A DNA stretch of 64,000 nt, taken from positions 1-64,000 of the forward strand of contig ADNK01001387.1 in NCBI GenBank assembly GCA_000320545.1. The letters run 5' to 3'. A program made the position numbers and the translations under genes. Position 1 is the first letter of the stretch. The number at the start of each line of letters is the position of its first letter. Below are positions 1-64,000 of this stretch, piece by piece. Below the pieces are notes generated by a model that saw nothing but the letters and a program-made list of their open reading frames with translations, had not been told where the DNA came from and made no database searches. Source of the DNA: Bigelowiella natans CCMP2755. Its lineage: Eukaryota > Protista > Cercozoa.

Positions 1-2990
1 GGGGGAGAAAGCGTCGATAGAAAGGGGAGGGATTAGGTGGAGAACAAAGGAATGTGGGTTGGAGCTGGTGAGGGGGGGGAAGAGGGGTTGCAGTATATCT
101 CGAGAGTGTACCTAACCAGTGTATCTTATCCTTTTGACATTTATAGAATGATGGTTTTTGGGTGTATTTATTCAATGTTTAATGATTAGCATTTGCTCGT
201 GTTATATAACGACGACATTTAATAGGAAAAGATGCATAGCCTTCAAGGAAGTACCAGTTTTTCTCCGATAATGACGGATAAGATTTATCTACAGCATGGA
301 CCTGATAATGACGAGAATGGTGACGTGGAGAGAAAGAAGGAGGAAGATCTCCGAATTATGATGAATGTAAACAAACGCCAAAATATTGAATGAACGTATT
401 TCCGATTAAGAATTAGGAAAAAAATGTGAAAGTGTAGTTACTTGTATGTGTGAAGGGGTGAATGAATGACGGAGAAAGTGAGAAAGAGAGAGGGGGGGGG
501 GGCTAAAAGAAGAAGAAGAATAAAGCATTCTAATGACGGAAGTACCTGGTGCTGGTACGTCGTAAGGAGAAAGTGATGCTCCTCGCCATACTCGAGTAGT
601 CGCTCAAGATCTACTTCCACTTCCTAACATGTATCAAGATAGATGATGATGATGATGATGATGATGATGACTAAGATATCCTTCAAAGTCATATATAAGA
701 AAGGGTGGTAGCAAAATCGGTCCTACTGTAAGTAGGCATGCATGAACCAGCATAAAACGAAAGCAGTCATTATTAGCTTGACGTCCAGTGCTTAGAATTG
801 TGTAATTATCATCATCATCAACAACAACAACAACAACATCATCATCATCATTATCATCATCATCATGATCTCCAAAGAGGTGTTCTGGCACATCTATCAC
901 ACTAAATCGTTCAGTACCTTCCAGAGCGTAGTTGCTACTGCGATAAGACCTATCCATATATAAAATATTTATATCTTAATTTATTATATTTTTGTTTATG
1001 TGTGTTGGGGAGGGGGGGGGGGATTGTAGTATATGGCATTTGGAAATGGTGTGGATCTTCTTTTTTAAGGTAATATCAAATTCGTCATTGATAGATGTGG
1101 TAGAGCAAAGCAATGATCCAAATCCTCACCCTGTAGTTGGCCACATAGAATCCCAACATCACCTACAATATATAGAAAAATAAATCATCATGTGTGAGCA
1201 GACGACTACTACTGTGATGATACTACACAACTGGGTAATAACAACTTTACACTATCCAAGCACGGAAGGCGTGGTGACATATATCTTTCAATTACATATT
1301 GACAGATGGCTATGAGTACTTATTGAAAGCGTATTTTCCGGTTTCAACTTCATCGAATCCATATCGTTCCATATGCACTGTCACACGATGCAGGGAAATT
1401 CAGATTTCTGATGATGCTGGGTTCAGTGAGCTCTGACTATTCTTTCTTCAAAACATAACATCACCGCCGTAACAATATACAACAGCTATTCCTCCCTGCC
1501 AACCAAATATCTTTCTTTCTGAATTTCTGAGCTGCTGAATGGGGGAAATCAATAGAAGAAGAACACAATGAGACACATACTCCGATTGCCACAACTGTGC
1601 GCGCCAGTTCGAAAAGCAGGCCTAGAAGTTATAGTATCACACAAATTCATAATTAACGATCTCCTGATGTATGAGGCATAGGATTTCATTATTTTTGGCT
1701 GGCTTCGGCTCAAAAAGACGTCAAGTAATACTTACCGTGCATTCTTCGGTATATCCAGCGCAACTAATTTAGGGAATCGTAGATTATTCCAAATCAATTC
1801 CAAATCATGATGAGAGGAACCAACATTCGCACACAAGCACCAAGCAACGGCTTCGTTAAACGTTGGGTGAGGAGGAAGAGAGAGAAAATGTCATCATACA
1901 CAAATGATATAAAATTAAACATATACCGTAGGGTCAATTGCTAAAATTAATGCAGATTCTGAGGCCCCTCCTTCTCCTCCTTCGTCTTCGTCGCTTCTTG
2001 CCTTTATCATACTGTTTTGTAATCCTATCACTCTCTTTGAACTTTTTGGTTTTTGGCGTTTTTCCTCTTTTGGAGAAATACTAAGAAATGGGTTCTCTGA
2101 GGTTGCCACTTCGGATAAGCTACCAGCGTAATGTTCCCCTAAAATTTGAGCAATAACAACGAAATTTTGATAAATCTACATCTTTGTCTTTAGGGGGAAG
2201 TAGTAGAAGGAATCCTTGATGCTTTTGTTGCAAGTTCTTCTTCTGTTTATTCGTGCGTATTCGGAGAGGAATTGCTTGTTAATTTGTTTGTAGTCGTTGT
2301 TTACCCAAGAGCGCTCTAACCAACGATGTGTTGGCAAGGATTTCTGTAAGCAGCGACGGCGGCTAAAGTGTTACAAAGACGTAATGTATAATATGTATAT
2401 TTTTCCTTCTAATAAGTCTCATATAATACAACACATACAAATTGAAAAAGCAGCAGCATACACAGTCCTAATCTCTATTTTTATTGTCTGCTGAATATTG
2501 ACTCATCATTTTGCTTAATTGACCTCTGTATCAACATCAAGTGCTGTAGAAGTTGAGTTTCCCTTCTTTTCTCTCCCGTGTTTATGTTTCTTATCTTCTC
2601 GTTCCATAGACGTTCGAGCAAGCGATCGAATCGCCTATTGAATTATAGTTTCGATAGTGTTGTGGTTGTATTCTAAGCAGTCTTTCTTGCAGAGATTATA
2701 GTCTAACATACTGGTCTATATCATAGCAACAATTAGTACTACGATTACTACCTTTTTACCAACATCAAACTGTACGTCTGGGATTGCCTTCGTTGTCCTT
2801 AAAATCCTATTGACCGTGAATGACAAAGGTGAAATAATGAGTAAAACATAATTATAATCATCATCATCATAGATGATTTGATGATAGTAGTATAGTTGGG
2901 AGTGCAAGGATACAGTTAATGCTCTCAATTGTATGTATGGTAGCGGCACAAACCGATACAGCACCGAAGCTCCAAGAGTAACGATCTGAA
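1..2990 (-). CDS. Multi-exon hypothetical protein; runs off the left edge, 5' end approximate
   Basis: Protein-like minus-strand exon fragments bounded by GT..AG: MEREDKKHKHGREKK (~2600), MATSENPF..LAIDPT (2109-1930), FNEAVAWCLCANVGSSHHDLELIWNNLRFPKLVALDIPKNAR (~1860-1735), MERYGFDEVETGKYAFNK (~1370), YALEGTERFSVIDVPEHLF (~930-870), EVDLERLLEYGEEHHF (~620). Family not recognised. Confidence 0.6.
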
Positions 2991-3369
2991 CATCAATAAC
3001 ATTTAGACGTATGCGTTAAATACAGCATCACACAAACACACACACACACACACACACAAACATACACACCCGACATAGACACACACTTACTATATAACGT
3101 GTATTGAATTAAGGAAAACTTTTACCCGGCCTACGTGAAGCGAGAATGCGTCGCATGTCGACCTATGTGCACAACAATTATAATATAGTCACGACTCTGC
3201 TACAGTTGCCTGTCTTTATGCGTACAATGTAGAATTCAGTAGCTCGTTTGAATAAGGGTTGTGTTTGGATGTGAGTACTACCGAAGCTGCAGCAGCTTTT
3301 CCTTGAAAGGACTCGATATGTATCCGATTGAACCGTCTATTGATATTCATCTCTACATCAACATCAATC

Positions 3370-4158
3370 ATTCTGACAACAAACTGATATATGCCACTAC
3401 GCAACAATGATCCGTGGCTACATACACCATTGTGCTTCTGCTTTCTTCAACACTCTTGTTGGCCCACCCCTCCTCCCCCTCCTCCTCCTATTCTATCATC
3501 AAGTTTAAGCATCGATCTAAAACACCAGTGCCTATAATACTGAAGTCACAACTAGTGAATTTTCTCTGTTAAATTTGAAATGTGTTCGTCCTTACTCATT
3601 CTGTTAGCTAAGGAGGGCAAGAATGCGATAAAAGCCTACCACCCATATGGTATTATTAGCGTATTCATTGTACTCATACTGGTGGCGGTGAAGGTCAAGG
3701 ATCAGAAAGTAGCTCAAGATCATGAATTAAAATATAATTGAGCATCATCCGGGGTGCAACGTGGATACCCACCGGTGTGTATATCTATCAACATGTCTAA
3801 CTTCTCTTCATGTCCTACTCCTCCTATTCACAAAATATAAAATCAAGATAACCGCGGAGCGACGTAATCTCTTCTTTCGCTCAGGAGTTGGAATCCATTT
3901 CCCAGTCTTTGACTCAAAAACCGATTTACTTCGTAGCACTCCAAGAACGTAGGCCACACGCTTGACGACCTCTGATCTTATTTCGGATGCTTGGTGGGAT
4001 GGTGGTAAGCTTGAGATTACTCCGGGAGATAATGCAGTGTCTATGAGGAAGAACAGAATGGTGCTTGTTTTTCATTTGGTGTTACGGAGAGAATACGAAG
4101 AGGAAGAAGAGAATGAACATCACATACGACAACACTATTTACGCAAATACACAATCTA

Positions 4159-4201
<43 letters not shown>

Positions 4202-4380
4202 TATATATTTCTATAATTGTATGTATTTCACTCGCACCAATAGTCGAAGCTCGGGAAGAAATATGTAAGAGCCATGTTTTGATCTCATCAAGAAATAAAT
4301 CCAGCGGGTCGCCTAGGTTTGATTTCTGAGATATAATGGACGTTAGGAACATACCAAACGTCGTCTGGGATGAGGAAATG

Positions 4381-4446
<66 letters not shown>

Positions 4447-4956
4447 TCCCACAACGACTAAACCAGCTACTACAACCAGATCTGCTGGATGCTTCCTCTG
4501 CCACTCACAAATTAGCGCGATGACGGACATTGCCCACTGAATAACAAAGCATTGTGGTGTAAAGTGGTGATTACTACAACTATTTCACACATTAAACTAA
4601 TTTTTATATGCTGGTGCTGGTGTGCATCATCATCATTATTATTATTAATATTATTATTATTATTGTGTTGTTGTCTACTACTTACTTGCGAAAGAGGCCC
4701 TGGGGAAACTCTTGCAATCCAAGTCACTGTTGAGTACCGAAGTTGCGCCTACCATCGATCATATACAGCCTCATGGGAAGTTGGTTCGATTTTAGCGAAT
4801 TTTATAAATCAAATAAAGGTGAAGATGAAGCATATTATCAGCGCAGTGATATCATTTACATACAGAATAACTACCGTGGATTCGGAGTCTCCGTAGTGAA
4901 CTTGAACTGCGGGTGGGGGCGGCCATTCCAGAGCGTTGGGGGGGGGCTCTGAAAGC

Positions 4957-5006
<50 letters not shown>

Positions 5007-5037
5007 TATTTATCAATTTATTTATTTCAATATGAGA

Positions 5038-5081
<44 letters not shown>

Positions 5082-6614
5082 ACACACGATGGCAGTTACA
5101 TTAATTCTGACACTACGGTGCTATTTGAGAGTACAAACTCACATAAGTTTCGAAGGCCTCCCTGAGAACCGTCAGCTGAGCCCTCTGCTTGGGTCCTGAG
5201 GAAAAAAGTTTATATGTTTCTGTCTACATAGAATATGTGTTTTACATATCTAGCATGTGATTGATGGTGGGAGGGATTTATTAGTCCTCCCCTGCCCTCC
5301 AACATCCACATAGGCCCTCATCTCTACAAGTACAAACCTAGCTTTTGACTACTCCTTAGACTTGTCATGATCCTTATAAAAGATGTAAGTGGTTGGCTGG
5401 CTCTCCTCCTCCTCCTCCTCCTCCTCCTCCTCGACGGGGAGGCTAGCCGCAGATTGGCCGTTGCTCACTTCGGATGATTAACGTCGGCAGCAGGGAATGA
5501 AGACAAAGATTGGTGACAATGTATTCATGCGACATAAAAACTACGATGTCTTCCCAAGGAAAAGAAGTCCATATTTAGAAATAATACCATCGACGGTAGT
5601 AACCGGCACAGTTGCCACGAAATAGATCTAGATCTTAGAATGTGGTAGAAGATGATGTCGCACCAAAAGCTTGCGTCCCAGACTACTGTCGAGCTCTCGA
5701 GTTTCTCCAGACAATTCAAATTCTTATGTTGATTGGAGAAGGACGCCAAGCAGTACCCCTCCTGAGCTTATTTTATGTTGCTTCATCAAAATCATCATGA
5801 CGCAACCTGAGAACCTCCTTGTATCCGTTGTACCGTTGTTACTAGCATACCGCTTCTTCCTTTCTGGTACATGCTTCTTCTCAACAACTGTCAGTACGTA
5901 ATAGAAACAGTATGCCATTGTCTCCTTACGACAATGATTATCACCTATTTCAAGATTCCAATCGCATAAATAGCCGCTCATCAGTGGAGTGCAAAGCAAA
6001 ACTCATCATCATCACAGTCGAACTGCAACCCCACCACCAGCATAGACCTAGATCTACGTGTGATGTCGACCCATTCGCAAACTCACACCTTCTCACCACC
6101 TTTCTCATCCTCTTCCGCCCGCAACGGAAACAGTGGAAACACTATGGCTTCGCTAACGAGAAAGACGCGAACACCCAGTGCAGTTGAAGCTGTGGAGAAT
6201 GACTCTTTAGTGTTTGTATTCCTTGTGATGATTGGAGGAGCGTTCCTTACCGTGGAAGCTTCATGTGGCCTCCCAGACGATATTTTCTTTTCACTTTCCG
6301 TGTTGACAAGAATTCTCGCATACATACTCGTAATCATATCTTTTATAGTGTGGCAAAGCGGAGCTGCCACAGTGCAGTTTTTGCAGAACTTAGATGACGA
6401 AGATGGTATTTCTGGGGTATGGCGCCTTGGGTCAGATCGCGAAGATTCGAGCAGAATACGTGCGTTTCAGAACGTATTGATCGCGATTGGGCCAATGTCT
6501 GTTTTAATACTTGAGATTTCTCTTCTATTCGGAACAAAGTTATGTTTCGCATGCATAGCTATCAGTGCTTCTGTCTACTTGAAGCTGGTATGCTTTCGCG
6601 AAGTTGACCTCTAA
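3370..6614 (+). CDS. Multi-exon hypothetical multi-pass membrane protein; 5' end uncertain
   Basis: Terminal ORF 6060-6614 has several hydrophobic helices (SLVFVFLVMIGGAFL, RILAYILVIISFIVW, IAIGPMSVLILEISLLFG). Upstream hydrophobic fragments such as PYGIISVFIVLILVAVKV (~3650) and MTQPENLLVSVVPLLLAYRFF (~5800) are separated by microsatellite-containing introns. Confidence 0.5.
4165..5078. repeat. Cluster of intronic dinucleotide microsatellites: (TA)n ~4165-4200, (TC)n(TA)n ~4385-4444, (TA)n ~4960-5009, (GA)n ~5033-5078
   Basis: Directly visible in the sequence. Confidence 0.95.
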
Positions 6615-6699
6615 GGTTCCTTCATTATTTCATATCTATGGTATCATGTAGTTTTATGCCTTGGAAACTAGCTGGCTATCTCTATGCAGTATGCAGGAT

Positions 6700-8000
6700 C
6701 GCGATTTTATTAAGATCTTAGTTTTCAATGCCTCGCCTCTCATTCATCAAGTAGATCCTTAATGATGTTGGCCTCGAACCTACACAAAGAATGAATATTA
6801 AAAAGAAAATCGAATTGTCGATATATGATGTACAGAAAGAGGATATTAGATGTACACACAGTACATATATATATTTTATTGATGTTGATGTGAGATGTAG
6901 AATTGTGTAAATGAATGTGTTTTTTAAATGTACATTGCCTGGAAATTTCAGTGGATACGTATCCCTCAATAGATACAACACAATCTTGTTTAGGCAATGC
7001 TATATATTTCGCATGCATCTTGCATCTGGATGCAGCCTGTATAGTAGGGCCAAGCATAATATTCGCCAGCGCAGCGCACAATTTCCACAGTCGCAGTCGC
7101 ACATGCGTGAAGGCATTTAATTGATAAATTACATCCGTCTTACATGCGGAAAGACCTGTTATGTCGTCCATGCATTGCCATATAGACGTGTACGTGATGT
7201 CGGTCTGCAGCTCTAGACCTAGGATCACGAGGTCGGGACGCATGTATGAACTTGTCTAGATCATTACGCGTGTACGTGGCCTTGTACATGTACGTACGTT
7301 GCTGCGTATAATGCCACACAAATCTAGAAGCCGTGACGACTACTAGACTAGATGTTGATGACATGCATCACACACAACGACACGACGTCCTTCAAATAAT
7401 AGCTAGCAAACTAGACATGCGCAGTGTCGTATCATACTTGTTCATACTTTCATGATCTCGAGTTTCGTCACCGTTAGGCGGCACATCCATTCCTCATGCG
7501 TTGTCTAGTGCGTATTGTGAGATCTAGAGATACACGCATGCATGATGATCGATGAATGAACATCATCTCTAACAATCAAACAAAACATCTACGGTGCATG
7601 CTACAAGCCAGCAAGCACTACTGCACGACGTACAACACAGGCAACAATGAAATAAGCGTTCAACCAGCCTCGACAAGATTTTACAGTTTAGTAATTTCTT
7701 CCAAACTTAAATTCTCACACACGTGAGAGCGGTGCACTTTCACATGCTAGCATGGACAGAGCGCACGCACATGCGCCCACATTGCATCTTCTTGTTAGTC
7801 ATTAAAATCCGCAGTGGCTTATTGCAAAAAATTGTGCAGTGTTAGGGTTTTAAATGCGATGGATTACATGCGCGTGCGATGTTGAGTATGCGACATCCAA
7901 TTTTGCATGATGATGATAGTTTAGTGTACAGGTGTTACGTCGCAAAATCAATGCATATTCCATCATAAATTTGAAAGTCTGCAAAGTGCACGGGCTTTTA
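6700..8000. other. Partially TpA-depleted, CTAG-enriched intergenic island that contains a possible degenerate gene (ORF 6740-7243, minus)
   Basis: About 10 CTAG in 7201-7620 by hand count, and CA/TG-rich. Lies between two convergent genes. Confidence 0.5.
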
Positions 8001-8095
8001 CTGGTTAGTTCCAACCGCAATGCGATCTTTTCCTTCAGCTACATAGAGTAAATGTTCAAACACTTTTCATAAAAGCAGGCCTGCGTCTTTGCAAC

Positions 8096-10200
8096 TTATG
8101 TACTTTTGACACGAGAATCCATTCCTGCAGTAAATAGCGGGAAAATTTGACAAATGTATATGATTCTCAAAAACATGGATGAATAGCGTTTATGAGTAGA
8201 TTGTAGCCATTTTATTAAAAAAATGTATAGGAACAAATAGATTTCATCGACATAATTTCTGATTGTTGCTGAATGATAATAAAGGGGACTCAACGCTGCT
8301 ACCTACCTCCACCGATCCATACGAGATTTGAGTATCCTGCTTTCTCCAGCTCTTTTACAGCCTGAACAAGTAAGTATCAGTTGTGTTGCTGTGGCAGCTA
8401 TCACAAATTAAATCTGTGCTCGATTTTTTAACAACAGGGTTATCTGATCATCAGCATTATAATACAGAACTACTGATACAATCCCGCCAAATCTAGATGG
8501 TCGTTTTAGAAAAAAGGGCCAAATTTCGATATAAACGCCAGATTATAAGTTGGAAAAATTGGCCATGTGAGTTCAAATATCTGTACCAGAATGGAGCGCA
8601 CGCCGCCTTCGCAGCCTACGACTATCTGTGATGGACAATCAATAATATCCATGAAAACAATAATAAAGAGGGTTTAAGGCTAACAGTGATGTTGATTATT
8701 GGTACCTTTTCTTCCAATTCCGGGAATGCCTCTTTCACCTACCAGGGAATCAATTAATTTTGGTCTCAATCAATATATGTGAATCCTCGCCTGCTCACCT
8801 CCTCAACAAATTTCTCGTTCTTCTCTGTGAACGTCGTGCCTTGTGCCCAAGCAAGAAACTGTTGTACTTTCTTATCATCACCTACCAAGAATATCAAAGC
8901 TCAGGCTTTGATCATCAGTGAAGGTAGTAGTATCCCTGTGCTTCAAGTGTTGCTCACCTGTGGACTTCTCATACAAAGCTACCTGAACAAAATCAAATTA
9001 TTAAAGACGTAGAAAATTTTCATATTGAAACGGTTTGATTGCATACATGAACAGCATTATCTCCGGCAGGCAATGGCTTTTCCTCCCTCTCAAATGAAGG
9101 GCGGACATCAAGAAGCTTATATCCATCGCCCAAATAGCCGTCAATCTGCCGTTGTGTAGTATAATCAGGTCAGAAAAAATAGCCACATTAAGATTTGATC
9201 AGACAGCACCTGATTGGGTTCGGCAATTGTCATAGAGTCCATCCAGCTATGGTAGTAGTTAATAGTAGCAGCAGCAGCCAGCAGCAGGAGGACCAAAGGA
9301 AGGTTCATTATATATATCAAGAACAAATTTGTCTGCAGCTACTACTAGCCCTACTACCACTACCACTTTGATTACTACAATCATCATCCTAGTAATGCTA
9401 ATTTACTACTACCCCCAATCCATCTACAACTTAGGTTACTATATCACCCTCTGTAAGGGCCGAGAGAGTTCGTTCGCTTTAAACGCTCAATCATATCTGT
9501 TGGAATCTGGATACAAATATTATGATTACAATAATCACATGGAACCAATTATGGTATGCGTTAGATAAAACGGTTCACATCACCTTTCCGTAAGTCCTCG
9601 ACGTAGAATGCTTTTAAGGCACATTGATTTTTAGTTACAGTTGCACCGGGCGTCCATCATTAGTAAAAACAAATCACCTTTCTCCCCAAAAAATTGGCGA
9701 GGCGACTTTGAGCACCCCGTCGTGTCATGACTCCGTTGACCCTGCCATCAACACTACTACCACCCAAGGATCATCAATCTCAAGTCAACAACATTATACT
9801 TGTATATCACACCTTTGTAGCAGGAAGAGGAAACCAATCACCGATAAAATCATTAGCTGAATATTGGGAAAAAGACAGTCACATGGGGGATCAAATTAAG
9901 AAGGATAGTAAGGCATGCGGAGCTTACACACAAGAGGAGATAAGAGCTGGGAGGGGACGAGTTGTGAAGTTGGGTTGTCTAAAGCATCAAACTCCTACTA
10001 TTTCCGACATCGGGGCGTACGCATACTGTTGGTGGATGTTTGCCAACTACGACAACAACTTTTTCATCCAAAACTAATAAAAAGAAGAGGAAGAGGAAGA
10101 ATGTAGTAAAGATGTAGTGATTCACAATGCGACAACATCATAATCTTTGTCGTAGATCCAAATACATTGAGCCAATGAAACTACCGGTGTACAGCGTAGA
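8096..10200 (-). CDS. Rhodanese-like domain protein resembling plastid STR-type proteins; N-terminal exons uncertain
   Basis: Spliced translation gives IDGYLGDGYKLLDVRPSFERRK (~9140-9075), FLAWAQGTTFTEKNEKFVEEV (~8860-8800), IVVGCEGGVRS (~8630-8595) and ELEKAGYSNLVWIGGG (~8360-8305), which match the rhodanese LDVR, C-x-x-G-x-R-S and GY..V.W..GG motifs. Confidence 0.8.
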
Positions 10201-10299
10201 GGAATGGAGGAGTGGCTAGAATGCCATTCTTGATTCCTTTTTGTTTCACTAGTTAGTTCTTACTAGCCCACTGAAGTTAGTTCGAGGCACAGTTTTAGT

Positions 10300-11230
10300 C
10301 CTCACTGAAGCCAGTTCGAGGCACTGCATTTCGCACACTGTACAGTGTCATGTCACACTTTGGAGATGCAGTTTTTCATCATTGTTCTCATTGCGTTCTC
10401 ATTGAGCGACGACGAAATCGAATTGGCTCGAGGATGTGCGAGCAAGCACGATGGAACTAGTTGAAATCATCCAGCACTTCTAGACTTGTTTGCAAAGGCC
10501 AGGTTTGCGATGGTTTTTGCAATGCATGCAGCCTCTGAATCCAATTTGCAACGCACAGCAAAATTGACCAGCGAGCGCGTGATGACGTGCAGCCGTGCTT
10601 GTCTCGCTGTCTAAGTCAACTCGGGACTAGAACACACTGTTTGCAGTTTGTCATGTCTATGTCACGTCTGATTCGACAGGCGAGCAGTGTGGTGCATGAT
10701 CGCCCGCGAGCAGCAGCCGCATGCACGTGCAACGGCTTCAGGTTCATTTGACACCTCCGATGCAACAACGCAGGTGTCCCAACAAAGCTGGAGGGCAAGC
10801 AGCAGGCGGATTGAGAGCGTCGATAGGCTTGCAATGCGATAGACGACACACGTGATGATGATGATCAAGCATTGTGAACCTTCTCGACACACGCACGTGC
10901 AAAATTGTTGCAGACTGTGCAGTTGCTCCAACATTGTTCATTGATCGCCTCGACCGCAAGAGCTGCATCGTGGCTGCTGCTTGTGGCGATGCAATGAGCG
11001 CTGCGTGCAGGATCATGAAAACCTCAGACGGTGCATCTGACACAACATCTCTACACATCAGACAATTTTCCATGTGCTACCTGAATTTCTGAAATGGCGC
11101 ATTTTGCATTGGAGGCAACATCAGGCAAGCGGCATCAGTTCAGCTGCTCGCAGCGCGCTTCACGCATGCGGTGCTTGCTCGGCCACTATTTTTCTGCACG
11201 CATGCTGTGCACAAACGTCATTGACGGCAC
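10300..11230. other. TpA-depleted intergenic island
   Basis: About 11 TA in 10321-11220 by hand count, 10 of them in CTA or TAG context. CpG is retained. Confidence 0.85.
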
Positions 11231-11299
11231 AATAACAACGAGTTAGAGTATGTCATTACATCTAGACATTATAACATGCACATGAGCACACGGATCGAA

Positions 11300-12572
11300 G
11301 ACTAATTGGCTATGGCCAACACGTGTCTCCATCCACACGCTATCTCAGACAACTGCTTAAGGTCTTTTGCTATGAGATATTGCCGTTCTCCTTCCTCATT
11401 GGTATTCATGTTGTCGCCACCCCTTGATAGCGGCAAAGCGAGATGAAGTGTGAAAACAGGTGCAAAATCATAGGGGAAGGAGAAGAAATCATAGTTAAGG
11501 GAGCTGCACGGAAATTATTTTCATGTTAGTGTGCGTCAGTCAATGCATTCTTATCAATATGCTCACCTGATCCCTGCTCCAACTCTCACGAGATTTCCGT
11601 CTTCCATCAGGACGAATGTGTCATAAAATCCTGTGAATACCCGTGTGGCCTTATCTGTCGTCACCCCAGGACATGTGTTTCTGCGAATACACGCCACCAC
11701 CCATGTGCTTAGCAAGGATGAAACCAGCACGGAATTTGCCATAAATGTCGAGAATCATGTTCTACGTTCGAGTATGGTGATTCCAAGCTATTTTGTGTTG
11801 TTATTATTCTTTTGCTATCTTCTCTTACGAGTCAATTCGAAGTGTCGTGGGAGGTGTAGCACATGCAGTCTTTGCCAGGCTCTCATAGAGATCTCTACGA
11901 ATTAAAAGGAATAACAGTGGTACTATTGATAAGTGCATAGTTGATAAGTTAGAGAGAGGGATATTGGACGAATACTCAAGGAAGGGGGCACAGAAATATC
12001 CTCACCAAAGTAATTATTACAGCATTTTCCAAGCAAAGAGGTGTCGTTTGTTTTTATTTGGCCAGTACCACTACGCCCCTGCAATTCTCTTCTCTTCCAA
12101 ACCTACTGCCACTTCTACTCTACACTCCCCATCCTTTCTTAATCTCCCCAACACTAGAAGTTACTTGTTCTTATTGACAATTGCTTTTTCATGTGAGACA
12201 CCGCATTGGCCATGACGGTTCATTCCCCAAGTTATTACACGCCCATAATTTGTCAATGCTGTGAAACAAAAATAAGCTTTTAATGGTTGCGATGTAGCTG
12301 CTTGTAAATCTTAAGGAAAATTTCAAATGTTCATGGCAAGTACACGTTGTCGAATAGCCTCCAGCAGAATTATGCCAACTGTTATAGAATATTGTTACAT
12401 TACAGTACCTGCACTGTGCATGTTTCCAGCAGAAACTTGCACAATTGTTTCCCCTTCCTTGAATGATGCTTCTCCTCCATCAACAATGCTTCGCAAGTCC
12501 ACCTTTGATGGCGCCCATCTATGGTGAGAAGAACTTGAATATTTTGTGTTCTCATCTCTTTTGCTGCTACCA

Positions 12573-12611
<39 letters not shown>

Positions 12612-14129
12612 TCAACGACCTGTCGTAGAAGTCGGGTAAGCCAAGCTCTATATTATTATTCCTTCCCGTTGCCCATACTTCGCCATCCTCCGTTAGGAAC
12701 AGGGTATGATTCAATCCTGCTCATAGTAGTAGTGGTAGTAGTAGTAGTAGTAGTAGTAACAGGTAAGTGTGATAATATGGCTTCTTATATTCGATGTAAC
12801 TTATGTGAAAAAAATCTGACTTTTTCGACCATTCCTCTTTTTGAATGATATGAGCTAGTATTAGGAAGCATACAGACCTGCAGAGACGTCGGCCACAGTT
12901 GGCATAGAATTCTTGGGATCTCCCCCTCCAACAATCACTTTGTTTTTGGTGTTCCCGTTAGAACTGTTGGCATTATTCATCATCTCACTCAATACTCCCC
13001 CCATCGAAGGTGCAGCAACGTTGTTGGAGCTGTGTTGTTGTCGCTGCTTAAGGAAATATGCCAAGTTTGACTCGCGCACATTTGCCATGTGCCATTGCCT
13101 CCTGTATCAGTTGATTATGTGATAGATTAATGTACGTCATCGGGTTTTTATATACATGCCATTGTATACAAAGCAACGACGAAGTTGAACTAAAATGATG
13201 GGTAACAGCTTTCAAGATGAGACATCATCGCCACTATCATCATCATCGTCACTATCCGACCTGTCGGTCGCATTATGTAGCTCTAGCAAGCCCAGACAAC
13301 CAGTTGCGCCTTTCCCGCAGCCCCACACGTCACCATCCTCATCCAGGACCATGAGATACTGGAATCCGCACGACACAGCTTTTGCTCTCTTCATTGGTCG
13401 AAACCTCGATGCTGTTTGTGCTGATGACGGCTGCTTCTGCAGTCTGACTTGTGTAGGTATATTCATATTAGAACTAACCATTGTGTCCCCATGACCTAGC
13501 TGCCCTCGGATTCCACTTCCCCAGGTAAAAACCCTTCCATCGTCAGAAAGGCCCACACAGAATTCAGACCCAGCATCGATGTTGACGAAGGTCACGTTAC
13601 TAGCGGCTACAGTCTCATACTGCGAACTATCCTCCGAGCTGAATTGCCTAACCTGTGTGATTTCCATGGGGACTGTTACGGCGCAGTCATAGGTCATCCA
13701 TCCCCAGCGAAGTCTTTGTAAACGTTCCACAAACGAGGGATAACGTGCAAAGCGCTTGCCTGTAGTAACCAGCGACACGATGTTCTTCTCCCAACCCCAT
13801 TCAAATATCCTGCCATCACCGGTCAATGCTAGGCTAGTTGTCCAACCACACGCCACAGATTTTATTTCCTCGTTCACCAGCGTTTGAAGACATTTGGCAT
13901 CGTTTTCATCAATGTGTTCATAGCTCCCGTGACCTAGGCCGCCGAGCACCCCAAGGCCCCAGCTGTAGCAATTGCTGCCCGCTCTCGTCAAGGTGGCGTC
14001 CTCATGAAGAACTTTAGATGATAGACTCCGAACAATTTTGTGGAAGGGTCGATGACGACGAGAGGCGTTCTGAAAGGTCACTGAAGGAGCTGCAATTGAG
14101 CGAATGTAGTTGCAGGGACAACGACGCAT
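11300..14129 (-). CDS. RCC1-repeat protein with a probable mitochondrial presequence (RCC1L/WBSCR16-like); 3' end approximate
   Basis: ORF 13212-14129 has an Arg/Ser-rich N-terminus followed by RCC1 repeats (YSWGLGVLGGLGHG, VACGWTTSLALTGDGRIFEWG, IDAGSEFCVGLSDDGRVFTWGSGIRGQLGHG). Later exons read VSAG/NHTLFLTEDGEVWATGRNNNIELGL, ALTNYGRVITWGMNRHGQCG and GFYDTFVLMEDGNL. Confidence 0.85.
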
Positions 14130-14495
14130 TGTCTGATGCTACTTTTTCCGGTGCATGCACCCCAATGACTCCGTGTATGAAAGACACAGCTAATCGGCGA
14201 GAACAATATCCAGCGAGTGTCTTCTGGATAAGCGTTTGCGTGAAGAGATCGACACCTTTGGCTGGCAAAGGCAGCTGCCGTCGTACGAGGCTCCTTTGTT
14301 ACTTATATTCGCTGTCGTTGTTATTATTATTATTAACTCGAAATGAATGTCGCAATATGAAATTAGCCTAATATTTTGTCTGTACGTCAATAATCTACTA
14401 CGAGCTTGAAGTCGTTGTCGCAACATTAAAACAACCATACATTTCTTCTTTACGTCAAAGATCTACCAAACAACTTGAAACGGAAGGAGATAACA

Positions 14496-14975
14496 ATGGC
14501 AACCGCGGGTGTGGATGCTGGCTCTGGCACTGATGGCGAGAGCAAGGCAGGAGGGGGAGAGGCTCCTATAAATTATCAAATACGGCCACCTTTCAAACGA
14601 ATGTAATGATGAGAGAGAATTTCTGTGATCTAAGAGAGAGTAAAGTTTTTGAAACTAAAAAATGAATGTGAGAATTGTACATGCTTGAATGAAAATATTC
14701 AAAATTTAATCGTCTCAATAGGTTTAAGCCAAACCAAGTGAAGAAAGTAATACGAGAAGTACTGGAGCAAGAGCTATCTGACAAGGTTCTGCCTTTGATT
14801 TATGAGCTAGCTTCCTATACTTGAGCTTCTAGTAACATATTTTAAGAATATAACAATCTTCTACGTCTCTAGAAATATAACCCGTCTGGTGAAGCAGTGA
14901 ATAAGTTGACGAAGCATATTGCAAAAACAGTTAAGAATCGATTAAAAGGTACATGCTTACTCAATCTAACATGAT

Positions 14976-15023
<48 letters not shown>

Positions 15024-15431
15024 GGGCGTACAGGCTTGTCTGAACTTTAAACGAGTTGCCCTTTGATGTACGAAATTACTAATTCTCTCCTTAGAACTTC
15101 CAATGGATAGATACAAGATTGCTGTTCAAGTAATTATAGGGGAGAATAAAGGAGCTGGCATCAGGTAGAGATTCCTACTTTTATACACCAGAAGAAACGA
15201 GAGTGGGAGCTGTGGGTTATATGATTGATATTGTTTGAAATATTCTCTCTCTTTCAGAATGGGATGTCGTACGTTTTGGGACGCACAAACTGATAGAATG
15301 GCGAAAGAGGAATATGAAAACGTATTAGAATATACTCTTGTTGTGCTGAGCTGCCTCAGTTTAATTTGTGTCATTTTGAATAGGAGGAGATCTGGGCAGT
15401 CTGTATAGCTTTTGGTGTTTATTTATACTAG
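14496..15431 (+). CDS. Tctex-1 family dynein light chain (TCTEX1D2/DYNLT2B-like)
   Basis: Spliced translation: NYQIRPPFK..VKKVIREVLEQELSDK..VNKLTKHIAKTVKNRLK..YKIAVQVIIGENKGAGIR..MGCRTFWDAQTDRMAKEEYEN..EEIWAVCIAFGVYLY*. Confidence 0.9.
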
Positions 15432-15519
15432 AATTTTCTGGATAAATGGCCAAGCAGTATTCAATATAATGACATCGTGAATTCTGATGTATAGCGAAGA
15501 TATGACCCTTATAATTGAT

Positions 15520-16270
15520 ACATAAGCGAGTATCACATAGTGTTTTGATGCAAGCCGAGCTACGCACGCAGGCCACAAGTGCATGGCGGTGCGTCGCGTT
15601 TAAGAGCCTTACGGCTCTTAATCGTACCATCATAGCAGCGCGTGCCCCTCCTCGATCGTGCTTTATATGTGTAATGGCGAGATCGATTGCAAGATAATCT
15701 AATAGTGACGCACATATATATACAACGCATCATGCAAATCAAGTTGCAATATTTACAAGCAAAGCAGATAGACACGCATCTGCTAGCATTGTCGTCATGT
15801 GTGTGCGCACGCGTGTACAGCACGATGCATATAAATACGCACAGCATGCGCATGCGATGTGTAGTTACAAGCGTCTTTGGTTGTCATCATGTGCAATCCA
15901 AAACGTGTAGTTTTTTTTCCGTGACAAATGCATCAATGTGATGCGCGATCCACGACCGGGGTCGCACTCTTCGCCCATCGCGACATTGTATAATTGCGAC
16001 GAGCGTGCATGCATATCTAGATATATATGGCGGTCGATCGTCGATGATATAATGACCAGGTATTTAAGTTTACAGTAAGTTTATCAAATATATTGATGCA
16101 TGGACATGTAAAGCGCACATACATGGCGCTACACATAGCGCTAATAATAGCGACTTGCATGCAGTTATATATACAGTCATTTTTATATTTGCTAATAAGT
16201 CCTTAGATACACACATGCCATATACTCACCTACACCTACGACTTATGCACGCTCGCTACGGGGCACTTTA
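15520..16270. other. Weak CA/TG-rich, alternating purine-pyrimidine intergenic island
   Basis: Dense gcatgc, tgtg and caca motifs between convergent genes. TA is only mildly reduced. Confidence 0.45.
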
Positions 16271-16513
16271 ACGTCATTGAGAATAATTATGAAGCAGAAA
16301 GGATAAGGGAGTGTGTGTCAGGGGAATTCGTGCTGACAACGGCATCGGATTTATATTACATGTATATCTCGGATGCCCTTTTCCATAATTTAGACCAGGA
16401 TTCTCTTGCCTTCCTAACGTACAGGAGCATGGATCTCTTCGAACTCGGGGGTACTGCATCTGCTGTCATATCCACTACCACTACCATTAATCTCTAAAAT
16501 ATAATCGATGCGA

Positions 16514-17566
16514 TTAAGTCCATGCCTGCTTCCGTTCTAGCATTTCCTTCGGTGGTTTAGTGTTGAACAGTTCACTTATGATTTCTACGTCAGCTGAGTC
16601 TAGTCCAGTACATTCTCTTGTGGGAATGTGCGGTTTCTTGTCTTTGGACACATCATCCCAGTCAAAATTGATCTCGCAATGGGACTTCTCACATGGTATA
16701 TGCCTCATGCGGTCAATTAGAAAATGCCCCTGAATTTATCAAATGCAAGGTGTGATCGAGGATGTAAGACATAAATTGTCGGAAAAACACATATTAAGCT
16801 ATTTATCAAGAGTAAGATATTCCTGACAACACATTGACAGCCAACCTTCGGAACGCCTGAAAAAGCGAATTTCTGAGAAATGCACTCATTCGGTAGCGAA
16901 GAAAGCATTGAAAAGCCGGGATTGTGATCCAGGGCCCTCTCCTTGTTCGTCTTCCAATCCCAAAGTTCACTGTAGTATATGTACAACCCGTCTTGTGATA
17001 CCTGGAGCCATTAGTTACAGTCTAAGTTTGTATAGTGAAGGAATGTCGTCACGTATCACTTCATACCGTTAATAAACTGGCGTTGCCCTCAAGAAGATTT
17101 TGAATCTGATCGAGTTCCTTCCTTTTTGAAAGCCTTGTACTATGTTTAATTTTATGGAAAAACTTTTCCCCGGTGGATTTGCATACAAATACAACGTAGT
17201 CTCTCCGTGAAACGTCGAAGTTTTGATGGATCAGCCCGGAGCCGACATCCTGTAGTACAGTTCCACGGCGTCTTAAAGAGTGGACATTCTCCCTTGGTAC
17301 TCGACACTTCACCATGCGAGGACCCCTGCACAATATGGTTCACTGAGAATGCACAACATCTTCTAGCATGAGCATCTATAATCGCCACACCCTTCATTGT
17401 CGATAACTCGTAACTGGATTGCCACCCTGCCGGATTGGGATTTGCCAGAGTTTCTCTCGCTCGTTTCGAGAACTATCCCAAGACAGTTGTTGTACTCAGT
17501 TTTCGTCGATAGCCCCTTCACCGTCACCAGAGTCCCTGGGGAGATGTCGGAGGTATCGGTCGCCAT
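16514..17566 (-). CDS. Hypothetical protein with an N-terminal KOW/SH3-like motif
   Basis: MATDTSDISPGTLVTVKGLSTKTEYNNCLGIV resembles the G..V.V.GL......N...G.V motif. Further exons are in ORFs 17061-17333, 16717-16986 and 16514-16708. Confidence 0.6.
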
Positions 17567-17796
17567 GCGCCGTTCCGTTGTCGTTGATCCCTGCAACAAC
17601 CTGGGTGCGAGCACTGCACGAGAAGACTACAAGAGAACCTTCTACTACGACATGGAAACCAGGATGTCGCAGGACCTAAACGACATCTAAATGACCTCTA
17701 TCATCTTAATATTCGGGTAGACAAAAAAAAAGCGGAGAATCACCAGAGAGAGAGAGCACTGCACGATCACATTACATCTGCTTCTAAACTGAAGAG

Positions 17797-19568
17797 ATGG
17801 CGGAGGATCTGGATGGCAACGCTTATGTTGAAACTGATGTTGTGGGCAATATTGGGGAAGATGGCATGGGTGGAAGTGATGATGACTTCGATCCCTTCCT
17901 GCTAAATCCAAGTGAGTCTTAAAAATTTTATTGCAAGAAGTCCAGGAGCCGTTATCATCTCCTGTTTTCAAGAAGGTGTCAAAGATGTCGTTCACCGCAA
18001 AACTTCTACGTTCGAACCGGGTAAGTATTGTCTGATAATTATACTTTGTGAGCCGGCTGAAGCTTTGCTTTGTAATTAGAATCGAAAAGCAAGAGTGATC
18101 AGAACGGTGTCTCAGCTAAGGTATTGACCTAACTTCGACGGAAAGAATCTTCACATCACACTTATCATTACAGAAAAAAACAACCTCAGCAAAGAAGAGA
18201 AAACGATTGGAAAAGATGCGAGAAAAAAGGAAACAGTTTCGACGAGGAAAGGGTGGAAGAGAGCAGCATCCTCTCGGTAGTACAAATCCCATTAGAATGA
18301 TTCTTCAGATGTTCAATAGATACTACCACCATCAGCTGGAGACGTACAGTTGCTTAGCTGTGATGAACAAGCAAAACGTGTCAGAAAATTTTATGTGGAG
18401 GGAGTCACCAGATTAGGTTGTTTATTGGTTTGTGTTGTGTGGGGCAATAAATCCATTAAGCGCTGAATAGTGAACTTGATCTATATTAGGAACGCCATTC
18501 TCAGAGCTTGAGATAGAAGAAGTACAATACATTCTAGTTCGTCCATCGTGCTACTTTCCAATGACTCGTTGACATTAGGTTTCGAAGGTATTAAGACCTG
18601 ATACAGTCATAAAGAGTATTATTGTGCCACAATCTGATGTAAAGAAGAGCACTAAAGATAATAAAGGCTGGGAGGTCGGTGTGAGATCACTTGCGGCTAC
18701 AATCAAGAGTAAAACATTATTCCAGACTTTTCCATAGTTTGAATCGCTAAATACAATTCGAATACTTAGAATTTTTCGGCAAGGATTGGAATGGGATTCT
18801 GGTAAATCCTAAATTATCTGTAGCTATTATTCACAACATCCATTGTTTATGATACAACAGCGTACCCCTGTAAGGAAAGGACATGTTGCCAATTTGAAGG
18901 GAAGTGGGCCGCATGTGCTTGTACTTACATTATCTGCCAATAGGTGAAAGAGCCTTCCTAATCTACTTGTAATCTACTTGTCCATTTAATTTTCGACTGT
19001 AATGTTGAGGGTTGATTTGTATCTTACTGCAGAGCTACCAGCATCATTCGTGGTCTCAAAGCAAAATTAAAAATATCTAATTTGCGTATCGCGAAGCTTT
19101 TTGCGCGGCACATGAAGCCAGCGCAGCAAGAATCATTTCTTAAGGGTAATTTATATGTTTATGTAGTCTGTCAATAACTAACATTCTTGTTCCTGCAGAG
19201 GGGTGCAGTTTGGCAGTAGGAACGCCGTCACGTGTGCAAAAATTGATTGACGTAAGTCCTTCAACTATCTACTGAATTTCTTGACAATCAAGTTATCAGT
19301 TAGGTTCTTTGGACTTAAAATCCGTTTCTTTAATCTGTTTCGATATGAAGAAAGATGCGAAGAAGTTGCAGATATTCACGGTGTTACTTCACTATTTACT
19401 TAAATTAGAATGAAAACCTCAGAATTCATTGTGAACGTGTTGAATAAACAGCTAAAAGATATGGAACGGGACATGCTGAAACTTTTCCATAGTCATATTT
19501 ATCCATCAATGGCCGAGACCACGATGAAAAAGGCAGCACAGAAATCGCAAAAACTTTGTTTCTTTTAA
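17797..19568 (+). CDS. CMS1: Cms1/CMSS1 ribosomal small-subunit biogenesis factor (DEAD-like half domain)
   Basis: Starts MAEDLDGNAY and has a Lys-rich linker. The core reads GSGPHVLVLTLSANRATSIIRGLK..RIAKLFARHMKPAQQESFLK..VQFAVGTPSRVQKLID.GSLDLKSVSLICFDMKKDAK. Confidence 0.85.
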
Positions 19569-19658
19569 GAGAATCTTCAATAACCTTAATCTCACAAAGT
19601 ACCGCTCTGAACGTATGTTGAGGCAATAGACTGATGGATAAAAAGGCCACGGTTTGTT

Positions 19659-19695
<37 letters not shown>

Positions 19696-19949
19696 GACTA
19701 TCTACGTGTATGTACTCACATGTATATGCTATGTTTAAATGCATACGGCACATTGTGATACGTTACCCTAATTCAACATAGTCAACCAAAGCAACACATT
19801 GAAACCGCGTACGTATAGTTAGGATTGTTGAATCTGCAGCAATAACAGATGATGAACAAACAACTGGAGATCGTGAGGACATTCATGTTGTTGTGAGGCG
19901 CGGCGCACGTGCCACACGTTCCTAAGGTTCTGCTGCGCGCAGCTACCCA

Positions 19950-21180
19950 ACCAGAGCCCTAATAAAGGCTCTGTTTATGTACGCCTTGTGTGACAGGAGT
20001 AAATTTTCGATGTTGAGTTTGCGTCCGCCTAGCATCGCGTCCACATGCGCATGCACGTGTACGTGCAAAATCACCACACACACACACATGATGCACACGT
20101 GCACAACACATTTTGGCATGTGCATGCAGCTCACACACAGTTCACATGCGATGAAGCACAATGGCACGCATGCTAGCATGCGTGCAGCTAGGCAGTGGCG
20201 GTGCACATGCGTGAAACACACACATGAACAAGATTGTGCGCACACATGTCTAGCAGATGTGCCCGCGGCCTGCAGATCTAGAGATGTCAAAATGTGCAGA
20301 TGAACTTGTCATGCACAACCAGAGCCCCATAGGTTCTGTTTCAAAACATGGACAAAGCCAGAATAAAGGTTGCACATTGCGTGACGTTGTCGCATGCTGC
20401 AACACGACAATCCAGCAATGTTCAGCACACCAATCCAGCAATGTTGTTGACATTATCGATCATCGATTGATCCACCCTAGCAGGGCACACATCCAACACC
20501 AACATGGCGCGGCGTGCTGTGCTGGCGTGTGCGCGCATGAAAGCACGCTAGCACGATGCATGCTGGCAGGCATTGAGATGCAGAGATGTTTGGCTAGTTT
20601 TGTGTGCTCAGATTGCATGTGCAACCCCGCCAAGCTTTGAGCTTGTGTGCAATGGGTGCGATGCAGACACAGATACAGCTTGCGTAAACGCGTGTCTGAC
20701 GGTGTGTGCACGTCGATCTGCCACGTTCTTCAATCCATGCGTGCACGTACGTCTGACGTCCACGTGTGTGCCAGGAAGCTTCAGAGCTTCTCAGAGCCAA
20801 CAGGTGGCCATCTGAATTTTGTCTCAAGGTCGCACTGGCAGGTGGAAGTTTGAGTGTGCTGGTCCAGTGGTGCCAGGGTGTGCAGTGTGGTTTGTCTAGC
20901 TGTGGCTTGTGAGTTGGGCACAGGCCCCTGTCACTTTTGACAATTGACTTTTGACCTCCTGCGATTTCTTCTGCCGTCTGTGACTCAGTGCCACTGCTTT
21001 CCAAAATGCACTGACCACGGCACAGGAGTCCTCCCCACCAATTCTCTTGCCAGAGTTTGCAAACCTTGCTTGCTTGTGGCTGGTCTCATCATCATTGCAA
21101 ATGGATGGAGTCTTCGTGGTGTCTCGGACGATGTTCCACAGACGCTGCCACACACAGCATTGGTGGCGATAGAACTGGTG
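19950..21180. other. TpA-depleted intergenic island
   Basis: About 16 TA in 20041-21180 by hand count, 8 of them in CTAG. Several 60-nt lines have no TA at all. Confidence 0.85.
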
Positions 21181-21331
21181 CGACTATGGAAAGAAGCAAA
21201 ACTGGATGCGATGCCCATTCGAAATATCTTCAAACCAGAGCAAAACACATTGTCGCAAATGACAATTTCCATCCTTTCAGTACCAAGAATTGCCGTGTCG
21301 ATAAAGCTCACGCTCACGCACTGAGGACTTA

Positions 21332-22304
21332 ATGGATTTACCCTCCTCAAAACGCAGTGCCAGTGGCCATGCGGATGATATCCCCAGGAAGAGTGCAAAC
21401 GAAAGAGGCCACCACCGCGATAGGGACGGTGAACAAGAAAAAGATTATTCTGGAAGACGGTCCGTCTCAATCGATGTTCTGTCTGCCAAGATTTAAAGTT
21501 CTTAATTAGATCGATGTTAATTACTATCTACAGGGAGGAAAGGCGAAAGCATGGTGATCGTGATCGAGATCGTGATAGACGTCGCCGCGACAGAGAACGA
21601 GACAGGCATTCGATGAGCTAACATGACGTAAATCTAGAAAGAATGCTGAACCAACGTTACTACAACAAACACAGGAATGGAGACCGGGAGAGAAGTAGTA
21701 AGGGTGAAAAGCGAAGAAGAGGAAAGGGTGAGAACAAGAACGAGGATGCTAAAGTAAGTCTGATCTAATGAGCCGAAAATGTCGGTATCACTAATCTAAC
21801 CCTCCTCCTATCAAAAAGGATGATGATGATGATCTAGGAAAAGGCGAGTCAGGTTCGAAGAAGCTGACAGATCATCGCAATAAGGACAGTAGCAGCAGCA
21901 GAGAACAACGAGATAGAGGAGGAGGAGGAGGAGGAGGGGGAGAGAGGGAAAGATCAAGGAAAGAGTCAAGTCGTAGCAGTCGCAGGTGAGAAAGTGCGCA
22001 AACTCCTATGTAAAAGCAGCTACTAACGGCGATTGAATCATAATCACACCACCAACACCAACACCAACACCAACAATATATTACTGCGGCAGCAGGAGGC
22101 GGCGCAATGATCGTGATCGACGCAGGAGACGGCGTAGGTCACCATCTGAATCAGAATCTGAAAGGTATTTGTTGTTTTTGTTATTGTTGTTGTTGTCGTA
22201 TGTTCTGGGCGACAACACTTAATATCATCAACCTCATAATGAAATGCATCTTCTTCTTCTTCACTTGATCATAAATCCCTCTTCCTGGTGCCAATCAATA
22301 AGAA

Positions 22305-22346
<42 letters not shown>

Positions 22347-23609
22347 CAGTGATTCAACATCGAGTTCAGAAGAAGAACAAAAAAGAAAGAAGAAGCGCAA
22401 ATCAAACTTCGGCCCAAAGCCCGTGGTAGTAATAATAAAAATAACAACAACAAGCTGCAGCAAATGCTGCATGATAGTCTATAGTAATGATATGGTAAAT
22501 TGCTCTACAGATTCCTGAGGCGACAGGGAAACAAGCAGCGGCGGCAGCAGCAGCAGCGATAGCTGCAAGTAACCGATGACTGAATTCTATTATGAAATAC
22601 CACAACTACTGCTACCACTGCTACATATTATTCTCATTAAGAGCGAGAGAATTTGCTATAATAGAAAAACATAAAGAGGAGGGTAATCTATTGCTGTTAC
22701 TATTAAATATTTGTATAATACTTATTATAATTACAATATATTAAGTAATCATTGCTACTGGTGGAATTATGAACAATATCATATCTGAAAAGAAATTGGG
22801 GCAAACACTGCTACTACACCTACTACAAATGATCCAAGGTGCTGCTACTGATGCTGCTGCTGCTGCAGTGTCATGTTATCATGTTGATCGTGCCATCATC
22901 ATTATCATCATCATCATCATCATCATCAGGATCCTCGCTGGAATATCAGGATCATCGATGCCAAACTTGGTAGTAGGAAGAGAACAACTCCTTCTACGTA
23001 CGTATGCATGTGCATAAATCATTTACTTACAAGTGGTATATTGTGTGAAATCATCGATCAGATTGGGGGAGGTGCTTTGATGGCGGCTCAGCTAATGGCA
23101 GCACAGAATGTTCAGGTGGTTGATGCTTGTGCTAGTATTCTGTTGTCTCTCATCAGAAGATGATTGATTTACTGATTGTTGATGATGATGATGATGATAA
23201 TGATGATGATGATTCAACCAGCATACTTCTTGCTAGTTCATTATCACCATCGTCATGATGATGATTATTATAACCATTGATTATTATTATAATCATCATT
23301 ATTATTTTTATCTTTCTATTATCATCATCCACCAGCCTGTCATCATCATCATCATCATCATCATCATCAATCATCATCGTCATCATTATTCTTCTTGTTC
23401 TCCTTATTCAGATGGCTACTGTGAATCCTGAAGTGACTCGACAAGCAAGGCGTTTATACATCGGAAATCTGCCTGTGAGCATGGGTTAGTACTAGTACTA
23501 ATAGTCTTACACCTATTCTATCATGCTGTATTAAGAATGTATGTGATACAGATGATGATGATGATGATGATGATGATGACGACGATGATTATGACAAGAA
23601 ATATTCCGT

Positions 23610-23663
<54 letters not shown>

Positions 23664-23780
23664 GCTGCTGCTGACGATGATAATGTTGGTGATGTTGGTG
23701 ATGGTGATCTTAGGCCTAACGAATGATATGCTGATGAACTTCTTCTCGCAAACAGTAGCGAGTCTTGGTAATAGTAAATG

Positions 23781-23812
<32 letters not shown>

Positions 23813-25025
23813 ATGATAATAGAAGCGCTGGCAATTGTACTAACGTAGTCATAAGTAGCTAGCCCTTAATAATGAATGAATACCTTTGAAATATTACTTA
23901 CTTGTACTACCAAAACAGCAGTTTAATAGACACTTGCTTGTCTATGATGATCAGTCATAAGTATGAGTCGTATTTATGCTTCATAAAACACTGACTGTAC
24001 TCACTCTATCCCCCCTCTCCCTTTTCTTTCGTCTTCTTTCTCAAAGGAATTACGACGAAACACCCCATCGTTTCAGTGTGGATCAGTCAGCAAGGAACTT
24101 TCTGTGTAATGCTCATCAAGCATATGTGTCAACCACTAATGTGCTTGACTATATTTTAACAGTTATCCTATCTTAATAGTCACTAATTGATTTACAAAGA
24201 TGATAGTCATAATACTAAGCTTTGGATGTTTGTACATGTGTGCGGAGATGATAAGTCTTCTGCATCTTTCTTACTTAATGACCTCCTCCTCCTCCTCCTC
24301 CTCCTCCTCCTCCTTGACAGTATGCCGATTACCATATGATTTATGATGACCGACCTCTCTCTTAACAACAATACAACAACAATAACAACAACAACAACAA
24401 CAACACAGTTTGTCGAGTTCCGTTCTGTGCAAGACGCAAATAATGCCATGGTAATATAAGAATAGTGATGATGATGAGGAGGAGGATGAGGAGGGGTGGT
24501 GGTGATGGTGGTGGTTATGGAGTAGTTGTGGTGTTTGACTCTTCATCATCATCATCATGTTGTTGTTGTTGTTTTATAAGACATTGCTGAATGGTCTATC
24601 TCTGGGAGGGCGATTACTGAGAATAGGCCGACCTGCTGACTATAAGCCTGTTCCAGCTCATTTGGGTACTAGTACTACCCGAAAGTAGTAGTAGTACAAG
24701 GGAGGAGGAGGAGGAGGAGGATCGTCATAAGGAATTATCATAATCATCAACAACAACTTCCTACAGCGTCGTTGTCGTGTGGGATGATTATCATCATGAT
24801 GATAACAATAATGGGGGGAATTAGATAAAATATATATAATATTTTTTCAAAATTTTCCGATTGAACAACTAAAAAAAAAGACCAGCATTAGGAAATGAGG
24901 ATATAATAATGATGATAATAATAATGATAATGATAATGAGAGTGGATAAACCATCATCTATTTAATGGATAATACAAATGAAGAAAATGCGTCATACAAT
25001 TTGCTAGAGAACTCACACAAACACA

Positions 25026-25063
<38 letters not shown>

Positions 25064-25162
25064 TCACACAAAGTTATTGTTGTTATTGTTTATTTGCATG
25101 TTTCCTGCTGCTGTCTGTAAACAGCGAACTACGTAGCTCCGATTCCCCCAAATCTTAGTCAA

Positions 25163-25200
<38 letters not shown>

Positions 25201-26737
25201 CAGTGCTTCAGAATCGATGATGATGATACTAGTGAAACAAGGATGCCGACGATAATGATTGATGATGATGATGATAATGATCATGATGATGATGATGATG
25301 ATGATGATTCCAGTTGGAATGTTTTATATCTCTGAAGCATGCATATTGTTGAACGAATAAGAAGAAAAAGAAGAAGAAAACAGGGGTTGGTTGCTGTTGT
25401 TAAATGATGATGATCATAAACCGCCTTGAGTAGTTCCCAAGGAGCTAAATCATAGGAGTAGTAGCTGTTGTTTTAGCAGTCGCTGCAGATAGTTGTTGTG
25501 CTTTTTCACGTACTCATTCACTCACTCGTGCTAACAACCCTCCTCTTCCTCCTCCTCCTCCTCCTCCTCCTCCTCCTCCTCCTCCTACTACTACTACTAC
25601 TAATCGTACGTAGCATTTGCAATGCAGCAGCAGCAGATGCAGAAGCAAAGAGCAGCAACGAACTTGGTAGTAGTAGTAGTAGTAGCAGTCATAATAATAA
25701 GAAGGAGATGTGTGGATGGTAGAAGAAGTAGGATAGTAATAATAATAAGAAGAAGAAGAAGAAGCGTGGATAGTAGAAGAAGAAGAAAAAAAAGTAGGAG
25801 GAGGAGGAGGAGGAGGAGAGGAGAAGGAATAGTTGATGGTGCCGCTGATAATGATGATAGTTCGCATAGCTGCTCCTTGTTATTGGTCCGTCCTACCTGC
25901 ATTTGGTAGTATAAAATAGATATGGCTCTTCTCGTCTTCTGTATATTATATAATCATATATTATTTATTAGGAGGGGGGACAACGATCTAATGCTACTAC
26001 CAATCAGGGGGGAGAGGCAACACCGGTCGTCTGATATACAATCTTGCACTACTACTACTACTGTCGTTTGTTTTTTACACGAGGATCAAACCCATCATCA
26101 TCAACAACAACATATACATATACATATACATATCAATTGCTTCGATCTGCTATTATTATTGTTATCATTATTATCATCATTGGAACACAGAAGTAGGTTG
26201 TCATCGCTAACCTTCCATTTTTATTGGGATCCATTGTTGTAGTTATTATTATTATTATTTAGAATAATAATAATAATAATAATAAGTGCTAGAACTAGTA
26301 GACATATATTGAGTGAATTACAAGCAAAATTAACAACAGCGACCGATGATGATTTTGGATGATGATGATGATGATGATAATAAAAAAGGTTTTGCTACTA
26401 CTCAACATGGTGACAGCCTCGGAACTTATTGATGACGATGAATATAACGACATTAGAAATCAGGTAATGATAATGAGGGGGATGAGGAGGGAAGATGAAA
26501 ATAGCGGTTTAATGATGGATGAAGCAAACATTTGTAGTAGTACGTACCAGTGAACAAAGAAATTACCACATGCATCATCGTCACTACAATTCTCTTCTAT
26601 ATGCTGCCTCTCCTCCCCATATAAGAAGGGAAAGGCACATGGATCTAATATTTACTGTTGTTGAGCAATAATATCTAAATATCGTTGCCGAATAGTAACC
26701 ACCGCTTTAAGTGCTGGCTGAAAATAGTACATCTATC

Positions 26738-26775
<38 letters not shown>

Positions 26776-26850
26776 TTATTTATTTTTATAATATTTATAT
26801 CCATCTTTCTATCTGAACGATACATACATTCATTCAACAACGAATATGTG

Positions 26851-26883
<33 letters not shown>

Positions 26884-27477
26884 TATAATCATCTCATCAT
26901 CATCGTCGTTGTCACAGGTTGGTACGGAGTGTGAAAAGTTCGGTCAAGTTTTGAGCGTCATTATCCCTAGACCCAATCAGAATATTGGCGATGACGATGC
27001 GGAGGTTGGTTAATAAGATATTAGGAGGAAGAGAAGAAGAAGAAGAAGAAGAAGAAGAAGAAGAAAAGGGCACACATATTAATTTGTATACAAGCGTGCT
27101 TTGGCTGCGCTCAAATGTAATAAATGATTATGTTAAGGACGACGAAGATGACGATGATGATGATGATGACGAAAAGGCGGTAGATACTCAAGCAGGTGTT
27201 GGTCGTATTTTTGTGAGGTAAAAGATCTAAACCACATCGAAATAATAGCTTTCCATAAAAGAGGACTTCTTGAAGATATCATTGACTATATAGGTATGCG
27301 AACCAAGAGCAAGCGCGAGTCGCGCGCACCAAGCTACATGGACGACAATTTGGAGGGAATAGGGTATGAATGCCATATATTTCATCTAAGATTGGATTAA
27401 TAACACTTGCGTACCAGGTTGAATGCCGATTTTACCCAGTTGACAAGCTCCAAGCAGCTGATTATACTTTCAGTTAA
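21332..27477 (+). CDS. U2AF2: Splicing factor U2AF large subunit (U2AF65), many small exons
   Basis: RS/RD-rich N-terminus. RRM1 reads VTRQARRLYIGNLP..FVEFRSVQDANNA..LNGLSLGGRLLRIGRPADYKP. The UHM reads VLLLLNMVTASELIDDDEYNDI..ECEKFGQVLSVIIPRP..GVGRIFV..LHGRQFGGN..VECRFYPVDKLQAADYTFS*. Confidence 0.92.
22950..27200. repeat. Dense trinucleotide microsatellites (ATC/GAT, TAG/CTA, GAG/CTC, AAC, AAT, AGA) filling the U2AF65 introns
   Basis: Directly visible. They account for most of the poly-amino-acid ORFs in the supplied track. Confidence 0.95.
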
Positions 27478-27639
27478 GTTGTTTACTTTTTGGGAAGAAA
27501 TTGTAAGTTTTCTCCGAGGCGAAGTTTTCAAATGGAAATCGAATGCTGCATAGGCTCTTCTTATCCGACGCATCCATTTGCGAGTGTTTATTAAGTTGTC
27601 AGTTAGTCATGCATTCTGATTCAGGCAGGTTGACTGCGT

Positions 27640-27989
27640 ATCGTAGACTAGTAGATAAGAGGCGAATGAATTCGCACTGCCAAGCTAGCAGGCGTTCATG
27701 TGCGCAGTGAATGTCTTGATGTATATGATTCAGATAAAATACATCACACTGTGCTAGGCCTAGAGTATGCTAGGCTAGGCAACGAGGGCCGAATGTTGCA
27801 AATTCTGTCCCTGGAGGCACCTTTGTAGTAGACATATGCATGCAATCGTGTCAACTCATATCACTACACAAGTCTAAAAGTCTTGCGCCGCTGAAACACA
27901 CAAATACACACTGCATTTGCGCCAGTGAACTAGTTCACAGAGTGCGTCTACGCGTGTGGCATGCTAGCATGTACCACACAGACTAGAAA

Positions 27990-28030
<41 letters not shown>

Positions 28031-28500
28031 AGAGGAAACGTGGTGTTGAACTCGCAAAGCATCTAGCTAGATCTAGCTAGCTAGATCATGATGTACTAGT
28101 GTAGCATGTTGATGTTGAACATTTTTGCTGTGACATTGACTAGTTGACACATTGAGAGTTACACAAGCTAGCAAGCGCTAGAGCGCTGCTTAGACTGATC
28201 TAGTGAAGAGCATCAAGATGCAGACTGTTTTCAAAATCCACAGCAATGGAATGTAGCTTGTGCGTGTAGCATGCTTAGCATGATGGTGAAGCTTGCTAGC
28301 TAGCTAGCTAGCTTGTCTAGTTGTGGCTGAACACTACTCCACACAACATGTTTTGGCTGCATGTCTAGATGTGGTCGTGTGCCTCAGCACATCTAACTGC
28401 TAAGCTCAACTAGCTAGCTAGCTCAAATGTGTTGATCATTCTGTCTCGACCATGCTAGCTAGCTAGCATGCATGCGCAGCATGAGTGTGATAAGGAACAA
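27640..28500. other. TpA-depleted island with (CTAG)n arrays
   Basis: CTAG tandems at ~28062-28085, 28296-28311, ~28409-28422 and ~28454-28467. Nearly all TA in 28021-28490 is in CTA or TAG context. Confidence 0.85.
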
Positions 28501-28849
28501 AGTTGACTGCTTGTACAATCATTGATGTACAGAGTAGCGATAATTTCGACGATTCAGATCTTCATTGGTTAATTAGAACACGAGGATGAAATAAATTTAG
28601 GTAGTCAACAGGGAATAAATTAGCATGGCCATTGGCACACTTAGAATATGACAGTGCCAGCACAGCAAACAACGCGAGGAATACGATACCATTGTGTGAT
28701 ATGATTTTTTTTTACCAGAGTTAACATTTTCGTTGCTGTATTTGATGCAAAATAACATAAATAGTGCAATAGAACAGGAAGATAGGAAGGAAAGAATGAA
28801 AAGTAATTAAAAGATTCGATGAATAGAATCAAATCATGCGCACAATTTT

Positions 28850-31139
28850 CCTATTTGAAGCTGATTTCTGGATTTAATTCAAAATGTCTTCGCACTGTAA
28901 CGTCCAATAGTTCCTTCTTTCCACCCGTTCCTTTCTTCTCCTTGTTGTGAAATTTGATCAACCTGAATTGAAAACATGTAAATATGGATGGTATATCTAG
29001 TTAGTATAGGCTTGTCATCTACTGTGGAAATGATCTATGTACCCAAAATATAAAATATTACACACCTTTTTATTATCGACTTCTTCACCGATAATTATTG
29101 CAAGTTCGCTGTTGCTTCGTGAGTTTCTGCGAAGCATTCTTGTGAGTGATTCCCCACTTCTCGAGAGCGTCCGTGATCCAGAACGCGAAAATCTTCTCGA
29201 ACGTCTCCGTTCCTTACTACTTCGCTTCTTCGGTAATGGAATTGCTTCGTTGATTGATTCATTCATTTTGGCAGTCTTAAACCCGGCTAATGCTCTCCGG
29301 ATCCCATCTGACCCTTGGTGAAGTAGCCCCAAAGGCAGTTTTCTATCTGGTGTTAATTCCTTTAGCGCTGAAAGTACAATCTTGTTTTCCCTGGAAACAA
29401 ATCATTGACTCATTCTTCAGTATTGGGAGGAAATATCTTGTGGATGATGAACTGACTTTAATGTCCTATGCAATCTAATAAGTCTTGCAGCGGCATTGAT
29501 TTTCTTCTTCATCTTTCCCCCACGTTTTATTAAGCTTTGTTTTGCAGGAGAAGGCTCCTCTTCCTCATCGTCAGACGGAATGTCAAGAATGCTTGTTAAC
29601 ATGTCGGTGACTGAGAATATGCGAAACATGTGAATATGTTATTGTGAGAGGAAATGAAATGGACATTGAAAATCGAACAGTAATTTACTATCCACCTTTC
29701 TCTGCAACGAATGGGAGTGACCATTCAAAGACGTCCATGAAGTTTGGTAGATAATATGGATGTGGTACTTCGCGAAATTGCTTAATTCCTAGCGCTCCGT
29801 CACTTAAACGCAAAATTGCTCCTTTATTTCCATATATGTCACAGTAATTCGGAGCCGAGAATATTGTGATGACTTTTGGGGCGGCACCACCTTCTCTCAT
29901 ATGGATTTTAAATCCTTCACCTTGAGCTTCATGGGCTCGTATAATAGATGTAATATTATTTTCCTCAAGAAACTGCTTCACGGCCTCAACACCATAGAGG
30001 TATGAACATTGACGGGTTTGATTATAAGAGAACCAGTCTGTTTCCAGGGCTTCTTCACTATCTGAGTCATCGACAGGGGGTTTTTTGTCCTCATCACAGG
30101 GATCAGACCATAGAAGATCACACATTGGGCCTTCTCGAGGGGTTTCTTTGAAGCGATTTAAGTCGTCAATCTCGTCAATCTGAAAAGTTTAATAAAAATC
30201 AAAAGCTATGAGCTAAGTAATTCCTATGATCCATTAAGTTTATTTTACAGAAGTAATATCAGGAGAGAGTCCGCCGTGTACGCAGAAAAAAGCTTGCTCA
30301 TTTTCTTTCGAGCCACTAGTGACAACTGCAGCAAGGGGAAGATGATCAAAGCAATCCATAATAGAATCATAGAGGTCCTCGCTGTATTTGTAAAGACCTA
30401 ACGATTAAATGGACTTCAGAAGCTATTTTCACTTCGTATTTATTCATACATTCGTCCTTAAAATTGAAGTGAGCCGTAAGTTGACGGCATTCGTGATTTC
30501 CTCGCAGCATTCGAAACGAGTCTCCGAAGTTAAGCTTCAAACAAAATAGATACATGATGACTTCTGTCGAAAAGCAGCCCCGGTCAACATAGTCTCCAAG
30601 AAATAAATACGTAGACTCAAGGGGATCCCCGCCGTATTCATCCCCAAACAAACGGTCAAGATCAAAGAATTGTCCATGAATGTCACCAACAACTACAAAG
30701 GTCATTTGTCAGCAAAGTTCATTTTTCAGTAATGCAAATTAGACCAAATTACCTGTGATTGGTACTCGTAGCGCCAAAACATTTGGCTCTTTGCTTAGCA
30801 TTGCCATAACTTCCTTGACAACTTCCACATAGAGTTTTTCTTCGATTCTACCTTCACGTAAGAGATGATCGCGAAGTACTTTCAAGTTAGGCACCTGCAT
30901 TAAGAATTAAGTTTAAACTACTCAATTTTATCGATCTTCTCTTCAAAACTTGCTGGTATTTTATACGATACCTTAGTACCCTTCGGATAAAGAAGTTCTC
31001 GTGATAACCTATATTTAGGCGGAGCTACAACATCCTTCATTACCCTGTCATCCTCAGCACTTTTATGATCCGTCTTGGCTTCATATTCTGGTTCACCTCC
31101 AGTAGACACTTTTTTGGCTTTAGCTGTAGGATCACTCAT
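28850..31139 (-). CDS. CNA1: Calcineurin A (PP2B catalytic subunit); last exon boundary approximate
   Basis: PPP motifs [25 protein letters not shown] and SAPNYC. CnB-binding helix [15 protein letters not shown], calmodulin-binding-like [13 protein letters not shown], and autoinhibitory-like [15 protein letters not shown]. Confidence 0.95.
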
Positions 31140-31499
31140 TATGTTTAGTCTATCTTGATAGTTGCAGAGGTTGGCCCTTTATATGATTGCAAGGGAAAGG
31201 CTCTGGTTTCTTGCTTTGTTTGGGACCACTACTGAGGTGTTATGTATTGTTTGTCCACCGATGAGAAATAACAGGAATAATAACGCAGGGGAATTTGTAC
31301 ATGATTGTTTGTTTGTGTTGTTATATTACACAGAAATGCCAAGAAATTGTACATATTTCAAACCAGACAGCTCAAATAGTCCATATGTCATAAATCTTTA
31401 TTCGTTCAGAGGCACTACTACACATTTCCAGATTAGTTCGTCGATACGATATGTCGTAAGGGATGAATACAAGGCGATTTTACATAAGTAATAAGAATA

Positions 31500-33097
31500 A
31501 TGGCCGCCTCATCATTTCAGCCTCGATACTCCCGCATTTTAGTTCTTGGATCAAAGCGAGTTGGGAAAACGTCCCTTCTTGCGGCAGCGTTAAATGGGGA
31601 TCTAGCTGAAGACAACATGTATAATCCAACTTTGCGAGTGGAAAGGTTAGTTAGAGTGATGCGATCCTGAGCGTGCTGGTGGTGATTGAGTGATTGAGAC
31701 TTCTATGTCCAATGTGCATGCACATGGGGTGTGAGTAACAATACGATAATCAAGCATTTTTGTTCTAATGGTCAAATACATACATCTTACACATAAACAT
31801 TGATTAATTTGAGGACAATTCTATTTGTAAGATTTTATGATGTCGATCGAAAGCTGGAATTCATTGATACCCCAGGGTTATCCAAAATTTTGGATTCAGA
31901 TGAAGGCGTAGAATTTGCCAAAGGTCCATCCTGAGAGTTGCTTCTGTAATGTTGTGCGCATGATATAATCTACCTCCAGATCCAGTAGTGAAGGAAATCC
32001 TAGATACAATTGGTACTCGACGAAAAGAGGTCGCTTTAAGTACATGTATCAATAGTCATGAAAAATAAGACTTTCCTCCTTTGAGCCTTTGAGTGAACTT
32101 TTCATACTCAACATTATCTACCTAAAGATCCTCAAAGAGTGGAACTCGACGCTCTAGACGCGTATGTTATTGTTCACAATTCAGATAGGTTGGTTGGGAT
32201 AACATACAGATTAAGCTATCCCTAAGATTTCCATACACCAATTTGCTAGGAAATCAAAAGAAATGGCAACCGCCTTAAAGGGTGAAATCTCAAAAGCTCT
32301 AGCTAAAAGAATGAAGTAACCTAAAAACTAGAAAATAAGTGCGATGAATTAGAAGACAGGACCAGAACGACTTTAGATCATAGTGCCCAGAAGGATTTCA
32401 AACTCAATTTCAAAAATTATTTTGTTTTTCTTTTCAGAGCAAGCAATGGAAAAACCAAAAAAATGCCCATCATTCTCACAGTGCACAACGATTTTAAGCT
32501 GAAGCCTTCTTCAATTTTGACCATGATGAGTGTTAAGCTGCAAGTTCCAGATTCCCATCAACGTTCTCAGCCACTTAATCACGCAGAAGTATCGAAAGAC
32601 ACAGACAGTAAACACTCAGCCAATTTCAAGGTTTTACGATTTTCTCTAAACGATCCAAGAAAGAAACGTTTAAAATTATTTTCTCCGTTTTCTTTCAGTT
32701 TTCTTTTACATAACTCTGATATTTGTTCAATTCGATACTTCACCAATAATTATTTTGAATTCGATATTAACCAGCGGAGTGATTTCTCAGTGAATGCGAA
32801 GACTTTCAGTAACATAGATCAAATGCTTGATACACTTGCAGATGAGGTAGAGTAGATTGTTTTATACATCACTCATGATTTTTGAACAATAGAGTATATC
32901 AATATTTTAATGGCGTTGTCCCTTAATGATATTTAACATTAACATCTTGATGCATAAATATGTAGCTTCAGAATAGCAGAAGAGAAATCGAAGATTGTTT
33001 ACCACAGCTTCAATTGAATCGGGGAAACAAATTGGATGTCAATAACAGGGCATCGTGTATCGTAGAAGGCAACATCAGTAGTTGCGCTTTGTCTTGA
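31500..33097 (+). CDS. Divergent Ras-superfamily small GTPase with a C-terminal CaaX box
   Basis: P-loop ILVLGSKRVGKTSLL, G3 EFIDTPG, G5-like VNAK, and C-terminus SSCALS*. Confidence 0.75.
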
Positions 33098-33169
33098 ATG
33101 ACAAGGGTTAAAAGAAGATTACAAGTAGCACTCATTCAGCATCATGGTCGTTGGGGCCACAAATTAATA

Positions 33170-33750
33170 ACCCATTGGATCATGCTGTGTTTTGCAACAT
33201 GAAACAAGCACAAATGCGCCTTTCATCGACTTGCGCACACCGGTTTGCAATGTGCGTCTCATGGCACAAATTGCAGTCATGATGTTTGCACTGGTCCGCA
33301 TCAATGTTGCTCATTTGACACAAAAAACCACATTGAGACTAATTGAAAGCTTCACTAGAACGAACACACATGTGTGTGCCTGTCTAGCCATAGCAACAAG
33401 CTGACGACAGATGCACAGCTAGACAGACATGCCATGCTCGATGCAGGAGGACAAGGACAAGAACCACTCATTGCACATGCCGTGTCATCATCACACAACG
33501 CTGAACGCACGTGCGTGTGCACAAACAGCAGATTTTCCGTCACTGTGTCAGGCTGCAGGGCACTCTAGCACTAGAGCATATGCTAGCATTTCAAGATGCA
33601 AGCACGCTAGCACGCTAGCACGGCGACGTCTAGATCTAGATGATTGTCATGTGATGCTGGCATACGCACTTGTGCACACGTCTAGACGTGACACTGTGCA
33701 CATGTACATCCACATGGTCTCTATGGCTGTTAAGGGAAAATTTATTAGCA
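33170..33750. other. TpA-depleted intergenic island
   Basis: About 16 TA in 33181-33720 by hand count, about 11 of them in CTAG. Confidence 0.85.
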
Positions 33751-34064
33751 AGATCATCGTGCGTCATCAAGTTATGACAAGAAAGCTCGTTGTAGTCTTG
33801 ACCGTAGGAACTAGAAATTTGTTGGCCTCTTTTCACCAGGAGTTCTATTTCATTTGTTGTCCATACGTGAAAACATTAATCTCAGATAAAATGGTATTAT
33901 GGTTCTGAGGGCATTAGTTTAGATACAGTCTAATTAGGAGGTCACCATGATTCGCTATATTTCTCTTCAAAAACTTTGTTTTATGTGCGACAAACATACA
34001 GAAATTGCTTTTAAGACAAGAAACCAAAAACCTCCTGAACTATTTTTTTTAACATGATCAGAAA

Positions 34065-34607
34065 TTAAATGAGATCATCGCTATCTTCATCATCAATGTT
34101 TTTTGAAAGAGCCTTAGCGCGAAAATATAAACTATTTATTTCCCTCCCAGTTAAACTCTTGTATAAGTATAGATAAAGGACGATGATCAATATTAAAACG
34201 GTAATTATGATTGGGATAGCGTAGCAGATTTTTCCTGCTGTGTCTTGCCTATTCCGGTGACAATTATTCGCATCACTCATGATTGGCTCATATGTCTGAA
34301 CCTTCTTCGTTTCCTGCGATTCACCAAACGCTGGTGCAGGTAAATATTTGCCATCGTTCATGTCTCCCTCGCTATCGGATAACTGGTGATGGGATGTTTG
34401 GTATCCACGAGCTCGTTCCCGTTGTCGCTGACGAATCGCCATCCCAAGACTTTGTCCAGTTACAGCAAATATGTATCGTATTGAACAGCAAAAGAAGCAA
34501 TATCGAAATATTAGGCCTCGTGACACGATACGAAAGGACGTCACACCAGACGGGTTTGTGCACACGGTGTTGCTAGTTGGCTTTGGCGACGTAACCAAGC
34601 ACTGCAC
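34065..34607 (-). CDS. Putative small single-pass membrane protein; probable ATG at 34442
   Basis: MAIRQRQRERARGYQ.. is followed by the hydrophobic helix ICYAIPIIITVLILIIVLYLYLY and an acidic tail. Confidence 0.5.
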   Translation of the reverse strand: MQCLVTSPKPTSNTVCTNPSGVTSFRIVSRGLIFRYCFFCCSIRYIFAVTGQSLGMAIRQRQRERARGYQTSHHQLSDSEGDMNDGKYLPAPAFGESQETKKVQTYEPIMSDANNCHRNRQDTAGKICYAIPIIITVLILIIVLYLYLYKSLTGREINSLYFRAKALSKNIDDEDSDDLI

Positions 34608-35005
34608 TGCACTGTGGCAAAAGGTTGTAATTTGTACGAAAAGAAAGCTACGAAATGTTGTCGCACTATGCGAATGGATGGTTCGTCGAAGTTAGAGTAG
34701 TATCCCATGGCGCTGAGCGACATGGGTTGTAAAACTTATTTTTTATATTAATTTTGTATGGCGGACGGTGACGGGCATGCGGAACTTTTCTCTTTGTTGG
34801 ATATAGATCTACGACAAATTATTATTATTTGACGTATTAATTAATCGGGAAATAATGTCGTAGTGGTTATTGGCTATCTGTTTTTATAGTACGACTTCGC
34901 CTTGCAAGTGGTAGTAGTAGTAGCAGTGGTAGTACTGAGGTACATTACCAATAATAACACCTGTGCGACTCACGAAATAAAAGAACACAGAAACCAACCA
35001 ACACA

Positions 35006-35296
35006 ATGGCAGAATGGCGTCTCTTTGTGCCTCTCAATCTCAAGGTAGAGTTCATTTTAGTAGGTTTGACCTCAACGATATTAATAGATACTTCCAAATT
35101 AGCATGAAGGAACCCTGAAGCTTGAAGAAGAACTCAATGCTGTATGCTGTCTCCTCAAGGTTGTCGTCTATCCGTAATGAAAAATGTGTGCAACTTTGAA
35201 CTAGTGCATAACAACTGGTCAGTCTGCAGGTTTTCCTGTGCTTCCTTTCAATGGAACAGAACGCCGAGTCGATATTTATGTGGTTATATCTTAGCC

Positions 35297-35377
<81 letters not shown>

Positions 35378-36722
35378 ACAACCATTCAATCTACGTTTTT
35401 ATTTATCTAAGGATTATCAGTAGTGGTAGTAGTAACTTCTTCCCATGCTTTCATAGGTGTTAAATCCATCTCTTGGACTAAAACTCAGGAAACTTCAATC
35501 ATTTTAACTAGCGACTTACAACCTTCTTATCTATTTAATTCTACTACAGAGGAACAAAGAATGGCTGGAAACTTGAGCTAAAAGTTTTAAAAGTAAGTGC
35601 TAAGCCGACGGCAGTTTTGGCTATCGAGACATGGAAAAAGGTCAAGTCACGAAAAGGAACAGCATCAATACGAAAGAATGGAAAGAGAGATCAAGAAAGG
35701 AAGAGAGAGAGGGGGGGGGGGGGGGGTGAGGGGGAGGAAGGGGAGCAGAGAGATTCCAGGTATCAATAGGATTAAATTTGTTTTGCTGAACATCTCCAAA
35801 AAAAAGGTGGTGAATACGCCAATTACCTCCGACTTCTCACTGGAAAATCCGAGCGTAGATCAGAATGTTCTTATAGAAGTTCTGAAGAAACAGGTAATTT
35901 TTAACTATAACCCGGCAGACTTACAATTTAGCAGACTTAAAATTTTCATTTGTTATTAGAAAGCAGAAGGTGTGAGCGAGTGCCTTGATATCCTCGAAAA
36001 GATGAACCAGAAGGTAGTCTCCACCCTTATGAGAAAACAACGAGAAGATGATTAAGCAGTGTAACGGAAAATAATTGCAGGATTTCGCTCGTGCATGTGT
36101 GTTTATCGACAAATCTAGGATGAATATATCGAGGTTTATTCCGTTTTTCGTCTACCATCTCCCTTTTATTTGCAACCACTGACTTCAAAATACGGCAGCA
36201 TATTTGCAGTAGAGGTGACAGATATCCAAGTAAGTCCCGCTACCCAGAGAACAAATAAAGGCAATAGCAACAACAATAACAACAACAACAAGTTTGATGA
36301 ATCAACATCTACCTGGTACCGATCTGTGTGCATCGAGGGACGTAATTCTGAGAAGGTGACTAAGTTTGTAACGGTGAATAAAACTTGGATTTCATATGAT
36401 ATTTCTTTAAGGCTATTGAAGCCGTGTGGGGCAGGTACAATAAATCTTCATCAGACACGAAGAACAAGAAAACGGTATTCGTTGGAGGATATCCCGGGTA
36501 TTATTACAACTCCACAGATTTAGGCCGTGATGATCTGGATTCGTAACTATAGTAACCCCTTTTTGCGTAAGGTTTCTTTGTAATCTCTTGGAGAATGGAA
36601 TGGTGGCAAAATCACCACAAGATCAGCAGATGACTAAGTCAGAGATTCGGACAACCAATCATCCAAGTGATGTTTCCAGTGAGTCTACCGAAAAGAATCG
36701 TGAGAAACTTGCTTTGAAATAG
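35006..36722 (+). CDS. Hypothetical protein, possibly CYTH/triphosphate-tunnel-like
   Basis: Spliced motifs MAEWRLF, ERRVDIY, YRGTKNGWKLELK, IETWKK, LAVEVTDI and WYRSVCIEG resemble CYTH-like proteins. This is from recall and was not searched. Confidence 0.4.
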
Positions 36723-36839
36723 TCCCTGTTACACCAACCAAATAGTCAAGTACTCCAAGTGTAAGTGGTGAAATCTGATCTAAAATCAAAATAACGTTGC
36801 ATACATTGCAGAAACGACATAATGATGTTGTATTCCCCA

Positions 36840-37300
36840 AACAGATGCCATGTAGTTCGCTTTCATTGTACTTCTTGCTTATGACAATGCTACTTTCATT
36901 TCAGACACACATGCTAGCATGATTACTAGCTAGCTAGATCATGACGACATCTAACTCATCATGACGATGATTGCGTCAGTCATGCATAGCACTATTTGGG
37001 TCACATGACCAGAGCTAGCAGAGTGAATGCTTGCGGGCATTCTAGCAATGCATCTTTGTTATTAGAATGAAATGTGTCTGTCATCGCTAACCAATAGATC
37101 GTAGCATGCTAGCATGCGCACATTGCAATGCTAGAATGTGTAGCATGTAAACAGTGACGTGTGTTAACACTACGTGCTGTGCTAGGTTAGGACACGACCT
37201 ATGATAATAGACACAGCAATACACTATATATATTGTGTATTGCATGTCTATCATCATGTGTCTACTGTGTCTACACAGCAAGTTTAAAAAGTAGCCTAGT
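36840..37300. other. Partially TpA-depleted, CTAG-rich intergenic island
   Basis: ctagctagctag at ~36926-36937 plus several other CTAG. Lies between convergent genes. Confidence 0.6.
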
Positions 37301-37339
37301 TGTGTGTTGTGCGAATAATTAGAGATGGTAGATAAAAAA

Positions 37340-39110
37340 AGGAGATGCCAAATTGTTAATAAGCTTTGGCTTGTTGCAACTGCAGCTACTCCTTTTGTTT
37401 GTGATGATAATAAGCATTAGCAATGATGAACAGTTTCATCCTTGAATGAATGTCATAAGTTAATGATACTATTATCTTCGGACACCTTGTTCATTGGTGG
37501 TGGATACCTGTTTTTCAATACCAACCCATCCTTCCTCACGGACGATAATTTCGTTTTCTTTTGTGCTTATCTCTCTATCGTCAACTTCAGCATCTTTCAA
37601 ACTTCTAACATTGTTTCCGCTATTTATCGGTGAGGGATCTAATTTTTCTGTTGTAACATCTCTGACAACGTTATGCTTAATAGCACTGATTTGGTGTTCC
37701 TTACTTTCCTTTTCCACGGATATTCGATTTCCATCAGGGATTGCATCAGTAAATTTTGTATCATCGGTATCTTTTTTATTAACATGCTCTTCTATCGGTA
37801 CCGATGGTGCTGTGGATGGATCCACTTTTGTTATTATACTAGAACGAATAGTCAGTGAGGATTTTTTCCCGTCGCTGGCATTCTGATCTGAGTCCCTTGT
37901 ATGTCTATTCATAGTCTCTAATGGGAAAGCTCTATTGTCTCCATCGATCAGATTATTGTTTCCCTTAATATCTTTATCACTAGCCTTGTGCTCTTTTCAA
38001 AATATGATACACTTGTAAGCACGTGATAGTTCACGTATTATGATACTAAATTTTTAAATTCGAAAATTTATGGATGTCTGGCAATTTTATCGGAATGTAT
38101 CGGTTATCGGTATTTCTTTGTTTATATTTCTAAAAACAACAGTTTCCTTTCTTTCGAGCCTTAGTTTTCATTTCCTTTTCCCGGCAATTTTCTTATGATG
38201 TATGATTTTATGGCTGTATCATCCATGGATGTCATATCATGCGAACATATACTAGTACTTAGATAGTTACCTGTATTCTTAATGGGGGATTCATGCGGGG
38301 AATTTGCCTTGCTTGATCCAAGATCTGATTTACCCCAGGTTGGAACGCCTCCAGAACCCAAGACCATGCTACCATCGACTGGGGTGACGATTTCATGCAC
38401 TGGAACATGTTCTATATCCTCCGATTTGCCTATATGTTACATGCAATAAGTTTCTTTTAAGAATTTTCTTCTGAGATAAAATTTACCCTCGATTTGGGAT
38501 AGAGCGAGAGAAGGTTGCCCGAGATGAGAATTTTTCGTTTCGTTATTGAGTTGAGAAGGAGGCATTTTGTTACTTAGAGTGAGCACCCCTACGCTTGTGG
38601 TTGTGTCAGCTCGGTTTCGAATTGAATTTACTGCTATTCCTTGAACCTACAAATCCGCACCACTTGAGGTTCAAAATATTGGTGAAGAAAATTTCATTAA
38701 GACTTTTTTGAATTCGTTGAGACGTTGAACAGTTGAATTAGTTTCCGCTTCTCCATTTGAAGCACTCTTTTTCACAGACATTCGCGACTTGGTTTCAGAT
38801 TTATAGTAACAAAAGTAGGCATATGGGTGACTTTTAAATGAGTTTGCTATGTATTCCCACTCACAATAATTGACATACACAGACAAGTAGACTTAAAGGT
38901 AGATTGCCAGATACACTAATTATATTGATCACAGTTTTTAAGCACTTGCAAAAAGATGGATACACAGGGAAATCCCTCTTCATTTCATATTCACATTCAA
39001 AGATTCATTTTAGCCAGTGAAGACTTAAATTTGTAATGCATGCATGGTTGTGCAAAATATTCAAGACCTCCGCCGCCGTTGCGCTCTTGGGAGGGAATGC
39101 ATCGCCTGTA
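37340..39110 (-). CDS. Low-complexity polar coding exons, either a C-terminal extension of the kinase gene or a separate hypothetical gene
   Basis: ORFs 37472-37912, 38161-38400 and 38671-38886 lie on the same strand, directly downstream of the kinase, and are separated by GT..AG gaps. Confidence 0.5.
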
Positions 39111-39215
39111 AAGTAATGAGAATTAATCATAATCTAGTTTTAATACTTTCCCAGCCACATTTTCTTAGTATTAATCTTGTGCATTAATCTAGATTGCACC
39201 GTATTTCTACAAATG

Positions 39216-41136
39216 CTACGCACCAGCTGAATTTCGGAAAGGAGGCTTCGTGTTGTAGTCAATATTATTAAAAACCCTTTCAACCTGAGACCGAGAGGTT
39301 GTGTGGGGCCAATATAAATTCATCAAGAAGTCAACACCTTTTCTCGTTCAGACTTATCTAGCGGTTTACGGCCCTCCGCCTATGAAAAATATGCTTATCA
39401 AACCATCGAGTACATATTTCTATCCTATTTTCGTCAACAGGCGTTACGATACCATAATCTGTTCCTCGGCTTCGTAAACAGGATTGAAATTTAGCTTCTG
39501 AATAACATAATTACATAGTACGTTTAATTTCACCAAAATATCATTCTTCAACCAAGTCCTGTAACCTTTAAACTGGGTGTGTGAGGGGGTTTTAGATTTT
39601 TGTCTTCGATCTAATGCAGATGTAAGTCAGAGATGAAATTTTCCCTAAATAAAAGTGTGAAGAAATTACTTTTTTCCAATCCCAACTAGGAGCATTAGCA
39701 AAAAATGGATGATCTCGCACAGTCCTCCAAAATCCAACGTACCCTATAAGGAAATCCGTAACTCTCAAATTGTCAGTTAAGAGAAACATAGATTTTTTTT
39801 ACCTAGGCGCTTTTCTTCTCTGAAAGCGCATAATTTTGCAACAATGTCTCTGCAGTCATTTGATATCTTCTTCGGTAGTTTAGGAGTGGGAAAATCATCT
39901 TTTCTAACTTTTGATCTATCCATCAATTTCGGATCAAAAGGACTTCTCTTTAGAAGCATACGAGCTAGAGTCGCTCCAAATGTAAAAAAATCTGGCATAA
40001 ACCCGTAAGAATGTCTATTGATGACCTAAAATATAAATATATATATTTAATATATACACACACACATGTGTGCATATATCCTTTCAAACTTTCGTAACTC
40101 CACTAGACATCTTGTGGGGAGAGTCTAATAACCTCAGGAGCAACATATCCAGGTGTGCCACAGCATCCTCGTGTGCGAAGATGATGAGGAGGCGGGTAGC
40201 GTTTAGAAAATAGGTCGTTTCGATATCTCCTAAAATTTAAAGGTATAAATCCATTCAGATAGAAAACTAAAACTAGCACCTGTCTTTTTCCTGGAGCATA
40301 GTGGCCAGTCCCAAGTCAGTGATATAAAGATGCCCCTTTAAAGAAAGTCTGTTTTATAATAGTTTTCTTATTTTGTAGAGTCTTTATTACCTTTGCATCA
40401 AGAATACAATTCTCTGGTTTCAAATCCCGATATACGAAGTTCAATTTGTGAATTGCCTCTAGACCCAATAGAATTTCAGCAATATAGAATCGAGCCATAT
40501 GTTCTTCCATGGGACCATAATTTTCTGAAAATAAATACCTCGAATGAGGATACTCCGTTAGGGAAATCAGGCGAATACCTAAATAAAAGTTTAGATCTCC
40601 ACCCCTCAAGAAAGGCATGACAAGCACCAAATCCATGGACGACAGGAATGCGTACTGAATTCATCAAAGCTGCAAATCAAAAAACTTATTCCGCCCCGTT
40701 TTTTCGTAAATTCGCTACATGAAGTTTCACAACGAACGGAGATTTAACGCTTGCCATAACTGTACGTTCAACCCACGCTGCCTTCCAATGGCTTTCTTTT
40801 CTGATTAACTCCCTGAGATCCTTTCAGATTGATAAACCTTATTCATCCAATGAATGGGCTCGTTTAATACACGGTAATTGCCTGCAATTTCATTGCGTAG
40901 AAAACGCTGCTGTTCTCAATGTCATCGTATCGACTGGGAACTGGATCTTTTCGATCCTGCGCAGCCTTTACCTGCTCAAGGTTAACAACCAAGGTCGATC
41001 CCATGAAAAATCTTTGGATATTTTGCCTATGCACCTTACCAAACCCTCCTTTACCGACGGTGGAAAGGAGTGAAAAGTGTGACATGTCGACTTTTTCAAT
41101 GTTGATAGCTCCTTCGGAAGCCGCGCAGGCGCCCAT
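39216..41136 (-). CDS. AGC-group Ser/Thr kinase, STK32/YANK-like, with an N-myristoylation start
   Basis: [84 protein letters not shown] and a C-tail [19 protein letters not shown] that resembles STK32 LNCDPTFELEEMI..KPL. Confidence 0.88.
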
Positions 41137-41199
41137 TTCCCACAACCCGGTCAATTCCAATGGACAATTTCGTTGCGCTCCGCCACTCTCAGAGTTGAT

Positions 41200-43560
41200 T
41201 TGCTCGTCTGTCTGCGTGTTGCTTGTGTGTTAGGTGTGTAGGATGTGTGATTTGTTTTTCTTGAATGCAGTGAAGGACAGCACTAAATGGTAGTTTACTC
41301 ACCTACTACATGTAAGTTGATGATGATGTCCTCTCTCTCTCTCTCTCTTTCTCTTGCTCCACTTCGTTGTTGTTATGAGATGTGTGACTACTAGATCTAG
41401 AGTGAACAATGGACGATTTTGGGCAATTTCTGCCCACTGCGTTTCTGCCGCTAGCTTGCAACTGCGACAAACACTGCACGTGTCATGTCGCAAGTCGCAA
41501 GTCGCAAGTCGCAAACTCAGCTAGCAAACTCGAGACCCACATCGCAAATTGGTGCTGCCAATGACGGATTTCCTGGAGCACTCATTTTCCACAATGGACA
41601 CAGCAATGTGTTGTGTGCACTTTGCATGTCCATCATTTCCCACTGAAAACGACCAAACACAGAGGGTTGTGGGAAATGGGCGCCCACGCGGCATCCAAGT
41701 GAGCTGTTCTCAGTTGTCAAACTCAAAGAAGTCGAAGGTCCAGAAACGTGCACACTGCGCTGCACCAGTGTCGGACACAATGAGCACTTCACTTGTTTGT
41801 TCGTTCGTGTGTCACGTGCACGTTCCTGGGCTCGTTCACGATCCTTTCGCTTTGCACGATGACGCTTTGAACCACTTCATCACTGCAACAAAAGGCAAAT
41901 CGAGGGTGAAGGAGGCAGGTCACAATCGTGAACACAGCTGGACAGTGACGTGGTGTTGCGTGTCTGTTGTCACAAGTTTTGGCCCGACCTAGCGACGTTC
42001 TTCAGTTTCACGAGTCCCAGCATGCAAACGGAGTTTTGGTGACACTCCTGATGTGCTGTGACAACTCGAAGAGCCTTGACCCACCCATTGCTGTCAGAAG
42101 CATGATGGTTGGCGGTGCGCAATGCAGGCGACTGGCATGGTTGGGTGGAGGCAGGAAGGCAGGGGAGAACAGCTGGACAAGCAGCTGTCTCAGATCTGTG
42201 TTGATGATGACGTGACGTTTCATGCACGTCACACAATGTCAACATTCATCAAGGCGAAATCGCCTGAAGTGGTGTGCGCGCCGGCAGCGCTGAACATTGG
42301 CAGCGGGCGAAACAGCCCGATGACACGTGAGAGGCTGGCTCTCATTGGTCAACAGCCACTGCACGCATTGTCGCGGCAGTTCATCGAAGTCGCACATTGC
42401 ACTTCGGCTGCATTCTCAACTGTGTGCGTGTTGCTTGTCGCAGCCAATGAACGCCCGCAGATTGCTCTGGCGTTGCTGCTGCTGGTGCAAGCATGCACTG
42501 CGCGGTCTGGATGCAAAGCATTCCAACGCTTGCCATTGGCGCGCTGGTGGCAGTGTGCAACGAGAGAGAGTCGAACGTCAAGCACCAAACGTTGAGCAAA
42601 GCGTTGGTGCAAGGAACCACACGAGCAAGAACCACATGGGCTTGCACAAGCACGTGGCAGCGCCCAAATGAGAGTCATTGCGAGGAGTTGTGAGCACACT
42701 GTTGGTGTTGACACAACTGGCCAACACCAGCCTGGCAACGCCCATCACCAGCTCAACTGAGGGAGCTGAGGACGATGAACTGGCTGGCTGGGGCTGGGTG
42801 CCCTGTTCACCAATTGAAGGTGCAACCAGAACGCATCCCAGGTTTGGCTGACGCTGCTCACCTCGATCGGGTTCGCCAGTCTAGCAGTGGAAACCAGGAG
42901 CACTGAGATGGAGTCATCAAACTGGTGCACACACAGCACAAGCGTGTTGCAAGAAAATCGAGCTGAACAATGGTTCGACGAAAGCTCAGAACAATGAACA
43001 ATGAACAATGAACAAAGCGTTGATCAAATCCACACGCGCCAGAACCACGTGGGAGACAGAAAGGCCCTGTCGATTTCTTTGTCGGTCGAAGGCACACCAA
43101 AGGTGCCAGGTGGCCCCTGTTGAGCAAGGAACAACTTTTCTTTGGAGGCACGCTGGCACGGCATCGAAGGCACCCCAGTGACAACGTTGTGGGGAAAGGG
43201 CGGGGAGGGGGCTAAAAGGCAGCAAGCTTCAGTCAACAGGGCGCAACTCGAGAGTCACTCCAGTTTTTTTCGTTCGAGTTTTTTCAAGCGCCGTGCACCC
43301 AAAAATGATGACACACGTCAACGCTTCTGAAAGGCCATGGACTCACTTTTGGTTGTTTCCCGTTGAAAACGACCAAAACAATGAAACATTTTTTCATCAA
43401 ATCGCAAAACAACAAACACATCCAAGCCATTTCGTAATGCGTCACAGATTTGAAGAGCTCATGCACAGTTCGACGTTACATTTTGGGAGTTATGAATGGC
43501 CCTCAAAACACCAGTAAAGGAGACCAAACACACGTCGCACTGAGCTAGTGGCCACAACAA
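41200..43560. other. Strongest TpA-depleted island
   Basis: About 6 TA in 41401-43440 by hand count (4 CTAG, 1 CTAA, 1 GTAA at the edge), against on the order of 100 expected. CpG is abundant. Confidence 0.95.
41676..43000 (+). pseudogene. Probable intron-containing gene or pseudogene with Tyr codons converted to His or Cys
   Basis: ATG GGC GCC..AA followed by a gtgag donor. Intron-like gtgagcacac..caccag (~42691-42730). Protein-like fragments LDKQLSQICVDDDVTFHARHTMSTFIKAKSPEVVCAPAALNIGSGRNSP and LATPITSSTEGAEDDELAGWGWVP. No Tyr occurs in any frame. Confidence 0.4.
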
Positions 43561-43803
43561 CATGAGCTACAAGGTTTCTTGTGATCACAATCTTGTTGGT
43601 TCAAATGGCGAAAACCGCAAGTGCGACAAGCTCACTGCATGTCGTTAAAGTGAACTGGAATCACTATTTTCAACCGGATGCCTGTCCTCGCTCCCCCCGA
43701 CCATGCCACATGTCACCCGTTGATGACCAGCATCCTTTCCATGACTCCCGTCCTGTAATGCAGAAAAATACACACTGAGCCGCTTGCTCCCTGCGATAGC
43801 ACC

Positions 43804-46800
43804 ATGCGCTGGAACTCGGGGTTGTTTTGGATCCCATTTCTTGCTTGGTATGCACCTCGGCAAGGCGAAGGGGCAATTCTCTATCATCTTGCGTCCTACA
43901 GTAGTTACACACAGTCTCCCATCAAAACTCCGGTCTCCTCAAACCGCTATGATCAAACGTAAGTGCTGCATCAGTCACGAACTATCACGAGTATTCTATT
44001 ATCGTTATCAGCCACATGAAATTGAAGTTCTTGTAAAAATCTTTTGAGAAATTCTACGAGTATGAAGTACACAGTTCTCACAAAGACAAGACGAAATGTT
44101 TTTTCCTTTTCAGGTACATGTTCTGGATGACAGCTGAGTCGAATGGTCGGCAGAATCCAATACATGCGGGGGCTCGTTATGAGGGAACGATTATAATTGA
44201 ACCTGATTTGTCATTGACTTATTATTACGGGCCTGGGACTGGAGATTTGAAAACTAGTTTTTCCAGTGGCGCAGTGGTACAGTCTTATGATATTGCTGTA
44301 TTATTTGTAGCGTTTACCTGACGAGAAAAACTTGCTCTGACGTATAAATACGGTTTTATTACCAACAAGTATGCGAACTCAAAGTGTAGAAATGCATCAC
44401 ACATACATACACAGATTGACGTTTCATCGAATTTCATAATAGCGACGTGTGGTGGCAATAATGCAGATTACCTGGAATAAGTGGATGCACGTGGCCGTGA
44501 CTCGCCAGATCACATCGACACCAAGAAAGCTCTGCTGGTATATAAACGGAAACTTAACGGCCACACAAGATGCTCCATACGCAGTGGTAGTAGATATCCT
44601 TTAGGAACAATTTGCACGATGTCTGCCTTCCTACCAGTGGCGATCTAAACGCAAGAATAACCTTAATAATATTAAAAAAAAAAAAGAGAGAGAAAGTAGA
44701 GGTGGCTGTTGTGCATGCAGTCGCGGCTAAGGCTCAGGGGTTCATGTGAGACTAGGTATAAATCCTCGTGCATAAACTGGAAATACCTTTCAAAAGGCTG
44801 GGCAATGGTCGGGGAATGCAAATCATTTCATTGGTGGGGGGGGCTGGTTGAACGATTTCAAAGGCAAGATGCGAGGATTCTATATTTACGATGAAGCTTT
44901 AAGTCAAGCACAAATCCAGGCCGCCATGACTCGGGTATTAGCATGAGTACAGTTGTACACACAAATGCTAGAATATGCGTATAAAATTGAACTAGCGAAT
45001 AAGTCAACAATATAATATATAATTTGGAAAAAGAGCCTTCCTTCTGCTAATATGGCCTGTCTATCCGGTGATGGAAATCCGCCACTGCCATAAACCAGAT
45101 AGTTCAAAGAATACTTTCTAATGTTGTTTTTTGAACAAACATCACAGGACAGCCCATACGTAGCTCTGTCTGCAGTCGGTATGCGCTTTAGCTATATTTC
45201 AGTGGATACTAAAAATTAATAAATGCCTAGAAAAGGCAAACTCGCACATGGAGTTGAAAAACTGGAGCCATGACTCGCCCTTTTGCATTCATAATCGGGT
45301 GTTTTTCCCAATATTTTTTTCCAATATATGTACGTTTGAAATGCATAAGGAGTAGTGCAGTCTAAATGGGATTCTTCTCATCACCCTTCCAATGACAGTG
45401 AGAATTATCACAACTATATCCTTCTTTGCTAGGTGAAATGAGGCGGACTTCCGCGAATTCCAGCTCATGGAAGCACGTCTCACTCGCACAGGTAGGGATG
45501 TATTTGGACAAAATCCGTGCAAGCTTTTTCTTTCCGAGAGGCGATAGTTACGACGATGAAATGACCAAATGATAATCCAACGGGGTCGGGAGCTCGCTCC
45601 TGCGAGAAAGATTATTCTTTTATATCATCTGACTCGCGAGCATTAATCTCTATTCTTGCAAGTGACAACTGTTACGCTCGCGTATAGCTAGTGATATACG
45701 AAAACTATTCTGCTCTCATAACCAAAGCATATGCCCTCCCCCTCACACCCCGTCCTCCGTCAGAGCTACACCGACCCTATCTTAGTCATAGGGGACCCCA
45801 CAAACTTCGATTCGCGAATTTTCGGATGGAGAGTGAAGGACGTGGCGGAAAGCTCATTTGCGGTGAAGGGTTTCGGCGACGATGCTCACACAGGCAGCGA
45901 GGAGTTACACTATATAGTACTAGACAGAGGGGATCATATGATTGACGGTGTGCGGTTTCTCGCTGGTAAGACTACTGGGCAGTATAAATTCGAAGTGCAA
46001 TTCCATCCCCCCTTCAGGTCTGCTCCATATTTCATGCCGTTTATTCGCAGCTTCAATCAGGAAGGCTGGATGGAGGTGCGCGGCTACCAAATCACTGCGG
46101 GCGGCGCGTGGATTTCCATCAGCCCTGTTGAGAGCATCAGGAAAGGACCCTCCGCGGCAGTTAGTGAAACGGTTTCTTGGATTGCGTTTGAGCGCAGCCC
46201 TGCGACCTTCCGATCTGGCTCGTACGTGTCGGCTCTTGGGAGTTTCAACTCAAAGTATCAGGAATGTGCCCCTACCAATGGAAGTGCACCGACCACCAAC
46301 ATATCCATCTTAGGGGTAACTTCTCCCCAGGCCGTATTCATCGTCAAGATAATGTCGAGGAATGGGGTCGACCCTATCACTGCTCGTTGGATGCGAAAGG
46401 CGCCTAGCTCTCCATCCCTCGACGTTTGCTGGAATGAAGATAGGACATTTGACGATGACCTAGCCCACAACCTGGAGAGTTTTGTCGTGCTGGCTCAGAA
46501 TAGTAGTGCCGTAATTCATACCTCCTCGCCAACATCAGCGCCATCGATATCACCCACTCGCTCCCCCACTGTAAGTCTCGCGTTTAACAAGCCCACGGAG
46601 CAGTCAAGTACCGCACAAAACAGGCAATCTTCCAAGGCTGTGGATGGAAATCCAGATCCACGGATGGAAGAGGGATCATGCTCCCAAACCGAGAACGGGC
46701 ATGCGAACCCTTTCAACATCCTAAACAGCGAGGAGGTGCGTCCTGGCGTGAATGTCAACCGTGGGTCTGTGAGGACGGTAGGACCGTACATCCTCGAGTT

Positions 46801-47006
46801 CAAACTCAAAGTAATGGGAATTGTGAGTGGCTGGGGAAGCATCGTGCACTTCACAACCAAGGATAACTGCTGCAAGAACGGCGACCGAGTAATTTATCAC
46901 TCCCGTAGATCTAGACACAAATCTCTCTCTCTACCCCCCCGCACCTCCCCCCTTCTCTCTACCCCTCTCCTACACATAACTGACCAAACCCGATCCTGTT
47001 TGTTAA

Positions 47007-47072
<66 letters not shown>

Positions 47073-50000
47073 TTGTGTGTGTGATTTTTGTATTGATGAC
47101 GAGCCTGTGACTAAACCCACCTCCTCCACAGGTGCCTGGTATATGGTTGAAGCCAGGGACGAGCAAGCTCCACTTCCGTACCGGAACTAGCCCGAATAGT
47201 AACGATGGTTGCGACCCGACTGAATCCCTCGGCCTGAACCGCTACTACTCCATCAAGATGGAGGTTTATCAGAATAGCACCATCAAGATCTTCTACGATG
47301 GAAGGCAAGTGTGCAGCAGGACGATGTCCGGGGCCATCTACCCTGCAGGTAGCATCGTCACCGTATACGTTGGTGACCCCTGGCACACATCGCCCAACGC
47401 AATGCTGAAGGATCTGTCCTACCGCAAGAATGATCCGAACAAGCGCCTACTCGGCACTACCGATATGCTTCAAGGGATGACCTGGTGGAGAGTCAACTTG
47501 CTAGCGGTCTACCCAATCGCTATCGTGCGGGTCATGAGTCGAGGGGATTGCTGCGCCGATGAGCTCCGAGGCTTCCAAGTGCAAATCAGCAATAGCGTGA
47601 ATAATGCCAGCTACATCTGCAATCCCAGCGGGTAAGTGGCTCAAATTAGAATGATGTTGATGCTGATGTTGTGATAGCATTGTAGTAGCCATGATTACAA
47701 TAGTCATTAGTATTGCGACGATATCTGTATTGTTGGTTAGATGAAGGGCAGAGTTCTCTCGTTGTTCATTTTATGCTGGTGTTTGTATTGCTACTCTAAC
47801 GATCAGGGCTGGAGAAACGCCTCTAGCAGAGTGGTACTACGTCTCTTGTCCTTCGGTCTCTGGCGATGTAGTCACCATAATAAGAAACAACACAAATGCG
47901 TCTCTATCGCTCTGCGAGGTTGAAGTGTTTAGCCACGGGCACAACATCACCGTAGCGCCTACTCGATCTCCTATCACTTCCTCACCGACATCGTCACCTC
48001 TGACACAGTCACCAGCAACGATGACTCCCACATGTTCCCCCCGTACAGATTCACCTTCTTGCACCCCAACGACATCGATGCCTACTACGAGGGCGCCTTC
48101 TTTCTCCCCGACGAGCTGCTCTCCAACTCTCTCCCCATCGAGCCTCGCTCCGACAAGCCTCGCGCCAACCTCGTGCGCACCCTCCAGCCTCTCACCATCA
48201 ACAACATCTCCCACATCAATCTCACCTAGCACATTGGCCCCATCGAGCCTCTCTCCGGCGACGATATCTCCAACACTTGAACCCCCAAAGGCGGTATTAG
48301 CCCAGCTTAACGACGCCGTGACTGCTTTGGTCGTTACGTTCTCTCGGGAAACGAATGCCCCCTCCTTGAGCTGCGACGAGTTGTTGTCCTCGAGCACGAT
48401 AAGCTTGCTTGGGGCAAGCCCGAGCTGCTTATGGAGGTCGCTCTCTGAGCTACAGGTGAATATAGGTCCTGGTTTTCGGGTTGAGTTGGGAAGTCTCATT
48501 GGGGTGAGAGGAGGCAAGATAATGGGAATCGAGCCAGGCGCCAATCTCCATAAAGAATCACACGCATTGCCGCTACGACCACCTACCAATCCCCCAGCAG
48601 TCGTTGCCTATGCGTACGGGCCGGAATTTATCGGTGCGTATATAGTCGAATGATGAAGTCTGACTAATATGCTAGATTTTTTTGTCTTGATATGATGCAA
48701 AAAACGCACCCTCGATAATACCGCATCACCCTGTAGAAGTGACATTGTTTACTTGTTGCCATTGCATTGTACAGGTGGATGCGCCGCGACAGTCGATCTC
48801 CGAGCCACCACCTCCGGCGCGGCAGGAAAAGAGATATCGCTAGAATGGAAATTTGTCGGTTCCTCGGAGCTTGAAGCTATCAATGCGACCGCCCAGAACT
48901 CCCTGAGCAGCATCGATGCTGGCATTGCCTTGCTGCCTCCCAGATTGTTTCATCTCCATCGAGCTTTGAAAAACATTACTAGCACCACTTTGCACAGGCT
49001 GCTTGAGCTCCCCGCCTTGAATCTGACCATGGATCAACATTACGATTTTGCTGTGAGAGCAACGAACTGGCTCGGGGACAGCGGCATATCGGAGATATTT
49101 CGTCTCCGGAAGGTAAAAGGCTTGTCACGGCCTACAATCTTCATGCCTTCTCCACTACAGATCACCGTTCAGCGCTCCCGCAAGCTCGGCATCAAGGTGC
49201 GAGTTAGGCCACCTTCATGTATGGAGTCAAGGATGCGTATGGGAGTGCAGGGCCTATGGACTGTATTAGCCAACATCGGTACGTACCATTGTCACTTCTA
49301 CCGACATCATCCTTAGTGATGTAACTTAGGCTTGTCAGTGCAAATACTCGGTATAATTTGTAATGTTTTCAAACACATACCGATGCCAGAAGGGCGGGGA
49401 TTTTGTTGTTTAAGGTTTGGGGTGTTAAGCCGCAAGATTCCTCTGCCCTGTGTTCGCGGCTCGTAGCTGCGCAATATATACTTTCCGCTATTGTTATTAA
49501 CCTCTTCATAGTACTGCAAGCCCTTTGATCCTTTTATAATTACAATACTGATGTATCTTTTGATTCCCATGCTTATCTAATTATGGATTTTACATCGCCA
49601 GATAATATCAAGATTCCTGACCCGGAAAGTCTATATCTCTCACTGCCTCCCAATACCCTTAGCGTGGGTCGCGATTACCATTTTAGGCTCTTTGTAAAGG
49701 CTGTTAATGTGCTCGGGCAGGAAACAGGCAATGCTAATGTAACCTTCACTGTGCGAGTGAAGGAGGAACCGGTGGTGGCGAAACTACGAGGCGGTATAAA
49801 GAGGGTTGTTTTCGTCGGTGATAGTAGTGGCCACTCGACGGGTAGCGTCTTGAGCATTGATGCCTCAGGAAGTCGGGACCCCATTTACCCGGAGAACATC
49901 CTAATGTACAACGCAACAGTCTTTGACACTAGGACGGGGGTCAAGGCAGCCTCGGTCACTTCCGTACTACCCAAGATGCAATTTCGTTCAGAACGGCTTA

Positions 50001-52815
50001 CGGCGGGGAGCGAGTACCGAATTGCTTTAAATGTGAGCAGTGTGGATGGCTCTGGCAGAAGAGATACGAGATACGCCCTCGCCACCCAGTTGATCCAGAC
50101 GACATCGGAGAGAGTGCCAATATTCAGCATCACTTCCTCTGGCAAATCCTCGCTCGAGTCGTTTAACACCGATTCGAAGCTCTCTCTCAGCGCCGTGTTT
50201 AACCCCGCTGGGCCGTCTCCTCTTGCCGGTTCCTTCAACTGGTCATGGACATGGGATTCACCGAACTTTCCGGGCATGGACTTTTCCCAGCTTCTAACAC
50301 CTCCCGACGGCTCCTCGCCCAACTTGGTTCTAATGCCAAGAGCCTTGACTCCCGGCTACACGTACACATTCACGTTCACGGCTAGGTCGAACGCGACCGG
50401 CAGCGTGGCTTCTGCCTCGATAGCGATCGTAACGAATCTTCCCCCCTCCCTTGGCCAATGTACCATCACACCAAGCCAAGGCATGGCTTTGATTACCGAC
50501 TTCCGACTGAGTTGCCACGGCTGGAGTGACACCGACCTTCCCCTACAATATCGTTTCGAGCAGGTAAGTTCTCCTGGGGGCACCGCCCTTTCAACACCAG
50601 CTCTCGCATTGCCTACTACGCAGCAGGGAGGAGGGGAGGAGGAAGAACCAAGCTACTTCCAGCTTTGTGACTGGAGGTTGCTGGAGGAATGTGTCACTCA
50701 GCTTCCTGCACCAGAAAAACCGGGGGCACTGCTAAATGTACGGGCAACAGTTGCCGACTTTTTAGGCGCTAACGCGTACACAAATGTGGTCGCAAATGTC
50801 ACCCAGGCACGGGACTTGCAGATAGCAGATGTGACTGGGAGGCTGCTCGATTCGTTCGGCTCTGGGGACCTCCAAAGCCTCGCGGTTGGAATCCTGGGCT
50901 CGATGTCCTACCTTAGATCACCGCTAGGCAAAGATTCAAACAACGCCACTTCAGTTGGCAAGTTTCGCGAGGAAATTCTTGGAATGCTCGCTACGCTATC
51001 ACCAGCTAGAGGAGATGGATCCGCCAGGCAGCTGAGTCCTTCAAACGCTGCCTCATTGTTAGCCATTGTAACAGATTTTACAAGTCCTCAGGAACTTACT
51101 GGATCAGCCGTGGGGTCTGCAATTTCACTACTTGATGACATAAATTCCAAGCTCTTAGGTCGAAAAAGCAACGATAGCATTGATGGCCAGATGCTCGTAA
51201 CAACAACGAGTGCTCAGGCAGAGCAGGAGGAGGAGGAGGAGAGTGATGGGAACGCTGCTGAGACTGTTCGAAACTCGTTAACTACGTTGTCCAATCTCAT
51301 CTCTGCCACAGCCGCATACAAGCAAGATCAATCAGCGTTGCCGTTATCGTCGGTTTCTTCGTCAACATCAGGTCGCTTGGAGTCGGTCGCTTCAGCATCT
51401 GCTTACGCTCTCGCCGCGCGAACCATGCCTGGCGAGAAAATCTCCCGAGCGAAAGCAGCGTCTGCCCCAGGCCGGGTTCCAATTGAACTCGCTTCGATTA
51501 AGCTTAGCAGCACCGAGGAAGAAACTCTTATCGACGGACTCCTCACCCGCGTCGTTCTCCCCCCAATTTCCTCACTGACATCGCTAATTGGAAATGAAGA
51601 AAGGAGCGGAGTAGGTGCGACGTTCGTCGTCTCCGCTGTAGGATTTCAAGGCTCAGCTGTTTTCCCCGTCACGAATACAACGTTGGCCGATGTTAACGCG
51701 AATTCCACCGCAGATGACAACATGAAGACGAGGCTAAAGAGTAGCAGCGGCCTCTACGTCGGAGGCTTGATAGTGATCGAAATTCGTAATGAGAGCGCAG
51801 GGGGGGGGGCTCTCAAGATCACAAATGCGTCCAAGCCCATTCGCTTTGAAGTTCCTGCAGGTCAAAACCTCTCACACTTCTCTGGCGGTAGGGTGGCAAT
51901 ACGGGACATGATGGTGCCTGTTTGTATGTACTGGAACGATGAAACCAGGCACTGGAGTCGTGATGGCGTCTGGGCCCTGAACTTTTCCGAGACTACTAAC
52001 TCAACAGTATGCGAAACACGCCATCTTACCAGCTTCACCAGCGATGCAGCCTTTAGAGTTGAGGTAAAGAACAACACCTTTCCATTTTATGTCAGTGCGC
52101 TTGTTCAGCGATAGCTATCAACAGCTTTCACCACAGCAAGGTCATCATCATCCTTATTTTTTGCCTCCTAAATTACAATCAGGTAAACCAGATCTCAGCA
52201 GAGGACGTCAGTTTCGATGCGTTGGACCCGACACAGAATCCAGTTATGGGCCTCCTCATTGCAATCGTGGGCTGCTTCCTGCTAGCTCAACCGCTCGTGT
52301 GTGCCCTAGACCATAGAGATGAATTCAGCACCAAGATTGGCTCAGCGAAAGAAACGCAGAGGATCCAAAATGAGAAGGATTTTTGGATGGGCAAAAACCA
52401 CATCCAGTATATCAAGGTACAACTGAAAATAGAAGGACAGTATTTCATTCATTTCGATGGTTAATGTCCCTAGTCGCCGTCGTATTGGCAGTAATTTTTA
52501 CCAGTGGGGTTTAGAGCAGGGGGGGGAGAGCAGAGCAGGCCTTTAGTGTTCTTTTTAAGAGAGGCAAAATGGCGAAAGTAGTGTCCTCTTTTCGAGATTG
52601 TCGTCAGTGTGTTTAGACGACAGCAGCGGGAAGGAGGAGGAGCTAGACATTAGTATAACTCACAAATCGATGATGGTTTCAACTTGCTATTATGGCAGTC
52701 GAAGGCTGATCGCGAGTGGAAAGGTTTTGCTCAAGCTACAATATGGGGAATACGACAACGCCATCCATGGTTCAGTGTCCTATTTCATCATCCAGGTGTA
52801 CAAGTCTATGAGCGG

Positions 52816-52870
<55 letters not shown>

Positions 52871-53353
52871 CGTTTTTAAGTGAATGCACTTGTACATAAG
52901 AGATAATGATCTCTGTAGAGCTGGGGACGGTGTCGGTCGAATCTGTTTCACATCATGTTCAGCTGCAGCATTATCAGGATTATTGCCATCATCCGGCATT
53001 GCCTACAGTTTCACCTTCAATCGTCTATAATCATGCGAAATCGTAATCGCAGGAGACTTCATGAATTCGCAGAAACGCTCGTGGGTTCTTCTCATTCTGA
53101 CACTCAACGCATCGGTTGTGTGCGCCCTGCTCGCCGGGACAAACCAGAGGCTAGGTGTTCTCCAAGGAAACGTTGCGATGGCAATTGTCGCTAGCACGCT
53201 ATCCTTCCCGATTCCTTACGTTCTGTCCTCGATCTTCTTGCGAGGAACGCCGGAGGAGTTTCGAGTCAAGTGGAAACGATCAAAGTAATACTTGAGATTG
53301 GTTGTGAGGGAAAGCGTGTAGCACTCGAACGAATACATGACATACACGCACCG

Positions 53354-53389
<36 letters not shown>

Positions 53390-55692
53390 TGCATGCATAC
53401 CTACAAACACGTGCGACATTGAAAATGTTGATAATGTTCCACCCTCTCCTTTTGGAAACCACCACATCATCATCATCAGGCTTGAGCAGATGCTCCCATG
53501 GCTTGTTTTCCTATTTGTGGTTTGTGGGAGCGACGCCTACCAAGCTAATCTGGAGGATGAGAATAAGGATCAAGAGGTCAGGAGTTCTCACTTCCCTTTT
53601 TTGTATATTATATATAATTTGTGTATCTTCTTTCCTGATAGTTGTTGAGGGGGGTTCGAGTTTGTTTGTTTTCAACAGTAGTAAAAGGGTGGAATAGTAG
53701 TTAGAGTCTACGAACCAAACTAGAAATCAAAGATTTTCTTTCAACGAAATTGCATGAACATTCCCCCCTTCCCTCTCGATAGGTGAACCTGGACGACGGC
53801 GGTGAGGAGGCTGGGGAAGGAGGGGGGGACGGAGACGTCGAAGTTAAGGATAATGACCAAGAGAACAACTTGTCTGATCAAGAAGGTGCTGTTGCGGCTG
53901 CTGTTGTTTGATTTTAGCAATGGCTTGTGAATAGTCATGGCGTTTAACGTTTGATTTTCCGGATATGAATAGACAAGGATGACAATGAAGACGAAAAGGA
54001 GACCACCTTGCGGCATGGAAACACGGCGGGTCTTACAAGCTCCTCGACAGTTTTCGCGGCCGGCGGTGCTGCAGCCGGTACTGTTGGCGGCTACAAGCTC
54101 GGGGGGGGGGGGAATAAACGGACTTTCACCCCTCGCCAGAGAGAAAAAGCGATCGGGCGCAGAAAAGAGCCCCGCAGTTCAAATACTTCTCACCTCAAAC
54201 AGCCAGTCCATTCACCTGCAACATCGATGCTGGCCAACAGGATGAAAAGACCTGCAGGAGCTGTGAATCCGATGCACAGTTCGTTCCAAAACGTGCTAAA
54301 AGACACTGATCTAATGAGCCTGGGAAATGACAGCTTCTCGGCCAGTAGCCTAGCCTGGGCAGAGGAAACTAGGAGCACGAACATCAATTCTTCGAAGGCC
54401 TCGCACAACTTCGCACAAATATCCTCCTGCTCTAATGACAGCATGCTGAAAGGTCGCCGAGGCAGCATCATGATGCAGGCCACACGTCAAGCTACATTTC
54501 GCACGCAGGAGCGTAGATATCAGCCTTCAAAACTTGGCGTTGTGCACGGTGTTCCTATAACTGAGATCGGAGCTTTGGAGTGGCATTCAAGAGACATTGC
54601 AGCGGTATGTGTAGAGACAGAAGGGCCACGCATTCTTCTTATTCATTTTGCATGGCATGTTTGATCATTAACGATTAACAGAGGTCAACTCAAAGACAGG
54701 TCGAATAATTGGTTTTAACCTCTCTGTATATACTTCATTAGGTATTATTCTGCGTGATAATCTGTCTTGGATTGTCGTTTCTGCTCATTTTCCTTTCATG
54801 GGCAAACAAAGAATCTAACGGGAAGACTTGGCAAATCTCGATGCTCGCCATGCCACAAGATCTCTTCTTCCGCACGTTGGCAATATTGTTTTTCGAGGCC
54901 GTCTTTACTATGCCACTGCACTGCTGTAGTTGCTATTTTTGCCTTTTCTGTTGTGGTAACAGTGAAAAGGTCTTGAAACCTACAAGGATCAAGTCAAGGC
55001 TGTCTGCAATTCTAAACTGCTCGGAGCTTTCGTTCTCAGTGAACAACGGCCTAATTGTGGAATCAGTATCGAAGGCCGGGGCGGATAAGGGAATCCAGGT
55101 GGGATGGCGATTGCTCGCAGTCAACGGCACTCTCATCCTAAATGCCATGGAGCTGAGGGATATCTTGCAGCGTGTGTTTAAGACATACAAAGAATACGAG
55201 GTTGAGTTTGTTGCTAGCGTTGAAGCTGCGAGGGAGATCTTGCGAATGTATGCCCCGGATGAGTGCGAAAATTGGCAAGAAGAAGGAGCGGTGGATATGA
55301 AAGACCATAATACCACCTCGTTGAATAGAAACAAAAGAGTAGGGCCGGACGGACACAGTAGTGTGAGCGAGCTAGTGAGTGATACGAGCGACTCTGCAAT
55401 GGTCGATTTAGATTACGCGCTTCAGGACAACCTGGACTTCATTCTACCATTTGGATGTAAGCAACCGAAGCAGCAGCAGCATCAACAACAACAGAACTTA
55501 CAAGGCTCGATCGGGCGTTTGAGTGCAATTAGTCTTGGGCTCCAGAAGAACACTGCTATAACCCGTGTGTCTCTACGGAAGCATGAAATGGCAAAATTTA
55601 TGGGTGTGGAGGAATCCGAGCTATCGGTATCTAGTGTTCGGGAAGAAGGAATATCCTCTTCATCCGATGAGGAGCCTGGATGGGGAAATTAG
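43804..55692 (+). CDS. Polycystin-1/REJ-like cell-surface receptor: signal peptide, LamG/ConA, 3 H-lectin-like repeats, split F-type lectin, Ser/Thr/Pro stalk, REJ, GPS, about 5 TM, PDZ
   Basis: MRWNSGLFWIPFLAW. LamG motifs WMHVAVT..WYING and FKGKMRGFYIYDEALS. REJ motifs LVLMPRALTPGYTYTFTFTA and NLPPSLGQCTITPSQGMALITDFRLSCHGWSDTDLPLQYRF. GPS motif CMYWNDETRHWSRDGV..TVCETRHLTSF. Polycystin-like HPWFSVLFHHPG..MNSQKR. PDZ-like GLIVESVSKAGADKGIQVGWRLLAVNG. Confidence 0.85.
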
Positions 55693-55719
55693 GCATGCCT
55701 TCAGAATGATGCAATGAAA

Positions 55720-56600
55720 CCTTTTGAACCAATTTTACTTCATGAAACTTTAGCGCATTGATGATCTACGTGCCTCATTTTGGCATTGCACATACATGCT
55801 GCATCACCAGCAATAACACAACTCAAGTTCATTCAGTTTGGTTGCGGCAGAGAACTAGTGCAGCGCGGTACGGTTGTTGGAAGGCGTCAAGGCAGTTGCA
55901 GTTCGTGGTTTGCATTAGTGACTGGACATTGCATTGGGGAAAATGCTTGCACGCATGTGTATCTAGACATTCGCTAACTTGTGCTAGCATCATTCGATGG
56001 TGGCGCAGCGCAGCCACACACTTCAAAAAATGAAACAGACGCTGCAGCAACCACTTGGGGTCGTTGCATGCGTCCACTCGAGCTTGCGCGCGCACGTGCA
56101 TGAAGGATCGCTTGTTTGCACGTCTTGTCTGTTGCTCGGCTGGCGGGTGCACATGTTCGCAGCGAGCAGTGCGACAACTTTGTGGCGGGACGATCGAACA
56201 ACCATTCAATGAACAATTGCTAGCTTGCACGTAGAAGAGGCTTGTTGTTCATGTGTGCACAAGCCATGCACAATCTTCAAGCATGCATGCTTCTAATCCG
56301 AAGCAAACTCAAAATGAATGAAATGACATGTGCGATCGAGCGTGCACATTGGATGTGGCAAAACTATGTCGACTTTGAGGAGACGTGCACATTCATCATG
56401 GACAATGACGCAATGCATGGTGTGCATCATGCATGCAACATTGCTGTGTCCATCATCAGCAGCACCCAGTGACAACGCTAGAACGATGCATCGTACCGTG
56501 ATGATACGACATTCAAATGACATCGTGTGCCAGTGTGCAATGTGCATAATGTGCGCGGCAAGAACGCAGAGCATGTAATCGCGATCCACATCATTGCTGA
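55720..56600. other. TpA-depleted intergenic island
   Basis: No TA in 56041-56220. Survivors are largely in CTA or TAG context. Lies between the two convergent receptor and channel genes. Confidence 0.85.
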
Positions 56601-56657
56601 TTGAAAGATTTGTCGGCCGCCATTTTCTTCGCTGAAATCCTCAGATCGGCAGCTCGG

Positions 56658-59600
56658 TTACTCTTTGAGCACGGGCAAATCATATCCTTTCGCATCAAAC
56701 TGAATTGGTGATCTCCGTTTAGGGTGGCTTGACACCAGATTTTTCAGATTCACGAAGGAACGGCATCTTTCACTTCCTTGAACCTTCGCTCGAGCTCGAC
56801 TTAGGAATGCGCTCGTCATGCCGATTTCCTTGGCTTCCAGCAAGTGCCTTCGTAGTGCATCTCCGTCTTCATTTAAAATGGCTTTGCGTATGTTGACTAT
56901 AATAGCCTGCTCGCGCTCCATCATCGCGATAATCTCTTCTTGTTCATTCTGATATTTTCCCCGGGCGAACGGAGCTGTTTCAATCTTGTTGTTGGTGTCA
57001 TCACCGACGCGGTCTAGTTTACCTTCATGATTAAATCTCCTTTTGTTGTCCCCATACCTTCTCCTCTGCCATGGTCCGTTACTATTTCCCTGTTCCTGCA
57101 TCACTTGTGACGCCAGTTCCACAGAAGCAAGCATGCCAGAGATGTTGTCTAATTTCGCACGAATATCCCCCCATGTAACCTCACAAGCCACAGCGAACTC
57201 CGTCAACTCTTTTGACAATGCCTTGGTGCTGATATGGTCAAACCCCTCTAAAGTTTGACCCTCATGAAACTGTTCGTAGGCTCGGTCGGAAAGCCATCGT
57301 ATTTCTAGGTTAATAATCAAGCCAGCTGCGGCGAACTTGCCCTCTAACTTTATTCGGGACGCCGCCTGATTGAAGCGATGGTTCATCATGGCGATTAGCC
57401 AGTTGAGAAGCATCACAGTAGAGATAACTGTATAAAGTACAAAGAAAAATGTGCCGAGGTAAGGCTCTGAGTCACGGATGGAGTTCCAAAGCTCCAGCTC
57501 ACCCACCAGTACGACATACAATTCTACGAACGCAGAAAATATCGAGTGAAACTCCGTAATAGAGTGCCGGAAGAGACAGTAGAAGACCACGACGAAAGCC
57601 ATATGTATTACTAACCAAACGATACAAAAGATGCCGAAGGCGGAGGTAAGGGACTTCATTGTTGCAATCTGCCCCCCCCAAGTCTCTTGCACCTCTAGGT
57701 AAGAGAACACTCTAGTGCAAGCTAAAATAATAAGAATCGACTGGAACGCTAAACAGACAGGAAACGAAGCCGGATCGTTTGCAAAAACGAGCACAAATTT
57801 TGCGATCGTAAGCGCCAAAGTAACCAGTGCTTCCCCAACGGTCTGATAGTCGGTGTAGATGAATGTTTGCCAGCCTTCAGCCCGCCCTCCGTGGTAGGTC
57901 TGAAATAGCTGTACCGCGCCATAGGCGACAATGATTAATTCACAAATGAAATAAGGAACACTAAGGTACCCAGGCGTATCCTTCAGATACCCGTCCAGAT
58001 TCTGAAACTGGTCAAGATATAAAATCCCAACAACTAGCGACGCCATGTAGAGGGTGTACGTGGCAACTGTAATCTGGAAGATGCTCATTGCGTACTGTTC
58101 CCATTTCATTTGGATAGCGTGGTCAACCAGCGGGTGACTGATCAGGTCCATACACCGGTGCTCCAACATCTTCCGAATTGGCTGCGGCTGTGTCATTTTG
58201 GGAGGGCACACTAACTGGACATCATACTGTACCCACTCAGTTATACCCCATAGCCTCTGTCTATGCACCGCTGTGTCTAGAGCTACCATGGCTGCTGGTT
58301 CGTAGTCCTCAATCAAAGAAATCAACTGTAACCTGCAGCAGCCAATAGAATGATGATGTCAATGATGATGATGATGATGATGATAATGATGATGACGATA
58401 ATAATCAGGTTTTTATTGATTGAAAGGAAATGGAGAAAGTGAGGAATCGTCATATAAATGCAGAAGGTTATCGCTATTAAACAGATGTTCATAAACGAAC
58501 CTTCTGTCAGCAAGACTACACCCGCCTTCGCTGACCAGCATACGAATGACATCCATATACGGGGAATGCTCGACCTGTTAAGAAATAAAGTCGCTGCTTT
58601 CGTCATTCGGTATTATTCCGTTGATTTCATCATCATTTTGTTCGTCCAAATGATTGAAATTATGATATATTCACTCACCACAAATGGACAATATATGCCT
58701 GTTTCATCTTATCAATAACCTGGTCTTTAGGCCCTGTTGCCGATAGTTTTCTCTTCTTTTTCTTGTCGTCGTCGTCATTATTCCTCTCCTTCTGGCTAGG
58801 GTCTATATATGTTTTCTCATAGCTACGGTGGTGCCAGGCAGATGCTGCTTTTTGTATCGGAAACAAACCACCCCGGTCACGCACCATCCTATTTGAATCT
58901 GTAGGACCAAGATCAGATCAGATCACCAGATGCTACTTTTCTCATTAAAATTCTTTCGCAAAATATAATGCTGTGTTGACACTCTTTTCCTCAGCACAAC
59001 GTCGTCCTTGTCATCATCAACGTTGATATCATTACTATCAAAATGGACAAAGACTCCAACATTGAAGCACATCATCAGTACTACAGTAGTAAGCTTCGGC
59101 CTGCTCGCATGCATGCAAGATAAGACAGCGGTGATGGGTGGTCAATATTCAACTAATCGGCTATTACTACTACTACTACTACTACTACCATTTTGGAGGA
59201 GTAGGAAGCGAACGACTTGAACTTGTCCTGCCTGAGAGGCCTCGTGTAACGGTGTACCTGCTTCAGCATCTTCGCCGCCTTTTAGCAGTCAATGGAGTAA
59301 AGAATTAGTGGAAGGTATGAGGTTAGAGGTGATGAAATGATGATAAGGACGACGATGACGAATAGATTCCTGGGCTCGTAATCTTAGATGCTATGAGGAG
59401 GAAGGAGGAAGGAGAAAATATATATGTGACAACAACGCACTACATGTGATATGTTCATCAAGACTATCGAACATACTTACCAGCGTTAACGTCGGCGTGG
59501 TGAGCGATGAGCATTTGCACAATTTCTAAGTGGCCTTCTGAGCAAGCGTAGTGAAGAGGTGTCTCCCCACGATTATTCTCTTTGTTGACAAGCGCCTTAT

Positions 59601-60975
59601 TTTCTAAAAGATACTTGACAACTTTCTTGTGGCCTGCTCCAGAGGCAGAATGCAGGGCAATGGATTCGTTCTCCGCCTCCTGGTTAACATTGGCACTATT
59701 GGTACAAAGCAGCTTAACGATCTCGAGATGACCCTTTGTGGCAGCCACGTGAAGATAACTACGCCCAGCTGTGATGGAAATCCCAGAGATAAGTTGCTCG
59801 CGAAGTGCAAAGAGCGCATCACCCATTATACTTCCCATTTTAACTGACTCCTTCACTGTAAGCTGCTTTCTCACCTTTTCGATCTCCCCTTTCGCGACCA
59901 TATCATAGTGGATGTCAACGGCATTTTTCTGCCCGAAGTTTATAGGCTCTGAGCGTTTTAGCCTGGCCTTGAAATCTTGTGCCACTATCTCCAAGGGGTT
60001 AGGTTGTATCTTGGTTTCTCTTCTTCTGATCTCAGCTGGATTCATCATCCTCCTCCGTGAAGAATCATCATGTGATGATGAAATATTGAAATGCCTTCGA
60101 AGTTCAGGATTACTTCCTTCAGAATTCTCCTCGCGTGGGACGTTCACAGGCACAACAACGGACTTTCGACTAATGAAACCCAGAAATTGTTGAAAGATTG
60201 AACTCCTTCGCCGGTTATGTCCGTCTTGACGCTCCTCCTTTTTTACTGCTAAGGAATGAAGTTTTGGTGATGAAAGTTTTGAGCTGATCCTCTTAACCCG
60301 TTCTCGAAATTTTTTCGGATGATATTTAGTAGCACCCTCCTCTTCAGTGTTGACTCTTCTCATCTTCGAGGTCGCTGTTCGGGTCGTCGTCGTGTTGGAC
60401 GCAGTAGTATTCGAGTAAGGTGACAACGTGTGATTATTATATTTACTTTCCTTGATTATTGAACCAGGACTTGGAGCTCGAGGTATTGTACGTCTATCTA
60501 CGCTACTAGGAATTTTCTTTAAACTTAAAGAAGCATTGGGGGTAAATTTTGTGCGTTGTAGTACCCCATCATTGGAATCAAGGCGAGGGGAAATCCTCGC
60601 AGATCTGTCGTCGTCCTTCGTGTTAGCGATCTTCCATCCATATATCCTATCATTATCATTCTCTTTCGAGGTAACAGGCTGACCGGGGTGCTTCACGAAT
60701 CCCATGTTGTTGTTGTTGTCTTCGGGTAACGACCTCTTACCCCGTTGCTTGTTCTCGTTGTCTCCAGAAAACGACGAATCATCAGGCAATTGAATGATGG
60801 AAGTGCTCTTTACAATATCTTTAAGCTGCTTTCGAGTTTGAGTTCCTCCCCCTCTCTTCCTTCCTGATGCGGCGGATAATCCCGACGATGATGATTCCGA
60901 ACCTGTTGTAACAACTTCACTAGTTCGTTTTGTCGGTCTTCTTGACACAGTAGATCTGGAATTATCTGCCTTCAT
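56658..60975 (-). CDS. Ankyrin-repeat TRP-type cation channel (TRPA/TRPN/TRPV-like)
   Basis: Ankyrin repeats SYLHVAATKGHLEIVKLL, ALHSASGAGHKKVVKYLL and GETPLHYACSEGHLEIVQMLI. Pre-S1 LISHPLVDHAIQMKW. Six TM segments with pore FHSIFSAFVELYVVLVGEL and S6 FFFVLYTVISTVMLLNWLIAMMNHRF. Confidence 0.9.
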
Positions 60976-61199
60976 TCTGTACGTTGGAACAACAGAGAGA
61001 GGCTTATTTTATGTGAACGTGGCGATCATAGTATTTCCTTCTCGTAATATACACTCTGCCTTCCCCAGCAAGTCACATCAGTCATCCACGCTCATAAGGA
61101 CGCCGACGTCTGATCGTTACCATCGTCGAAAATGAATGGATAATTTCAGAAGTTGATGTTGATTGCTTGTCGCAGGATCAAAATATCCTTCATTGAATA

Positions 61200-63325
61200 T
61201 TGGTTGATGTTATTTATTTGTCGCAGGATCAAATTGCCCCTTATTTATTACCACAATTGGAACTTGAAACGCCGACGAAAGAAGAAGAAGAAGAAGCAGA
61301 AGCAGAAGCAAAAGGAGAAAGAGGAGGGGAGGAGGAAAAGGACAAGAAAAAGAAGAAGCATGGAATCCAAAGTAGACTTAGTTAAAGTTCAAATAGTAGT
61401 TGTTCTAGTATTGCCTAATTATATAACGCAAACGAGCTTTACTCTCTTCTGTGATGTCCATAGCAGAACGGAGAAAGAAGCGACAGCAGTCGAAGCAATG
61501 CCGTTCTTCATGTTTTATGGGACATTGAAAATTGCTTCTTGCCGCCCAAGGCTCACGGCGGAGAAGCGTCAAGAAAGATTATCGACGCAATGGAGGAACA
61601 ATTTCAGAAGGTGTGCAACGAAATATTATTATTATTCGAGATACTTACCTCCTCCATGTGAGTAGCTGTTGAATTGAGATTGTTGGGCACTCAGGACCAT
61701 AATGGCCAGCTTCCATGGCATACGGTTGTGAAGGCTTTCGTGCAAGTTAGTGTCGCAGCAAGACACGCCTTTCAAGTTCAGGCGGAAAAGTTTCACGAGA
61801 ACGGCGTTAAGACTATCTTGGTCCCGAATCCAAGGGTAATAATTTATCTAAAGAAGAGGTCGTTGTGTTAAGTTGTGATGTGTTGTGTTGTAACATGCTC
61901 CTTTTGCTTGCACAAATAGAGGGGATGCAATACTACAAGCCCATCGTTATTTCTCGCCATCTTGCTGAATCAGTTCATAATTGCCCACAGGGGAAAAAGG
62001 AGCGAGCAGATTTCATGATCAAAGATGAAATTACGGAGATAATGACCTTCTCCCGAAATCCTTATGCCATAGGATTGGTATCGGGGGACGGTGATTTCTC
62101 CTCGCAGCTAAGCATGCTTAGAGCGAAACAAGTAAAGCTGTATACGATCACACCTGAAAATTCGAAAGCAGATTTTTCCCTTAACCAATATAAAGTTGTT
62201 GCTAGATGGCCATCCATCCTGCAACCATCACCTGACGAAGGCCTTATCGACTATATTCTTGATTTCTTGGAGTCTTCCTCATGGTCTGTACCTCTAAAGA
62301 AGTACTTAGATGAAATATGTTTGGTTTTCGATTCTTGTTCCCAAGAGAACAAGTTGTTGTATACCAAGCTTCATGATGATTATCGCGAGATGATGGAATC
62401 TATGCTGGAGTCTGCTCTTGATGAATTGGAAGTTACGCATGAGAACTTCGTGCGCTCCCTCTCTAAACGTGCCAAGTCTTGGACGCAAGAAGAGCGGAAA
62501 AGAAAAGTTCTGGTGGAAAAAATCGACGATATTTTACGACTCGACGACTTCGAATACTTCAGGTCCAAGATAATAGCACGCCAAAAGGAGATACTGGCAA
62601 AGACTGAAAGGCTTAAAAGAAACTTAAAAAGAAAGGGATCATCATCTAATATTACCACTAATAACCGACAGCAGCCAAAATATCAAGGTCAATCGGTAAT
62701 TCACGATCGAAGAGGAGAAGGTAAAAAACAAGGGAGTACATGGCAAAAATCAAGCGAGGATGTCTTCCAAGAGTACATGAAAAGCACTGAAGTTGTGCAT
62801 GGAATTGTTGCTGGTGTTCGCCGTAAAAGAGGCTTTGGTTTCATTGCTATTACTGGTGTATCTACGAATCTATACTTTCATTTTAACCAAGTAGTTAGAA
62901 AAAATGCCTTTGCGAAGAGGTATCCTCAACGAGGAGATGCTGTTACCTTCTTCGTGACCCACGCTCGGAGGAAGAACAAAGGCTCCAAATTCGAAGCAGC
63001 GGGAGTAAGATGGGGAGAGGGAGTCAAACCTAACAGTCCCCAGTCAGAAGATCAACACATTGCCGCAGTGCTGGATGGCAAGTATTTGACAGGAGTCATT
63101 ACGATGTTGGACGCTGACCAAACTTACGGGGCAATTAGCTCTCCCATCTTTTCAAAGATGATCATTTTCTACACTCAGGATTTTTCAAAGGCAGAACACG
63201 ATGCACGCCTGTCACCAATCGCTCCAGGATCATCAGTCATGTTCAAGATCAAGAAAGGAGCCACAGTGGAATCAACAGACGATGAAGTGTTCTTGCGGGC
63301 ATCCAGTGTAAGAGCAACGTTCTGA
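61200..63325 (+). CDS. NYN ribonuclease domain + BART(ARL2BP/CFAP36)-like domain + two cold-shock/OB domains; 5' end unresolved
   Basis: NYN motifs VLWDIENC (~61510), KKERADFMI and IGLVSGDGDFSSQLSMLR. BART-like ILDFLESSSWSVPLKKYLDEICLVF..LHDDYREMMESMLE..DDFEYFRSKIIARQ. CSD GIVAGVRRKRGFGFI..NLYFHFNQV..GDAVTF, then a second OB-like unit. Confidence 0.8.
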
Positions 63326-63329
63326 AAAG

Positions 63330-64000
63330 TGACAATTGTTGACTGTCAACGTGTGCGCCGTCAGCCGTGCATCTGGGGCGATCGGATCGGAATGGTCAGC
63401 CGCCGTGAATCGAATGCATGTGTCATGCCTGAGACGGATGCAATGAATTGATCAAATGTTTTCAATGATCATCCTGATGTCTAGATGTGAGACGGATGTA
63501 ATGAAATGTTTAAATTTTTCAATGGTCATCCTAATGTAGCTGTGCAGTGCAGCGGCTACAGCGCTTAAATTGTGTCTGATGTCTAGATGTGTAGCTGTGC
63601 AATGCAGCAGCTGCAGCGCTTGTCTAGCTTGTGCTGTGTTTGTTGGTTTCCACAGTCACGTGTTGCATGTATGCCAGCATGTGAAAGCATTTTCTCTGTT
63701 TCGTGTGCATGTCTAGCGCAGTGCGCAACGGCGCGCTCTTTTCTTTCAGCCTCACTGCAGCCTGGTCATAATCAAGTGCGTACGTGCTGTCCACATGTGC
63801 GGTCCATGATGGCTGTCAACTGGTTGCGCACAGTTTGCGCTGCTGGTGAGCGCTAGCTGTGGCTAGCAGAGCGTAGTCGATGCATCATTGGGTGTTGCTT
63901 GCTAATCTAAATCTGTTTCCACTTGATGCTACATGTTGATTAAGCATGCATGCTCTGTTCACATTCTTGAAAATCGCTCAAACTTCTTGACAGCTTCCCT
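63330..64000. other. TpA-depleted island with internal short duplications; runs off the right edge
   Basis: CA/TG-rich, with duplicated 50-bp and 31-bp units at 63431-63621. Confidence 0.8.

What the first reader, a model, noticed from the sequence alone, without database searches (positions are those of the whole stretch)
6700..64000. Candidate new mutational system: intergenic TpA erasure (TA->CA/TG), an apparent mirror image of RIP
Seen: about ten sharply bounded 0.5-2.3 kb islands lose TpA, gain CpA and TpG, and keep CpG. They lie at 6.7-8.0, 10.3-11.2, 15.5-16.3, 20.0-21.2, 27.6-28.5, 33.2-33.75, 36.8-37.3, 41.2-43.6, 55.7-56.6 and 63.3-64.0 kb. The change is strand-symmetric. Established: 5mC deamination removes CpG, and Neurospora RIP converts CpA to TpA and so enriches TA; neither predicts this pattern. 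Inference: a localised A:T->G:C process acts at TpA, for example deamination of a modified adenine, a modified thymine, or an error-prone repair pathway recruited to silent DNA. I cannot confirm from here whether it has been described in this lineage.
Basis: partly seen in the sequence, partly recalled or inferred. Interest (0 to 1): 0.95.

Follow-up and report, generated by a model that had tools for sequence, protein, structure and literature searches.

The report
TpA-erased islands in Bigelowiella DNA
Six or seven of the ten reported islands are real tracts where TA has been converted to CA or TG between genes of the alga Bigelowiella natans. They are the fossil trace of a TpA-directed hypermutation process that a 2026 preprint has already shown experimentally in this species.

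Summary
The window is Bigelowiella natans nuclear DNA, probably scaffold 30.

**Observation.** Six claimed islands are sharply bounded, strongly TA-depleted and CA/TG-enriched, with CpG kept: 10.3-11.2, 20.0-21.3, 33.2-33.7, 41.1-43.8, 55.7-56.8 and 63.0-64.0 kb. A seventh (27.9-28.5 kb) qualifies once CTAG-embedded TAs are set aside. Three (6.7-8.0, 15.5-16.3, 36.8-37.3 kb) have normal TA.

**Interpretation.**
- The GC gain sits at pyrimidine-purine steps.
- Converting TA in TA-normal spacers reproduces the island composition (r = 0.96).
- Inside flanking coding ends, only TAs at largely synonymous codon phases are lost.
- A 415-bp island segment and its paralogue differ by six CA/TG doublets, with TA/CA/TG three-state sites.

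**Novelty.** The process is not new. Mettrop et al. (bioRxiv 10.64898/2026.01.13.699255) saw exactly this spectrum de novo in mutation-accumulation lines.

**What this window adds.**
- The islands are below that paper's 3-kb cluster cut-off.
- They fill whole spacers between host genes.
- They show no fossil of coding sequence.
- They follow a flank rule: ATAT is almost gone and CTAG is spared.

The parts
10303..11230 (.). TpA-erased island
   Evidence: HMM. 11 TA in 210 TA/CA/TG steps, CA 106, TG 93, GC 0.51. Sharp edges.
20011..21278 (.). TpA-erased island with mosaic CA/TG/CG alternating runs
   Evidence: TA share 0.03-0.06. Six alternating purine-pyrimidine runs of 15-26 nt that mix CA, TG and CG. 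No (TA)n array.
27884..28488 (.). CTAG-rich island, TA-depleted only when CTAG-context TAs are ignored
   Evidence: 31 CTAG in 27.6-28.5 kb, with (CTAG)n arrays. Non-CTAG TA share is 0.10.
33173..33703 (.). TpA-erased island (smallest)
   Evidence: TA share 0.03-0.05. Poisson P 4e-3, the weakest of the six.
41061..43846 (.). Largest TpA-erased island. It lies between a minus-strand kinase gene (ATG at 41136) and the plus-strand PKD/REJ-like gene.
   Evidence: TA share 0.03-0.04. In 41522-43213 the only TAs are three CTAG and one CTAA.
41990..42882 (.). 892-bp stretch without a single TA
   Evidence: About 33 TAs expected, P about 7e-15. Both ends of the run are CTAG sites.
42091..42507 (+). 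Dispersed repeat of about 415 bp, with a transcribed, equally TA-erased paralogue elsewhere in the genome (L004/L006/L005)
   Evidence: 89.5-90% identity. Six CA/TG doublets against L004.
41630..41724 (+). Inverted partial copy of the 5' end of the neighbouring kinase gene (original at 41089-41168)
   Evidence: 42-nt arms are 86% complementary. The copies differ TG versus CA at one site.
55694..56845 (.). TpA-erased island filling the spacer between two convergent genes and running about 190 bp into the minus-strand gene's coding end
   Evidence: Stop codons at 55692 (+) and 56658 (-). The poly(A) site of the plus gene is at about 55764.
63034..64000 (.). TpA-erased island covering the last 98 codons and the 3' UTR of the NYN/BART/CSD gene and beyond. 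It is cut by the window end.
   Evidence: Transcript contig L001 reaches 63498.
6700..8000 (.). Claimed island, not confirmed: a purine-pyrimidine-alternating spacer with normal TA
   Evidence: TA o/e 0.87. TA is 25% of pyrimidine-purine steps. Not called by the HMM.
15500..16300 (.). Claimed island, not confirmed: an alternating spacer with normal or high TA
   Evidence: TA o/e 1.18, CG o/e 1.45.
36800..37300 (.). Claimed island, not confirmed: a CTAG/GCTAGC-rich spacer with normal TA
   Evidence: TA o/e 1.01. 10 of 45 TAs are in CTAG.

Best explanation
The islands are tracts of Bigelowiella natans nuclear DNA in which nearly every TpA has been turned into CpA or TpG. The cause is the TpA-directed A:T>G:C hypermutation that Mettrop et al. 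(2026) observed de novo in integrated viral DNA of this alga.

**Shown here**
- The process acted in sharply bounded domains of 0.5-2.8 kb.
- Where the flanking genes could be placed (the 41.1-43.8, 55.7-56.8 and 63.0-64.0 kb islands), these domains coincide with the spacers between ordinary host genes.
- It hit both strands equally.
- It ran 75 to 290 bp into flanking coding sequence. There, selection kept TAs at codon positions 1-2 (tyrosine codons), while TAs at the largely synonymous phases (positions 2-3 and across codon boundaries) were lost.
- It depends on the flanking bases: A/T-flanked TAs are almost all gone, TAs with a 5' C or a 3' G are partly spared, and CTAG is essentially immune.
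- The ancestral DNA was non-coding, alternation-rich spacer. In at least one island it included duplicated DNA: a 415-bp dispersed repeat and an inverted copy of a neighbouring gene's start.

**Inferred, not shown**
- The chemistry is deamination of adenine in DNA at TpA on either strand, with inosine read as G. The preprint's ADAT2-like candidate could be the enzyme.
- Some local mark (chromatin state, small RNA or repeat recognition) sets the domain borders.
For: **Species.** The window ORF at 61865-63325 is 100% identical to a B. natans protein.

**Direct experimental precedent.** In 15 mutation-accumulation lines, 230 of 231 mutations in two hypermutable regions were A>G or T>C. The authors place them on TpA. 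Ten further TpA hits lay elsewhere, two of them on scaffolds without viral ORFs.

**Tests in the window**
- Transitions keep the purine/pyrimidine skeleton. G or C content rises to 0.55-0.57 at pyrimidine-purine steps. At positions that cannot be targets it stays at 0.41-0.45, against 0.39-0.40 outside.
- Converting 80-95% of TA to CA/TG in the TA-normal spacers gives GC 0.49-0.50 (observed 0.501) and r = 0.96 with the island dinucleotide frequencies. Context-free AT>GC change gives r = 0.70.
- In the 161 codons that the islands overlap, TA at codon positions 2-3 and 3|1 falls from 13.2 to 3.1 per 100 codons (5 observed, 21.2 expected, P = 3e-5). TA at positions 1-2 stays at 3.1 against 4.05.
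- Window 42091-42507 against its paralogue L004 has 38 mismatches, 31 of them transitions. Six are CA/TG doublets; the null mean is 0.53 and the maximum 4 in 20,000 trials.
- A CpG ancestor would predict about 1 such doublet, given 19 shared CG sites and 12 CG-versus-CA/TG sites (my calculation, P about 5e-4).
- At two sites TA, CA and TG all occur among the copies.
- Residual TAs are 28-33% CTAG, against 5% window-wide. Retention is ATAT 3-4%, ATAA 7% and CTAG 84% or more.
- In the paralogous contig L006 all three remaining TAs are CTAG.
- In the preprint's mutation list, CTA/TAG contexts make up 9.7% of events, against about 19% availability (my tally; chi-square P = 8e-4).
Against: - No de novo or between-strain mutation was seen inside these particular islands. 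The few transcript-versus-window differences are not at TA.
- The preprint ties the process to foreign DNA. I found no viral or transposon protein in any island and no fossil of coding periodicity. Either the target range is wider than proposed, or these are non-coding parts of mobile elements that I cannot recognise.
- Island GC at non-target positions is slightly raised (0.45 against 0.40 for purines), so a second, weaker GC-ward force is not excluded.
- CG gains in alternating runs cannot come from a strictly TpA-limited process.
- The availability of TA contexts in the NCLDV region was approximated from this window.
- The enzyme is unknown.
Confidence: 0.85

Rival explanations
1. Functional constraint: the spacers are regulatory or UTR sequence selected to avoid TA, for example to avoid TATA-like sites, UA-directed RNA decay or particular nucleosome behaviour. 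No special mutation process is needed.
For: - The islands coincide with intergenic spacers. One edge is a 3' UTR.
- CTAG and GCATGC-type motifs are enriched, as binding sites might be.
Against: - The loss is strand-symmetric.
- The plus gene's transcript ends 72 nt into the 55.7-56.8 kb island; the rest carries at most the untested 3' UTR of the convergent gene.
- The loss continues into coding sequence at largely synonymous codon phases only.
- Paralogous copies resolved the same sites to CA in one and TG in the other.
- Other spacers of the same alternating type keep normal TA.
- The mutation itself was seen in the laboratory.
Confidence: 0.05
2. GC-biased gene conversion at recombination hotspots located in intergenic regions raises GC locally. 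TA is lost as a by-product.
For: The islands are GC-richer (0.46-0.52 against 0.41) and about 1-2 kb long, which is hotspot-sized.
Against: - Gene conversion favours all weak-to-strong changes. Here, positions that cannot be TpA targets barely change, and AA/TT frequencies equal those of TA-normal spacers.
- A context-free AT>GC model fits poorly (r = 0.70 against 0.96).
- The strong flank dependence and the CTAG immunity are not expected from gene conversion.
- The bias was seen as mutation, not fixation, in asexual MA lines.
Confidence: 0.03
3. The islands are imported or mobile DNA (solo LTRs, MITEs, viral non-coding fragments) that was edited because it is foreign. This is the preprint's model. 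They are not ordinary host spacer.
For: - The largest island holds a 415-bp dispersed repeat whose other copy is also edited.
- TA-poor gene models in the preprint are enriched in transposase and reverse-transcriptase domains.
- This is a sub-case of the best explanation, not a contradiction of it.
Against: - No similarity among the islands, even in purine/pyrimidine code.
- No Pfam, Rfam or viral-contig match.
- No period-3 fossil.
- One island contains an inverted copy of the adjacent host gene's start.
- Editing spreads into host coding ends.
- The rest of the genome could not be searched for copies.
Confidence: 0.3
4. Ordinary CpG decay (5mC deamination), or a sequencing or assembly artefact, produces the CA/TG excess.
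For: CA/TG doublets between repeat copies can in principle come from an ancestral CpG.
Against: - CpG is kept in the islands (o/e 0.79 against 0.83).
- 19 CpGs are shared between the paralogues, so CpG decay predicts about 1 doublet where 6 are seen.
- TA is the third state at multi-state sites.
- Independent RNA-seq contigs reproduce the island sequence and the same composition at another locus.
Confidence: 0.01

Closest known systems
TpA hypermutation of integrated NCLDV and virophage DNA in Bigelowiella natans (Mettrop et al., bioRxiv 10.64898/2026.01.13.699255)
   Same: - Same species.
- Same change (TpA to TpG or CpA on either strand).
- Same long-term signature (Rho TpA <= 0.43 with Rho CpA+TpG >= 1.52, met by 1-kb windows here).
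- Same low use of CTA/TAG contexts.
   Different: - The preprint reports a 186-kb and a 25-kb viral region plus 124 clusters of at least three 1-kb windows, and reads the target as foreign DNA.
- The islands here are 0.5-2.8 kb, with at most two consecutive windows passing the thresholds.
- They lie between host genes and run into host coding ends.
- They carry no detectable viral or transposon gene and no coding fossil.
- The graded flank rule and the CTAG immunity are not described in the preprint.
[quoted passage not shown]
   Same: - A dinucleotide-specific, strand-symmetric transition process.
- It leaves sharply bounded compositional islands.
- It may be a genome defence.
- At least one island here contains duplicated DNA, and both copies are edited.
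   Different: - The direction is the opposite. RIP turns CpA into TpA and enriches TA; here TA is destroyed and GC rises.
- RIP needs duplications and a sexual cycle. Neither is shown here, and the MA lines were asexual.
- The RIP enzymes are cytosine-methyltransferase-like, not adenine deaminases.
ADAR and ADAT/TadA adenosine deaminases, including ADAT2 enzymes reported to act on DNA
   Same: - A-to-G outcome.
- Preference for a 5' U/T next to the edited A. From my own knowledge, ADAT/TadA substrates have U33 before A34.
- A B. natans ADAT2 homologue exists.
   Different: - Those enzymes act on RNA, or only weakly on DNA.
- From my own knowledge, ADARs favour a 3' G. Here TAG is the least affected context.
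- No enzyme has been tied to the B. natans process.
APOBEC3 and AID cytosine-deaminase hypermutation
   Same: Local, context-specific deamination of DNA, used against viral or mobile sequences, that leaves a compositional scar.
   Different: It is C>T at TpC or WRC on single-stranded DNA and lowers GC. Here the change is A>G at TpA and raises GC.
CpG islands in methylated genomes
   Same: Islands of 0.5-2 kb near genes, defined by one dinucleotide.
   Different: CpG islands are regions that escape a genome-wide mutation. These islands are the regions that suffer a local one. CpG itself is unaffected here.

Membership tests
B. natans TpA-hypermutated tracts (Mettrop et al. 2026) | [quoted passage not shown] | tested here: met
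   Windows in five of the six islands pass on one or another 1-kb grid. The 0.5-kb island at 33.2-33.7 kb never fills a 1-kb window.
B. natans TpA-hypermutated tracts (Mettrop et al. 2026) | The changes are TA>CA and TA>TG transitions on both strands | tested here: met
   Six CA/TG doublets and TA/CA/TG multi-state sites between the island and its paralogue. Loss of largely synonymous-phase TAs only in coding ends. CA equals TG.
B. natans TpA-hypermutated tracts (Mettrop et al. 2026) | Mutation rate about 1000-fold above background in mutation-accumulation lines | not testable with these tools
   No read data are available. The only scaffold_30 mutation in their list is a C>T at 857622.
B. natans TpA-hypermutated tracts (Mettrop et al. 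2026) | Cluster of at least three consecutive 1-kb windows | tested here: not met
   At most two consecutive windows pass on any grid offset.
B. natans TpA-hypermutated tracts (Mettrop et al. 2026) | Sequence of viral or other foreign origin | tested here: inconclusive
   No Pfam hit in ten island ORFs. No viral-contig relative. No period-3 fossil. One dispersed 415-bp repeat. The genome-wide copy number could not be checked.
RIP (fungal repeat-induced point mutation) | C>T at CpA, giving TpA gain and CpA/TpG loss | tested here: not met
   The opposite is seen: TA o/e 0.30, CA 1.76, TG 1.63 in the islands.
RIP (fungal repeat-induced point mutation) | Targets duplicated sequence | tested here: inconclusive
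   The largest island holds a dispersed repeat and an inverted gene-start copy. The other islands have no copy within the window.
GC-biased gene conversion tracts | Weak-to-strong changes favoured in all sequence contexts | tested here: not met
   The GC gain is confined to pyrimidine-purine steps. The context-free model gives r = 0.70 against 0.96.
5mC/CpG-decay landscape (CpG islands) | CpG observed/expected differs between island and surroundings | tested here: not met
   CG o/e is 0.79 inside and 0.83 outside.
ADAR-type editing | 5' U preference together with 3' G preference, on double-stranded RNA | tested here: inconclusive
   The 5' T requirement is met. The 3' G is disfavoured rather than favoured. 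The substrate is not testable.

The most novel reading that the evidence does not exclude
TpA editing in B. natans may not be confined to viral or foreign DNA. It may be a domain-wise process that marks a subset of ordinary spacers, or duplicated DNA, among host genes. It spills a few hundred bases into host coding sequence. It follows an extended rule: A/T-flanked TA is edited most and CTAG is immune. That rule would serve as a fingerprint for the enzyme. It could also explain part of the GC-rich, CA/TG-rich texture of the genome's intergenic DNA, and perhaps its abundance of AC:GT repeats.
Probability: 0.5. Interest if true: 0.65.

Novelty: already known. Interest (0 to 1): 0.45.

Why it matters
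A eukaryote that rewrites TpA to CpA/TpG in chosen stretches of its own chromosomes is a rare natural case of targeted A:T>G:C DNA editing. It is the directional opposite of RIP and APOBEC.

The discovery belongs to the 2026 preprint. This window shows that the trace can be read from raw sequence alone. It also suggests that the process reaches small spacers between normal host genes and the ends of those genes.

The CTAG-immune, A/T-flank-preferring rule is a concrete specificity. A candidate deaminase can be tested against it in vitro.

Tried and rejected
- **Self-comparison.** BLAST of the window and a purine/pyrimidine-coded seed search with a reversed-sequence decoy (an earlier version timed out) found no shared element among the islands.
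- **Flank-matching test.** I asked whether CA+TG gains match TA losses per flanking context. The result was uninformative (r = -0.2), because the flanks are themselves edited.
- **Gene finding.** A codon-usage gene finder trained on the window's long ORFs and strand-skew profiles were too noisy to orient genes around the 10, 20 and 33 kb islands. Pfam on flanking ORFs placed only a phosphatase exon.
- **Database searches.** Pfam on island ORFs, Rfam, a viral-contig scan and a 90%-clustered protein search with the island ORF were all empty.
- **Exact-protein look-ups.** These failed for P0001, for the ankyrin ORF and for the island ORF.
- **Metagenome probes.** Both exact 24-mer probes found nothing. 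One was in the island core and one at the kinase start codon. The negative result therefore says nothing about transcription.
- **Off-target contig.** L003 was an unrelated bacterial contig.
- **Preprint tables.** The cluster table (S10) was not in the stored supplement, so I could not check whether any island here is listed.
- **Strain comparison.** Protein variants of the NYN gene show no difference in the edited C-terminal part.
Full report
**Origin of the window.** Long ORFs encode eukaryotic proteins: a REJ+GPS polycystin-1-like protein, a polycystin channel, ankyrin, RCC1 and a NYN+BART+CSD fusion. The fusion ORF is 100% identical to Bigelowiella natans protein EP00466_P017990 (JGI model 88333), whose name points to scaffold 30. 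The window is therefore nuclear DNA of this chlorarachniophyte alga. It is 43% GC, with window-wide TA o/e 0.78 and CG o/e 0.85.

**The observation.** Sliding 500-bp statistics and a two-state HMM on whether each TA/CA/TG step is TA agree on six islands: 10303-11230, 20011-21278, 33173-33703, 41061-43846, 55694-56845, and 63034 to the window end.

- Pooled values inside the islands are TA o/e 0.30, CA 1.76, TG 1.63, GC-dinucleotide 1.39, CG 0.79 and G+C 0.50. The rest of the window has TA 0.83, CA 1.14, TG 1.12, GC-dinucleotide 1.02, CG 0.83 and G+C 0.41.
- The largest island contains 892 bp without any TA, where about 33 are expected.
- The edges are sharp. The TA share drops from 0.23-0.41 to 0.04-0.17 within 400 bp.
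- CA and TG are balanced in every island.
- Three claimed islands (6.7-8.0, 15.5-16.3 and 36.8-37.3 kb) have normal TA and share only the CA/TG/GC enrichment.
- The island at 27.6-28.5 kb looks TA-normal, but half of its TAs lie in CTAG arrays. Without them, 27884-28488 is called an island.

**What the islands are not.**
- They are not copies of one element. A BLAST self-comparison and a search in purine/pyrimidine code, which transitions cannot erase, found nothing above a decoy.
- They contain no Pfam domain, no Rfam family and no relative in viral contigs.
- Their purine/pyrimidine skeleton has no three-base periodicity (power 0.1-2.0, P > 0.1). All six coding controls show it (3.2-38, P <= 0.023). 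A gene scrambled only by transitions would have kept that signal, so the islands were non-coding before they were edited.
- They are not an artefact. Independent RNA-seq contigs match the island margins.

**Tests of a TpA-specific mutational origin.**
1. *Where the GC gain sits.* Transitions preserve purine/pyrimidine class, so positions that can never be TpA targets serve as an internal control. Purines preceded by a purine are 45% G in the islands and 40% outside. Pyrimidines followed by a pyrimidine are 41% C against 39%. At pyrimidine-purine steps G or C reaches 55-57% against 42%. The GC gain therefore sits where TpA editing would put it.
2. *Forward simulation.* The TA-normal spacers have the same alternation-rich skeleton (pyrimidine-purine steps 0.30, against 0.28 in the islands and 0.24 elsewhere). 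Converting 80-95% of their TAs at random to CA or TG gives G+C 0.49-0.50 and a dinucleotide profile with r = 0.96 to the islands. This includes the GC-dinucleotide excess, which arises from GTA>GCA and TAC>TGC. A context-free AT>GC change to the same G+C gives r = 0.70.
3. *Coding ends.* Three islands overrun coding ends. In the last 98 codons of the NYN gene and the last 63 of the polycystin gene, TA at codon positions 2-3 and across codon boundaries falls from 13.2 to 3.1 per 100 codons (5 observed, 21.2 expected, P = 3e-5). TA at positions 1-2, the tyrosine codons, is unchanged. This is the pattern of a regional mutation pressure filtered by selection on the protein.
4. *A paralogous copy.* A profile-free search of 1.84 billion proteins with an ORF from the largest island found one real relative, a 65-residue product on a B. 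natans transcript contig.
   - At the DNA level, window 42091-42507 is 89.5-90% identical to contigs L004 and L006. These contigs come from another locus and are themselves TA-free apart from CTAG sites.
   - Between the two copies, 31 of 38 mismatches are transitions. Six are adjacent CA/TG doublets; random placement gives a mean of 0.53 and never more than 4 in 20,000 trials.
   - A CpG ancestor cannot explain them. With 19 shared CpGs and 12 CG-versus-CA/TG sites it predicts about one doublet (my Poisson estimate is P about 5e-4).
- At two sites the copies show TA, CA and TG together.

**Sequence rule.**
- Residual TAs in the islands are 28-33% CTAG, against 5% window-wide.
- Relative to unedited spacers, retention is 3-4% for ATAT, 7% for ATAA/TTAT, about 10% for TTAA and ATAC/GTAT, 22-31% for TAs with one 5' C or 3' G, and 84% or more for CTAG.
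- In 41522-43213 the only TAs are three CTAG and one CTAA. In L006 all three TAs are CTAG.
- My tally of the 211 scaffold-10 mutations in the preprint's Table S2 gives ATA/TAT 67, TTA/TAA 67, GTA/TAC 52, CTA/TAG 20 and other 5. CTA/TAG is used about half as often as its availability in this window would predict (chi-square P = 8e-4).
- The fossil record here and the live spectrum there agree.

**Literature.** Mettrop et al. (bioRxiv 10.64898/2026.01.13.699255) ran 15 mutation-accumulation lines of B. natans.
- They found a 1000-fold raised rate in an integrated giant-virus region and a virophage region.
- 230 of 231 changes there were A>G or T>C, and the authors place them on TpA.
- The process was active in only some lines.
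- They scanned 1-kb windows genome-wide, defined 124 clusters of at least three windows, and proposed an ADAT2-like deaminase and a defence role.
- No other paper in the library describes this.

The 'candidate new mutational system' is therefore already described in this species.

**What this window adds.**
- The islands are smaller than the preprint's cluster threshold; at most two consecutive windows pass.
- They match the species' median intergenic distance of about 1 kb (PMC13746701).
- They occupy the spacers between host genes:
  - a convergent pair, running from 2 nt after one stop codon to about 190 nt inside the other gene, with the first gene's poly(A) site only 72 nt in;
  - a divergent pair, a kinase starting at 41136 and the PKD/REJ-like gene;
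  - a 3' end with its UTR.
- Other spacers are unedited, for example the roughly 260-bp divergent promoter at 61.0-61.3 kb, so the process is selective.
- The largest island is a patchwork of duplicated DNA: the 415-bp dispersed repeat, an inverted copy of the kinase gene's first 16 codons and its leader, and two heptamer arrays.
- Whether duplication, a mobile origin or a chromatin state attracts the editing cannot be decided from one window.

**Mechanism.**
- *Shown:* the direction, the dinucleotide, the strand symmetry, the domain structure, the flank rule and the spill-over into genes.
- *Inferred:* adenine deamination in DNA, with inosine read as guanine. The two strands of a TpA step then give TpG or CpA in different descendants, which explains the 1:1 CA:TG ratio and the doublets between copies.
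- CG gains in alternating runs and three T>C events listed in ATG context in the preprint table hint at a weak second activity at TpG/CpA.
- The rivals are selection on spacers, biased gene conversion, imported TA-poor DNA, CpG decay and artefact. Each is contradicted by at least two independent results above. Only the 'mobile or foreign target' sub-model remains open.

**Verdict.** The phenomenon is remarkable, but it was published as a preprint in 2026, so I rate it as already known and give it moderate interest for the increments listed above.

Noticed in passing
window 28061-28080, 28290-28313, 28410-28463, 36926-36937; L006:512-930: CTAG is the one TA context that survives editing, and it also forms (CTAG)n / GCTAGC arrays in spacers. 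In the paralogous contig L006, all three remaining TAs in 1565 nt are CTAG.
   Followed up: partly
window 41089-41168 and 41630-41724: An inverted partial copy of the minus-strand kinase gene's leader and first ~16 codons (MGACAAS, a likely myristoylation start) lies inside the largest island. A third short copy of its first 22 nt is at 43356-43377.
   Followed up: partly
L004:1-1876, L006:1-1565, L005:1-1150: There is a transcribed locus elsewhere in B. natans that is TA-erased over at least 1.4 kb. L004 and L006 come from the same sample and are 99.6% identical, yet one of their two mismatches is TA versus CA. L005, from another sample, differs from L004 by 11 mismatches in 478 nt, including two CA/TG doublets. 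This suggests recent or ongoing editing there.
   Followed up: partly
window 47009-47083, 52818-52873, 23610-23661: Compound microsatellites (AT)n(GT)n and (AC)n(AT)n occur in the window. AC:GT repeats are reported as unusually common in B. natans (PMC13746701). TA>TG/CA changes inside (TA)n arrays followed by slippage could seed them.
   Followed up: no
window 6700-8000, 15500-16300: These spacers have normal TA but strong purine-pyrimidine alternation: all of TA, CA, TG, CG, AT and GC are enriched, and CC/GG o/e is about 0.5. They look like the unedited state of the island skeleton. The cause of the alternation itself is unexplained.
   Followed up: partly
window 45731-55692 (+) and 56658-58358 (-): A polycystin-1-like gene (REJ domain, GPS motif) and a polycystin/ion-transport channel gene sit tail to tail. 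This PKD1/PKD2-like pair in a rhizarian alga is separated only by an edited spacer.
   Followed up: no
window 61350-63325 (+): A NYN + ARL2-binding BART + cold-shock-domain fusion protein. Its introns are at 61612-61692 and 61836-61918. It has no relative outside B. natans among 5.8 billion clustered proteins.
   Followed up: no
window 41487-41514 and 42989-43015: Perfect four-copy heptamer arrays (GTCGCAA and GAACAAT) inside the largest island.
   Followed up: no
L003:1-1912: An unrelated bacterial IS110-type transposase contig. It was pulled in because a 37-residue low-complexity product shares a 90% cluster with the Q-rich tail of the PKD-like gene. It is a clustering artefact.
   Followed up: yes

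Follow-up and report, generated by a model that had tools for sequence, protein, structure and literature searches.

Identification and boundaries of a TpA-depleted island

An island of about 2 kb in the Bigelowiella natans nuclear genome, located in the 64-kb stretch of DNA analysed here (the window), was found to have lost nearly all of its TA dinucleotides. The island is a real feature and a further member of the recently described TpA-hypermutation kind. We consider it very probable that ordinary-looking non-coding B. natans nuclear DNA has been driven to saturation here by the TpA-specific hypermutation of this species.

The first-pass annotation had counted by hand about 6 TA in 2040 bp, four of them in CTAG, where on the order of 100 were expected from composition. 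The exact dinucleotide count gave the same result: region 41401–43440 (2040 bp; A 526, C 524, G 557, and T 433) contains 6 TA, four of them in CTAG, compared with 111.6 expected from its base composition. The observed/expected ratio (o/e) is thus 0.05, compared with a rho of 0.80 for the window background; scaled to this background, 89 TA would be expected (Poisson P(≤6) = 1.4e-30). TA makes up 0.3% of the dinucleotides in the island and 0.2% in its core, and the longest run without TA is 892 bp. The CTAG copies have their TA at 41452, 41522, 41990, and 42882, while the remaining two, at 43213 (CTAA) and 43435 (GTAA), lie at the 3' edge of the region. The island is therefore better described by a saturated core (41401–43212), a partly depleted right shoulder, and a sharp left edge (Table 1). 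The left edge is knife-sharp, with the last non-CTAG TA at 41389; to the right of the shoulder, from 43881 to 45730, TA is normal (rho 0.85). A separate, short TA-free run further left holds the left arm of an inverted repeat. The TA content of the introns of the flanking genes is normal, which shows that the patches are discrete and rules out a larger mutated domain masked in exons by selection.

Table 1. Features of the main island, its neighbours, and the smaller islands in the window.
Feature	Positions	Strand	Description
Second island	10301–11250		rho TA 0.24, CA 1.81, TG 1.56; CTAG 3 (3.0 expected), other TA 11 (62 expected)
Third island	20001–21350		rho TA 0.28, CA and TG 1.85; CTAG 9 (4.3 expected), other TA 14 (88 expected)
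Fourth, small island	33151–33550		rho TA 0.25; CTAG 3 (1.3 expected), other TA 4 (26 expected)
Left neighbour, 5' part of host protein kinase gene	40319–41136	-	Start codon at about 41136, facing the island
TA-free run of 124 bp	41107–41230		Kinase 5' UTR and first codons; 0 TA, 8.5 expected, P = 2e-4
TA-normal block between two TA-free stretches	41231–41400		12 TA in 170 bp, rho 0.87; (CT)12 microsatellite and TG-rich tract; sets the sharp left edge
Saturated core	41401–43212		4 TA, all in CTAG, and 0 other TA; rho TA 0.04, rho CA+TG 1.68, GC 0.54
First of four surviving CTAG sites in the core	41451–41454		Others at 41521–41524, 41989–41992, and 42881–42884; all CTAGC on the plus strand
7-bp microsatellite	41487–41514		4 units; a second one at 42989–43015
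Inverted copy of the kinase start-codon region	41664–41707	+	Inside the island; partner arm 41105–41148
Third, partial copy of the 17-nt kinase-start motif	43186–43202	+	Up to 3 mismatches
Right shoulder, partly depleted	43213–43880		Gradual return to normal TA; 13 TA in 668 bp, rho TA 0.28, rho CA+TG 1.41, P = 1e-8
Right neighbour, polycystin-like host gene	45731–55764	+	REJ (7.5e-36) and GPS
Fifth island	55765–56657		19 TA (5 in CTAG) in 893 bp, rho TA 0.33, rho CA+TG 1.78, P = 3e-10
Sixth island	63173–63850		Last 150 nt of the Bn88333 CDS, its 3' UTR, and downstream DNA

Genomic context and repeats

The window was assigned to scaffold 30 of the B. natans nuclear genome through the ORF Bn88333, which is 100% identical to EP00466_Bigelowiella_natans_P017990 (jgi/Bigna1/88333, model name C_300178), a scaffold 30 model. 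The main island occupies a 4.6-kb spacer between a minus-strand kinase gene and a plus-strand polycystin-like gene; the two are divergent and transcribed away from each other, so the island lies between two gene 5' ends. The kinase gene has a Pkinase domain match (E = 1.2e-11) at 40319–40660 on the minus strand, a Gly-rich loop, a catalytic-loop motif, and the N-terminus MGACAAS. The polycystin-like gene ends with a stop codon at 55690–55692 and a poly(A) site at about 55764; transcript contig L001 shares its C-terminus and carries a poly(A) tail at its end. Contigs L001 and L002 matched the window with 99–99.8% identity, and none of the mismatches between these transcripts and the genome fell at a TpA. 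No public contigs with the island ORFs or the REJ exon are on record. As for transcription of the island, an exact 22-mer from it and a 24-mer from the first coding exon of the kinase gene were both absent from the JGI metagenome contigs, a collection that does not cover these transcriptomes, so this absence carries no information.

The inverted copy of the kinase start region aligns with its partner arm over 44 columns, of which 37 are identical, 5 are transitions, and 2 are transversions (score 63.5, compared with a shuffle maximum of 31). No homology to the kinase start was found beyond these 44 nt under transition-tolerant scoring. With up to 3 mismatches allowed, the 17-nt motif has 3 matches in the window, all around the main island, compared with 0.1 expected by chance. 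Apart from the two 7-bp microsatellites of four units each, the island is, as the first-pass annotation stated, complex and non-repetitive. Neither terminal inverted or direct repeats nor a target-site duplication was detected at the main island. When the island was compared with the window (blastn, word 9), (CT)n microsatellites and a single inverted match of 42 nt were all that aligned, and no similarity to the other islands was seen.

Mutational signature

The loss of TA is accompanied by a gain of CA and TG. Region 41401–43440 contains 225 CA (135.1 expected, o/e 1.67) and 190 TG (118.2 expected, o/e 1.61), with o/e values of 0.80 for CG, 1.22 for AA, 1.36 for TT, and 0.71 for AT, and the GC content is 0.53 in the island compared with about 0.39 in the flanks. 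The CA+TG surplus of about 125 agrees with a TA deficit of 86 (by composition) to 134 (by background density), and the neighbouring dinucleotides shift as TA to CA/TG conversion predicts (AT −40, AC +32, GT +23, and GC +23). Saturation alters only about 5% of the bases. This mass balance and these neighbour shifts, together with the de novo TpA hypermutation reported for the species, support the earlier suggestion that a context-specific mutation has reached saturation. An unmutated counterpart of the island (paralogue, allele, or orthologue) was not found, and the pre-mutation state is therefore inferred from statistics only.

CA and TG are similar in number, and their order along the island is random (runs test z = −0.01). 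The strand hit at each TA is thus random, which rules out strand-coordinated patches of the kind expected from R-loops or single-strand processivity.

In addition, CTAG is exempt from the loss of TA. By background density, the core contains 4 CTAG compared with 5.8 expected, whereas other TA number 0 compared with 118 expected; GC-matched densities give 5.4 CTAG and 69 other TA. Across all six islands, CTAG accounts for 27 of the 91 surviving TA, compared with 4.7% outside the islands (Fisher 3e-14) and 7.3% in GC-matched DNA (2e-7). Independent de novo data from the preprint of Mettrop et al. point in the same direction, since TAG-class sites received 20 of 206 events while representing about 20% of sites (P = 2.5e-5). 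The outer flanks of CTAG are the same as in the background, with no further sequence specificity. The mutator, or a protecting factor, may therefore read four or more nucleotides: immunity is complete for CTAG, while TAG half-sites are slowed only about two-fold.

Coding potential and homology

The first-pass annotation also stated that TAA and TAG stops are nearly gone and that no frame encodes Tyr. The triplet counts agree with the first statement (TAA 2, TAG 4, and TGA 46 on the plus strand; TAA 0, TAG 5, and TGA 45 on the minus strand). The second holds for the plus strand (TAT 0, TAC 0) and for TAT on the minus strand (0), but not for TAC on the minus strand, which occurs once. Its attribution of the overlapping His/Cys-rich ORFs to stop loss was upheld: the longest island ORF has 171 codons, whereas dinucleotide-preserving shuffles reach 195 ± 43, and 72% of them attain at least 171. 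The pile-up of ORFs is therefore due to chance once the stop codons are lost, and no ORF has a homologue. Searches of 10 island ORFs against Pfam and PHROGs returned nothing credible. The 171-aa ORF had no homologue among 5.8 billion proteins, and a phmmer search with a 155-aa ORF against 1.84 billion representatives returned nothing, not even a self model. Two ORFs had no match in IMG/VR, and neither Rfam families nor tRNA were found in the main island. The island is thus non-coding and without protein, viral, transposon, or RNA-family homology.

Smaller islands in the window

Five smaller islands share the signature of the main one (Table 1), and the six have no homology to one another; ten ORFs from the other islands had no match in Pfam. 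The fifth island takes up the whole spacer of a convergent gene pair, reaching from the poly(A) site of the polycystin-like gene (plus strand) to the stop codon of an ankyrin/TRP-like channel gene (minus strand). The sixth overlaps Bn88333, an expressed host gene (transcript L002): the last 150 nt of the CDS have a rho of 0.10, and the 3' UTR, at 63326–63498 according to L002, has a single TA, which lies in CTAG. Specificity of the islands for gene 3' ends was ruled out by the position of the main island between two 5' ends.

Relation to TpA hypermutation in B. natans

Mutation accumulation lines of B. natans revealed hypermutation restricted to TpA, which is converted to TpG or CpA (Mettrop et al., bioRxiv 2026, doi 10.64898/2026.01.13.699255). 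Two regions received 231 of 302 de novo mutations, nearly all of them A to G or T to C at TpA, at a rate of about 1e-5 per TpA per generation in the targeted regions, and the changes accumulate in place in single-copy DNA of the lines. Genome-wide, 124 TpA-depleted, CpA+TpG-enriched clusters were reported, and 81% of the genes in them lack annotation; TpA-depleted genes are enriched in Pfam domains of transposons and viruses, and in an active giant-virus insert TA represents 3.3% of dinucleotides. The central hypothesis of the authors is that hypermutation serves as a defence against foreign DNA, and they name one ADAT2-like protein of B. natans, Bn78255, as a candidate deaminase, citing DNA-editing ADAT2 enzymes (doi 10.64898/2026.01.13.699255).

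The island resembles the clusters of Mettrop et al. in species, in the loss of TA with gain of CA+TG and raised GC, in being unannotated, and in forming a discrete domain. A cluster was defined in the preprint as at least three consecutive 1-kb windows whose rho TpA does not exceed 0.43 and whose rho CpA+TpG is 1.52 or more. The values of the island lie within both per-window thresholds (rho TA 0.05 and rho CA+TG 1.64; 0.04 and 1.68 in the core), but it is too short for the 3-kb rule: none of 1000 window phases gave three in a row, and 578 gave two. It is therefore very unlikely to be among the 124 published clusters. Depletion is far more complete here than in the active giant-virus insert, the length is below 3 kb, and viral or transposon homology is lacking. 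Unlike the published clusters, the island adjoins ordinary expressed host genes, and its sister islands overlap them. The CTAG exemption, the random strand choice, and the smaller islands are not in the main text of the preprint.

Among the mutations listed, the sole scaffold_30 entry found is a C>T at 857622; the island has just 6 TA left as targets, 4 of which lie in the spared CTAG context. With almost no TA targets left in the saturated island, the lack of a de novo TpA event on scaffold 30 among these mutations does not weigh heavily against hypermutation. Among the gene models in the lists of the preprint there is one scaffold-30 model (number 155), which probably lies outside the window.

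Proposed mechanism and comparison with other mutator systems

Under TpA hypermutation, the A of TpA, read on either strand, would be replaced by G, so that each TA becomes TG or CA. Repetition over a discrete patch of about 2–2.4 kb would remove every TA except those within CTAG, raise GC by about 4–5 points, and remove TAA/TAG stops and Tyr codons in all frames; with these gone, ORFs rich in His, Cys, and Gln would pile up by chance. The core would need some 3–4e5 generations of activity at the published rate of about 1e-5 per TpA per generation. Targeting would presumably be by domain (chromatin or RNA guided) and not by sequence homology.

In chemical terms, an ADAT2/TadA-like deaminase probably acts on adenine in DNA. 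The tRNA adenosine deaminases ADAT2/ADAT3 and TadA act on A34 after a near-universal U33, and this preference for an A preceded by U matches the TpA requirement of the island. In several natural ADAT substrates the edited A is followed by G, whereas a following G is disfavoured here, and the window encodes no such enzyme. Modification of T on the opposite strand would yield the same pattern as adenine deamination.

RIP in fungi is likewise a genome-defence-like process of dinucleotide-specific transitions that saturates discrete tracts and wrecks reading frames. It acts in the opposite direction: RIP converts CpA to TpA and yields TA-rich, AT-rich tracts full of stop codons, whereas TpA to CpA/TpG conversion yields TA-free, GC-richer tracts with few stops. 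RIP also depends on sequence duplication, but in the window each island occurs only once, save for one 44-nt inverted copy. Instead of the TpA excess, GC fall, and duplicated DNA typical of RIP, the island shows a TA o/e of 0.05 and raised GC. The APOBEC3/AID cytosine deaminases and ADAR of animals resemble the island process in being enzyme-driven, context-dependent transition hypermutation aimed at particular nucleic acids. APOBEC/AID enzymes produce C-to-T changes in strand-coordinated runs and lower GC; here, in contrast, A changes to G in DNA, GC rises, the strand is chosen at random, and a 3' G is spared.

Origin of the island and alternative explanations

Within TpA hypermutation, it is possible, though doubtful, that the island is the relic of a degraded foreign element (a transposon, a virophage-like element, or a giant-virus fragment) that was recognised as foreign and then hypermutated; this is a sub-case that adds an origin. 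The knife-sharp left edge is what an insertion junction would give, and the GC content corrected for the TA deficit, about 0.48–0.50, still exceeds the 0.39–0.41 of the flanking spacer. The preprint also reports transposon and viral Pfam enrichment, with most cluster genes unannotated (doi 10.64898/2026.01.13.699255), and treats foreign origin as a hypothesis and not as a strict criterion. The island itself, however, has no homology, no terminal repeats, and only a chance-level ORF: searches of Pfam, PHROGs, protein collections, and IMG/VR gave no relative for any ORF as it stands, there are neither terminal repeats (inverted or direct) nor a target-site duplication, and there is no other copy in the 64 kb. 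Since in-frame stops cannot arise through TpA conversion, any intact gene would still be open, yet the longest ORF is no longer than chance gives. Moreover, the island holds a copy of the start region of the host kinase, and other islands lie in host gene sequence, in a 3' UTR and at the end of a coding region. The defence hypothesis expects foreign DNA, and nothing foreign is detectable in the main island.

Selection against TA is very improbable. It would require a regulatory or RNA-producing spacer in which TA (UA) is avoided for functional reasons, for example to escape UA-specific RNA cleavage, TATA-like sites, or insertion of TA-targeting transposons. The position between two divergent gene starts, the recurring short motifs inside, the transcribed 3' UTR that forms one small island, and the mild under-representation of UpA across the window (rho 0.80) are compatible with it, but no known constraint clears about 120 of 120 TA over 1.8 kb in every context but CTAG. 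The loss is balanced one-for-one by CA+TG with transition-type neighbour shifts, the signature is common to six unrelated sequences, and exactly such a mutational process has been observed directly in B. natans (doi 10.64898/2026.01.13.699255).

We give still less credence to RNA-level A-to-I hyper-editing of a double-stranded transcript by an ADAR-like enzyme, followed by reverse transcription and integration, a reading that the context and strand data contradict. ADAR acts on RNA, edits outside UA as well, and prefers G on the 3' side, whereas the context spared here is TA followed by G. The island lacks a reverse transcriptase, an LTR, a poly(A) tail, and a target duplication, and CA and TG alternate at random without single-strand blocks; thus single-strand A-to-G clusters, 3' G preference, and the hallmarks of a retro-copy are all lacking. 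A-to-G change with a 5' U preference does resemble ADAR editing, an analogy also drawn in the preprint, but the published lines show changes accruing in place in single-copy DNA (doi 10.64898/2026.01.13.699255).

A recombination hotspot with GC-biased gene conversion, or DNA from a naturally TA-poor donor genome, would agree with the higher GC of the island (0.53 vs. 0.39 in the flanks) and is just as improbable, being contradicted by the dinucleotide table. Gene conversion should deplete all W-W dinucleotides, whereas AA and TT exceed expectation and TA alone has disappeared. Of all tetranucleotides, CTAG is usually the scarcest in TA-poor bacteria, but in the island nothing else with TA survives. 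The 171-aa ORF has no homologue among 5.8 billion proteins, and we know of no genome with a TA o/e near 0.05. What has shifted is specifically TA with its direct by-products, unlike a CpG-island-like or general weak-to-strong shift.

Implications

Site-specific A-to-G hypermutation of nuclear DNA has so far been reported in one eukaryote and in one preprint. The island represents the end-state of this process, with every susceptible TA gone, and its exceptions are therefore informative: that CTAG survives completely either limits which sequences the mutator can prefer or suggests a factor that protects CTAG specifically. For annotation, hypermutation accounts for a class of spurious ORFs rich in His and Cys, and of gene models lacking annotation, in the B. 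natans genome.

Several unrelated islands in host spacers and a host 3' UTR, showing no sign of viral or transposon ancestry, also bear directly on the foreign-DNA defence hypothesis. We tentatively suggest that TpA hypermutation is not confined to foreign DNA and may hit small, sharply bounded host intergenic and UTR patches. The targets in the window might then be the spacer of a divergent gene pair, the 3' spacer of a convergent one, and the 3' UTR and coding end of an expressed gene, although we hold this with little confidence. Double-stranded RNA formed locally, or a state of the chromatin, could serve as the marker; the inverted kinase-start copy lies within the main island. If host patches are indeed targeted, the process would shape non-coding DNA generally in this lineage and leave an enzyme footprint that can be read, beyond antiviral defence.

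TpA content and bounds of the main island

An exact dinucleotide count revealed 6 TA in the 2040 bp of the main island (41401-43440), compared with the 111.6 predicted from base composition. The observed/expected ratio (rho) was thus 0.05, far from the window value of 0.80; after scaling to the latter, the expectation was 89 (Poisson P = 1.4e-30). These values agree with the first-pass annotation, which had estimated about 6 TA against about 100 expected and had placed four of them in CTAG. Four were indeed found in CTAG, and the remaining two were located at the 3' margin. Both CA (1.67) and TG (1.61) were in surplus, CG was unremarkable (0.80), and the GC content was 0.53 vs ~0.39 on both sides. 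The suggestion that no frame encodes tyrosine held for the plus strand (TAT 0, TAC 0) but not for the minus strand, which contains one TAC. The near-loss of TAA and TAG stops was also evident on the plus strand (TAA 2, TAG 4, TGA 46).

The left edge was knife-sharp, with the final non-CTAG TA at 41389, whereas on the right TA returned gradually and had recovered by ~43880. A 170-bp block of normal TA density (41231-41400) separates the saturated core from a TA-free run of 124 bp. Within it are a (CT)12 microsatellite and a tract strongly biased towards TG, and 9 of its 12 TA have a preceding C or a following G. This block may have been protected, or may have arisen later by insertion or expansion.

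Coordinates of the TpA-depleted islands and neighbouring genes
Feature	Position	Strand	Remarks
Saturated core of the main island	41401-43212		4 TA, all CTAG, vs ~124 expected from background density
Island	10301-11250		300-bp scan, 10.3-11.25 kb
Island	20001-21350		300-bp scan, 20.0-21.35 kb
Island	33151-33550		300-bp scan, 33.15-33.55 kb
Island	55765-56657		300-bp scan, 55.9-56.85 kb; convergent 3' spacer
Island	63173-63850		300-bp scan, 63.0-63.55 kb; Bn88333 coding end + 3' UTR
Protein kinase, left neighbour	40319-40660 (Pkinase match), start ~41136	-	Pkinase E = 1.2e-11
Polycystin-like gene, right neighbour	starts ~45731	+	domain matches
Bn88333 ORF	61865-63325		100% identity to EP00466_Bigelowiella_natans_P017990 = jgi/Bigna1/88333, model estExt_fgenesh1_pg.C_300178

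Other islands and their genomic context

The 300-bp scan of the window detected the signature of the main island in five further stretches (rho TA 0.24-0.33, CA and TG 1.4-2.1, GC ~0.5), so that ~10% of the 64 kb is TA-poor and CA/TG-rich. A blastn comparison within the window, with 9-base words, found no similarity among the islands, which are not one repeat family.

The identity of the Bn88333 ORF to the JGI model assigns the window to B. natans nuclear scaffold 30. Its genes, whose models are incomplete across the left half, encode eukaryotic domains (REJ/GPS, PKD/ion-transport channel, ankyrin, RCC1, BART/CSD/NYN). The kinase begins with MGACAAS, and its N-terminal exon also encodes the Gly-rich loop. 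Since the kinase and the polycystin-like gene are oriented outwards, the spacer between them is divergent and 4.6 kb long; its left half is the main island, and the other 1.85 kb has normal TA (rho 0.85). The other islands, like the main one, are non-coding host DNA. Transcript contig L001 fixes where the polycystin-like gene is polyadenylated, and the 55765-56657 island runs from this poly(A) site to the stop codon of an ankyrin/TRP-like channel gene in convergent orientation. In the 63-kb island, rho TA is 0.10 over the final 150 nt of coding sequence of Bn88333; the island also takes in the 3' UTR of this gene, which transcript contig L002 shows to be transcribed and whose sole TA is in CTAG. 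The hypermutation signature is present at 63173-63498 in an expressed host gene, and the process, or its footprint, is therefore not confined to silent or foreign DNA. The possibility that the islands are visible remnants of larger domains hidden by exon selection was rejected, since the introns of the flanking genes have normal TA (rho 0.77-1.30); the islands are discrete patches.

In addition, the ankyrin-repeat ORF (59467-61008) and the PKD/ion-transport ORF (56661-58358) share the minus strand and are probably a single TRP-like channel gene (56661-61008) convergent with the polycystin-like gene, which places two polycystin-related genes tail to tail. Nine nucleotides (three codons) of the last-exon genomic ORF of the latter, at ~54920-54930, are missing from L001, either through a strain indel or small alternative splice.

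Conversion of TpA and comparison with published hypermutation

The CA+TG surplus in the main island was 125, and the TA deficit was 86 or 134, as calculated from the present composition of the island or from background TA density, respectively. Among neighbouring dinucleotides, AT was reduced by 40, and AC, GT, and GC were increased by 32, 23, and 23. These shifts are those required by transitions at TA and point to conversion rather than avoidance, supporting the proposed saturation of a context-specific mutation. A general weak-to-strong base drive was excluded, because AA and TT were not depleted. Across all six islands, TGCA reached 17.5 per kb vs 4.8 in the background, whereas the rise for CATG was smaller (5.0 to 10.1 per kb). 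If both stem largely from TATA, inner positions convert more often than outer ones. ACGTGCA/CACGTG-type words were also strongly enriched.

In mutation-accumulation lines of B. natans, 231 of 302 nuclear point mutations occurred inside two regions, one an integrated giant virus and the other a virophage, and almost all of these were A-to-G or T-to-C at TpA (Mettrop et al., 2026 preprint, doi 10.64898/2026.01.13.699255). The same preprint mapped 124 TpA-depleted, CpA+TpG-enriched clusters, the majority of whose genes are unannotated. The main island passes both cluster thresholds (rho TA 0.05, limit <= 0.43; rho CA+TG 1.64, limit >= 1.52), but three qualifying 1-kb windows were reached in 0 of 1000 window phases and two in 578. 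Thus, it is a sub-threshold, more extreme example.

Several features of Table S2 of the preprint were also observed. On the reference strand of scaffold_10, A>G at TAG numbers 3 vs 17 for the mirror T>C at CTA (binomial P = 0.003), where a strand-symmetric process would predict equality. Four T>C events are in the non-TpA contexts ATG or ATT, whereas the text assigns all GC-biased events to TpA. Some events of one line form same-type runs, such as five consecutive A>G over ~2.8 kb in line 19.

Exemption of CTAG

The six islands together retained 91 TA, 27 of them in CTAG, vs 184 of 3937 outside (Fisher P = 3e-14); the islands also differed from GC-matched non-island DNA, in which the CTAG share is 7.3% (P = 2e-7). 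Survival was 0.13 for TA with neither C before nor G after (36 observed, 283 expected), 0.20 with one of them (28, 141), and 1.30 with both (27, 20.8). The corresponding observed/expected counts in the saturated core were 0/79, 0/39, and 4/5.8. G follows TA on both strands in CTAG and in no other tetranucleotide. In a check on independent data, the 206 de novo TpA events of scaffold 10 (Table S2), with strands pooled, comprised 67 TAT-class, 67 TAA, 52 TAC, and 20 TAG; the relative rate of the TAG class was ~0.47 (binomial P = 2.5e-5), based on a context tally made by hand and on site availability borrowed from this window. With a half-site slowed two-fold, just ~30% of CTAG sites would be expected to persist when the islands are pooled, and a much smaller fraction in the core. 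Full survival therefore indicates tetranucleotide-or-longer recognition, a complete lack of activity at sites unfavourable on both flanks, or a CTAG-protecting factor. The outer flanks of CTAG showed no added specificity. Neither CTAG nor flanking context is mentioned in the preprint main text (doi 10.64898/2026.01.13.699255).

Strand choice, mechanism, and timing

CA and TG were nearly equal in the core (197 vs 180) and their order was random (runs-test z -0.01; -1.5 to +1.5 in the other islands), whereas in background DNA they were clustered (mean z -1.9). In the long term, each TA was thus converted on one strand or the other without regard to neighbouring TA, a pattern that speaks against mechanisms confined to one strand, such as R-loop or transcription-coupled exposure.

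The proposed chemistry is adenine deamination via an ADAT2-like enzyme (doi 10.64898/2026.01.13.699255). Such a candidate enzyme would deaminate the A of TpA. This would fit the requirement for a 5'-T, because tRNA A34 comes after U33. A lesion on the opposite-strand T would look identical in these data.

The 206 TpA events at 6169 TpA sites over 3132 line-generations reported for the active region (doi 10.64898/2026.01.13.699255) correspond to ~1.1e-5 conversions per TpA per generation. Assuming a similar rate at the main island, the loss of >97% of sites would take ~3.5e5 generations.

Origin of the main island

Ten stop-to-stop ORFs of the island had no Pfam match and no credible PHROGs match. 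The 171-codon ORF had no relative among 5.8 billion proteins, the 155-codon ORF none among 1.84 billion representatives, and scans of IMG/VR with two of the ORFs found none. Rfam and tRNA searches gave no matches, and no terminal repeats were found at the island. Since saturation changes only ~5% of bases, a coding relic should stay recognisable in such as-is searches. Moreover, conversion of TA to CA or TG cannot make an in-frame stop, because in-frame TGA arises only from in-frame TAA, and an intact gene would thus have remained open. The longest ORF (171 codons) was shorter than the average (195 +/- 43) obtained from dinucleotide-preserving shuffles; therefore, the island was no intact gene at the time of mutation, and stop loss accounts for the pile-up of overlapping ORFs, as had been suggested.

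A 44-nt segment that spans the kinase start codon (41105-41148) recurs inverted in the island at 41664-41707. The two arms agree at 37 positions and differ by 5 transitions and 2 transversions, and their score of 63.5 compares with a maximum of 31 among shuffles. A CA-versus-TG pair accounts for one of these seven differences. A 17-nt core of the segment occurs a third time at 43186-43202, and a second motif of 22 nt is present twice. The island is not a decayed kinase gene copy, since homology stops at the 44-nt segment. One may speculate that the small inverted duplication is linked to targeting.

Significance

The scarcity of TA is confirmed and its interpretation supported, with the comparison covering B. 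natans DNA inside the 64-kb window. TpA hypermutation has already been described for B. natans, and the main island is a new, unusually complete example. Relative to the main text of the preprint, we add the immunity of CTAG, random strand choice, and targets that resemble host spacer or UTR DNA without foreign ancestry. These points are modest, yet they bear on the questions of enzyme specificity and targeting.
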